From contig OZ360255.1 of assembly GCA_977017645.1 (NCBI GenBank), positions 34,658,001 to 34,722,000 of the forward strand: a stretch of DNA of 64,000 bases, in the 5' to 3' direction. The stretch is from Torpedo marmorata. Lineage: Eukaryota. Both the position numbers and the translations under genes were made by a program. Below, piece after piece: positions 1-64,000 of this stretch (its first letter is position 1; every line of letters starts with the position of its first letter). The notes beneath the pieces are model-generated. The model had not been told where the DNA came from and searched no databases. It worked only from the letters and a program-made list of their open reading frames with translations.

Positions 1-123
1 TATTTATATTTTCTTATAGTAATGTCGTAAGATGGAACTAATATGAATGTTTACACTATGATGCTTCCGAAAATAACTGAATTTCATGACTAGCTCATGA
101 CAATAAATTCTGATTCTGATTCT
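1..123 (+). mobile_element. 3' tail of a Rex1/Babar-type LINE
   Basis: catgacaataaattctgattctgattct tail, matching the end of the full-length element at ~52560-52695. Confidence 0.8.
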
Positions 124-1132
124 TTAATTCAGCGTGAATCCAGAAGAGGGTGTCCCGCTCATCAAATTTTTGCCATCCAGGAAGTTGGGCGTTTGCCTTT
201 TTGGTGTACCATCTGCTCGTTATCCGAGATTGGTAGGTCGGTAACCCTTATTCACATTAATAGTATTTGAGGAACTAAAAGCCCTGTTATTCGCCAAAGG
301 AAAGATGGATTAGATACCAAATATTCTTTTCCTTCTTTCCATTTAATTTTACGTATAATTTCTATTGAGTTGGACGTGTGAAGATGCGGGGTAAAGTCGT
401 TAGTTAATTCAAATGCACAGCCTGTGCGGTCATAAGAACGAGCAACATGAGGGTTTGATACTTCCAGTGGCGGATTAAAATCTGACTGTGAAAAATCCAA
501 AGCCCACCACTGAGCTGTGCTGATACATGAAATTTTCTCAATGGTAATTCAGTTAAAGATATACAATCACGTGTGCCTTGAATCTCGACTTGTAAAGGGA
601 AAGTAGATCACGTTCTTCTAAATTACATTCCCAATTTGAAGTGACTGCAAAATGGAGGGTATATTTCCGATACTGATATGTCACCATGAGTGGCTGCGTG
701 CGGGAGTAAATACGTTTTTCTGTTTCGAACCCCAACAATGTCACAGTATACTCAATCAAGGGAAACCAATGTCTTTCAGCAATTTCCTGATCTCGGGTTG
801 ATGCAGTGGCCGAGGTATCAATCATAAAAGGGACTGGAATTCCTTCAACTGTCATGGTTACTGGAGGTTCTTCATGAGGCTGATGTGTGAGGACCGGAAA
901 CTTACGCTTCAATCGTTGAGTAACCGGGTTGGTGGCAGTAAACGTGATAGAACGAGGTGGGGTCGGCTAACATTGGGAGGACGAGGGAGTACCGAGGATA
1001 TTTGCAGATATGGCAGGAACATCTCCTGTCGCCATATTGCCCACAATTGAAATAAATCCTCTTTGCTGATGTGGAACGAAAAAGGAACTGAACGATGGAT
1101 TTGATTTCTGTGCCCAACGATTGGCAGCAGAT
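124..1132 (-). mobile_element. Degenerate class I (epsilon-like) ERV fragment: gag zinc knuckle, protease, post-protease domain
   Basis: CFNCGQYG knuckle remnant (902..1117). Aspartic protease EEPPVTMTVEGIPVPFMIDTSAT...NLEERDLL (553..912). Confidence 0.75.
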
Positions 1133-2165
1133 TAGCTAGGGCCCTGCACTTTTTCTATGTTAATGGCCCATCCTCGCGCACGCAGGGCAATAATGAATAT
1201 GTCAAGAGTCTGTGCCACTGCTTCCTCAGATGGGCCCTGGAGTAGGACATCGTCGATATAATGTGGAACTGAGATATTTGGGGGAACACTAATGTAGTTT
1301 TCTTATGTCCCGAGCAATTAAATAGTGACAGAATGTGGGGCTATGCCCTGGGGAAGACGGCAAACTGTATATCGGATGTCCTCACACGTAAAGGCGAATT
1401 GATCCTGCAAATCGGGACTGAGGGGAATGGAGAAGATAGCGTTAGCCAAATCGACAACGACGGACCAATGGTTCTTCCCACGTTCCCCTATGTCCTCCAC
1501 CAGGGTGACCACATCAGGAAATGCGCCGGTGAGGGGGGCGACCTTGTTTAGCTGCCTGTAATGGATGGTCAATGCGCCACGTGCCATTCTTCTTGCGCAC
1601 GAGCCAGACCGGGCTGTTGAATTGGGAGATGGCAGGTCGGATGACTCGCTTCCGCAATAATGCGTCAATTGATTCCGTGATTTCCTTACTGCCCCCACGC
1701 ACCCGGTATTGTCGGGTGCGGACTACCTTGGACAGGGGAACATTATGGGCTCCCATTTGGCCGCTCCAACTACTATGGTCGCGCGGACGACTCCGAAGAT
1801 TAATCTCCCCATGTTGGTGCGCATGGACTGCCCCTTGAGCAGGTTCATTCCAAAGAAATACTAGGTGGAGTCAGCGACGAAAAGAGGAAGGGGTATGGGG
1901 TGGTAAATTGCCTATGGCTAGGCGGATGATAACCTCTCTGGCGGGATTGTGGACCATCCTAAACACTCTTCGGGGATCTGAGGTCCTCTCCAAACTGCGG
2001 GATTATTGGGGATAATCGTGTGTTCGGCCCCAGTGTCTACTAGTGCCACCCAAGGCTGTGTGTTCCCTTTGACCCAGTGTACGGCTACTGGGATGTACGG
2101 CGTCGGGTCGGCCGGCCGGGACAGGATCGCTGAGTGAATCCGCCGTGTGCCCTGCCCTCTATCCT
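1133..2165 (-). mobile_element. Degenerate class III (ERV-L/S-like) protease plus N-terminal RT
   Basis: Minus-strand translation across frameshifts: PYIPVAVHWVKGNTQPWVALVDTGAEHT; QYRV.GG, FNSPVW.VRKKNG.WR, DLANAIFSIP, LPQG, HYIDD, GWAIN..KVQGP. Confidence 0.75.
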
Positions 2166-2759
2166 ATGGGAGGCGGGTGGAGGACATTGCATGTGCAACC
2201 TAACCAAAGTAATACGATCACGTATTTACAAACTTGCGTAAATATTATCACTATGTATTGCTCCAGTTCGCCTCAACTGAAGTTAAGCTCAGTGGCCTAT
2301 AATTTCCAGGATTATGTTTTTATCTTTCTTGAACAAATTTGAAACATTCGACACTTAACTGACCACGAGCTCTTTGTGATGATGGTGAGGATTCAAATTT
2401 CTTTATCAAGGACCAAGCAATTTCTGGTTTTGCCTCTTTAATACCCAGATATTTTATATGCGACCAAGAGCAAGTGATGTATCCATCTCAATGCTCCTCA
2501 AAACACATAAAAAGACATCTTTTTGATGTCGAAATGGTAAAATAGAATAGCACACTCCACATTCTGCACCTTCTCTGTCTTACACCTTGGAAGACCTCAA
2601 TGCAATCCATTAATTTCGCACATCCACTGTTGCACGCATATATTTTAAATATGTAAAATCAGGATATAAACGCACAGAGCCATATTGTAGCTGTATAACA
2701 TTTTCGTTGTGCAGCACTTGTAATATCGTGTGCGATGTTCGCTGATCCATTGGAGAAAA

Positions 2760-3220
2760 AACGTTGAGCCTTTGAATACGGAGCAGCACAGATTCTCGAG
2801 GATTTTGCCAGGATTGAAGGGTGAGGGCTGTGGTCAAAGGTTCAACAGACTTGGGTCTCCTTAATCGTCGACGGCTGAGGAGGGACCTGATAGAGGTTTC
2901 TAAGGTATGAGGCACAATGATTGTGGAGACAGAACACGTTTATTCCGCGGCAAAACGTCACGGACCAGAAGACATCATTTTGGGTTGTGTGAGTTTAAGT
3001 TAGTTGCGGGCGTCATCTTCTTACATGGAGAGTCGTGTGTGCCTGGAACGGTCTGTCAGGTGACGCGGTGGACGCAGATGCAATAGCTGTGTTCATTGGG
3101 CTTCTGGATGGACACATGAAAATATACAATGTATGCATCAGGAGCAGAGGTTTACCACATTGTGTAGACATGTGGTCTCAAGGGCCTTTTCCTGTGCTTT
3201 ACTGTTCAATGATCCACTAA
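2760..3220 (+). mobile_element. Old CR1 LINE 3' remnant
   Basis: Decayed CR1 motifs (ctgaggagggacctgatagagg, gtgtgcctggaacg) and the agggccttttcctgtgc tail. Confidence 0.6.
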
Positions 3221-3622
3221 ATCGCAGCCGATGTTACACCTGACTCATTAACACAGGGCAACCAAGTTTATTGTACCAAGAGAAAATCAGTGTATTGTTT
3301 TAATCCTGAAATATTGGGTCATGTTTAAAGCATAATAGAAAGGTCGTGGGAAACCAACACGAAGTGAAGCAATTTCTTCGGAAATAAACGGAATAAAAGA
3401 GAAAAGAAGCGTTAATAACGAAGCATGAAGTCATGATGAAACTGCACTTGAAATGTTGTGCCGTTTGTCCTTCTCCGATAAAAGAGATAGTCTTCACATG
3501 TACGACTGGAACAACAATTCACAATTCTACTTTCATCTGTTGCTAAAGGAGAAATTCAGCAGAACAAAAACAAGCTGCAGGAAGAAGTCCGCCGGTGGGT
3601 CATTTCCCACTGCACTTCACTC

Positions 3623-3650
3623 CTGACGATGTGTTCCAGCACGAAACATC
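3623..3650 (+). ncRNA. Minimal hammerhead-ribozyme-like motif in a Penelope pLTR remnant (probably degenerate)
   Basis: CTGACGA-T-GTGT(TCCA)GCAC-GAAA-CA-TC. Stem I is weak. Confidence 0.4.
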
Positions 3651-4079
3651 GATCATTCCATTTCCTCCGCTGCTGCTCTGTTCTTCAGCTTATAGGTTTT
3701 TTGCTCCAAATTACAGCCCCTGCAGACTCTTGTGTGTCCTCTGCAGTCAACTGAGTCCCACTTAAATTTAATGCATGCATTCAGCGCTCGACAAAGCTGG
3801 CTGAATAGAGGATATTGCCACCACGTACATAGATCAGTGGCCACTCTCGTCCAGTGAATGCACGCATTCAGTGCTTGACTAAGCCACATCAAGAGGGGAT
3901 ATTTCCACCAGTTCATGGGCATCGTAGATCGTTGTCTAGAATCAGCCTGTTTGAAGGTGGGTTTGAGGATAAAGCCCCAAACCTATCGCTTTAATGAGTG
4001 TTATTTTTGGAATCAGTTTGCAGTTCCTAGCATCATGTGAATCAGGCAACAGCAGTGAATGATAAGACGAGTCCGAGGT

Positions 4080-4830
4080 GTATAGAAAACATGAAGAGTA
4101 AATGCCCGATGAAGACCATTCGGGAGTCGGGTGTCAGGATTATCAATATACAGATCCGGGCAAGACGAGCTGAGAGATAGTGGAGCTGAGGTGAAAGCGA
4201 GAGGGTTCCTTCTGTAGGATTGGAAAGTGTGAATAGGCATGGGGGAAGATGCCTCTGCTGGGCGATGATCAAATATCATCACCTCACCAGAACACATAAT
4301 CCCAGTATGTCACAATCCTGCCTGTCAAACCTGGAAGAGACTAATGTCACGGTAGATTACGCCCCAGAACAGCACTACCCATCTCCCAAACTTCAGATCC
4401 TTCTCTGATCGTCCACTTTCAAATTTACCTTTGGTTCCTTCCCTGTCCATCATCCAAGCCCCGCCGTTACTCCTCCTGAATCCCTCACCCCTCACCCCTC
4501 CATCGGTTTGTATTCCTTTCTGCAGCTGCCTGCACATCACATGACATTCCGTTCAATGCCTCTTTCTCCCCTTTTCTATCTCCCTATTTCCCTCCCGGCT
4601 GGCTCTCTCACGACAACTACTCTTTTTTTCTACGTGGATCTATCCCTTCAACTTGACCCACTGCACGTACAATATCTTTCCAATTACAACTCAACCGCTC
4701 ACAGATCCAATCTCACACATATCCTGCACTATTGCTCCTCCACTCTCCTGATATTCCTCCAGACCTCCTGAAACACTACAAGCTCCATTCCAACGATTCC
4801 CCGAAATCAGACTCGGCTCGCCAACATGTA
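4080..4830. mobile_element. Heavily decayed Penelope-like RT fragments
   Basis: Pyrimidine-rich sequence that resembles the reverse complement of the PLE at 14.9-15.6 kb. No long ORF. Confidence 0.4.
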
Positions 4831-5469
4831 TTCGTAGGGATGGGAAATGAAAAAAATTACAACATGCTATCCTCGCTTAGGTTGCTGAACAGAAATGTTC
4901 CGCACTGCGAGAAAATCTGAAAAAGCGCGGAAATAAGGTCGAAGTGACTTGGCGATTGTGTCTTTGTTTTCCTCGTAGGTTCTTCCTGATGATCAGAACA
5001 TGTGAATGTAAATTCCTCAGTTGCATTTGTTTAATTTGGATACCCATCTTTAATCTTTACATGAGGACCGGGTAAGAATCCGCATGTTATTTATGTAGTG
5101 TGCTGGATGTCGGCAGCTATGACTATACCCGCATTTGCTCCACTTTGGAGCTTGCACGTTCATCATTCGCTGAGGCAACGACAACAGCCGATGAAGTTCT
5201 GTCCGTAAACCATATCCCTCACTGTTATCCTGAGTAATAGGATTTAGAGTGGATCAGCAAATGACGCCATCGTTGTGAGCAAGTCCTGGCGGTGTACATG
5301 GCGCTGGAAACATCCAAGCCGCGAATTTTCCACGGAGTTAAACAATAAAGTCTGCAGGTGCTGTGATTGAAATTTATGAAAAAAGTTCCCATGTAGATTT
5401 TGTCCATCTTGGAGGGAGAGGTCGATGTTTCCGGAAGAGATGGAGGAGCTGCTCGCTGGAGTTAATGCG

Positions 5470-5990
5470 GATATTGGTAGATGTTTACACCTACCATTCT
5501 ACGAAGGAAGTACAGGATTTGACAATGGCACAGGGAAAGTTGATCAGGACGTGGCCTGGTTCAGAGGGAATGAGTAATGGGGAGATATTGAACAAGCTTG
5601 TATTGTTTTCTCTGCAGCGTCAATGGCTGTAGGTCGACCGATTAGCATTTTGCAAAGTTATGAGCGCAATTCGCCGGCTGTCAAGTCGTAATCTTTTTTT
5701 TCCCCGGTGTAAAAGCGACACATTCCTGAGAACATGAGTTTTATGCGGTATAAAGGAGAAGGGCATGCCCAGTTTGTTACACAGAGAGTGGTTGGTGCAT
5801 GGAGCGGGTGTCCACTGGTAGTGGTGGAAGTGGATATAACAAGAGAGCCATAGAAACGTCTTGACAGACAGATGGATGTGAAGGGGATGAGCGGACATCA
5901 GGTGCGAGGAGCAGAGATATAGTTTGATTTCGACATCATGCTCGGCATAGACACGTGGGGCGTAGAGTCTGTTCCCCTTCGATGTTAAGC
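5470..5990 (+). mobile_element. Old CR1 LINE 3' remnant
   Basis: ttacacagagagtggttggtgcatgga and other decayed CR1 3' motifs. Confidence 0.5.
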
Positions 5991-6752
5991 CTGTGCAGAC
6001 GTCCGGGTGATTTTTTGGTGTGAATTCAACCAGCAGCCTGGGCAAAAACCTGGGAGCTGTGGGACATGCAGAAAATGGAGACTACGAGTAGATATAGGAC
6101 AGCATTGAACGCACCAGACCTGTTGGACACAATATCAGTGAGACCGCGGGTATTAAATATAATACCAATGATCTAGATAATCGAAGTAAGTTACAATAAT
6201 CCCGGGACATTTTCTATAAAGTGAGACGAAACATTGAGAGCATTGGGTGTGACATTGGATGTTCTGGGCACGGGCAACATCACAGACACCATGAGTAGAG
6301 AGTCATTGTCCATGAATTGTTGTTTACTGCCGTTGGGGACTGAGGATGCCATGATATTCCACGTCGGTTACGCTGGTGGTGGACTATCGGCAGGGGACCT
6401 GTGGGTCACCATTTTGGGAAGTAATGGAATTTGATCCGACGGAAAATAACTTCAGTATTGATCATCCAAGTGTATTATTTTCCTTCTGTTCGAGCCTCAA
6501 CTACCATCCCGGAAACGCATTGCAGGTACCCACAACTCTCTGATTCAATGTTTTTTGCAGAGCGACAGAGAGTGATGTATGGTGGTCTACAATCTGAATT
6601 CTAGAGGTGAAAGTGTAATGGCCAGGTGAAGTTGATGGTAGATCGCAATCTCTGAAAACTATGTGACGCAGGGGATTTTCGGGAACAATTGCATTGAATG
6701 AAAATGACATAGAGAAGAAGCAAGATACAGTACGGCCAGCTCAAGGCTGCGT

Positions 6753-7660
6753 TCAGGAAACGTATTTCTGAATGAACTGAAATACAGAGCAGACGGAATA
6801 TTTTACCGCGCTCTTCAACTCTTCCCTGAACTTTGACTGGGTTGCTGCATAAATAAACGTGTTCGTGCAGCAGTTCAGAGTTCGCAGCAAGTATCCGACA
6901 AAGTTAAAGACCATTTGTGATTCATTTTAGTTTCCACCAATCCCTGCGACTCGAGAATAAATGAATTCAAAAACGTTCGTCATCCACACGAAGAGAAAGC
7001 TGCCGGAGATTGTGATGAGTAAAAGCACAGACCTCCTCCTGCCCTCCATCTCCGGATTACTGCGGTTCTCCCCCTTGTTTTGACCTATCAGCCCCTTACG
7101 GACCCGATTGGCCACAACAATATGTCTGATTGTCAGACCGTTGAACAGCAGGATTACAATGAAAGGAAGGAATGGATTTAAACACTTATCGAACCACTGA
7201 AATCCGAACCATCCAGGGTCAGTGTAAATGCTCAGCTTCACTTGACAGAACCAGGGCACATTATCAATAAATTCCAACGGTTCGAAAAAAAAGTAGAATG
7301 GAACGTTTTTCGGAAAGAACAGAACGGCAGTTGCTGCCAGAACCACAGCCGCAGTTCCACCAGTGCAATATTTTGCTTTTAACTTCAGGCAACAGATGGC
7401 GACAAAGCGGTCAAACGTGAGGAAAACGGTGAACCAGACCGAATAGTCCGTTGCTGCACGAGCGAGAACATGTAAAACACTGCACACGGGGGTGAGATGC
7501 AGGAAACTTATTGGGAAGTAGTGGAATTTGATCCGACTGAAAATAACTTCAGTAATGATCACCATTAGATCCGCCGTTGCCATGGCCACCAGGTAGCGAG
7601 TGGTGCAAATGGAGAGGCCGCACTTTCCCCGGGACAGGATGACAATCGCCACTAAATTCA
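6753..7660 (-). pseudogene. GPR139/GPR142-like GPCR copy A, exon 2, with premature stop
   Basis: Acceptor ttttgtctag|TG at 7661/7660. NLVAIVILSRGKCG...FDRFVAIC. TAA at 6927-6929 where copy C has GAA. The frame continues through NCCTNTFIYA to the ancestral TGA at 6753-6755. Confidence 0.9.
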
Positions 7661-8139
7661 CTAGACAAAATGAAAAGGACCGACAATCAGAATGAAAAAT
7701 TCAATATTATTTCGCCCAAACCGAAGTTCATGAAGCCTCACACATACCCATGCCTTCACCTTCTCCGGAAAATAACCACGAGATAATGAAAACGGGGATG
7801 ACGGGCTGTGAGGGTGAAATTAGCAGGCGACCACACACAAAAGCACGATTAAGGTTCCAAGGACGCCAGCAGAAGCCTGGTGATTAGCTTCGGCGATACG
7901 ATAAATGAAGTGATTAAGTAGACAGTTCATACCCATGTTCCCAAAACCTTGCGTGGACAGGACCGATGCTCCCTTTTAGTAACACACTGTCAATGAACGT
8001 TACCAATGTAAACTCCCCTATTGAACATTTCAATAGTGCTTCCTGCTCTGATATTACCCACAGCAGTGGATATGTCCTGCAAAAGGTAGTAACGCTTTTC
8101 TCGGGGTTCCATTGACCAGCAGAGATTTGCGTTCATTCC

Positions 8140-8398
8140 ATTTTTAAGTTAGATATACAACACGGTCACAGGTGCTTCCCGCCCACGACACCGAGCGTTT
8201 CGAATACATGTGACCAACTAGCCGACTGATCTGGTAAATTTTAGGAATGAAAGCTAAAACAGCAGCACCCAAAGGAAACTCCTGCAAGTCACCAGGCGGG
8301 AGAGAAGGGATAAATTCCTAACACAAAGCTTCGGATTCGAAAGCGGTTGCTCGCACTGTAATAGCACTGCCCGACCCGCTCCGCTTCCCGTGTCTGCC
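8140..8398 (-). mobile_element. Decayed tRNA-derived SINE in the copy A intron (paralog ~60480-60737)
   Basis: tRNA-like head (gctattacagtgcgagcaaccgctttcgaatcc on the minus strand). Confidence 0.5.
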
Positions 8399-8724
8399 TT
8401 AATGTACTTCTTGTTGACAATGTAATGAAGTAGAATGTTGATTCAGGAGATGAATGTTAACACACAGATGTTGCTGTTCATCATGGAACATGAATTTCCG
8501 AAAGCTGTGTGCGTTTCACAAACAGCAGAGGCAAATCAAGGAAAGAACAATGCAGAGGAATAGAAGAAAGAGTGGGCAACTCAGCGTCTGTCATTCAATT
8601 TGCTCAAGCGTGATCCTCCATGCCGACACCATGTTGCAATCCAGACTTCCTCTCCCCTTCTTTTTCTACACCCACTCTCTCCCTCTCCGTCTGCTTTCTC
8701 TCTCTCTACTGTCTCTGTCTTTGT

Positions 8725-8888
8725 NNNNNNNNNNNNNNNNNNNNNNNNNNNNNNNNNNNNNNNNNNNNNNNNNNNNNNNNNNNNNNNNNNNNNNNNNNNN
8801 NNNNNNNNNNNNNNNNNNNNNNNNNNNNNNNNNNNNNNNNNNNNNNNNNNNNNNNNNNNNNNNNNNNNNNNNNNNNNNNNNNNNNNNN
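8725..8888. other. N run (gap or masked low-complexity) beside a CT-rich tract
   Basis: Ns preceded by (CT)n. An equivalent N run lies at the same site in copy 2 (60999-61287). Confidence 0.95.
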
Positions 8889-9569
8889 TCCATATACCGT
8901 TTGACGAGTTTAGATATATTATTCTTTCATGTTACTGAATTTCGTTGACCTGGCTTCCAACCATTTTCTTTATCAGGCTTCCACGTGCTTTCCTTTGCTC
9001 GAGTTTTCAAATAATTTCTCTCTCACAGACTCCAGGGCTTGATGTGCTCAATGCAGTGTGACCGCAGCCTTGTGACCCACCCACCAATTATTCAACCTCT
9101 CGCGTCCTGGCAGATATCCAGAAAGTTGTATGACCGCCTCCCTGGCTCTCAACGCCAGAGAAACAAGACTTAGTCGACCACAGACCATCCGACTGTTGCG
9201 ATTCCTTCCGAAATTCAGGTGGCGAACACACTCTGAATATCACATTTCGTTTTCTATCCTGACGGAGAAAATGAGCTTCAATCCAAAACACAGTGCAACA
9301 TATGGTTTTCATCAATGACCTGCACAACGGTTATCACGATTCTTTGCATATTGATTCTTATGCACCAAACTTTAGAACGCATTTCCTTCTTACCTCCAAT
9401 GACTCGTTATCATTTTACACGCTATCCTCTGCATGACACGATAAGGAAAGCCACCGAATACCACAATTTGCACCTGTTATACCTGACCTCTCCCTCCAAG
9501 TTAGGTCTTTTTAAAACTGCGGAATTTTAAAACATGATTTCTAATTTTAAATTTACACGTGCTTCGCGG

Positions 9570-9772
9570 TAATAGGCCCTTCTGGACTACGAGCACTTGC
9601 CCCCAAATGCACCAATTAACCTGCAGCCTCAGTGCGCTTTTGAAGGGTGGGAGGAAACCGGAGCTCCCGGGTGAACCCACGCAGACACGGGGAGAATGAA
9701 GAAGCTTTTTACAGACGGCGCCGTATTGCGCTGTAATAGTTTCGCACTAAAGACCACGCTTACCATGCCGCA
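9570..9772 (-). mobile_element. V-SINE-like element (paralog ~61995-62198)
   Basis: gggaggaaaccggagctcccgggtgaacccacgcagacacggggagaatg matches the vertebrate V-domain in reverse, with a tRNA-like head at the right. Confidence 0.7.
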
Positions 9773-9949
9773 CACGTTCATAAATGACTCTCATGAATTC
9801 ATGTTAACTTTGCGGAACCTCTCCGTCCATTTAAAATGAAGGGCTTAAACTACCTTCTGACCCAAGGAAGTTTGGACGATGGAAACAAAGTTTTCCATTA
9901 TTTCAATGGCTACTCTTATAGGATACCTTCTGCAGATACATACAACATT

Positions 9950-10515
9950 TAACACTACAGCACAGTACAGACCCTTCGGCCCTCGACGTTGTTCCGGCCC
10001 ATATATTCCTTGAAAAAATACGAAACCCTCCCTACCCCGTAACCCTCTATTTTTCTTTCATCCATGTGCCTGTCTAGGAGTCTCCTAAATGCCCCTAATG
10101 TTTCAGCCTCCACCACCACCCCTGGCAAGGCATTCCAGGCACCCACTACTCTATGTGTAAAAAACCTAACCCTGATACCTCCGCTAAACTTCTCTCCCTT
10201 CACTTTGTACATACTGTATGTCCTCTGGTATTTACTATTCCTCCCCTGGGAAACAGGCGATGGCTGTCCACCATATCTATGCCTCTCATAATCTTGTAGA
10301 CCTCTATCAAGTCACCTCTCATCCTTCTATGCTCCAAAGTGAAAAGTCCCAGCTCTGATAACCTGGCCTCATAAGACTTATTCTCCAATCCAGGCAACAT
10401 CCTGGTAAATCTCCTCTGCATCCTCTCCATAGCTTACACATCCTTCCTATAATGAGGTGACCAGAACTGAACACAATACTCCAAGGGTGGTCTTACCAAC
10501 ATTAATATAAGTTGC
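9950..10515 (-). mobile_element. CR1 LINE 3' fragment (paralog ~62355-62920)
   Basis: ERMQRRFTRMLPGL, RRMRGDLIEVYKIMRG, FFTHRVVGAWNALP. Confidence 0.9.
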
Positions 10516-10762
10516 ACTGCCCTTCTTCGTTTGCGTGATTACTCACAACTTCTGACAGGTTGTTTGTCGTCGTTTCTGTTCAGAGCGGAGAGCAGCAGCA
10601 GGTCATACTGCTTTCCAACAGTCCAGCGCCGTACGTTAGACCCTGATCCGGGTGTTGACAGAGCTGAGTTCGCATGGCTCAGCCGAAAAAGCGCCGTGAT
10701 CCATGAGAACACGCTAAAGACCTAAACTACTTTAGAGGATGTAAGTAATCGCAGTGAGTTAC

Positions 10763-10829
10763 CAAGAATTCCGATGGCGGCGATGACCACGTACAGTATC
10801 TTCTCCACACTGAGATAACTCTCCCACAT
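10763..10829 (-). pseudogene. GPR139/GPR142-like GPCR copy A, exon 1
   Basis: ATG at 10829-10827 gives MWESYLSVEKILYVVIAAIGIL plus 1 nt. GTAACT donor. The phase-1 join G+TG restores V-NLVAIV. Confidence 0.9.
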
Positions 10830-10989
10830 TTTCTGTGCGAGGCGACGTGTTCCTCTTTGGCAGATTTAATTCCTCCGAATGGAGTTTAAAAGCCATATAT
10901 TCCCGAGATCATATGCCCTTTGGGATCTCCGCTGGGACATTTGGGTTTCAACTAAGTTCAAAATATGTTTGAAAAATGTGAACAAACAA

Positions 10990-11001
10990 TGACGTCAGCT
11001 G
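10990..11001. promoter_or_regulatory. Perfect CRE (TGACGTCA) overlapping an E-box (CAGCTG), ~160 bp upstream of the copy A ATG
   Basis: tgacgtcagctg, conserved in copy C at 63392-63403. Function not shown. Confidence 0.4.
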
Positions 11002-11734
11002 GTCTAATCCCCCGCCGTGATAGGTTGTGAATTCTTCAGTAATTTAATTGAGAAGCGCTGCAACGCTAAAATGTGGCAAGTGCGTGGTGTTAACTGGAAG
11101 CGGTGTTGCTTCAGCAATGGGATATCATTTCATACAAGATCAGACACATCTCTACAGCTCACATCTCTGGCTGACGTCTTTCAAAGTTTGAATTCAGCTT
11201 GGTCATTCCAAATTTAAAGAGGGTTCTCATAGACTCCGTGTAAACTGGATATGTTGGGCGTTCCTTCCTTGCATTTAAAACATATTAATGAACAACAGCA
11301 ATAAGGCTCAAGCCATCAGACCTATGATTGTTTCAAATAATGACCCGTGTCCAAGCGTTGCTGGTGGTCAGACACAACACACTTCATCTGCATAGTCTAT
11401 TGTTGGAATGCACGCACAATTAATTTTCCTCAAACAGATTCAGATGCTCACTCCAATGACCAGCACATAAAAATATCTGTCGGGTTCGGTCATTAATCGA
11501 TGTTACTCTCTGAGACAAATGATGGCATTTGTACGCGGAAAAGATGCAATATATGTTTCCGCACAATCAAAAGGAAATCTCGTGGAAATTACATCTCTGG
11601 GTGAACACGGTAGAAGGAAAGATACTTCAACGTAGATAAATACAGCCATGAAGTAATTTAGGTTGAAACAAAAATATATCTGCAGCATTTAGTTTCACAA
11701 ATTGTGACATCCTCCACAGTTAACGTTCTGACTG

Positions 11735-12180
11735 ATAGATTCTCTCCAGCTTGGATTGGAAAGTAAGTCCTACGAGGCAAGTTTAGCAGAGCTAGAACTT
11801 TTCTCTTTGGGGTAAAGACGATGAGAGTTGACTTAATAGATGCCTATGAGATTCTGAGAGGCATAGATAACGTAGACAGCCACCTCATTTTTCCCAAGCA
11901 GGAATAGCAAACACCAGACGAAATCTGTACAACGTGAAGGGAGACATCAGGGGAACTGCTATTTTGACACAGAGTTGTGGGTGCCTGGAACGCCTTTCCT
12001 GGGGTGGTTTTGGAGGCTGAAACATTCGGGATATTTAAGAAACTCTTAACCAGGCACATGGAAGAAAGAGAAATGGAGGGTTACCGGATACGAAGGGTTG
12101 AGTATTTTTGGTAGGAATATATGGGTCGGCACAACATCGAAGACTGAGGGCACTGTACACTGCTGCACTGTTCTATTCTA
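11735..12180 (+). mobile_element. CR1 LINE 3' fragment
   Basis: Same family as 9950-10515, in the opposite orientation. Confidence 0.8.
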
Positions 12181-13059
12181 TAGGATTTCACGAAGCCCTA
12201 TGTTTATCGATTCTCTCGCACTTGATCATCTAAAAGGAAGTATTAACATAAACAGTTGCCCTTGTGGACTGAGGGAACAAATATCATATTCAGCAAAGCA
12301 TCTAATATTGTGGTACTATCCACAGGATGAAGATTTCAATATATCCCAACCATCGTCTCCTAAATTGCGAGGAAGAGGAAGTCGAGAGTGAATGGGAAAA
12401 TAACATTAGACATATTACCCCCTCAGAAGTGTCTTATGATTAAAAGTGAACTGAATCGCGATTGGTAGCAGCGGTGCAAAGCTGCAGCCGAAGAATTTAA
12501 GGGTGCTTATAATCATAGGACTTGCATTGCCACAGAAACATGTAGCCGAGACACTGACCTTTTTAGCTTGGACGGAAACTAACCCTGCAGTAGCCATCCA
12601 GTGAACACATTGCTGACATCTGCACTCTTGCCTCCACATTTGGAACGGCGGCCGATCGGTCCCAAATTTCATTGGAGACTCGACCAGTGAATTATGTGGG
12701 AATCCTGCAACATACTAAACAGTTGCGATCGATCGCGTGGTTCAAAGGCAGACAGGTGTGTTGGTACAATAAGGGGCCTTCTGCTTGTGAGGGGTCTACG
12801 TATTTCAAACTCCCCCAAAGGCTCTTTGACATATAATTCTTACCGGATGGATGCTGGACCTTATTTGTCACTGGACTCATCTAAAAGGTGCACGGCGATC
12901 GGGATGTGTTTTCCACGTCTTCGTGAACCAGCACGGCTGGATAGGCGGACACTGAGTCCTATTGGGCACCCACGAAACAACATAACATCAGGAAAAACAG
13001 AAGCGTGGAGCAGGAGAAGCTCAGTCGGGTTGAATTCCAGTGGGTCGTTCTAATCTGAA

Positions 13060-14075
13060 AGTGGAAATTTCTATGCAGCTGCATTATTTCCATGTAATAG
13101 CAATACATTTCTTAGAAACAGCTAAAGCAATTCGCAAAAATTCTATTTTATACATATTTAATTTCATCTTAATACTAATTCTTTTAATATCTCCAAACAA
13201 AAATATCATAGGATCCATTGGGAGTGTAATTCTTAATACTTTGTCTAAAACGTTTTAACTTTCAACCAAGAATCATATATCTTTGGACAAAGCCACGTAG
13301 AGTGTACAAAAGAACCTTCCTCTCTATTACATCTAAAACATAAACCAGATAATGTCGGATTAAATTTCTTTAATTTTTTAGGTGTTAAATATAATTGATG
13401 AAAAAAAATATATTGCACTAATCTATATCTAACGTTAATAATCTTCGTTATACTTTGTTTACATAATTCTTTGCAATGTTCTTCGTCTATTGTTACATTC
13501 AGATCTGATTTCCATTTTAATCTTGATTTATGAATTGCTAGTTTAGCCATTTTACTCTGTAACAATCTACACATTTGAGAAATAAATTTATTTACACCTC
13601 CATTAGTAACTAATAATTCCAGTTCATTTTGTCTTGGAATCATATTTTTAACGTTAGATGTTGAAATATTAAATTAAAACTAAAATTAACTAATATCTGG
13701 CGTTCCTTTATGCACTAATATCAGAGTTTATGATTCCTCATGCTTTGAAGTTATATTATCTCTACAGGTCAGTACAATTCTGGGGTGGGGGTAGGTGGTA
13801 GGGTAGTTTAGATTGTTTTAGCTTTTATAAAAAACATGTATTACGATGAAATTACGATGTTATCTTTTTTTTGGCTTGTTTCGTTTTATATCTATTGGTA
13901 TTATAATACTATATTGTGAAGAAAAAATTGATATATATCTGTAATGTATACCCTGTTATGGATGGATTAATGGAACATGTGATAATGCTTATCTTTGCTT
14001 TTTCTCTGTAAACGTATATAGTGAATGAACTGTAATATCCATGATTTTATGGAATTAATAAAGAGTTTTAAAAAG
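13060..14075. mobile_element. L1-clade fragment: minus-strand ORF2 C-terminus joined to a plus-strand 3' UTR/tail
   Basis: ORF 13245..13643 carries CFRC...HSTWLC. A G-rich tract, aataaa and an A-run follow on the plus strand. Confidence 0.7.
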
Positions 14076-14164
14076 ACACTTTGTGTCACACTAGTGCCTT
14101 AAGATATTTTTGATTCGTGATGTTCCTTTTACTAAACATTTGCATATGTAATAATATTAGTTAT

Positions 14165-16806
14165 ATTCATGTTGCTTTACCAGGTTAATGTACATGATCT
14201 TTTATGTAGCAAAGGTAGAAATACATAACCGACGTTTCGGTCTTGAGCCCTTCATCATAGTATGATAAAATGCCGGTAGGCGTCCGAACAAAAGAGTGAG
14301 GGGGGAAGGAGGGAGGCAAAGGCAGGAGATGATAGGTGGAGAAAGGAGGGAGGGGACAGCAGCAAAGAGGGGGAGGAGGGATGGCAGGGTATATGGAGAA
14401 AAACAGGAAGGTCAGGTGAGGAGGGAGGGGAAGGGAACGACAAGCAGATTTAGTGGAAAGCAGAAAAGTCAATGTTAATGCCATCTGTCTGGAGAGTGCC
14501 GAGACGGAAAATGAGATGTTGCTCCTCCACTTTACGTGTAGTCTGGGTGGGATAGTACATACGGCCATGGACAGACATGTGAGTGTGGGAGTGTGACCCA
14601 GAATTGAAATGTTTGGCTACTGGGAGGTCGCTGTTGTTGCGGATGGAGAGGAGGTGCTCAGCAAAGCTGTTTCCCAATCTACGACCGGTCTCTCCAATGC
14701 AGAGAAAGCCACAAAGGGAGCACCGGATGCAGTAAATAAGTTCTCTGGATGTACAAGTGAAGTGTAGTTTCACTTGGAAGGCCTGTTTGGGGCCCTGGAC
14801 CGTGGTGAGGGGGGAGGTGTGGGCGCAGGTATTGCACCTCCTGCGGCACAGGGGAAGGTGCCGGGGGTGCGATGGGTGGGGAGGAATGAGTGCACGAGTA
14901 AATCGCGGAGGGAGCGCTCCCTACGGAAGGCCGAGAGGGGAGGAGAAGGAAAAATATGTCTGGTGGTGGGATCCTGTAGTAAGTGCCGGAAATTCCGGCG
15001 GATAATGTGTTGGATGCGGAGGCTGGTGGGGTGGTAGATGAGGATGAGGGGGATTCTATGTTTGTTGAGTCTGGCGGCAGAGGGGGCCAGGGCAGATGAG
15101 CGGGAAATGGAGGGGATGCGGGTGTGGGCTGAGTTGATGTTGGTGGAGGGGAAGCCACGTTTGTGGAAAAGTACAGACATTTCAGAAGATCTGGAGTGGA
15201 ACACGTCATCTTGGGAACAGATGCGGCGGAGGCGGAGAAATTGAGAGAAGGGGATGGAGTCCTTGCAGGGGACAGGGTGTGAGGATGTGTTGTCCAAATA
15301 GATGTGGAAGTTGGAGGGTTTTAGTAAATGTCGGTGGAAAGCTTGTCTCCCGAGATAGAGACAGAGAGATCCAGGAAGGGGAGAGTGTTATCGGAGAAAG
15401 ACCAGGTGAGTTTGAGATTGTGGTGGAAGTTGGATGCGAAGTGGATGAAGTTGACAAGCTCATCGCTGGTGCATGAGGCAGCCCCAATGTAGTCGTCGAT
15501 ATAACGGAGGAGGAGATGAGGGGTCTTGCCTGTGTAGGCTTGCAGCATGCATTGCTCCACAAAGCCCACAAACAGACAGGCGTAGCTGGGACCCATGTGG
15601 ATACCCATGGCTACTCCTTTGATTTGGAGGAAGTGGGATGAGTTGAAGGAGATGTTATTGAGAGTGAGGACAAGTTCTGCCAGGCGGAGGAGGGTGGTGT
15701 TAGATGGTGACTGGTCGGGTCTTTGGTCCAGGAAGAAGCGAAGTGCTTCTGTGTGGGGGATAAAGTTTTAAGGGATTGGATATCCATGATGAAGATAATG
15801 CAGTCCGGTTTAGATAATCTTAAGTCATTGAGGAGATCAGGGCATGTGAGGTGTCGCGGATGTAGGTGGGGAGGGATTGGACCAGGAGAGAAAAGATGGT
15901 TTCAAGGTAAGGTGAAACTAGTTCGGTGGGGCAGGAGCAGGCAGAAACAATGGGTCTGCCCGAATGGGTGGGTTTGTGTATCTTGGGTAGAAGGTAGAAA
16001 CGGGCAGTGCGGGGGTGGGGAAGAATGAGGTTGGTGGCCGTGGAGGGGAGGTGACCGTAGGTGATGATGTCGGAGATGGTGTTGGAGACAGTGGCTTGAT
16101 GTGCTGTGGTGGGGTCCTGTGGGAGGTGTCGGTAGGAGGAGGTGTCTGAGAGTTGTCGACTGGCCTCGGCAAGGTAGAGGTCAGTGCGCCAGACCACAAC
16201 CGCACCACCCTTGTCTGCGGGTTTGATGGTGAGGTTGGGATTGTAGCGGAGAGAGTGGAGGGCAGAGCGTTCTGAGGAGGTGAGGTTGGAATACGAGAGG
16301 GGGTGGTGAAGTTGAGATGGTTGATGTCTCGGCAGCAGTTGGAAATAAAAAAGTCCAGAGTGGGCAGCTGGCCATGGCGAGGTGTGCAGGAAGAGGAAGA
16401 AGGCTTGAAGCGGGAGAAAGGGTCTTGGGTGGGGGGTGGAGAGTCACGGTCATGGAGGTGAGCATGGAGGCGGAGGTGACAGAAGAAGAGTTCGGCATCT
16501 TGGCGTGCACGGAACTCGTTGTGGTGTTGGCGGAGGGGGACGAAGGTGAGGCCTCTTCTGAGGACGGAGCGTTCCGTCTCAGAGAGGAGAATTTCGGAGG
16601 GGATAGTAAAAACTAAGCAGGGGTTAGAGTGGAGATCGGTGTTGTGGAGGGTGTTGGTGGGAGGGGGAGTGTTGAGGAGGTCAGAGGGGGGAGTTGGAGG
16701 GTGGGGGAGGTTGGAGGGAGGGGGAGGGGGGATCGGAGGGGAGAGGTGTGCGGTAGGGGAGGTAGGAAGGTGGGAGAGAGGGGTAGGGAGGGTGGCCAGA
16801 GAGAGC
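14165..16806 (-). mobile_element. Penelope-like element (RT + GIY-YIG), frameshifted, with pLTR remnant
   Basis: RYIDD RT motif (15321..15608). GIY-YIG FTCTSRELIYCIRCSLCGFLCIGETGRRLGNSFAEH (14450..14773). Degenerate hammerhead-like motif at 14227-14264. Confidence 0.9.
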
Positions 16807-18340
16807 GAGATTCACCTTCGGAGTCGTCTGCGCGACCATAGTGGTTGGATCCGCCAAATAGGAGCCCATAATGTTCCCCTGTCCAAGGTAGTCAGCACCC
16901 GACAATACCGGGTGCCTGGGGGCAGTAAGCAAATCACGGAATCAATTGACGCATTATTGCGGGAGGGAGTCATCCGACCTGCCGTCTCCCAATTCAACAG
17001 CCCGGTCTGGCCCGTGCGCAAGAAGAATGGCTCGTGGCGCATTGACCATCCATTACAGGCAGCTAAACAAAGTCGCCCCCCTCACCGGCGCATTTCCTGA
17101 TGTGGTCACTCTGGTGGAGGACATAGGGGAACGTGGGAAGAACCATTGGTCCATCGTTGTCGATTTGGCTAACGCTATCTTCTCCATTCCCCTCAGTCCC
17201 GATTTGCAGGATCAAGTCGCGTTTACGTGTGAGGACATACAATATACAATTTGCCCTCTTCCCCAGGGCGTAGCCCCACGTTCTGTCACTATTTAATTGC
17301 TCGGGACATAATAAAATACATTAGTGTTCCCCCAAATATCTCAGTGCCACATTATATGGACGATGTCCTGCTCCAGCGCCCATCGGAGGAAGCAGTGGCA
17401 CAGACTCTTGACATATGCATTATTGCCCTGCGTGCGCGCGGATGGGCCATTAACATATAAAAAGTGCAGGGTCCTAGTCTAACCTGCTGCCAATCGTTGG
17501 CCACTGCAATCAAATCCATCGTTCAGTTCCTTTTTCGTTCCACCTCAGCAAAGAGGATTTGTTTCAATTGTGGACAATATGGCGACAGGAGATGTCCCTG
17601 CCCATATCTGCAAGTATCCTCGGTACTCCCTCGTCCTCCCAATGTTAGCCGACCTCACATCGTTCTATCACGTTTGCTGCCACCAACCCGGTTACTCAAC
17701 GATTGAAGCGTAAGTTTGCGGTCCTCACATATCTGCCTCATGAAGTAACCATGACAGTTGAAGGAATTTCAGTCCCTTTTATGATTGATACCTCGGCCAC
17801 TGCATCAACCCGAGATCTGAAAATTGCTGAAAGACATTGGTTTCCCTTGATTGAGGATACTGTGACATTGTCGGTGTTCGAAACAGGAAAACGTATTTAC
17901 TCCCGCACGCAGCCACTCATGGTAACATATCAGTATCGGATATATACCCTCCATTTTGCAGTCACTTCAAATTGGGAATGTAATTTAGAAGAACGTGATC
18001 TACTTTCCTTTACAAGTAGAGATTCAAGGCACACATGATGGTATGTCTTTAACTGCATTACCATTGAGACAATATCATGTATTAGCATACCTCAGTGGTG
18101 GGCGTTGGTTTTTCACAGTCAGATTTTAATCCGCCATTGGAAGTATCAAATCGTCATGTTGCTCGTTCTTATGACCGCACAGGCTGTGCATCTGAATTAA
18201 CTAACGACTTTACCCCGGATCATCACACGTCCAACTCAATAGAAATTAGAGGTAAAATTAAATGGAAAGAGGAAAAGACTATTTCGTATCTAATCCACCT
18301 TTCCTTTGGCGAATGACAGGGCTTTTAGTTCCTCAAATAC
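16807..18340 (+). mobile_element. Inverted third copy of the class III RT / class I gag-protease chimera (continues at 22290-22420)
   Basis: ORFs 16946..17296, 17464..17706, 17703..18038 and 18095..18316 match the minus-strand ORFs at 252-1756 and 52825-54434. Confidence 0.92.
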
Positions 18341-21300
18341 TTTCTTTTTTTTAAATAATTTTATTTAAGTTTTAAAATCACAAGATACATAAATCAAAAA
18401 TACTATATCACTCCAAATACATGTGATATATTTCCCCCCCTCCCACTCTTCCCTCCCCAACCCCCCCAGCACTATTCTAAAAAAAAAAAAATTAGTTATA
18501 AAGAAAAAAAAAGAAAAGAATTGAATAATAAAGAAGTAAAGAATTAAAATGAGGAGAAAACAAATTACAAGCTAATTCTATTTATATATTGGAGGTTAGT
18601 TTTGCCAGCGGCACCGACTTCTAGAGAATTAATTTATACCCATAATTCTCATATATGGGCTCCAAATTTTCAAAAAGAAACAGTATTTATTACGTAAATT
18701 ATATGTAATTTTTTCCAATGGTATACAAGAACGTAATTCTGCATGTAATCTATCTAAATTCAAATCTAAATCTGATTTCCAAGTAATAGCAATACATTTT
18801 TTTGAAACCGCTAAAACAATTCGCAAAAATTCTATTTGATACATATTCAATCTATTTCTAATACTAAATTTTTTAATATCTCCAAATAAAAATAACATAG
18901 GGTCCATTGGAACCGTAATATTAAAAATTCTATCCAAACAATCTTTAACTTTAGACCAAAAGTCTTGAATTTTTAAACATGACCATGTACAGTGTACAAA
19001 AGAACCTATTTCATCTTTACATCTAAAACACATATCTGATAATGCCGGATTAAATTTCTTTAATTTTTTAGGTGTTAAATATAATTGATGAAAAAAATTA
19101 TATTGTACTAATCTATACCTAACATTAATAATTTTAGTCATACTCAATTTACATAAATCTTTCCAATGTTTTTCATCTATATTAATATTTAAGTCTGATT
19201 CCCAACTTAATCTTGATTTATGTAATCCTACCTTAGGCATTTTTCTCTGAAGTAATTTATACATTTGTGATATAAATTTGTTAACATTTCCATTAGTGAT
19301 TAATAATTCTAATCCATCCTGTCTTGGAGCTATTAATTGATTCCCCAATTTCTCAACTAAAAATCCTCTGACCTCATAATAAGCGAAAATTGTATTATCC
19401 AATATTCCAAATTTTTCTTTCAACCTGGAAAATGTAACAAATCTTCCAGCCTCAAAACAATCTTTAATCTTCTTAATTCCTTTTTGAAACCATAATTTTA
19501 AAAATTGATTATCAATAGAAAAAGGTAATAATAAATTCTGATACAGTGGCATATTTGGAGATAATAACCCTTTTCGTCCTATCTCATTGTCTAACTGAGT
19601 CCAAATTTCCAACAAATGTTTAATAATCGGTGAATTTTTCTTTTTAACTAATAATAATTTAGAATTCCATTTATAAATAATATCTTCTTTATATCTCTCC
19701 CCTATATTATTCAATTCTATATTAATCCAAGCAGTAGATTTAGTTAAATCAAAAAATTCATTAATAAATTTTAATTGAGCTGCCTTATAATAATATAAAA
19801 AATTGGGGAGTTGTAATCCACCCATCTCGTAATCCCAAGTTAATTTATCCATACTTACTCTTGCTAATTATCCTTTCCATAAAAATTTCCTAATAATAAT
19901 TTTTAAATCTTTAAAAGATTTTTGAGGAATTCCAAAAGGAATAGATTGAAAAAGGTATTGAACTCTTGGAAAAATATTCATTTTAATACAATTCACTCTT
20001 CCCATTAAAGTTATAGGTTAATCTTTCCAATTCTCCAAATCATTCTTTATTTTCTGAAATGAAGGTATATAATTTAATTTATATAAATTTTCCAATTTTG
20101 TATCTACTTTAACTCCCAAATATTTAATTCCTTCTTTAGCCCATTTAAATCCTGTGACTTCTTTGCATTTAGTATAATCTCCTTGAGATAAAGCCATTAT
20201 TTCACTCTTATCTGAATTTATTTTATAACCAGATATCTCACCATACTCCCTCAATATCTTAGCTAATTGTTGAAGCGATGCAATAGATTTCGTCATATAT
20301 ATATTAATACATCATCTGCAAATAAACTAATTTTATGCTCTTCTGTACCTACTTTAATCCCATTTATATTAATGTCTTTCCTAATCATTTCAGCCAACGG
20401 TTCTATTGTCAATACAAATAAAGCAGGTGATAAAGGGAATCCTTGTCTTATTGACCTCATCAAGGGGTATTTAGATGATATCTGACCATTTGTAATTACT
20501 CTAGCTGTAGGCTCTTTATATATAGTTTTAATCCAATTTATAAAAGTATTTCCAAATCCATATTTCTCCAAAACCTTAAATAAAAAATTCCATTCTAATC
20601 TATCAAATGCTTTTTCTGCGTCTAATGTTATCACCAACGGCAAATCTTTTTTCCTTTTTTGCAAGTTAATTAAACTTATTAATCTTGCTATATTATCCTT
20701 CGAATATCTATTTTTAATAAATCCTGCTTGATCTGAATGTATTAAAATCGGTAAATACTTAGCTAGTCTATTTGTCAAAATTTTTGCCATTAATTTATAA
20801 TCTACATTCAACAATGATATAGGTCTGTATGACTCAGTTTTTAATACATCTCTATCTTTCTTTGGTATAACTGTGATAATAGCATTCAAAAAAGTTTTCG
20901 GTAATAAATGAGTTTCCTTAATTTGAGTCAATACTTCCATATATATAGGTATTAATAAATCTTTAAACTCCTTATAAAACTCTATCGGAAATCCATCATC
21001 ACCAGGAGATTTACCACTTTTCAATGTCGATAAAGCTTCAACTACTTCTCTCATTGTAATAGGTAAATCTAACATATCTCTTTTAAAATTATTTAATTTA
21101 GGTAATGTAATTTTGGATAAAAAACTATTAATTTTTGTATCATCATGATCAATCTGCGAGGTATATAAATTCTGATAATATTCTCTGAAAGATTCATTTA
21201 TTTCCTGATTTTTATAAGTTATTTCACCAGTACTTTTTTTATAGCATTTATAGTTTTAGAAACTTGTTCTTTTTTTAATTGCCATGCTAGAACTTTATGT

Positions 21301-22289
21301 GCTCTTTCTCCTAATTCATAATATCTTTGTTTCGTTCTACCAATTAATTTTTCTATTTTTCGAGTTTGTAATACATTATAATGCAATTTTTTCCTAATTA
21401 AACGTTGTCTCCTAAAAATTGTTTTATTTCTTTGAAAATCTTTCTCCATGAATTCAATCTCCCTTTCTAATTTTCCTTCTTCTTTCAAATAATCTTTTCT
21501 AATTTTTGCCGAAAAACTTATAATCAAACCTCTTAAATAAGCTTTTAAAGATTCCCAAATTATAAATTTATCATTAACCGAATTATTATTAATTCTTAAA
21601 AATTCCTGAATTTCTTTTCTTATATATTCACAAAAGTCTTTTCTATTTAATAAAGAAGAATCTAATCTCCAATTATATACAGTTTTTTCTTTCTCTGGAA
21701 TTATACACGTCATCAATAAAGGTGAATGATCTGAGATTATTCTTGCTTTATAAGATATTTGAGTTACTCTATCCTGAATTTGTGAAGATATCAAAAACAA
21801 ATCAATCCAAGAAAATGAGTTATGTCTAAAAGAATAAAATGAATAATCTTTTTCTCTAGGGTTTAATTTCCTCCAGATATCTACCAAATTCAAATCTTCC
21901 ATTAAATTAATAATTCTTTTGACTATTTTAGGTCTAGCAAGTGTTCTAGTAGTTTTATCCATGTTCGCATTTAAACAACAATTAAAATCTCCACCAATTA
22001 AAATATTTTCCTTAGCCTCAGATAAATGTAAAAATGCATCTTGAATAAACTGTTCGTCATCCGGATTTGTAACAAATAAATTTTAAAAAGTCCATATTTC
22101 TGAATAAATTTGACAATGTATTAAAACATATCTACCAGCTACATCAATCACTACTGATTGTATTTAAATGGTAACTTTTTATTAACTAAAATCGCTACAC
22201 CTCTCGCTTTAGAATTAAAAGATGAAGATACTACATGTCCCACCCATTCTCTTTTTAACTTCTGATGTTCCTTATCAATCAAATGAGTT
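18341..22289 (-). mobile_element. 5'-truncated L1-clade LINE (partial endonuclease, RT, CCHC), few frameshifts
   Basis: SDHSP endonuclease motif, FADD, CFRC..HCTWSC, poly(A). 13-bp TSD gttcctcaaatac at 18328-18340 and 22290-22302. The empty site is visible at ~263-275. Confidence 0.95.
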
Positions 22290-22420
22290 GTTCCTCAAAT
22301 ACAATTAATGTGAATAAGTGTTATCGACCTACCAATCTCGGATAACGAGCAGACGGTACACCAAAAAGGCAAACGCCCAACTTACTGGATGGCAAACTTC
22401 TGGAGTCACGCTGAATTAAA

Positions 22421-24043
22421 GAATCAGAATAAGAATTTATTGTCATGAACAAGTCATGAAATTCGGTGTTTTGCGGCAGCATCACAGTGAAAACATTCAT
22501 ATTAGTACCATCTTACGACATTACTATAAGAAAATATAAATAATATTAAGTTATGGCAGTGTCTTTGGTTCATTGATTATTCAGGAATCTGATGGCAACG
22601 GGGAAGAAGCTGTCCTTGTGCCGTTGAGTGCTCGTCTTTAGGCTCCTGTACCTTTTTCCCGATGGAAGCAGAGTGAAGGGGGTATGGCCTGGGTGGTGGG
22701 TGTCTTTGAGGATAGAAGCTGCTTTTTCAAGACACTGCTTCGTGTAGATGTCCTCGATGGAGTAAAGATTTGTGCCTGTGATGTCACAAGCCGGGTTAAC
22801 AACCCTCTGGAGTTTACTCTTGTCCTGAGAGTTGGCACCTCCATACCAGGCAGTGATACAACCTGCCAGAATGCTCTGCACGGTACACCTGTAGAATTAC
22901 ACGTGAGTCTTCGGTGACATACCGAATCTCCTCAGACAACTCAAAAAGTATAGCCGCTGGAGAGCCTTCTTTGTGATTGCATCAACGTGGAGGCTCCAGG
23001 ACAGATCCTCGGAGATGTTGACACCCAGGAATTTGAAGTTCTTGACCCTCTCCACTACTGAGCCTTCGATATGGACTGGGTCGTGTTCCCATGACTTCCC
23101 ACATAAGTCCACAATCATCTCCTTGGTTTTGCTGACCTTCAGGGCAAGGTTGCTGTCCTTACACCATTCAACGAGCTGATCTATCTCCCTCCTGTACGCT
23201 TCTTCATTGCCGTTTGTGATTCTGCCGACAACTGTGGTGTCATCGGCAAACTTGTAGATGGCATTGGAATTGTGCCTGGCCACAGAGTCATGGGTGTATA
23301 ACGAGTAGAGCAGTGGACTAAGCACGCATCCTTGGGGTGCGCCTGTGTTGATAATCAGTGAGGACGAGACGTTGTTTCCAATTCGTTCTGATTGTAGTCA
23401 AGGATCCAGTTGCAGAGTGGGGTACAGGGCCTAGAGTTTGTAGCTTCTTGACCAGCACTGACGGAAAAATGGTATTGAAGGCCGAGTTGTAGTCGATGAA
23501 GTGCAGCCGTATGTATGAATTGTTGTTTTCGAGGTGATCCAGAGCTGAGTGGAGAGCCAGCAATATTGCATCTGCTGTCGAGTGATTGTGACAGTAGGCG
23601 AATTGCAGTTGGTCCAGGTCTTTGCTTAGGTACGAGTTAATTCTGGCAATGACCAGCCTCTCAAAGCATTTCATCACAGTAGAAGTTAATGCTACTGGGC
23701 GGTAGTCGTTGAGGCAGCTCACACTACACTTCTTGGGTACCGGTATGATTTTTGCCCGTTTAAAGCAGGTGGGAACCTCTGACTGCCGCAATGAGAGGTT
23801 GAGAATGTCCGTGAACACTCCGGCAAGTTGGGTGGCGCAGATTTTCATTACCCTGCCAGGTACACCATCAGGGCGTGACGCCTTGCGAGGGTTAACCCTC
23901 TTGAATGATGTTCTGAAGTCGCCCTCAGAGACAGATATCACAGGGTCCTCAGCCTTGTCAGGGATTCTAGTAGGCACAGTTTGGTTCTTATTCTCAAAAC
24001 GGGCATAGAAGGTGTTCAGCTCATCGGGTAGTGAAGCATCACA
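22421..24043 (-). mobile_element. Rex1/Babar-type LINE, 3' portion
   Basis: [23 protein letters not shown], tail gaatcagaataagaattt. Same 3' junction as 52695. Confidence 0.88.
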
Positions 24044-24574
24044 GTGATTCTCGAAGTTTTAATTAAATGGGATGGAAGCAGAACTTACTGATTGGATTCA
24101 GAATTGGTTCACGGAAATTAAGCAAGGTCTTTGACAAGGTCTCACTTGCCAAGTGATTCTCGAAGTTTGAATTACATGGGATGGAAGCAGAACTTACTGA
24201 TTGGTTTCAGAATTGGTTCAGAGAAATTAAGCAAGGTGTACGACTGGAACGATACGTTTCTGATTGGAGTCCTGTGACAATTTGATGCCGCAGGTCCTCT
24301 GTTGTTTGTCACCAATGTTAAGGATTTGGTGGGCAATGTAGTTAACGTGATGAGTTCATTTCCGGACGACATCAGAATTAGTGTTGTGGACGCTGAGGAA
24401 GGATAACTAATTTAAGAGCAGGATCAAGGACCTTAATTCTGAGGAATATGAAGAGTTGCACTTTGAGAAGTCAAAACACAGCCGGACTTACACGGTTAAG
24501 GGTAGGCTACTGGGTGTTTTGTGGAACAGAGTTACCTAAGGATAGATGTGCAAAGTTCCTTGAAAGTGGCAACT

Positions 24575-27500
24575 AGAGGTTTGATAATAAGTTTTTCGGC
24601 AAAAATTAGAAAAGATTATTTGAAAGAAGAAGAAAAACTGGAAGGGGAGATTGAATTCATGGAAAAGGATTTTCAAAGAAATAAAACAATTTTTAAGAGA
24701 CAACGTTTAATTGGGAAAAAATTACATTATAATATATTACAAACTCGAAAAATAGAAAAATTAATTGGTAGAACAAAGCAAAGATATTATGAATTGGGAG
24801 AAAGAGCACATAAAGTTTTAGCATGGCAATTAAAGAAAGAACAAGTTTCTAAAACTATAAATGCTGTAAAGAAAAGTACTGGAGAAATAACTTATAAACC
24901 TCAAGAAATAAATAATTCATTTAGAGAGTATTATCAAAATTTATACACTTCGCAAATGAATCAAGATGTTGTAAAAATTGATGATTTTTTATCTAAAATT
25001 ACATTGCCTAAATTGAATAGTTTTAATAGAGATTTGTTAGATTTACCAATTACAATGAGAAAAGTAGGTGAGGCTTTATCATCATTGAAAAGTGGTAAAT
25101 CTCCTGGTGATGATGGATTTCCGATAGAGTTTTATAAGAAGTTTAAAGATTTATTGATACCTATATACATGGAAGTGTTGACTCAAGTAAAGGAAACTCA
25201 TTTATTACCGAAAACATTTTTAAATGCTATTATTACAGTTATACCAAAGAAGGATAGGGATGTATTAAAAACTCAATCGTATAGACCTATATCACTGTTA
25301 AATGTAGATTATAAAATAATGGCAAAAATTGTGACAAATAGATTAGCTAAGTCTTTACCATTTTTAATACATCCAGACCAAGCAGGATTTATTAAAAATA
25401 GATATTCAAAGGATAATATAGCAAGATTAATAAGTTTGATTAATTTACAAAAAAGGAAACAGGATTTGCCGTTAGTGATAGCATTAGATGCAGAAAAAGC
25501 ATTTGATAGATTAGAATGGAAGTTTTTATTTAAGGTTTTAGAGAAATATGGATTTGGAAATACGTTTATAAATTGGATTAAGACTATATATAAGGAACCT
25601 ACAGCTAGAGTAATTACAAATGGTCAAATATCATCTAAATTTTCTTTGACACGGTCAACAAGACAAGGATGTCCTTTGTCACCTGCTTTATTTGTATTGG
25701 CAATAGAACCGTTGGCTGAAATGATTAGGAAAGATATTAATATAAATGGGATTAAGGTAGGTGCAGAAGAGCATAAAATTAGTCTGTTTGCAGATGATGT
25801 ATTAATATATATGACAAAATCTATTAAATCACTTCAAAAATTAGATAAGATATTGAGGGATTATGGTGAGATATCTGGATATAAAATAAATTCGGATAAA
25901 AGTGAGATAATGGCTCTATCTCAAGGAGACTATACTAAATGTAAAGAAGTTACAAAATTTAAATGGGCTAAAGAAGCAATTAAATATTTGGGAGTTAAAG
26001 TACATACAAAATTAGAAAATTTATATAAATTAAATTATATACCTTTATTTCAGAAAATAAAGAAAGATTTGGATAATTGGAAAGATTTACCTATAACTTT
26101 AATGGGAAGAGTGAATTGTATTAAAATGAATATTTTTCCAAGAGTTCAATATCTTTTTCAATCTATACCTTTTGGTATTCCTCAAAAATTTTTTAAAGAT
26201 TTAAAAATTATTATTAGAAAGTTTTTATGGAAAGGAAAATTGGCAAGGGTAAGTATAGATAAATTAACTTGGGAATATGAAATGGGAGGATTACAACTTC
26301 CTAATTTTCAATATTACTATAAGGCAGCACAATTAAAATTTATAAATGAATTTTTTGATTTAACTAAAAATACGGCTTGGATTAATATAGAATTGAGTAA
26401 TACAGGGGAAAGATATAAGGAAGATATTATATATAAATGGAATTCCAAATTATTATTGATTAAAAAGAAAAAGTCACCGATTATTAAACACTTATTGGAA
26501 ATTTGGAATCAGCTAGATAATGAAATAGGACGAAAAGGATCAATATCTTTAAATATGCCATTATATCAGAATCTATTGTTACCTTTTTCTATTGATAATC
26601 AATTTTTAAAATTATGGTATCAAAAAGGAATTAAGAAGATTAAAGATTGTTTTGAGGCAGGAAGATTTGTTACTTTTTCTAGATTGAAGGAAAAATTTGG
26701 AATAATGGACAATACAATTTTGGCTTATTATCAGGTTAAAGGATTTTTAGTTGAGAAATTAGGGAATCAATTGATATCTCCTAGACAAGATGGGTTAGAG
26801 TTACTAATTACTAATGGAAATGTTAATAAATTTATATCACAAATGTATAAATTACTTCAGAGAAAGATGTCTAAAGTAGGACTACATAAATCTAGATTAA
26901 ATTGGGAGTCAGATTTAAATATTAGTATAGACGAACAACATTGGAAAGAACTATGTAAATTGAGTATGACTAAAATTATTAATGTTAGATATAGATTAGT
27001 ACAATATAACTTTTTTCATCAATTATATATAACACCTAAAAAATTAAAGAAATTTAATCCGGAATTATCAGATATGTGTTTTAGGTGCAAAGATGAAATA
27101 GGTTCTTTTGTACACTGTACATGGTCATGTTTAAAAATTCAAAATTTTTGGTCTAAAGTTAAGGATTTTTTAGATAGAATTTTTAATATTACGATTCCAA
27201 TGGACCCTATGATATTTCTATTTGGAGATATTAAAAAATTTAGTATTAGAAATAGATTGAATATGTATCAAATAGAATTTTTACGAATTGTGTTAGCGAT
27301 TTCAAAAAAATGTATAGCTATTACTTGGAAATCAGATTTAGATTTGAATTTGGATAGATTACATGCAGAGTTACGCTCGTGTATACCATTGGAAAAAATT
27401 ACGTATAATCTACGAGATAAATACCATTTCTTTTTGAAAATTTGGAGCCCATATATGAGAATTATGGGTATGAATTAATTCTCTAAAAGTTAGTAACGCT

Positions 27501-27783
27501 GACAAAAGTAACCTCCAATATATAAGTAGAGTTAGCTTGTAATGGTTTTCTCCTCATACTAACTCTTATAACTTTATTATTCATTCTATTCTTTTTTCTT
27601 TTAACTAATACTTTTTTTTTTCGTATTTTTCTTTTTCTTTTATTAGAATAGTGCGGGAGGGTTGGGGAGGGGAGGGTGGGAGGGGGGAGGTAATATATCA
27701 CATGTATTTTGAATAATATACTATTTTTGATCTATGTATTTTGTGATTTTAAAAATTAAATAAAAATTTTTTTAAAAAAAATA
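24575..27783 (+). mobile_element. Young 5'-truncated L1-clade LINE with uninterrupted ORF2 (RT + CCHC, endonuclease absent)
   Basis: Open frame 24575-27478 with QGCPLSP and LFADD. G-rich 3' UTR, aataaa, A-tail. 13-bp TSD gaaagtggcaact at 24562-24574 and 27784-27796. Confidence 0.96.
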
Positions 27784-28106
27784 GAAAGTGGCAACTCATG
27801 TGGACATTAACGCTTTTTCACGCTGGCCTTTATTGGGCGTGGTACAGAATACAAACATTGACATCTCATTTTTCAGTTGCACAAGGTGTTAGTGAAACTG
27901 CACTTAAAGTACTGTGTGAAGTTCTGCTCGCCCAGCTTCAAGAATGACACCAATAAATTGGAAGGGGGGCAGCGGATATTCGCCAGGATGTTGACTTCAC
28001 TGCAGGGCTGCAGTTACAGGTGGAGTTTTACGCCCACTTTTCATCATTTACAAAAGTGGTGGAGAAACCGAGCAGATCACGCAGCGTCCATAAGAGGTAA
28101 GCATAT

Positions 28107-28146
28107 ATAACCGACGTTTCGGGCCTGAGCCCTTCGTCAAGGTATG
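28107..28146 (-). ncRNA. Minimal hammerhead-ribozyme-like motif (Penelope pLTR type)
   Basis: Minus strand: catacc TTGACGA A GGGC tcag GCCC GAAA CG TC ggttat. Perfect 4-bp stem II and palindromic ACGT in place of stem III. Confidence 0.6.
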
Positions 28147-29109
28147 AGTAGAAAGCAGGCAGGCGCTGCTGAGTTTCTCCAGCATTTTCGTGTTAACTAC
28201 AATCACAACGTCTGCAGACTCTCTCGTTTTAATCTTAGGGTGATCCGCTAGATGTCTCAGAAATCAGGAAGGGCAAGGGTTAAGTGAATTCTCACAGTAT
28301 ATTTCCCAGGGTAAATTATTCTGGAAATGAAGGGCACAGGTTGGGGCGAATGAAGGAAATAGCAGAAGGAACTGAAGGACTACTTTCACTCAGCGGTTGG
28401 TCCGCATCTGGAATGAGCTGGCAGAGTAAACGGAATAATTTGACATAAAATCAACTTAATGAACGTATTTGTGATGAATATTTGGATAAGAGGGTCTTGG
28501 AGGGTGTGGTCCACGTGGTGTCAAATGGGATTCGCCGATAATACATTTGTCGGCAAGGACTAGTTGAGACGAAGGGCTTGTTCTATGCTGTGTGACTCCC
28601 TCCCTCTCTGAATCCAAACCAGTGTCTGATTCGCTGAAAAACGAACTCTCTTAAAAGTCAGTAAATTCCACCCGAAATAAAAAGCTCCGATTATTAGTAA
28701 GAATGAATTTCAACTGAACGTGACGAAGCCAGTTGATGTCCATCGGCAGTAAATAAACAGGTGGTTAGATTCGTGGTGCTGTTTAAGCAAAATATATGTC
28801 AATAGCATTTGTTTGTTAAACTGATTGCAGGAGAAGCAGGAATGGTCTGAAAATTTCTTTCGAGGGGATAAGATTCCAGAAATATTTCTGCTGCAGTTGT
28901 AAGAACAATTTAAATATTTACATAAATTCGTGGTCACGTCATTCGTCGTCGGGGGCTCCAACAGCAACGTTTCCTTTTTATTTCCAAATATCTCAAATAA
29001 ATATCAGACTGAAGCATTACTGGTTTTTAAAAGTGCGAAATGGAAATGTAAAACTATTTTTTAGCATTGCTAAACGCTCTTGTACTGAGACAGATTCAGA
29101 TATGTCAAT

Positions 29110-29408
29110 TCTCTTGTAAATCTCCTCTGCACTCTCTCTATTCTGTTTATATCCTTCCTGTAATTCGGCGACCAAAACTGCGCACAATATTCCAAATTTG
29201 GCCTCACCAATGCCTTATACAACTTCAACATGACATCCCAACTCCTGAATTCAATACTCTGATTTATGAAGGCCAACATACCAAATGCCTTCTTCACCAC
29301 CTTATCTACGTGTGACTCAATTTTCAGGGAATTATGTACCAGAATTCCTAAATCCCTCTGTTCTACTGCACTTGTCAATTGTCTTCCATTTAACATGTAT
29401 GACCTTTG
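29110..29408 (-). mobile_element. Internal CR1 fragment inserted upstream of GPCR copy B
   Basis: ORF 29070..29396 is nearly identical to 39380-39680. Confidence 0.9.
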
Positions 29409-29915
29409 CAGATCAGTCAGTTTATCATTGACGTTATTTTGTTCTGTTCAAATGATCTGTCCATGTTTTCATATTCATTTCATGTCGAAAACGCGCAATG
29501 TTTGCCAACAAATGTGGCAGACATTGGCCATTAGTGATGCGCAGGTATATGGGAATTGAATCGCTCAATAAGTAGGAATTAACCGCGTGGCAAAAGAGTG
29601 TGAAATGGAGATGTGAGTCTGCAGTTGGTTTAAATATTATTTCTTTGCTGGCAAAAGGTGTCTCTGTATTTTCACCCATCCAGATAATCAGCAATTCTTA
29701 GTTTCGCAATCAAATCTTGGAACTGAGCAAAATTGGTCCCAGCGAGAATTTCCTTTCGCTGTCATCATCGTTAATCCTATTTTTAACTTCTTTTATGTTG
29801 AAATCTTAATGATACACGAAGACTGAGAAGGCTATAAATCTCACGGATGTGTCGGCTCCACAGTTTAAGCTAAAGGATCGTACATCGTAAAGGGAAACGT
29901 CTCTCCAATTAGAAA

Positions 29916-29982
29916 ATGCGCAAAGATTATTTCCGTGTGGAGAAAATATTGTACGTGATCATTGCCGTCATTGGAATTCCTG
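29916..29982 (+). CDS. GPR139/GPR142-like GPCR copy B, exon 1
   Basis: ATG 29916 gives MRKDYFRVEKILYVIIAVIGIP plus G. Canonical GTGAGT donor at 29983. TATAAA at 29833-29838. Confidence 0.92.
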
Positions 29983-30499
29983 GTGAGTGAATAGAATAAT
30001 TCATTACGAATATCACTTTGTCTGAATACGACAAGAAATAAAGGACAAAATAATTACCGGTAATCAAAATTTAGCAACAACACAATGCTGGAGAAAGCCA
30101 GCTTGGTCAAACAGCGTACTTTATATAGCAAATATATAAATCAAAATGTTGTGTCTTCAGGAAATAGGATGCAATGTACTGACAATAATTCGAGGCAACC
30201 ATAGTACTGGTTATATCGGGAAATAAATGGAGGAGAATTTGTGAAATGAAGATACAGAAGAAATAGATGTAATAATCGCTAAATCATTAGCTCTTGATAA
30301 TGCGTATCTGGAGTTCTGAAGGTGTCAGCGTGCTGTGTGGAACAAATGAAACAAATTTTTGACATCACCGAATATACTGCGCAGTTTTAGATTGAGAATT
30401 GGTGAATTGAGAACGCCTAATAAAGGCATCGAAAACAAGAATGAATGGGTTACTCCAAGGGCATTTGTGAGAACCAGGCTCCAATTTATAATTAAATAT

Positions 30500-32190
30500 A
30501 TATATATATATAATTTTTAATATTTTATTTTAAATTTTTTGTCCATACATGCATAATCATATAATACATTACATTACACTACTTATACACGTTGGGTAAA
30601 CCCCAGCCCCCTCTTCCCCCTCCCCCCAAACCAAAACCCCCGAAAAGAAAAAAGAAAAGAACGATAATAAATAAAATAAAAGTATGAAGAAAGATAAAGT
30701 GATCTGGATGGTAAAAAGTCTTCACCTACATCACTGTTTTTAATGAGTTACTTTTTTTTTCTTCATATACTTCTCAGGGGGAAATTAATGAGGCACTTGA
30801 TAAGGGGAAAGAAAAAACTATAAGTTTATTCCTACAGTTTGTAAATATGGGTGCCATATTTTCAGCAATATTAACAGTGATACCAAAAAAGGACAGAAAC
30901 CCTTTATAAACGTTATTAAATGCAGTTTATAAGATAATAGTAAAAAATATCAAATAGATTGACGGAATATTTACCAAAATTGATAAATATAGATCAAATT
31001 GGATTTGTACAAAAAAGACAATCTGCAGATAATGTAACTAGATTACTCAGTATAATATATTTAGCACAGAAAAGGGGAGATTTAATTGTAACAGTGGTTG
31101 TGGATGCAGAGAAGGCGTTTGATAGATTAGAGTGTGAGTTTTTATTTAAGCTGTTGGAAAAATATAGGATGGGACAGGTATTTGTAAATTGGATTAAAGC
31201 TTTGTATAATGAACCGAGAGTCAGAGTGGTAACAAATGGACAGGTCTCTGCACCACTTCCATTAAAAAGATCGAGTAGACAAGGCTGCCCATTATCACCA
31301 TCTTTATTCATTTTATCAATAGATCCACTTGCAGAATCAATACGGTCAGATCCAGAGATTAAAGGATTTAAAGTTAACCGAGAAGAATACAAAATTAATT
31401 TATTTGCTGATGATGTTTTAATTTATTTGACAGAACCAATAAGTTCATTACGTAAATTATATTTAAGACTTGAAGAATATGGGAAAGTATCGGGATATAA
31501 AATAAACTAGGATAAGAGTGAAATTATGCCTCTTCCGACAGGAGATTATACACAGTGTCAAAGAGAAACTCAATTTAAATGGCCAACGAATGGAATAAAA
31601 TACTTGGGTATACGAGTAAATAACTATTTAAAAATTTATATAAGTTAAATTACTTACCTTTATTGAAGAAAATTGGAGAAGATCTTAATAAATGGATGAC
31701 ATTACCAATAGCTTTGCTGGGTAGAGTTAACTGTGTTGAAATGAATATATTTCCTAGAGAACAATATTTGTTCCAAACATTACCGATACTATTACCGCAA
31801 AAGTTTTTTCAAGAATTAAATAAATTTATAAGGAAATTTCTATGGAAGGGTAAGATGTCGAGGGTTTCTTTAGCAATATTAATATGGAAATATGAGTTGG
31901 GAGGTTTACAACTTCCAAATTTTAGGAATTATTATAAAGCAGCACAAATGAGATTTATATCATCTTTTTTTGAAGAAGAGAAGTCGGTGTGGATTAAAAT
32001 AGAATTAGATAAGATAGGAGAAAAAATACCAGAAGATTTTATATATAAATGGGAATCAAAATGAATAACGGGTGATGGAGAAACCCCTCTGTTGAAAGAT
32101 TTCATTAATATGAGGAAAAAACAAATATTGATGATGAAAAGAGGGGACCTCTATTATCAGAATGTATTTAATTCAAAATCGACTTATTCC
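30500..32190 (-). mobile_element. 5'-inverted L1-clade insertion in the copy B intron
   Basis: Minus-strand tail and ORF2 end (30500-~30865) joined to a plus-strand RT segment (LFADD). TSD tataattaaatat at 30487-30499 and 32191-32203. Confidence 0.8.
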
Positions 32191-32560
32191 TATAATTAAA
32201 TATTTGATAAGGAATTTATCAGTATGAACAGTGTCAGAGAAGTCAGCATGTAATAATTAAGGAAATAGTGTAAGATGACATCAGTGCAGATATTGAGTAC
32301 GCCCCCAGTGAAATCGCAAAGAAGAACGCGTGAGTATTTGAAACAGCCAAGGACATCGGTCCTCAATGAATAATAGTGACATCCCAACTTGTAGTGAAAA
32401 TTTGTTAACGGCGTCTCAATAGATGAAAGTAATTTCCCGTCCCAGGCCATCGCATGAAACTGAGCAGGACAAATAAATTTCGGAACAGAGGTGGGCGTAA
32501 TGTAATTTACTGAGCGTGCAAATACATAACCAATAATATATAACCTGGATGAATGTGGTT

Positions 32561-32724
32561 ATCAGAATCAGAATCAGAATTTATTGTCATGAACAAGTCA
32601 TGAAATTTGGTGTTTTTCGGCAGCATTATAGTGAAAACATTGATATTATTACCATCTTACAACATTACTATAAAAAATAAAAATAATAGTGCACGAAAAG
32701 TAAGGCAGTGTCTTTGGATCATTG
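32561..32724 (-). mobile_element. Short Rex1/Babar 3' tail
   Basis: (atcaga)3 followed by atttattgtcatgaacaag, as at 22421-22575. Confidence 0.85.
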
Positions 32725-32801
32725 ATGGATGTATTGTACAGATGTCTGAAGGGCCATTGTCTCGCGGCGGATCCTAATGCTTGTGAATTCTCCTTCCGCA
32801 G

Positions 32802-33772
32802 TGAATTTAGTGGCGATTGTGATCCTGTCCCGGGGAAAATGCGGCCTCTCGACCTGCACCACTCGCTACCTGGTCGCCATGGCGACCGCGGATCTGTTGG
32901 TCATTCTCACCGAGGTCATCTTTTATCAGATCAATTATCATTATTTCCCGTTGTGTTTCCTGAACGTCACTTCTGTCTGCATCGTTCTCCGTGTACTGTC
33001 TCGCATTGTTATAAACTGTTCCGTCTGGTTCACCGTCACATTCACCTTTGATCGATTCGTCGCCATTTGTTGCCAGAAATTAAAAATTAAATATTGCACC
33101 GCGAAAACAGCGACAGCAGTCGTAGCGACAACTGCAATCCTGTTCTGTATGAAGAACGGTCCACTCTACTTCTCTTACGGACCCAGAGTGATCATCAACA
33201 ACGTCCCGTGGTTCTGTTATCCGAAACCAAGTTACTTCACTGACCCCGGGTGGGTGGCGTTTGACTGGTTGGACATCGTGTTAACTCCGTTCCTCCCATT
33301 CGCTGTCATCATGCTGCTCAACGCTTTGACAGTCCGACACATTTTAATGGCCAAACGGGTCCGGAAGGGGCTGAGAGATCAGAGCAAGGGCGAGAACCGC
33401 AGTGACCCGGAGATGGAGAGCAGGAGGCGGTCTATGGTTTTACTTTTCAGCATCTCCGGCAGCTTTGTCCTGCTGTGGCTGACGAATGTTGGAGAATTTA
33501 TCTATTATCAGGTGACAGGAATAGGAACAGGGGGGAATGATTCTGAAATTATTTTCGCCTATTTCGGATACTTACTGAGAAACTTCAGCTGCTGCACGAA
33601 CACATTCATTTACGCCGTCACCCAGTCGAAGTTCCGGGAACAAGTGATAAGGGCGGTGCACAATCCGGTCACCTCAGTCCTTCGGTGCACTAATACAATC
33701 GCGCTGTGGGCGAAGCTCAGAACTGCGCAGAGTCAGGGCTGTAACTCCGGTCAGTCAGCCGCACATTCATAG
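32802..33772 (+). CDS. GPR139/GPR142-like GPCR copy B, exon 2 (spliced product 345 aa)
   Basis: Branch-like ctaat at ~32774, acceptor ttctccttccgcag|TG. MATADL (TM2), FDRFVAIC (TM3), PWFC (ECL2), SCCTNTFIYA (TM7). No disablements. Confidence 0.93.
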
Positions 33773-34050
33773 GTTGACGCTGCTGCTGAATACATAAAGG
33801 GCTGACAAATGCTGAACCTGCAAACAACGGGATTTAGATGCTTCACCTGATCCCAGATGGCCGTCACACTCCGTCCGTAATCTGGCGGTGGGAGTCCTCC
33901 CGAAACTCATTCATTGTTTGATGCTTTTATAATTTCACTCCACGGATTTTGCCTGCTTTCCATGATACCCTGCAACAATGGCCGTCAGTCCGCAAAGTCA
34001 AGTTTCAGAGATGTCCCCATGATCCCCGGAAGGGGCTGAGAGGTCAGAGC

Positions 34051-34824
34051 CTCTGGTGCGGACCCGCGGGGAGCCAGGAACAGAGATACAGCGCTCCCGC
34101 GGTGTCCGGCCGCCCAGTCGACTGCCGTCGGCTCCGCACGGGCTTTGAACGGCCCGTTGAGGGAGCCGACGGTGGTTTTATTTGAGATGCCGCGAGCGCA
34201 GGGTCTGCGCCACGAGGGGCTGCAGACTCCGGGGAAGCGGGGGACTGGAGCAGGGCACCAGAGGACTGGAAGATCACCCCCCGTCTGAGAAGGAGAAGCG
34301 GAGGAGACGACCCACGGGACGGTGACCAGGGCGGCGACCGGTGAGGGGCTCTGAGGCTGAAGGACCAGTGCATGCGGCGGGCTGCTGGCGACTCGAGGCG
34401 AGGAACCCGCGGAGGCTGCGGGCTACTGGAGACTGCTGTCGGGGGACTCACGCCGGGCTGCGGACTGCTGGAGGCTGGCTCAAACTGGCTGGAGGAGTAC
34501 CAGGTATCGGAACCGGGATGCGAGGTGGTGCCGAGGGCGCCCTGACCGTGTCCGAGGTTCGGATCTGGAGCTCTGGATGCTGATGGTTTGGACTGGACTC
34601 TGTGTGGCTTCGGACGCTGCGGAAGCGCTGGAGGCGAATCTACGGACACTCGGTGACTCTGGGGGGACACTCTTTTGCTTCTCTTTCTCTGACTGTAAGC
34701 AATGTTAGAGGCGCTTAGGCAATTTCTGCCGGTGGCGAATCTGTCAGCATTGCAGCAGGCAAAAATAAATTTCATGTAATATGACACTGTCTTATTACTA
34801 TGACAACAAATTGAATCTTGAATC
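34051..34824 (+). mobile_element. GC/CpG-rich non-autonomous retroelement with a Rex1/Babar-like tail
   Basis: Ends in atgacaacaaattgaatcttgaatc. No recognisable protein. Confidence 0.55.
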
Positions 34825-34913
34825 CCTGGGATGTTGCACAGGAGTCATGACCTGAAAGCACTATCACTGTCGCAATGATTTTATTTTTACCTACAAGGCC
34901 GCGAGTATGTGAC

Positions 34914-35596
34914 TGTTGTGTGTGGAGGAGGCGTGGCCTCCCTGCCTGTATTGCGGGTGGTCACGTGTCCTCCCCGTCTGAAACTTATTCGGAAGTCACT
35001 TCACCTGTCAGTTAAGTTTGGACTCCGGTCACTAATTAGTTTACACCTTGCCTTTTGCTAATTGAAATCACCTAGCGTCATTTTTGGCTAAAACACACAG
35101 GTTATCCCTGTATTTAACAGGAGCACAAAGCACATTTGCTCTCTCTGCCTCGTGGCCCGAGCCCCTGACACTGCTCCATGCCAGGTCGCTACTGTGGACG
35201 TCGCTTGGAAGGGTCACGGGTAAGGTGTGCACTGCACTGAAGCTGAGCCATAGTATTGCTATAGATCAATACTTGCAGTAGAGCCCCCGCTCCCACTGAT
35301 CAGGGGTCCGGGAGCACGTGTAGAACCGCTGCTTATAGCATGTGTGTTTTATTCCCATTACGATTTTCCCACGCTCTCCTATAAATTGTGTGCGTGTGTG
35401 TTTTATTCCCGTTACGATTTCCGACGCTTTTCTATAAATTGTGCACGTGTGTGTTTAATTCCCATTACGATTTTCCCACGCTCTTCTATAAATTGTGCGT
35501 GTGTGTTAATAAAAGTTACGTGTGATTACAAACCCTTGTGTCCAGACTCGTCTCTCTGTGAACCCAGCGAACCTGACATTCGTTCTCTACATAACA
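34914..35596 (+). mobile_element. Retroviral-type 5' LTR
   Basis: TGTTGTG...CATAACA inverted termini. TATA-like tatttaa ~35111, three ~53-bp tandem repeats 35341-35507, AATAAA 35508. PBS immediately follows. Confidence 0.8.
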
Positions 35597-35597
35597 T

Positions 35598-35620
35598 TGG
35601 CACTGCGAGCAAGATTCAAA
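35598..35620 (+). promoter_or_regulatory. Primer binding site, tRNA-Ser-like
   Basis: TGGCACTGCGAGCAAGATTCAAA vs the complement of the vertebrate tRNA-Ser(CGA) 3' end as recalled (TGGCGCTGTGAGCAGGATTCGAA). Confidence 0.7.
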
Positions 35621-36559
35621 GAGTTACAACTGGACACATATGGAGTCTTAACCTTGTGGGATTGGAATATCGACTTAACTATGTGGGAGATTGTGTTACT
35701 AACTGAGTGTGTGGGTGTCCTGTCGGGTGCATGGTTTATTGTGTACCTGCTCACCAACGGGGTCAGCAGGGCGCGGCCCACAAGTAGGAAAGGGACCACG
35801 TGAGTCAGAGTATAAACTCCCCCGCTGGACCGATCACCGTCAGGGAATCAGCCATTTTGCAGCGTGGCTGGTCATTTGGGCCTACAGGTTGGACCCCCAC
35901 GGGCAGAAGATGGGGTACCACGTGATCTCCCTTCTGGAGGAATTGGGGTTTCCTGTGACCAGGGAGAGGAGTGGGCAAGCTCTATGGCTATTAATATCCC
36001 TACTGAGCCACCAGTAGGATATCACGTCAGAATTAAGCCGGCAGTGTGCTCAGCACATATAATTTGTTTTACTGAGAATGCGGGGTACCTTGGATGAAAT
36101 GGTATGATTTAAGTGTAATGTATTTTTTACTTTTAGAATTTATTCTTATGTACTCTGTATTTCTCCATGTGGAATTTCAATGTTAATAAAAATATTGAAA
36201 AGAAAGGTCTTTGTATCCTCACTAGTGATAGTAGAGGTCCCAGTGTATTGTAGATTGGCTCATATTTCACATGTGTTCAATGGGGTAACATAGGATACTA
36301 CTGGAAATTATGAGGCAGCAAGCCTCATATTAGTGGCAGGAAAACTATTGGAAAGTATGCAGGGATAAGATGTATGCACATTTGGAGAATAATGGACAAA
36401 TTCAGGTGAGTTTTTGATTGGTTTAGGTCATGTCTTAAAAAGTATTTATATGAAGTCACAAAAATGGTTTATGAACATAGAGAAGTGTATATTATATACG
36501 TAAACTGCCGTAAGGTATTTGCTGGTTTTCACGAGATTCGGCTTGAGTGTCGTCAGGTC

Positions 36560-37110
36560 ACAAGTCAAGTTTATTGTCATCTGATTGCACAAGTAGAACC
36601 CGACGAAACAGCGTTCTCCGGTCCTCGGAGCAAAACATGCAGACACACAACAGGATATAACACATGTACCAACAAATAATACACATGCAGGATAAGTATT
36701 TATACATACAAATACATAAATAAAATATTGTTTCGTAAATATAAGAGTCCCGGATGGTAAGTGTCAGCAGTACTTTGGTCGTTCTGCATTTTCACGGTTC
36801 ACGGGATGAAGCTGTTCCTGAGCCTGGTGGTGCTTCTCTGATACTCCTGTATCTCTTTACCGACGGGAATAGCTGAAAGATGATATGTGCGGTGTGGTAA
36901 GGGTCCTCATTGATTTTGGGCGCCCCCTTCAGACAAAGATCCCGGTAGATCCTATAGATGGAGATGGGCGGGGTGAAGGGAGACTCCAGTGATCCTCTCT
37001 GCCACTCTTATGGTCCTGTGGATTCACCTCCGATCCACATACCTGCAGCATCCGTTCCACACTGTGATGCAGCCAGCCAGGACGGTCGGTATAAGGCTGC
37101 TGCGGAAGAT
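36560..37110 (-). mobile_element. Older Rex1/Babar-type LINE 3' fragment
   Basis: caagtcaagtttattgtcat tail and decayed ILAGCITVW-type C-terminus. Confidence 0.65.
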
Positions 37111-37149
37111 TTACTGCCCTCGGACCTACGGTGTTGTTTCGACTCAGCA

Positions 37150-38760
37150 ATCTAAACCTTTCCTGCCTCACACCCATAACACTCAAATTGGTTGTATCCA
37201 TGCCCCTGGCTGTGTTTTAAATGAAACAACTCCACCACCACACCTGGTAATGCGTTGCAGGCAATACCAACATTTTGTGCAAAAAAGGTATCCCTGACGT
37301 TCTCGCTAAGCTTTACTGCCCTCACCTTAAACACATGTCCTCTGGTATTTGACACGGTCACCGCGGGACAAAACGCATTGCCTTTCCAACCTATTTCTAC
37401 CTCTCATAATCGTATCCTTCTCTATTAGGTCACTTCGCATCATTCTTGGCTTCACAGAGCTAGCTATTCCATCGCTCTTTGACCTGGCCTCGTCAGAAAT
37501 TAGACAAACGTGGGCTATTTTGTCTGGAGTCTTTGAGGATGAGGGGTGACCATTATGTAAATTTATAAAACCACGAGAAGAATTGTTAGGCTAGACAATC
37601 AGAGATTTCCCCAGGGACGAATTTTGACACAGAGCAGAACAATTGTTTCATGGAAAGGGAGGAACTTTGCTGGAGATCAACCGGGCAAACGAGGGAAGAT
37701 TTTGGTGGCGTGATGGCAATGTTCTTTGCGTCGTCGCCAACCAGAGGCTTGGTGCCAGAGGATTGAAGAATTGCAAATGCAGTCCACTTCGTCATGAAAG
37801 GTAATGCGGAGAGTTTTTCGTTATATAGACCAGTGCTTTCTCCGACAATGGTGGGAAAACCCTTGGAGATGATTTTATAGGACCCAATGCATTGACATTT
37901 CCCGAAACATAGACTTCACAATGGTAGATGTATGATTTTGTAACGGAAAGTTCATGTCTCACGAGTCAAAATGATTTTTACAAGGAGCTGACCAACGAAA
38001 TTGACGAAGGTAAGGCGGTTGATGTGGTGCATTAGAATATTAGGAAAACTATTTTAAAGACGTCTCCATTGACAGTTAATCCATAAAGTCACGAGGCATG
38101 ATATCCGTTGAAACTTGTCTGTGTGGATTCGAAATTGACTTGCCTCCAAAAGGCAGATAGCGGTAGTAGATGGGAAAATTTGTGGCTGAAGTTAGGTGAC
38201 TACTTGTATTCCGCATGGAACTGTTCTGGGACTCCCGCTTTTTTGTGAATGTCATAAATTACTTGAGGAAGTAGTGGATGGATGGTCAGTTAGTTTTCAG
38301 ATGACGCGAAGTTTGGAGTGGTTTTGGATAATGCAGAATATTTCCAGAGGTTACAAAAGGAATTAAGAAGGATGTCGTGTTGGGCAGATAAGGGGAAAAT
38401 GGATTTCATCCTGAAACGTGTGATGAAATGCACCTTGGAATGTCGAATATGAACGTGGAGTGCCTGGTTAATGACAGTGTTTTCAACGGTATGGAGGGTC
38501 AGATCGATCTTGGGGTCCAAGGGCATAGATAATTCAACATAGATGCGCATTTTCATAGGATGTGTAAGAATGTGAAAGGTGTGCTGGACTTTATTAATCG
38601 GGGGATTTGGGTTCAAGGTCCGCATGAAAATATTGTACCTCTATAAATATCTGGCAGGATCGATGTGGAGGTTTAGAGCGGGCGCAGAAGAGATTTATCA
38701 AGATGGTACCTGGATTTGAGATCATGTCTTCGGAAGCAAAGTTGGTACATAAATCCCTCG
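37150..38760. mobile_element. Decayed CR1 fragments (minus to ~37480, then plus)
   Basis: NTRGHVFKVR; FSDDAKFGVV remnant near 38295. Confidence 0.6.
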
Positions 38761-38927
38761 ACGTAGCTACGCAATTTCATAGAATAGGTTAGAAGGTGTC
38801 TATGTGCTGGCCTTCAGTAGTCATGGATTTGAGTTCCAGGGCCACCAGAAATTACAGGTTTGTTGTTATGGGGGACTTCAACTTCGCTAATATTGACTGG
38901 CACCTCCTGTCGTCAAGAGTGAGAGAT

Positions 38928-41900
38928 ATAACCATATAACCATAGAACAATTACAGCACAGAAACAGGCCAGTTCGGCCCTTCGAATCCATGCCGAACAC
39001 ATTCTCCCACCTAGTCCCACTGACCCGCACACCTCTCTCGTCCATATACCTATCCAAATTTTCCTTAAACATTAAAATTGAACCTGCATCTACCACTTCG
39101 GCCGGAAGCTCGTTCCACCCTCCTACCACCCTCTGAGTGAAGAAATTCCCCCTCATGTTTCCTCTAAACTTTCCCCCCTTCAATCTCAATCCATGCCCTC
39201 TTGTTTGAATAGTCCCCTCTCTCAATGGAAAAGTACTGTCCATCATTGACTCTATCTTTCCCCTTCATAATTTTAAATACCTCTATCAAATCACCCCTCA
39301 ACCTTCTACGCTCCAGGGAATAAAGTCCCAGCCTGTTCAACCTTTCCCTATAACTCAAACCGAGAAACCCAGGCAACATTCTTGTAAATCTCCTCTGCAC
39401 TCTCTCTATCCTGTTTATATCCTTCCTGTAATTCGAAGACCAAAACTGCACACAATATTCCAAATTTGGCCTCACCAATGCCTTATACAACTTCAACATG
39501 AAATCCCATTTCCTATATTCAATACTCTGATTTATGAAGGCCAACATACCAAATGCCTTCTTCACCACCTTATCTACGTGTGACTCAACTTTCAGGGAAT
39601 TATGTACCAGAATTCCTAAATCCCTCTGTTCTACTGCACTTCTCAATTGTCTTCCATTTAACATGTATGACCTTTGCTGATTAATCCTACCAAAATGTAG
39701 AACCTCACATTTATCAGTATTAAATTCCATCTGCCATGTCTCCGCCCACTCTTCTAACTGTCCAATATCGCCCTGCAAGCTTTGATATCCTTCTTCACTG
39801 TCCACAACACCACCAATCTTCGTATCATCTGTATACCTACTAATCCAATGTACCACCCTATAATCTAGATCATTAATATATATGACAAACAACAATGGAC
39901 CCAGTACCGATCCCTGAGGCACTCCACTAGTCATCAGCCTCCAATTTGAAAAACAATTTTCCACCACTACTCTCTGGCATCTCCTATCCAACCATTGTTG
40001 AATCCATTTCACTACTTCGTCGTAAATACCTAATGCTTGAACCTTCCCAACGAGCCTCTTATGCGGAACCTTGTCAAATGCCTAACTAAAGTCCATATAG
40101 ACAACATCCACAGCCTTCCCCTCGTCAACCCTCTTAGTAACCTCATCGAAAAACACTATGAGATTTGTCAAACATGATCTACCACGAAAAAAACCGTGTT
40201 AACTACTCCTAATCAATGCTTGTCTTTCCAAATAATTGTATACACCATCTCTAAGAACACTCTCCATTAACTTACCCACCACCGATGTCAGACTCACAGG
40301 CCTATAATTTCCAGGTTTACTTTTGGAGCCCTTCTTAAACAGCAGGACAACATGAGCTACCCTCCAATCCTCCGGCACCTTCCCCGTGGCCAGTGACAAT
40401 TTAAATATTTCTGTCAGAGCCCCCACTATTTGTACACTAACCTCCCTCAGGGTCCTCGGGAATATCCTGTCAGGACCTGGAAATTTATCTACCTTTATAC
40501 TCTTTAAAATAGCTAATACTACCTCCTCATTAATCTTTATATTATCCATGACCTCCCTGCCAGATTGCCTTACTTCACCTGGCTCAATATTCCTTTCCTT
40601 TGTAAATACTGAAGAAACAATTCAATTAAAATCTCCCCCATCTCCTCTGACTTGTCACATATCCTACCCGTCTGATCCTCAATGGGCCCAATTTTATCCC
40701 TCACTATTCTTTTGCTTTTAACGTACCTGTAGAAACCCTTTGGATGTATTTTCACCTTGCCTGCCAAAGCAGCCTCATATCTCCTTTTAGCCTTTCTAAT
40801 ATCTTTCTTTTTTTTTTAATAATTTTATTTAATTTTTTTAAAATCACAAAATACATATGTCAAAAAAATAGTATATTATTGAAAATACATGTGATATATT
40901 ACCACCCCCCCTTCCCACCCTCCCCTCCCCAACCCTCCCACGCTATCTAATAAAAAGAAAAAAATAGAGTATAAAAATGTTAATTAAAAGAAAAGAAAAA
41001 GATTGAATAATAAAGTTAAGAAAGTTAGTGTTAGTATGAGGAGAAAACTATTTCAAGCTAACTCTACCTGTATATTGGAGGTTACTTTGTCAGCGGTACT
41101 AACTTCTAGAGAATTAATTCATACCCATAATTCTCATGTATGGGCTCCAGATTTTCAGAAAGAAATGATATTTGTCTCGTAAATTATACGTAATTTTTTC
41201 CAATGGTATACACGAGCGTAACTCTGCATGTAATCTATCCAAATTTAAATCTAAGTCTGATTTCCAAGTAATAGCAATACATTTTTTTGAAATTGCTAAC
41301 ACAATTCGTAAAAATTCTATTTGGTACATATTCAATCTATTTCTAATACTGATTTTTTAATATCTCCAAACAGAAATATCATAGGGTCCATTGGAATCGT
41401 AATATTAAGAATTTCTAATTTCTTTCTTAAGATTTTTTTACACTCCTTATATTCCTCAAGGACCTCATCTATTCCCTGCTGTCTATACCTGTTGTCCACA
41501 TTCCTCTTCTTCCGAACCAAATTCCCAATATCCTTTGAAAACCAAGGCTTCCTATATTTTCTAACTCTTCCTTTAATCCTCACAGGGACGAACCGACTCT
41601 GTACTCTCAAAATCTTCCCTTTGAATATCCTCCATTTATCTGTGACATCCTTTCCTAAAAATAAATTATCCCAATCCACACCCTCTAAATCTTTCCTCAT
41701 CTCCTCAAAATTTGCCTTATTCCAATAAAGAATCTCCACCTTAAGCCCAGCCCTTTCCTTCTCCATTATCAACCTAAAACTAATGGTATTATGATCACTA
41801 GACCCAAAGTGTTCCCCAACACAAACCTCTGTCACCTGACCTAACTCGTTCCCAAATAGGAGATCCAATACTGCCGCCTCTCTCGTCCGTTCTTCTATGT

Positions 41901-42761
41901 ATTGATTGAGAAATCTTTCCTGAACACATTTGACAAACTCCACCCCATCCTGCCCTATTACAGTATGGGCGTCCCAGTCAATATGTGGAAAGTTAAAATC
42001 ACCTATAATCACCACCTTATGCTTATTACACATATATTCTATTTCCTTACCAATTTCCTCCTCTAATTCTGTCTGCCCATTCGGTGGTCTATAATACACT
42101 CCCATTAGTGTTTTCATGCCTTTCCCATTCCTCAATTCCACCCAAATAGCCTCACTGGACGGTCCCTCCAATCTATCCTGCCATAGCACCGCTGTAATGG
42201 TTTCTCTAACAAGCACTGCGACACCTCCACCTTTTATCCCCCCTGTTCTATCACCCCTAAAACAACGGAATCCAGGAATATTTAGCTGCCAATCATGCCC
42301 CTCCTGCAACCAAGTTTAACTGATGGCTACAATATCATATTTCCATGTATCAATCCATACTCTAAGCTCATCCACCTTTCTTACAATGCTTCTTGCATTG
42401 AAATATATACACTTGAGAGAATGTCACCCACATATACTCCTTTGATTGCCCTCTCCTTCATTAACTTTAACATTCTGGTTCCTCTCTTCCTTTCGAATAT
42501 AGGTGTTCTTCTACTCTACTCTCCGCATTTACATTCTTATTCCCACCCCCCTGCCAAACTAGTTTAAACCCTCCCCAACAGCACTAGCAAACCTGCCTGC
42601 CAGGACTTCATCCCCATTTCTTTCTCTGTCATTGGTCCCCACGTGGACCACGACACATGGCTGCTCGACCTCCCCCTCCAGAATGCTGAGTACTCGATCA
42701 GAGACATCCCTGACCCTGGCACCTGGAAGGCAACATACTAACCGGGAGCTCCGATCTCGTC
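38928..42761 (-). mobile_element. Younger CR1 LINE (ORF1 remnant, APE endonuclease, RT)
   Basis: GDFNFPHIDW and SDHN (41332..42309). GVPQGSVLGP and YTDD (39164..40012). CLPGARVRD...VHVGTND ORF1 esterase motif. (tatggtta)n tail. Confidence 0.93.
40810..41411 (-). mobile_element. L1 3' fragment nested in the CR1
   Basis: C-terminal peptide identical to the 24575 L1. 17-bp TSD tttctaat(a/t)tctttctt at 40793-40809 and 41412-41428. Confidence 0.93.
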
Positions 42762-45449
42762 CAGAATTTGTCAGGTATGTCCAATAAGGATTCCTGACAC
42801 AGGATGTGGACCGGCCGACCAGAGGGGAGGCCATACGGGATCTAGTACCTGGTCAGGTGGTAGTCCTCGTGGTGGGGGAGCATTTCGGTGTTAGTGACCA
42901 CAACTCCCTGAGCTATTGTGTACCTATGGACACAAAGAAAACAGACAAAATGGTAAAGTGTTTAATTGAGGTAGGGCTAATTATGATGGGATGAAGCAGG
43001 AAATAGGGAGAGTAAATTGGGAACAGATGTTCTCGGAAGAATGCACAGAAGTAATGTGGAGGATGTTTAGCGATAACTTGTGTGGGGTTCTGTATTGGTT
43101 TGTCCCACTGACACAGGGAAAATATGATAGGAAAAGGGAACCGAGGTTGACACAAAAGGTGAGGCAGCTAGTTAAGAAGAAGACGGAAGCAAATGTTAGA
43201 TTCAGAAAGCAGGGAACAGAAAGGGATCATTAGAAATATATGGTAGCCAGGAAGGAACTAATGAAATTACTTAGGAGAGCTCGAAGGGGATTGAGAAGGC
43301 GTTGGCGAATAGGATTAAGTAGAACCTCAAGGCGTTCTATGCGAATGCGAAGAACAGAAGGATGATGAGAATGAAGACGAGTCCACATAAGGATAACGGA
43401 GGCAACATGTACCTGGAGGCGAAGGAATTAGGAGAGAACCTAAATGAAAACTTTGCTTCAGTATTCACCAGAGAAAATTACGTTGATTAGGGTGAGTTCG
43501 GAATAGAGCAGGCATGTGCGCTGGACGAAGTTTAGATTAGGGAAAAGAAAGTGTTGGACTTCTTAAGCCATTAAGATTGATAAGTCCCAGGGGCTGGACG
43601 CGAGATTCCCCAGGTTGCCGTGGGAAGGGAGGGAAGAGATAACTAGGGCGTTGGCTATGCTCTTTGAGTCTTCGTTGGCCAGACGGAAGGTGCCGGAGGC
43701 TTGTAGAATAGCTAACGTAGTTCCATTGTTTCAACAACTGTTAGGGAGTTACCTGGGAATCTGGGAATTATAGACTGGTGTGTCTTACGTCAGTGGTGTG
43801 CAAACTATTGGAGAGTATTCCTAAGGATAGGATTTACGAGCATTTGGAAAAGTAGCGTCTACTCAGGAGTATTCAGCATTTCTTTGTGAATCGAAGGTCG
43901 TGCCACACGAGCCGAATTGCGCTTTTTGAGGAAGTTATAAAATAAATTGATGAAGGTAGGGTCTTTCTGGATTTTAGTCAGGTTTGTGACAAGATCCCCA
44001 TGAGACACTCGTTCAGAAAGTCATGAGGTATGGGATACATAGAACCTTTGCTGTGTGGATTAAAAATGACGTGCGTGTAGAAAGCAGAGTAGTAGTGGAC
44101 GGAAAGTGTTCTTCCTGGAGGTCAGTGACTAGAGGACTTCCGCGGGAAATTGTTCTGGCACCACCACTCTTTGATTATTTTTATAAATGACCTGGATGGT
44201 GAAGCGAAATGATTGTTACTAAGTTTTCGGATGATACAAAGGTTGGAGGAGTTGTGGATAGGTCTAAAAGTTGTCGTAGGTTACAAAAGGAAAAAGAGAC
44301 AGGATGCAGAGTTGGGCGGAGAAGTGTCAGATGGAGATCAATCCGGATAAGTGTGAGGTTATGCATTTTGGGAGGTCAAACCAGAAGGCTGAGAACAGGG
44401 TTAATGGTCGGATACTGAAGAGTGTGAAGTGACAGAGGGACCGTGGGGTTTAAATACATATATCTCTCAAGGATTCCGCGCAGGTTGACAGGCTAGGTAA
44501 GAAGGAATCTGGGATTATGGGTTTTATTAATTGAGGGATTAAGTTCAAGATTCGAGAGGTCATGTTGGAATTCTACAAATCTCCGGTGAGACCTCACTTA
44601 GAGAATTGTGTTCAGGTTTGGTCACCTAATTACAGGAAGTATGTGGAAACTGTGGAGAGCGTAGAGAGGAGATTTACCACGGTGTTGCATTGATTGGAAT
44701 ATAAGTCTTATGAGGCACGGTTAGCAGAGCAAGGACTTTTCTCTGGAGGGAAGAAGGATGAGAGGAGGATTAGTAAATGTCTACATGATTCTGAGAGGCA
44801 TTGATAAGGTGGTCAGGCAGCGCTCTTTTCACAGGGAAGGAATAGCAAACACCAGAGGGCATCTCTACAAAGTGAAGGGAGGAAGGTTCAGGGGAGACAT
44901 CAGGGGTATGTTTTTACACAAATAGTTGTGGGTGCCTGGAATTCCTTGCCAAGGATGGCGGTGGAGGCTGAAACATTAGGGGCGTTTAAGATCCTCTTAT
45001 ACAGGCACATAGACAAAAGAAAAATACAGGTCTACAGGGCCTTTACTGTGCTGTAATGTTTTATGTTCAATGTTCTATTTTCTAACTGGATTTTCAGATT
45101 CTCGTTTGATTTGTGCCATTGATTACAATTAATACTATCGAATTAAAACGTAAGGGAATTAAGATCGTGAAGGCCTCTGCCAATTATTAGGGGTTGTAGT
45201 GGGCCGGCTCTGGTACACATACCATTCATTTTTCCCTTTTGTTGTGCAGAACACTGTTTGCAACGGTATTCCACCCTCAGAGTGGATAGGGATATGAGAA
45301 CAAATCCAGCAATTAGAAATATTAAATTATTTAGCATATAAGTAAGAGATATGAGGAAGAGAAAATTGTTCTCTTCTATGCAGTTTAGCCAATGGTCACA
45401 GCAGCAAAAAAACACACTCAGGCAACAATTTCATTGTTCGTTTTCCGCT

Positions 45450-48340
45450 TCCAGCTGCGTGCATATCTGTCCAAATTTCTAACAGTCTGTCCGATGAATC
45501 CACCTTGGATGTCTTTCAGGTTTTACCGCAGATGCAATGGCAAGGAGTACTTCAGATGGACCTTTCCATCGTGGCCCCAATTTCTACTGTTTCTGAGCCT
45601 TGTTTAATACGTAGTCACCTGGCTGAGTCACGGGATAATCGCCCTTTTCCTTATCGTTTATGTCCTTTGTCCGATTTACTTGGCGTACCTGTGAATGCAA
45701 AACTTGGAATTATTTGGTTAATTACTGTAAATATTTCCATATTTCTTCTCCCAACAGATGTAAAATCTATTTGAACTGGTATACTGGGCTGAGCTCCCAA
45801 AGGGGTCCGCAATGATCGTCAGTAGATCATCTCTGCAGCTGTTAATCCGGACCTGGTTTGCAGAGAAACCCTCATCTGAAGTAATGCATGAGGCATCACC
45901 TTCAGCCAATTCAGCCTACATTCCTCAATCAATTTAGCTAATTCCCATTTTAAGGCACCATTTGCACGTTCCACTATTCCAGCTGCTTGAGGGTGGTGAT
46001 GACAGTGGAACTGCTGATCAATTGCGAAAGCATTGCATGGCTCTTCATTTAAAAAAAAAATAAAGGGTGGACCACTGTCCGAAATTAACATTTCAGGCAG
46101 TCCGTAACGTGGAATAATTTCTCGTAACAGTATTTTTACAGCAGTCAATGCATTATTATTGGTGCTAGGTGTAGCTTCAGTCCACCGACTAAACACATTT
46201 GCAATTAACAAACAATATTTGCAGCAATGTACATGGACACGCAACAACTCAATAAAATCAAGTTGCAAGCATGAAAAAGTGCATTTGGCAAGGGGAGCAC
46301 ATGGTGGCACATGTCCCGGTGGCAGATAGGCCTCCCTTTCCAACATTATGACCCTGGCAAATAAGACGCTTTTGCCCTCCTTTCGGCGGCCTAATGGCAT
46401 TTTGGATGCCACCCGTCTGTAAAAGATTATTTACCATATTCTCCGTTACAGAATGGATACAGGTATGTACATAATCGACTAACAGTGGTAGCAACTGCGT
46501 GGGGACGCAAACGTGACCGGCTGGTGTTGTCAAAAAATTAGTAGTGGGGTACAGGATGCACCATCTATCGGTCCACGTTGGCGCTCCCAACAGAGGTGTC
46601 CCTCTGAGAAGTTCGTGCTGCCACCATATCTGGTAAACCCGTCCTGTTTGAGGTGCGGAGAGGTGCTTGAAAATATGCCATAGGAACTATAAGTTTAGGG
46701 TGTGTTTCAGTTTGTTTTGCTATGTATTCAGCCTGCTTTCAGCCCAATGACACAGAATCTATGGCATTGGTGTGAGAAGTATATTTGATGCCAGGTATTT
46801 TGGCAGAGAGTAGCAAAGCTTTTCACACATTTACATAAAAGGGGTGTTATTAATAGGTGTACTAGCAGAAGTGAGGAATCCCCGGTGTTACCACAGTGGA
46901 CCATAATCATGTGTTACTCTAATGGCCTAACGAGAATCAATATAAATGTTAACAGAACAACCGGTACTTAAAGTGGAAGCGCGAGAAAGTGCAAGAAGTT
47001 CAGCTTTTTGAGCAGAGAAGGGTGAAGGAAAAGAAGCACTCAATGCATCCGGAATCAGAAACATTAGCATAGCCAGAGAATCGCTGACCAGTATCACCAA
47101 TGAAAGAGCTACCATATACATAAATTGTTAAATCGACACCTGAGAGCGCATCGAGAGGTTGTAAAAACATTGTTACGGAGTAGGCAAACGTTGTCAGAAG
47201 AAGACAATTCGTAAGGTGGTGATTGTAAAAAGGTGGAGGGGTTACGACTTGCGCAATGTTGAAAGGATTGTTAAGTAAAACCATTTCATACTTCTTATGG
47301 CGTGCCTGGGTTAGGTGCTGAGTTTGCTGCCGACGTTGGAAGATTTACTTTGCAATGCTGGGTGTAAACCTGAAGAGGTTGTGGTAAAGTTATATTAGCT
47401 GTAGGAAAAATCTGAGAACAGGGAAGCATTCCCAATGCAACAGGATCTAATTTCTTTGAGGAGTTAGCTACTGGTCGGTCTGGTTCACCGTGGGTGAGCC
47501 ATGAAGAATAGTAACATAAAGTTGATCATGTAGCGAAGTCCCAAAGCAGGTGCTTGTAATAAGCTTTGCTTTAAGGCTTCAAACGCGGCGCATTCAGTAA
47601 GAGCCAAATTATATTGTAACGTTGCTTTATGAAGCATAAGGCGATAACAATTCAGTGCATGCGGTAACATTGGAAATCCACTGTCTGCAGAAGTTGGTAA
47701 ATTCTAAATAAAGGCTCTCATTTGTTTGCTGCGTGTGGTATCAGAACGTGTACAATGGGGTTGATCCTGTGTTCCGTTAACCTCCGGTCTGTTGCCCTAA
47801 GTTGAATGCCTCGGAATTTAATGTTTTCTTGGCCTTGTGGGGAGGTATAACATAGCCGAATGTTAAGCATTCAGCAGAAAAGTGAATTGTCCATCGAAAG
47901 TGAAGGCAAATAGATATTGATAACTTTGGTGGATGGGGATGGAAAAGAAAGCATGTTGAAGATCAATCACAGTAAAAATCACTGAAACAGCTGGGATCTG
48001 ACTGAGAATTGTGGCGGGATTTGGCATAATTTGATGGAGAGGAGTCACAATTTTATTTATTTTCCGTAGATCTTTGACAAGGCGCCATTCCTTCCTGCCA
48101 GGTTTAGGAAAATGGGGGTATTAAAAGGTGACTGGCAAGAACTAAAATTCCTTGTCGGACTCCAACTACAGCCTCAGACTTCAGCGGATATTGTGTGATT
48201 GACGGTAAGGTACAGTTTGGACGAATTATGAGTTATACGGTTGGGAAGGTTGTTAAACCTACTTCAAGTCTGGAGGCGACCCACAGACCTGGAACTGGAT
48301 CCTGTGTGGATAGGACACAAGAGGTGTGATGTTGAATAAC
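45450..48340 (-). mobile_element. Degenerate class I (epsilon-like) ERV pol: RT (internally deleted), RNase H, integrase
   Basis: VIDLQHAFFSIP; SAQKAELLALSRA...VNIYIDSR; LQLDFIEL...RYGLPEMLISDSG...HPQAAGIVERANG. Confidence 0.88.
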
Positions 48341-48860
48341 TCCCTTGAATAACTCCCCCCATAATGGCGCCTTACAGCGGCGACTCTTTGCGTGCAGCTC
48401 TGAAGGGAATAATCAAATATTCCCGTTCAGAACTTCTAAAAATCAACAAAAAACGAGAAACATAAAATCAAACTTACCCGACAACATGGATGTACTAAAA
48501 TCGCTGGCAGACTCGGAATCGGCAGAAGCAGCACTCTCCGTCGGGCCGCGGGACCTTTAAACAGCTCAAGCAAGTACAACAACAAAACCGCGGGAGTTTT
48601 AAACAGCCAGACAACGGGCCATTTAATCTTCGCGGGAGTCGCAGACAGCAGGCACTCAGCACACTTACACATCGCGGAGGATTTAATGGGACAGCGCACT
48701 GCCCATTTAAACACCGCGGGAACTACCGGCAGCGGACCCACTGGCCAGGTAAAGCAGACCCGACCACGTGGATGCAGAGCGGGGCTACAGGTCAAGCTGA
48801 AACGCGGAGACCTGAAGCTTCCGCTCCCTACGATCCTCCTGGCCAACGGAGAACAAACTT

Positions 48861-49900
48861 CTTTTTAAAAACATTTTATTTAAAATTTTAAATCACAAAA
48901 TACATAAGATAAAATATAAAATTGTCAAACTACATGTGATAAATTTTCACCCCCCCCCCCCCCACCCTCCCCTCCCCTCCCTAACCCTCCGACCCCTTCT
49001 TATCTAATAAAGATAAAAAGAAAGTAAGAAATAAAAAGATAGTATTAGGAGAATGTCAATCTAAAAAAATACATCAATAACTAATTTTATTATGGAGGAT
49101 AGGTTCGCCAGTCAGATCCAATGTCCAGAGTTGTTCAAATCCTCAAACCAACAACCTTCATATAAGGGCTCCATATTTTCAAAAATAAATGATATTTATT
49201 ACGTAAATTATAAGAATTTTTTTCAAGTGGTATACAAGAACGAAGTTCTGCATGCTATCTTTCTAACCCTAAATCTACATTAGATTTCCAAGTAATAGCA
49301 ATACACTTCTTAGAAATAGCTAAAGCAATTCGCAAAAATTCTATTTGATACATATTTAATTTCATCTTAATACTAAATCTTTTAATATCTCCATATAAAA
49401 ATATCATAGGGTCCATTGGGAATGTAATGTTTAATACTTTATCTGAAAACTTTTGAACTTTCAACCAAACATCATAAACCTTTGGACAAAACCATGTAGA
49501 ATGTACAAAAGAAGCTTCCTCTCCATTACATCTAAAACATAAGCCTTATAATGTCGCGTTAAATTTCTTTAATTTTTTAGGCGTTAAAAATAATTGATGA
49601 AAAAATTATATTGAACTAATCTATATCTAACATTAATAATCTTCGTCATACTTAGTTTACATTATTCTTTCCAATGATCTTCATCTATTGTTACATTCAA
49701 ATCTGATTCCCATTTTAATCTTGATTTATGAATTCCTACTTTAGGGATTTTTCTCTGAAACAATCTATACATTTGGGAAATAAATTTATTTACACCCCCG
49801 TTAGTAACTAATAATTCTAACTCACTCTGTCTTGGTAAAATCAAATTATAACCTAATTTCCCAACTAAAAATGCTCTAATTTGATAATAAGGAAAAACTT
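48861..49900 (-). mobile_element. L1 3' fragment nested in the Rex1/Babar element
   Basis: ORF2 C-terminal peptides. TSD gga(g/a)aacaaactt at 48848-48860 and 49901-49913. Confidence 0.88.
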
Positions 49901-50624
49901 GGAAAACAAACTTGATGAACTCCAAGCCAGACTTCAACATCAAAGAGTCATCAGGGAGTGCTGCGTAATGTGCTTTACAGAAACATGGCTAAACGCGGAC
50001 ATTCCAGACACGGCGCTGCAACCCAAGGGCGACACCCTTCATCGCGCTGACCAAACACCAGCTTCTGGAAAAACCAGGGGAGGCGGCGTTTGTGCACAGA
50101 CGTGATGGTCATGTCCCAGTCCTGCTCCCCCGACCTGGAACATCTGGCGATAAATTGTCGCCCAATCTACCTGCCGAGGGAGTTCGGCATCGTGCTGGTC
50201 GCAGCGTACAGTCCGCCCCAGGCTAACGTCAGGCTGGCACTGGAGGGAATGATACAGCACATCCTCATGTCTTCCCGATCATTGTGGGAGACTTCAATCA
50301 GGCCAATCTGAAGAAGTCACTGTCAATCTGCCACCAACACGTCATATTCGAGACCAGGGGAACCAACACACTCGACCACTGCTACACCACCATCAAGTAC
50401 GCGTATCGAGCCATACCACGACCACACTTCGGCTAGTCTGATCACCTGGCCGTACTTCTACTGCCTGCGTTCAAGCAGAGACTAAAGACCAAAGCACCAG
50501 TTGTGAGGACGGCGAAAGTATGGTCGAGGGACGTGGAGGAACGTCTGCAGGACTGCTTTGAATTGGTAGACTGGAACATATTTAAGAACTCATCCATAGA
50601 CATGAATGAATATGCCAAAGGTGT

Positions 50625-50740
50625 AAAACACGAAAATCTGTAGACACCGTGGTTGAAGTAAAAAACACAAATGCTGGAGAAACTCAGCAGTAAAAGACAC
50701 TGTTTGACCTGCTGAGTTTCTCCAGCATTTGTGTTATTTA
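50625..50740. mobile_element. Small palindromic Penelope-pLTR-derived insertion
   Basis: Perfect 27-bp inverted repeat (50664-50690 / 50709-50735). Degenerate 13-bp TSD at 50612-50624 / 50741-50753. Confidence 0.75.
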
Positions 50741-52695
50741 ATGCAACAGGTGTCACCGACTTCATCAAGACCTGCGTGGATGAGTGTGTGCCCATGCGCA
50801 CATACCGGGTGTTCCCCAACCAGAAGCCCTGGATGAATAAGATCATTCGAAACCTGCTGAGGGCGAGAACAAGTGCATTTAAGGCCGGGGACCGAGATCA
50901 TTACAAGAAGTCCAGGCACGACCTGCGGAAGGCCATCTCTGAAACAAAATGGCAATTCCGGACGAAGCTTGACACAGAGAGAGATGCACGCCAGCTATGG
51001 AAGGGAGTGCAGGCCATTACAGCCTACAAAGCGAGGGAGAACACAATTGGCGTCTGCTATGCTTCACTACCCGATCAGCTGAACACCTTCTATGCCCGCT
51101 TTGAGAAGAAGAACCAAACAGTGCCTACTAGAATCCCTGAAAAGGCTGAGGACCCTGTGATATCTGTCTCTGAGGGCGACGTCAGAACATCATTCAAGAG
51201 GGTGAACCCTTGCAAGGCATCAGGCCCTGACGGCGTACCTGGCAGGGTACTGAAAATCTGCGCCAACCAACTAGCCGGAGTGTTCACGGAATTCTCAACC
51301 TCTCATTGTGGCAGTCAGAGGTTCCCACCTGCTTCAAAAGGGCATCAATAATCCCGGTACACAAGAATAGTGTGAGCTGCCTCAACGACTACCGCCCAGT
51401 AGCACTAATTTCTACTGTGATGAAATTCTTTGACAGGCTGGCCATGGCCAGAATTAACACGTACCTAAGCAAAGACCTGGACCAACTGCAATTCGCCTAT
51501 CGTCACAATCGCTCCACAGCAGATGCAATATTGCTAGCTCTTCACTCAGCTCTGGATCACCTCGAAAACAGCAATTCATACATACGGCTGCTCTTCATCG
51601 ACTACAGTTCGGCCTTCAATACCATTATTCCCTCAGTGCTGGTCAAGAAGCTACAAACTTTAGGCCTCTGTACACCCCTCTGCAACTGGACCCTTGACTT
51701 TCAAATTGGAAGACCACAGTCAGCACGAATTGAAACCAACGTCTCATCCTCACTGATTATCAACACAGGTGCACCCCAAGGATGCGTGCTTAGCCCACTG
51801 CTCTACTCGTTATACACCCATGACTGTGTGGCCAGTCACAATTCAAATGCCATCTACAAGTTTGCCGATGACACCACAGTTGTCGGCAGAATCACAAACG
51901 GCAATGAGGAAGCGTACAGGAGGGAGATAGATCAGCTCGTTGAATGGTGTAACGACAACAACCTTGCGCTCAACGTCAGCAAAACCAGGGAGATGATTTT
52001 GGACTTCAGGGGGAAGTCAGGGGAACAAGACCCAGTCCTCATCGAGGGCTCAGTAGTTGAGAGGGTCAAGAACTTCAAATTCCTGGGTGTCAACATCTCC
52101 GAGGATCTGTCCTGGAGCCTCCACGTTGATGCAATCAGAAAGAAGGCTCGCCAGCGGCTATACTTTGTGAGGTGTCTGAGGAGATTCGGTATGTCACCGA
52201 AGACTCTCGTAAACTTCTACAGGTGTACCGTGGAGAGAATTCTGGCTGGTTGCATCACTGCCTGGTATGGAGGACAAGATTAAACTCCAGAGGGTTGTTA
52301 ACTCGGCCTGTGACATCACAGGTACCAGTCTTCACTCCATCGAGGACATCTACACGAGGCATGTGTCTTAAAAAAGCAGCCTCTATCCTCAAAGACCCCC
52401 ACCACCCAGGCCATGCCCTCTTCACTCTGCTTCCATCGGGAAAAAGGTACAGGAGACTAAAGACGAGCACTCAACAGCACAAGGATAACTTCTTCCCGGC
52501 TGCCATCAGATTCCTGAATAATCAATGATCCAAAGACACTGCCTTACTTTTCGTGCGCTATATTTTATAATTTTCTTATAGTAATGTCGTAAGATGGTAC
52601 TAATATGAATGTTGCACTATGATGCTGCTGCAAAACACCAAAATTCATGAATTGTTCATGACAATAAATTCTGATTCTCTCTCTGATTCTGATTC

Positions 52696-53710
52696 TTTAA
52701 TTCAGCGTGACTCCAGAAGAGGGTGTCCCGCTCATCAAATTTTTGCCATCCAGTAAGTTGGGCGTTTGCCTATTTGGTGTACCGACTGCTCGTTATCCGA
52801 GATTGGTAGGTCAGTAACCCTTATTCACATTAATAGTATTTGAGGAACTAAAAGCCCTGTCATTCGCCAAAGGAAAGGTGGATTAGATACCAAATAGTCT
52901 TTTCCTTCTTTCCATTTAATTTTACCGATAATTTCTATTGAGTTGGACGTGTGAAGATGCGGGGTAAAGTCGTTAAATAATTCAGATGCACAGCCTGTGC
53001 GGTCATAAGAACGAGCAACATGACGATTTGATACTTCCAGTGGCGGATTAAAATCTGACTGTGAAAAACCCAAAGCCCACCACTAAGGTGTGCTGATACA
53101 TGATATTGTCTCAATGGTAAAGCAGTTAAAGACAAACCATCATGTGTGCCTTGAATCTCGACTTGTAAAGGGAAGGTTGATCACGTTCTTCTAAATTACA
53201 TTCCCAATTTGAAGTGACTGCAAAATGGAGGGTATATTTCCGATACTGATATGTTACCATGACTGGCTGCGTACGGGAGTAAATACGTTTTTCTGTTTCG
53301 AACCCCGACAATGTCACAGTGTCCTCAATCAAGGGAAACCAATGTCTTTCAGCAATTTCCTGATCTCGGGTTGATGCAGTGGCCGAGGTATCAATCATAA
53401 AAGAGACTGGAATTCCTTCAACTGTCATGGTTACTGTAGGTTCTTCATGAGGCTGATATGTGAGGACCGGAAACTTACGCTTCAATCGTTGAGTAACCGG
53501 GTTGGTGGCAGTAAACGTGATAGAACGAGGTGGGGTCGGCTAACATTGGGAGGACGAGGGAGTACCGAGGATACTTGCAGATATGGGCAGGGACATCTCC
53601 TGTCGCCATATTGTCCACAATTGAAACAAATCCTCTTTGCTGAGGTGGAACGGAAAAGGAACTGAAAGATGGATTTGATTTCTGTGCCCAACGATTGGCA
53701 GCAGATTAGA
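52696..53710 (-). mobile_element. Class I ERV gag knuckle, protease and putative 2H domain (upstream part of the provirus at 45450-48340)
   Basis: ORFs 53482..53691, 53126..53485 and 52825..53073. Same strand and correct domain order relative to RT once the LINE is removed. Confidence 0.75.
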
Positions 53711-54735
53711 CGAGGGCCTGCACTTTTTCTATGTTAATGGCCCATCCTCGCGCACGCATGGCAATAATGAATATGTCAAGAGTCTGTGCCAAGGCTTCCT
53801 CCGATGGGCCCTGGAGTAGGACATCGTCGATATAATGTGGCATTGAGATATCTGGGGGAACACTAATGTATTTTTGTATATCCCGAGCAATTAAATAGTG
53901 ACAGAACGTGGGGCTATGCCCTGGAGAAGACGGAAAATTGTATATTTTATGTCCTCACAAGTAAACGCGAATTGATCCTGCAAATCGGGACTGAGGGGAA
54001 TGGAGAAGACAGCCTTAGCCAAATCGACGACGACGGACCAATGGTTCTTCCCCCGTTCTCCTATGTCCTCCACCAGGGTGACCACATCAGGAAATGTGCC
54101 GGTGAAGGGGGCGATCTTGTTTAGCTGCCTGTAATGGATGGTCAATGCGCCACGTGCCATTCTTCTTGCGCACGGGCCAGACCGGGCTGTTGAATTGGGA
54201 GACGGCAGGTCGGATGACTCCCACCCGCAATAATGCGTCAATTGATTCCGTGATTTCCTTACTGCCCCCAGGCACCCGGTATTGTCGGGTGCTGACTACC
54301 TTGGACAGGGGAACATTATGGGCTCCTATTTGGCCGCTCCAGCTACTATGGTCGCGCGGACGACTCCGAAGGTGAATCTCCCCATGTTGGTGCGCACGGA
54401 CTGCCCCTTGAGCAGGTTTATTCCAAAGAAACACTAGGCGGAGTCAGCGACCAAAACAGGAAAGGGTATGGGGTGGTAAATTGCATATGGCTAGGCGGAT
54501 GATAACCTCTCTGGCGGGATTGTGGACCATCCTATACACTCTTCGGAATCTGAGGTCCTCTCCAAACCTCGGGATTATTGGGGATAATCGTGTGTTCGGC
54601 CCCAGTGTCTACTAGTGCCACCCAAGGCTGTGTGTTCCCTTTGACCCAGTGTACCGCTACTGGGATGTACGGCGTCGGGTCGGCCGGCCTGGACAGGATC
54701 GCTGAGTGAATCCGCCGTGTGCCCTGCCCTCTATC
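53711..54735 (-). mobile_element. Class III (ERV-L/S-like) protease-RT fragment
   Basis: QYRVPGG..EITESIDALL..GVIRPAVSQFNSPVWPVRKKNG; HYIDD; KVQ. Confidence 0.75.
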
Positions 54736-57700
54736 CTATGGGAGGCGGGTGGAGGACATTGCATGTGCAACCTAACCAAACTAATACGATCACGTATTTA
54801 CAAACTTGCGTAAATATTATCACTATGTATTGCTCCAGTTCGCCTCCACTGAAGTTAGGTTCACTGGCCTATAATTTCCAGGATTATGTTTTTTTCTTTC
54901 TTGAACAAATTTGAAACATTCGACACTTAACTGACCACGAGATCTTTGTGATGATGGTGAGAATTCAAAGATCTTTATCAAGGACCAAGCAATTTCTGGT
55001 TTTACTCTTTAATACTCACATATTGTATATGCGACCAGGAACAGGTGATGTATCCATCTCAATGCTCCTCAAAACACATAAAAGGCATCTTTTTGATGTC
55101 AAAATGGTAAAATAGAATAGCACACTCCACATTCTGCTCCTTCTCTGTCTTACCCCTTGGAACACCTCAATGCAATCCATTTATTTCGCACATCCACTGT
55201 TGCACGCATATATTTTAAAGTAGTAAAAACAGGATATAAACGAACAGAGCCATATTGTAGCTATATAACATTTTCGTTGCGCAGCACTTGGAATATCGTG
55301 TGCGATGTTCGCTGATCCATTGGAGAAATAACGTTGAGCCTTTGAATACGGAGCAGCACAGATTCACGAGGATTTTGCCAGGATTGAAGGGTGAGGGCTG
55401 TGGTCAAAGGTTCAACAGACGTGGGTGTCATTAATCTTCGGCGACTGAGGAAAGATCTGATAGAGGTTTCTAAGGTATGAGGCACAATTATTGTGGAGAC
55501 AGAACACTTTTATTCCGCGGCAAAACGTCACGGACAAGAAGACATCATTTTGGGTCGTGTGAGTTTAAGTTAGTTGCGGGCGTCATCTTCTTACATGGAG
55601 AGTCGTGTGTGCCTGGAACGGTCTGTCATGTGACGCGGTGGACGCAGATGCAATAGTTGTGTTCATTGGGCTTCTGGATGGACACATGAATATACAATGT
55701 ATGCATCAGGTGCAGAGGTTTACCACATTGTGTAGACATGTGGTCTCAAGGGCCTTTATTACGCCCCAGAACAACACTAATCATCTCCCAAACTGCAGAT
55801 CCTTCTCTGATCGTCCACTTCCAAATTTACCTTTGGTTCCGTCCCTGTCCATTATCCAAGCCCCGCCGTTACTCCTCCTGAATCCCTCACCCCTCACCCC
55901 TCCATCGGTTTGTATTCCTTTCTGCAGCTGCCTGCACCTCACATGACATTCCGTTCAATGCCTCTTTCTCCCGTTTTCTATCTCCCTATTTCCCTCCCGG
56001 ACGGCTCTCTCACGACAACTACTCTTTTTTTCTACGTGGGTCTATCCCTTCCACTTGACCCACTGCACGTACAATATCTTTACAATTACAACTCAACCGC
56101 TCACAGATCCAATCTCACACATATCCTGCACTATTTTACCTCCACTCTCCTGATATTCCTCCAGACCTCCTGAAACACTAGCAGCTCCATTCCAACGATT
56201 CCCGAAACCTGACTCGGCTTTCCAACATGTAACTCTATTCGTAGGGATTGGAAATGAAAAAAAAACAACATGCTATCCTCGCTTAGGTTGCTGAACGGAA
56301 ATGTTCCGCACTGCGAGAAAATCTGAAAAAGCGCGGAAATAAGGTCGAAGTGACTTGGCGATTGTGTCTTTTTTTCGTCGTAGGTTCTTCCTGATGATCA
56401 GAACATGTGAATGTAAATTCCTCAGTTGCATTTCTTTAATTTCGATTCCCATCTTTCATCTTTACATGAGGACCGGGTAAGAATCGGCATGTTATTTATG
56501 TAGTGTGGTGGATGTCGGCAGCTGTGACAATACCCGCATTTGCTCCACTTTGGAGCTTGCACATGCATCAGTCGCTGAGGCAACTACAACAGCCGACGAA
56601 GTTCTGTCCGTAAACCATATCCCTCACTGTTATCCTGAGTAATAGGATTTAGAGTCGATCAGCAAATGACGCCATCGTTGTGAGCAAGTCCTGGCGGTGT
56701 ACATGGCGCTGGAAACATCCAAGCCGCGAATTTTCTGAGTAGTTAAACAATAAAGTCTGCAGATGCTGTGATTTAAATTTATGAAAAAAGTTCCCATGCA
56801 GATTTTGTCCATCTTGGTGGGAGAGGTCGATGTTTCCGGAGGAGATGCAGGAGCTTCTCGCTGGATTAAATGCGGATATTGGTAGATGTTTTCACCTACC
56901 ATTCTACGAAGGAAGTACAGGATTTGACAATGGCACAGGGGAGGTTGATCAGGACGTTGCCTGGTTCAGAGGGAATGAGTAATGGGGAGATACTGAACAA
57001 GATTGTATTGTTTTCTCTGCAGCGTCAATGGCTGTGGGTCGACCGCTTAGCATTTTGCAACGTTATGAGCGCAATTCGCCGGCTGTCAAGTCGTAATCAT
57101 TTTTTCACCGGAGTAAAAGCGACACATTCCTGAGAAAATTAGTTTTATGCGGTATAAAGTAGAAGGACATGCCCAGTTTGTTACACAGAGAGTTGTTGGT
57201 TCATGGAGCGGGTATCCACTGGTAGTGGTGGAAGTGGATATAACAAGAGAGCCGTAGAAACGTCTTGACAGACAGATGGATGTGAAGGGGATGAGCGGAC
57301 ATCAGGTGCGAGCAGCAGAGATATAGTTTGATTTCGACATCATGCTCGGCATAGACACGTGGGGCGTAGAGTCTGTTCCCCTTCGATGTTAAGCCTGTGC
57401 AGAAGTCCGGGTGGCTTTTTGGTGTGAATTCAAACAGCAGTCTGGACAAAAACCTGGGAGCTGTGGGACATGCAGAAAATGGAGACTGCGGGTAGATATA
57501 GTACAGTATTGAACGCACCAGACCTGTTGGACACAATATCACGGAGACCGCGGGTAGTAAATATAATACCAATTATCTATAAAATCGAAGTAAGTTACAA
57601 TATTCCCGGGACATTTTCTACAAGTGAGACGAAACATTGAGAGCATTGGGTGTGACATTGGATATTGTGGGCACGGGCAACATCATAGACACCATGAGTA

Positions 57701-58155
57701 GAGAGTCATTGTCCATGAGTTGTTGTTTACTGCCCTTGGGGACTGAGGATGCCATGATATTCCACGTCGGTTACGCTGGTGGTGGACTATCGGTAGAGGA
57801 CCTGTGGGTCACCATTTTGGGAAGTAATGGAATTTGATCCGACGGAAAATAACTTCAGTATTGATCATCCAAGTGTATTATTTACCTTCTGTTCGAGCCT
57901 CAACTACCATCCCGGAAACGCATTGCAGGTACCCACAACTATCTGATTCAATGTTTTTTGCAGAGCGATAGAGAGTGATGTATGGTGGTCTACAATCTGA
58001 ATTCTAGACGTGAAAGTGTAATGGCCAGGTGAAGATTATCGTAGATCGCAATCTCTGAAAACTATGTGACGCAGGGGATTTTCGGGAACAATTGCATTGA
58101 ATGAAAATGACATAGAGAAGAAACAAGATACAGTACGGCCAACTCAGGGCTGCGT

Positions 58156-59063
58156 TCAGGAAACGTATTTCTGAATGAACTGAAATACAGAGCAGACGGA
58201 ATATTTTACCGCGCTCTTCAACTCTTCCCTGAACTTTGACTGGGTTGCTGCATAAATAAACGTGTTCGTGCAGCAGTTCAGAGTTCGCAGAAAGTATCCG
58301 ACAAAGTTAAAGACCTTTTGTGATTCATTTTCGTTTCCACTAATCCCTGCGACTCGATAATAAATGAATTGAAATAAATTCGTCATCCACAGGAATAGAA
58401 AGCTGCCGGAGATAGTGATGAGTAAAAGCACAGACCTCCTCCTGCCCTCCATCTCCGGATCACTGCGGCTCTCCCCCTTGTTTTGACCTATCAGCCCCTT
58501 CCGGACCCGATTGGCCACAACAATATGTCTGATTGTCAGACCGTTGAACAGCAGGATTACAATGAAAGGAAGGAATGGATTTAAACACTTATCGAACCAC
58601 TGAAATCCGAACCATCCAGGGTCAGTGTAAATGCTCAGCTTCACTCGACAGAACCAGGGCACATTATCAATAAATTCCAACGGCTCGAAAAAAAAGTAGA
58701 AGGGAACGTTTTTCGGAAAGAACAGAACGGCAGTTGCTGCCAGAACCACAGCCGCAGTTCCACCAGTGCAATATTTTGCTTTTAACTTCAGGCAACAGAT
58801 GGCGACAAAGCGGTCAAACGTGAGGAAAACGGTGAACCAGACCGAATAGTCCGTTGCTGCACGAGCGAGAACATGTAAAACACTGCACACGGGGGTTAGA
58901 TGCAGGAAACTTATTGGGAAGTAGTGGAATTTGATCCGACTGAAAATAACTTCAGTAATGATCACCATTAGATCCGCCGTTGCCATGGCCACCAGGTAGC
59001 GAGTGGTGCAAATGGAGAGGCCGCACTTTCCCCGGGACAGGATGACAATCGCCACTAAATTCA
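58156..59063 (-). CDS. GPR139/GPR142-like GPCR copy C, exon 2 (spliced product 324 aa)
   Basis: Acceptor tttttgtctag|TG. Open through FDRFVAIC and NCCTNTFIYA to the TGA at 58156-58158. Confidence 0.93.
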
Positions 59064-59197
59064 CTAGACAAAAAGAAAAGGATCGACAATCAGAATGACA
59101 AATTCAATATTATTTCGTACAACCCGAAGTTGATGAAGCCTCACACATACCCATGCCTTCACCTTCTCCGGAAAATAACCCCGAGATAATGAAAACG

Positions 59198-60067
59198 TCA
59201 CCGAAGACTCTCGTAAACTTCTACAGGTGTACCGTGCAGAGAATTCTGGCTGGTTGCATCACTGCCTAGTATGGAGGACAAGAATAAACTCCAGAGGGTT
59301 GTTAACTTGGCCTGTGACATCACAGGTACCAGTCTTCACTCCATCGAGGACATCTACACGAGGCAGTGTCTTAAAAGAGCAGCCTCTACCCTCAAAGACC
59401 CCACCACCCAGGCCATGCCCTCTTCACTCTGCTTCCATCGGGAAAAAGGTACAGGAGCCTAAAGACGAGCACTCAACGGCACAAGGACAGCTTCTTCCCC
59501 GCTGCCATCAGATTCCTGAATAATCAATGATCCAAAGACACTGCCTTACTTTTTGCGCACTATATTTTATAATTTTCTTATAGTAATGTCGTAAGATGGT
59601 ACTAATATGAATGTTTGCACTACGATGCTGCTGCAAAACACCGAAATTCATGACTTGTTCATGACAATGAATTCTGATTCTCTCTCTGATTCTGATTCTT
59701 TAATTCAGCGTGACTCCAGAAGAGGGTGTCCCGCTCATCAAATTTTTGCCATCCAGTAAGTTGGGCGTTTGCCTATTTGGTGTACCGTCTGCTCGTTATC
59801 CGAGATTGGTAGGTCAGTAACCCTTATTCACATTAATAGTATTTGAGGAACTAAAATCCCTGTCATTCGCCAAAGGAAAGTTGGATTAGATACCAAATAG
59901 TCTTTTCCTTCTTTCCATTTAATTTTACCTATAATTTCTATTGAGTTGGACGTGTGAAGATGCGGGGTAAAGTCGTTAGTTAATTCAAATGCACAGCCTG
60001 TGCGGTCATAAGAACGAGCAACATGAGGATTTGATACTTCCAGTGGAGGATTAATATCTGACTGTTA
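59198..60067 (+). repeat. Intronic copy of LINE tail plus ERV flank (paralog of 52194-53062), bounded by a 65-bp direct duplication
   Basis: Duplication at 59133-59197 and 60068-60132. Only one copy is present in copy A (~7730-7794). Confidence 0.92.
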
Positions 60068-60998
60068 ATGAAGCCTCACACATACACATGCCTTCACCTT
60101 CTCCGGAAAATAACACCGAGATAATGAAAACGGGGATGACGGGCTGTGAGGGTGAAATTAGCAGGCGACCACACACAAAAGCACGGTTAAGGTTGCAAGC
60201 ACGCCAGGAGAAGCCTGGTGATTAGCTTCGGCGATACGATAAATAAAGTGATTAAGCAGACAGTTCATACCCATGTTCCCAAAACCTTGCGTGGACAGGA
60301 CCGATGCTCCCTTTTAGTAACAAGCTGTCAATGAACGTTACCAATGTAAACTCCCCTATTGAACATTTCAATAGTGCTTCCTGCTCTGATATTACCCACA
60401 GCAGTGGATATGTCCTGCAAAAGGTAGTAACGCTTTTCTCGGGGGTCCATTGACCAGCAGAGATTTGAGTTCATTCCATTTTTAAGTTAGATATACAACA
60501 CGGTCACAGGTGCTTCCCGCCCACGACACCGAGCGTTTCGAATACATGTGACCAACTAGCCGAATGATCTGGTAAATTTTAGGAATGAAAGACAAAACAG
60601 CAGCACTCAAAGTAAACTCCTGCAAGTCACTAGGCGGGGGAGAAGGGATAAATTCCTAACACAGAGCTTCGGATTCGAAAGCGGTTGCTCGCACTGTAAT
60701 AGCACTGCCCGACCCGCTCTGCTACCCGTGTCTGCCTTAATGTGCTTCTTATTGACAATGTAATGAAATAGAATGTTGATTCAGGAGATGAATGTTAACA
60801 CACAGATGTTGCTGTTCATCATAGAACATGAATTTCCGAAAGCTGTGTGCGTTTCACAAACAGCAGAGGAAAAGCAAGGAAAGAACAATGCAGAGGAATA
60901 GAAGAAAGAGTCGGCAACTCAGCGTCTGTCATTCAATTTGCTCAAGCGTGATCCTCCATGCCGACACCATGTTCCAATCCAGACTTCCTCTCCCCTTC

Positions 60999-61287
60999 NN
61001 NNNNNNNNNNNNNNNNNNNNNNNNNNNNNNNNNNNNNNNNNNNNNNNNNNNNNNNNNNNNNNNNNNNNNNNNNNNNNNNNNNNNNNNNNNNNNNNNNNNN
61101 NNNNNNNNNNNNNNNNNNNNNNNNNNNNNNNNNNNNNNNNNNNNNNNNNNNNNNNNNNNNNNNNNNNNNNNNNNNNNNNNNNNNNNNNNNNNNNNNNNNN
61201 NNNNNNNNNNNNNNNNNNNNNNNNNNNNNNNNNNNNNNNNNNNNNNNNNNNNNNNNNNNNNNNNNNNNNNNNNNNNNNNNNNNNNNN
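60999..61287. other. N run (gap or masked low-complexity)
   Basis: Ns at the site equivalent to 8725-8888. Confidence 0.95.
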
Positions 61288-63164
61288 TCCATATACCGTT
61301 TGACGAGTTTAGATATATTATTCTTTCATGTTACTGAATTTCATTGACCTGGCTTCTAACCATTTTCTTTATCAGGCTTCCACGTGCTTTCCTTTGCTCG
61401 AGTTTTCAAATAATTTCTCTCTCACAGATGCTTTTCTCTGCTTCATTCATCCACTGCAGCTGCTGATGTGCTCAATGCAGTGTGACCCCAGCCTTGTGAC
61501 CCACCCACCAATTATTCAACCTCTCGCGTCCTGCCAGATATCCAGAAAGTTGTATGACCGCCTCCCTCGCTCTCAACGCCAGAGAAACAAGACTTAGTCG
61601 ACCACTCACACCATCCGACTGTTCCGATTCCTTCCGAAATTCAGGTGGCGAACACACTCTGAATATCACATTTCGTTTTCTATCCTGTCGGAGAAAATGA
61701 GCTTCAATCCAAAACACAGTGCAACATATGGTTTTCATCAATGACCTGCACAACGGTTATCACGATTCTTTGCAAATAGATTCTTATGCACCAAACTTTA
61801 GAACGCATTTCCTTCTTACCTCCAATGACTCGTTATCATTTCACACGCTATCCTCTGCATGACACGATAAGTAAAGCCACCGAACACCACAATTTGCATC
61901 TGTTATACCCAACCTTTCCCTCCAAGTTAGGTCTTTTTAAAACTGCGGAATTTTAAAACATGATTTCTAATTTTAAATTTACACGTGCTTCGCGGTAATA
62001 GGCCCTTCTGGCCTACGAGCACTTGCCCCCAAATGCACCAATTAACCTGCAGTCTCCGTGCGGTTTTGAAGGGTGGGAGGAAACCGGAGCTCCCGGGTGA
62101 ACCCACGCAGACACGGGGAGAATGTAGAAGCTTTTTACAGACGGCGCCGTATTGCGCTGTAATAGTTTCGCACTAACGACTACGCTTACCATGCCGCACA
62201 CGTTCATAAATGACTCTCATGAATTCATGTTAACTTTGCGGAACCTCTCCGTCCATTTAAAATGACCCAAGGAAGTTTGGACGATGGAAACAAAGTTTTC
62301 CATTATTTCAATGGCTACTCTTATAGGATTCCTGCTGCGATACATACAACAAAGAACACTACAGCACAGTACAGGCCCTTCGGTCCACGACGTTGTGCCG
62401 GCCCATATATTCCTTTAAAAATACGAAACCCTCCCTACCCCGTAACTCTCTATTTTTCTTTCATCCATGTGCCTGTCTAGGAGTCTCTTAAATGCCCCTA
62501 ATGTTTCAGCCTCCACCACCACCCCTGGCAAGGCATTCCAGTCACCCACTACTCTATGTGTAAAAAACCTACCCTGATACCTCCGCTAAACTTCTCTCCC
62601 TTCACTTTGTACATACTGTATGTCCTCTGGTATTTACTATTCCTGCCCTGGGAAACAGGCGCTGGCTGGCCACCCTATCTATGCCTCTCATAATCTTGTA
62701 GACCTCTATCAAGTCACCTCTCATCCTTCTATGCTCCAAAGTGAAAAGTCCCAGCTCTAGTAACCTTGCATCATAAGACTTATTTTCCAATCCAGGCACC
62801 ATCCTGGTAAATCTCCTCTGCATCCTCTCCATAGCTTCCACATCCTTCCTATAATGAGGTGACCAGAACTGAACACAATACTCCAAGGGTGGTCTTACCA
62901 ACATTAAAATAAGTTGCACTGCCCTTCTTCGTTTGCGTGATTACTCAGAACTTCTGACAGGTTTTTTGTCGTCGTTTCTGTTGAGAGCGGAGAGCAGCAG
63001 CAGGTCATACTGCTTTCCAGCAGTCCAGCGCCGTACGTTAGACCCTGATCCGGGTGTTGACTGAGCTGAGTTCGCATGGCTCAGCCGAAAAAGCGCCGTG
63101 ATCCATGAGAACACGCTAAAGACCTAAACTACTTTAGAGGATGTAAGTATTCGCAGTGAGTTAC

Positions 63165-63231
63165 CAAGAATTCCGATGGCGGCGATGACCACGTACAGTA
63201 TTTTCTCCACACTGAGGTAACTCTCCCACAT
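63165..63231 (-). CDS. GPR139/GPR142-like GPCR copy C, exon 1
   Basis: ATG at 63231-63229 gives MWESYLSVEKILYVVIAAIGIL plus 1 nt. GTAACT donor. Confidence 0.92.
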
Positions 63232-64000
63232 TTTCTGTGCGAGGCGACGTGTTCCTCTTTGGCAGATTTAATTCCTCCGAATGGAGTTTAAAAGCCATAT
63301 ATTCCCGAGATCATATGCCCTTTAGGATCTCCGCTGGGACATTTGGGTTTCAACTAAGTTCAAAATATGTTTGAAAAATGTGAACAAACAATGACGTCAG
63401 CTGGTCTAATCCCCCGCCGTGATAGGTTGTGAATTCTTCAGTAATTTAATTGAGAAGCGCTGCAACGCTAAAATGTGGCAAGTGCGTGGTGTTAACTGGA
63501 AGCGGTGTTGCTTCAGCAATGGGATATCATTTCATACAAGATCAGACACATCTGTCCAGCTCACATCTCTGGCTGACGTCTTTCAAAGTTGGAATTCAGC
63601 TCGGTCATTCCAAATTTAAAGAGGGTTCTCATAGACTACGTGTAAACTGGATATGTTGGGCGTTCCTTCCTTGCATTTAAAACATATTAATGAACAACAG
63701 CAATAAAGCTCATGCCATCAGACCTATGATTGTTTCAAATAATGACCCGTGTCCAAGTGTTGCTGGTGGTCAGACACAACACACTTCATCTGCATAGTCT
63801 ATTGTTGGAATGCACGCACAATTAAATTGATGCAGTTCCTCAAACAGATTCAGATGCTCACTCCAATGTACAGCACATGAAAATATCTGTCGGGTTCGCT
63901 CATTAATCGATGTTACTCTCTGAGACAAATGATGGCATTTGTACGCGGAAAAGATGCAATATATGTTTCCGCAAAATAAAAAGGAAATCTCGTGGTAATT

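Follow-up and report, generated by a model that had tools for sequence, protein, structure and literature searches.

The 64,000-nt stretch of the Torpedo marmorata genome analyzed here (hereafter the window) carries three members of what appears to be a family of class A G-protein-coupled receptors (GPCRs) specific to cartilaginous fish and of olfactory-receptor scale. Judging from sequence comparisons, this family would most likely represent a chemosensory repertoire, a reading to which we assign a probability of about 0.5.

Three receptor genes in the window

All three receptor genes proposed in an earlier note on this DNA were recovered, each with two exons spliced at GT..AG sites, the first of them 67 nt long, and with a phase-1 intron directly before the TM1 Asn. 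The DRF and NTFIY motifs and the absence of the TM6 proline were likewise found in the sequences as described, and the reported nonsense codon is a TAA at codon 267 of gene A (6927-6929), located in ECL3 and thus removing TM7 and helix 8. Counting the genes as three paralogs is less accurate, since A and C are recent copies contained in the same duplicated block (~11.5 kb, 94–97% identity), with spliced proteins identical at 313 of 324 residues. Window positions are listed below; factor names for the gene A promoter sites are presumed from consensus motifs.

3..11590, strand not given: segmental duplicate copy 1, carrying gene A; 94–97% identical to 52564-64000 in four aligned pieces
6753..7660, minus: gene A exon 2; C-type pseudogene with the TAA codon
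10763..10829, minus: gene A exon 1; 67 nt, ATG to phase-1 GT donor
10909..10997, minus: gene A proximal promoter; CRE-like octamer 10990-10997, Ebf-like decamer 10928-10937, weak TATA-like 10909-10915
29737..29838, plus: gene B promoter; TATAAA 29833-29838, weak homeodomain/Ebf-like element 29737-29746
29916..29982, plus: gene B exon 1; 67 nt
32802..33772, plus: gene B exon 2; open, B type, 345 aa spliced
52564..64000, strand not given: segmental duplicate copy 2, carrying gene C; repeat unit ~51 kb
58156..59063, minus: gene C exon 2; open, C type, 324 aa spliced
63165..63231, minus: gene C exon 1; 67 nt
63311..63399, minus: gene C promoter; CRE-like octamer 63392-63399, Ebf-like decamer 63330-63339, weak TATA-like 63311-63317

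The genes encode class A (rhodopsin-like) GPCRs with a seven-transmembrane fold. PF00001 was detected at 71 and 57 bits (cut-off 30.5) and was the sole match, i.e., no Pfam family of olfactory receptors (ORs) or TAARs was hit at E ≤ 0.01, and an AlphaFold2 model of the close relative P0001 displayed seven helices (pLDDT 75). Across 29 subfamilies, N1.50, D2.50, R3.50, P5.50, W6.48, and N7.49/Y7.53 were conserved in 27–29, while C3.25 and the ECL2 cysteine were each present in 27. Fold searches returned generic peptide-receptor matches with flat scores (TM ~0.55–0.6, GPR139 at rank 13), so that the ligand class is not narrowed beyond class A. We rejected DRF, NTFIY, and the missing TM6 proline as marks of sensory receptors: NFFLY occurs in ray GPR139, ERF together with the loss of the TM6 proline in the coelacanth orphan, and the proline itself in several subfamilies of the family.

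A large family with birth-and-death turnover

The window genes lie in an array in which a C+B cassette is repeated to give 26 genes over 0.8 Mb, with 96–99.8% identity within type. Genome-wide, two independent signatures yielded 2,254 exact matches for exon 1 and 860 for exon 2, 761 of the latter on contigs from C74 onward, which include many small scaffolds, such that copy number may be inflated; controls gave 0 matches for both. For 5 of 7 exon-1 matches whose surroundings were fetched, the fetched sequence also contained a family exon 2. When the first 100 exon-2 matches were sampled, 66 were open with an AG acceptor and 32 were broken, i.e., about one third are pseudogenes. Overall, these counts bear out the expanded birth-and-death family that had been suggested, at a size far beyond the original guess. 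The clustering, pseudogenes, and birth-and-death turnover expected of a chemosensory receptor repertoire are seen in this family.

The family occupies at least 14 large contigs, and 134 open sequences collapsed into 40 clusters at 90% identity and 29 at 80%. The gene pair of the window's array was encountered again, at ~56-kb spacing, on each of the six scaffolds C121, C173, C180, C377, C387, and C393. GPR139 yielded a single match in the genome, and thus no sign of doubling is seen for the main chromosomes.

Distribution and ancestry

Relatives were identified in sharks, rays, and a chimaera. We retrieved 1,512 related proteins at E ≤ 0.001, with family members in 20 elasmobranch species (named among the matches listed) and one in the chimaera Callorhinchus, which places the age of the family beyond 400 million years. 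In trees, subfamilies were common to sharks and rays, gene B clustered with skate protein P0008, and gene C with electric ray protein P0001 (82% identical). Three short-contig proteins (P0016, P0096, and P0389) have their first residue at or inside exon 2 and hence do not themselves demonstrate splicing.

The sister clade of the family was an amphibian/sturgeon orphan, the P0229 group (SH-aLRT 100 in a quick tree; UFBoot at least 98 in a smaller bootstrap tree). The family belongs to a wider GPR139-related orphan group, as shown by mutual best similarity and by a phase-1 intron that both have ahead of the TM1 Asn, and it would have originated from one orphan of that group, whose sister persists in amphibians and sturgeon. 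Orphans of amphibians and sturgeon (P0229) and those of coelacanth and teleosts (P0230, P0259), which may correspond to GPR210A/B (PMC6504862), share ~30% identity and the same cysteines with the family, and the two ray loci of the P0230 and P0259 groups share its intron; unlike the family with its thousands of loci, these orphans amount to roughly a single cluster in each species (21 clusters outside elasmobranchs). The sister receptor in frogs and salamanders is unstudied and could be deorphanised in a laboratory model.

A literature search found no publication describing this family, whose members carry the automatic NCBI name "probable GPR139"; the ESM Atlas returned clusters under the same automatic name.

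Relation to GPR139 and GPR142

The class A orphans GPR139 and GPR142 have L-Trp and L-Phe as activators and lack the TM3-ECL2 disulfide; the GPR139 Trp/Phe pocket comprises F3x33, H5x43, W6x48, R6x51, and N7x38 (PMC5430874). The earlier note had tied the window genes to these aromatic amino-acid receptors, a link that finds no support, as the family forms a separate clade and has lost most of the pocket. Specifically, a clade of the family with GPR139 was rejected (AU p = 0.004, for a constrained tree from a fast search and a tree that covered GPR139 but not GPR142), and the true GPR139 is a separate single locus on C56. At the five pocket positions, gene C has R, D, W, N, and Y, and the GPR139 residue is kept in 3 (F, with Y in 9), 0 (H), 28 (W), 2 (R), and 3 (N) of the 29 subfamilies. 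We rejected the reading of the window genes as copies of GPR139 or GPR142. Likenesses to GPR139 include the top PDB sequence match (37.7 bits), the phase-1 intron before the TM1 Asn, also found at the ray GPR139 locus, and an NPxxY motif without proline. In contrast, identity is only 20–23%, TM3-ECL2 cysteines absent from GPR139 are present in the family, other residues have mostly taken the place of H5x43 and N7x38, and just two of the 29 subfamilies retain R6x51.

Conserved inner face and variable outer face

Between genes B and C, 119 of 160 cytoplasmic positions were identical vs 67 of 127 outer ones (Fisher p = 0.0002): the inner side is indeed the more conserved one, while its earlier description as near-invariant was an overstatement. 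The same pattern of a conserved signalling face and a variable outer face extended across the 29 subfamilies (63% identity inner vs 37% outer), with a deep omega of 0.21 and 0.33, respectively (10 sequences).

Selection on recent copies differed between arrays. In the C39/C45/C74 subfamily, omega reached 2.44 in ECL1 and 3.49 in ECL2 vs 0.31 on the inner face (27 sequences), while the C79 array displayed an omega of 0.46 (inner 0.31). In the window's array, omega was 0.81 (C type) and 0.93 (B type), neither different from 1, with changes spread evenly and no inner/outer contrast. Pocket diversification is thus rejected for this array, and the evenly spread, near-neutral variation that the earlier note named as evidence against its reading is found there; diversifying selection is supported elsewhere in the genome, in ECL1 and ECL2 of a single subfamily. 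Across the seven subfamilies counted, the outer-face excess of replacement changes was not significant in six. Overall, a variable ligand face combined with a conserved signalling face is observed between subfamilies and in the C79 and C39/C45/C74 arrays, not in the window's. In the 26-gene array, two old receptor types appear to have been amplified recently and nearly neutrally, which would add copies more than specificities.

Promoter architecture

About half of the promoters displayed a homeodomain/Ebf-like element upstream of the TATA box, located more distally in gene B than in most subfamilies. This element was spotted by eye and its matrix was trained on 9 sites, the trained element being absent from the expected place in 8 of the 17 training promoters. 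We take it to be an Ebf/homeodomain site based on assumed consensus motifs and one mouse probe; both types of factors are also active in other neurons and in B cells. For held-out promoters, the element scored 6.64 vs 1.09 ± 0.87 in a first set (11 promoters, 0 of 200 shuffles as high) and 2.02 vs 1.08 in a second (7 promoters, 31 of 200 shuffles, not significant), and a perfect Ebf palindrome occurred in 0 of 29 promoters. The order of the sites matches the mouse Lhx2/Ebf composite probe (PMC5608512, supplement 7), with a spacing about one base off. By analogy, the element may resemble that of olfactory receptor regulators.

Motif discovery by Gibbs sampling gave a 12-base motif no better than shuffles (10.27 vs up to 10.28) and an 18-base motif with a modest excess (12.28 vs ~11.1; 6 shuffles with fewer restarts). 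CRE-like sites around −170 with a TATA box were found in 6 of 29 promoters vs 1.1 in shuffles, in a set that has redundant copies. In the same 29 promoters, ETS, NF-kB, IRF, RUNX, GATA, and octamer motifs, for which we used presumed consensus sequences, were not enriched relative to shuffles.

Functional reading and alternatives

If the family is chemosensory, the homeodomain plus Ebf-like element before the TATA box would confine the expression of a given gene to some of the sensory neurons, with microvillous olfactory neurons as the most plausible type. No RNA record was listed for gene C exon 2, which speaks neither for nor against its expression. The inner face common to the receptors would couple to one G protein of the Go/Gi or Gq class, while the variable pocket, ECL1, and ECL2 would recognize different ligands dissolved in the water; peptides or amino-acid derivatives are more likely candidates than Trp or Phe bound in the manner of GPR139. 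As with ORs and TAARs, these are class A receptors encoded by hundreds to thousands of clustered genes with birth-and-death turnover and a variable pocket, and OR promoters and enhancers have homeodomain and O/E-like sites (PMC8213819 and PMC5608512). Unlike ORs and TAARs, the family has an intron-split coding region, a separate ancestry, and no OR (Pfam 7tm_4) or TAAR match. According to PMC10116579, cartilaginous fish have ~10–50 known olfactory receptors despite large olfactory organs, whereas such low numbers are elsewhere confined to animals whose noses have degenerated; in the catshark, Go and TRPC2 are expressed by all olfactory neurons. V2Rs are already shown to be expressed in these neurons (PMC10116579), which counts against a chemosensory reading of the family.

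With its more than 2,000 loci, hidden by the label "probable GPR139", this class A family allows the paradox of few receptors and a large organ to be tested directly; it appears to be an extensive set of chemical sensors that has been overlooked in animals credited with a few dozen. The boldest version of the chemosensory reading is possible though doubtful: at least 1,500 intact GPR139-related genes in this genome might form a fifth, independently evolved olfactory receptor family, expressed one per neuron under an Lhx2/Ebf-type promoter code and doing the job of bony-vertebrate ORs, which would overturn the 10–50-receptor view.

The closest precedents outside olfaction are MRGPRs and the formyl peptide receptors (FPRs) of rodents, i.e., lineage-specific tandem expansions of non-olfactory class A orphans with a short N-terminus, degenerate activation motifs, and roles in sensory neurons and immune cells. 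They comprise tens of genes vs thousands in the family described here, and MRGPRs lack the TM3-ECL2 disulfide that this family keeps; PDB and protein searches gave no sequence match to either group. Comparable receptors on leukocytes or epithelial sentinel cells, detecting microbial or damage peptides in innate immune or barrier surveillance as FPRs and mast-cell MRGPRs do, are an unlikely alternative to the chemosensory repertoire. An omega of 2.4–3.5 confined to ECL1 and ECL2 among recent paralogs would be host-pathogen-like, the disulfide and ECL2 hairpin are as in peptide receptors, and an Ebf-like site also fits B cells, but positive selection was seen in just 1 of 7 subfamilies and the immune-type motifs listed above were not enriched.

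It is improbable that copy number is mostly passive, with ~50–200 receptor types carried in large segmental duplications and some assembly duplicates. The near-identity and near-neutrality of the window's array, the pair recurring on six scaffolds, the 40 clusters, and the broken loci would fit such an origin, which is however at odds with purifying selection in C79, diversification in C39/C45/C74, subfamilies common to sharks and rays, and the single GPR139 match, and which accounts for copy number rather than for the retention of ~30 or more old subfamilies. Ampliconic germ-line receptors of testis or sperm, whether used to guide or recognize gametes or multiplied through reproductive conflict, are quite improbable: near-identical segmental duplicates, CRE-like sites as in CREM-driven spermatid genes, and the testis enrichment of certain catshark V2Rs would suit them, but these sites are in a minority of promoters, mainly of one related clade, and the family is spread over many large contigs rather than one chromosome. 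Even with an immune or germ-line role, the family would rank with the largest GPCR expansions of vertebrates, being similar in size to the elephant repertoire of 1,948 ORs (PMC11979771).

Genes of the window and their local array

The window carries three class A GPCR genes (A, B and C) amid retroelement remnants. In each, splicing at GT..AG sites yields an exon 1 of 67 nt and a phase-1 intron that precedes the TM1 Asn.

10829-6753, minus strand: gene A, with a TAA at codon 267
29916-33772, plus strand: gene B, product of 345 aa
63231-58156, minus strand: gene C, product of 324 aa

The earlier note described these as three paralogs: the three genes, the stop in A and the shared exon 1 and intron stand, but A and C match at 313 of their 324 residues and both belong to a duplication of ~11.5 kb (94–97% identity), so that the window holds two receptor types rather than three. 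Between B and C, identity reaches 119 of 160 positions on the inner (cytoplasmic) face vs 67 of 127 on the outer (extracellular) one (p = 0.0002). The gene C intron contains an insert of ~870 bases (window 7726-7794 with 59197-60065), 96% identical to 52193-53062 and absent from gene A.

Around the window (C78:34658001-34722000 in the 6.22-Gb assembly), 26 exon 2s, 13 per type, extend over 0.80 Mb, with C and B types alternating almost strictly and one inversion near the window. Of these, 21 are open, and open copies share 96.1–99.8% identity within a type vs 71.5% between types. Since gene B is placed with a skate protein and gene C with an electric ray protein, both types are old; only the amplification is recent. 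Partial additional exon 2 copies lie immediately upstream of intact C-type exons at two loci, L004 (C78:34028124) and L069 (C75:41571897).

Copy number across the ray genome

These genes belong to a real and very large family whose function is putative. The tandem amplification with pseudogenes proposed from the window extends genome-wide: an exon-2 ICL1 signature pattern had 860 exact matches (reversed control, 0), an independent pattern on the exon 1 end plus donor site had 2,254 (control, 0), and 32 of the first 100 exon-2 matches (C5 to C74, all fetched) were broken, the others being open with an AG acceptor (66) or without it (2). Among seven exon-1 matches fetched, a family exon 2 occurred in the same stretch for five (four open, one frameshifted), and none was found within ~5.5 kb of the other two. 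Within the first 12.74 Mb of contig C39, an exon-1 match (84 in all) accompanied 21 of 43 exon-2 matches; if this region is typical, the overlap scales roughly to a union near 2,700, or near 4,600 by capture-recapture. Extrapolating an open fraction of two thirds, judged on exon 2 alone, to 2,250–2,700 loci gives 1,500–1,800 open genes.

Many loci are recent copies, as 134 open sequences collapse into 40 clusters at 90% identity and 29 at 80% (hereafter subfamilies). Contigs from C74 onwards hold 761 of the 860 exon-2 matches. Six small scaffolds (C121, C173, C180, C377, C387 and C393) carry one and the same receptor gene pair, spaced ~56 kb apart, which reflects either an extensive repeat unit or an artefact of assembly; more than two copies goes beyond simple haplotype doubling, and copy number may still include assembly inflation. 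A near-identical cassette, a pseudogene and its neighbor ~6.5 kb apart, occurs at the start of C31 (L046, 0.15 Mb), near the end of C52 (L066, 89.4 Mb) and on small scaffold C1109 (L077), positions that suggest subtelomeric exchange.

Species range and ancestry

The gene C protein retrieved 1,512 proteins at E ≤ 0.001. Among the best 120 of these, all named rows were sharks or rays, nearly all titled ‘probable’ or ‘putative GPR139’. Together with named rows from further listings they represent at least 20 elasmobranch species, and Callorhinchus milii was one of ten representatives looked up by name. In a profile search (30 of 150 listed matches identified by name), the best full-length matches below the high-scoring family block were salamander, coelacanth and teleost proteins; relatives of the salamander protein were amphibians and a sturgeon, with about one cluster per species.

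The earlier note had called these receptors GPR139/142-like. In trees built without GPR142, the family was monophyletic (SH-aLRT 94; UFBoot at least 97) and sister to the amphibian/sturgeon orphan (SH-aLRT 100; UFBoot at least 98), while a clade of family and GPR139 was rejected (AU p = 0.004), which sets the family apart from GPR139. True GPR139 has a single match in the ray genome, on C56, and two other single loci share with it the intron position of the family. One (L032/L082, C45:108.05-108.06 Mb) is the ortholog of a coelacanth/teleost orphan (52% identical), frameshifted in TM3 and interrupted by a stop close to TM7, reflecting either a pseudogene or an assembly error. The other (L033/L081, C25:87.69 Mb) is an open orphan related to GPR139; it clusters with an anchovy protein and retains three GPR139 pocket residues (F3x33, H5x43 and R6x51). 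The passages on GPR210A/B in one study place these receptors of coelacanth, gar and fishes close to GPR139/142, with sharks unmentioned there (PMC6504862); they may be the outgroup orphans found here.

Public annotation already lists the family genes, misleadingly named. The family is apparently undescribed in print: no description was found in the literature searched, largely outside subscription journals, on GPR139, GPR210, shark orphan GPCR expansion or elasmobranch tandem duplications, nor any mention in main-text keyword passages of elasmobranch genome preprints, a catshark sensory paper and a review.

Ligand pocket and selection on receptor faces

An AlphaFold2 model of P0001, an electric ray protein with 82% identity to C, shows seven helices, an ECL2 hairpin and almost no N-terminal extension. 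We compared the 29 subfamilies with GPR139 pocket residues named in a published account, including H5x43, W6x48, R6x51 and N7x38 (PMC5430874). W6x48 is general (28/29), whereas H5x43 occurs in none, N7x38 in three and R6x51 in two; the TM3 and ECL2 cysteines, each present in 27 of 29, are both absent from GPR139. With pocket residues mostly gone and cysteines kept, GPR139-style binding of Trp/Phe appears unlikely from sequence. The missing NPxxY proline is common to the family, GPR139 and outgroups and is thus uninformative on sensory function.

The proposed conserved cytoplasmic and variable outer faces are evident across the 29 subfamilies, with 63% identity inside vs 37% outside, and dN/dS (omega) among 10 deep representatives was 0.21 and 0.33, respectively. 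Contrary to the reading in the earlier note, the window's array is near neutral (omega 0.81 for 9 C-type and 0.93 for 12 B-type copies), with few changes and no inner/outer contrast. In a 27-member subfamily (L051; L132-L166 on C39; L173-L183 on C45; L068 on C74), parsimony gave replacement:silent changes of 78:7 in ECL1 and 90:8 in ECL2. Codon models without gene conversion, for regions picked after these counts were seen, gave omega of 2.44 (2dL 6.9) and 3.49 (15.7), compared to 0.31 inside. Members of this positively selected subfamily have an ECL1 12 residues longer and a short intron (~0.9 kb), and are intermingled with other subfamilies across 13 Mb. A C79 array (29 sequences, picked by score) had omega of 0.31 inside and 0.61 outside, and no significant excess was found in the other four groups counted.

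Promoters and putative function

Exon 1 spans 55–73 nt (91 for one candidate start) with the same donor phase in 29 genes, one an outgroup, and 19 of the 29 upstream regions contain a TATA-like box (7.2 in shuffles). Among 17 promoters (one per subfamily), nine have a hexamer followed by a degenerate decamer, homeodomain-like and Ebf-like, respectively, by consensus motif, 99–114 bases before the ATG. A matrix from these nine sites scored 6.64 on 11 new promoters vs 1.09 ± 0.87 (0/200 shuffles reaching it), with the best site falling in the predicted interval in 7 of these promoters (1.8 expected), and 2.02 vs 1.08 on a second set of seven (31/200 shuffles). Taken together, about half of the subfamilies probably have a genuine element. 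Compared to the mouse Lhx2/Ebf composite probe described in one paper (PMC5608512), site order is the same and spacing about one base off; homeodomain and O/E-like sites are called hallmarks of OR regulators in another (PMC8213819). The gene C promoter has the Ebf-like decamer at −108 and a weak homeodomain part.

A chemosensory repertoire would combine a single common signalling face with many different pockets; we give this reading a probability of about one half, its expression, ligand and G protein all being predictions. Homeodomain and Ebf-type factors are also active in other cell types. A role as immune surveillance receptors is a rather unlikely alternative. Passive amplification of a smaller repertoire, a similarly unlikely reading, is partly compatible with the others. 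Germ-line use seems improbable.

Retroelements in the window

Two copies that are presumably L1-like, 18629-22082 (minus) and 24506-27478 (plus, retaining a 990-codon open stretch), are 90% identical over 3.2 kb and inverted about an insert we take to be RTE-like. Fragments of protease, reverse transcriptase and integrase from broken LTR-retroelement-like sequences lie at 556-1870 (minus), 16480-18035 (plus), 53129-54443 (minus) and 45819-46430 (minus); the first three are ~94% identical, and two of them move with the duplicated block.
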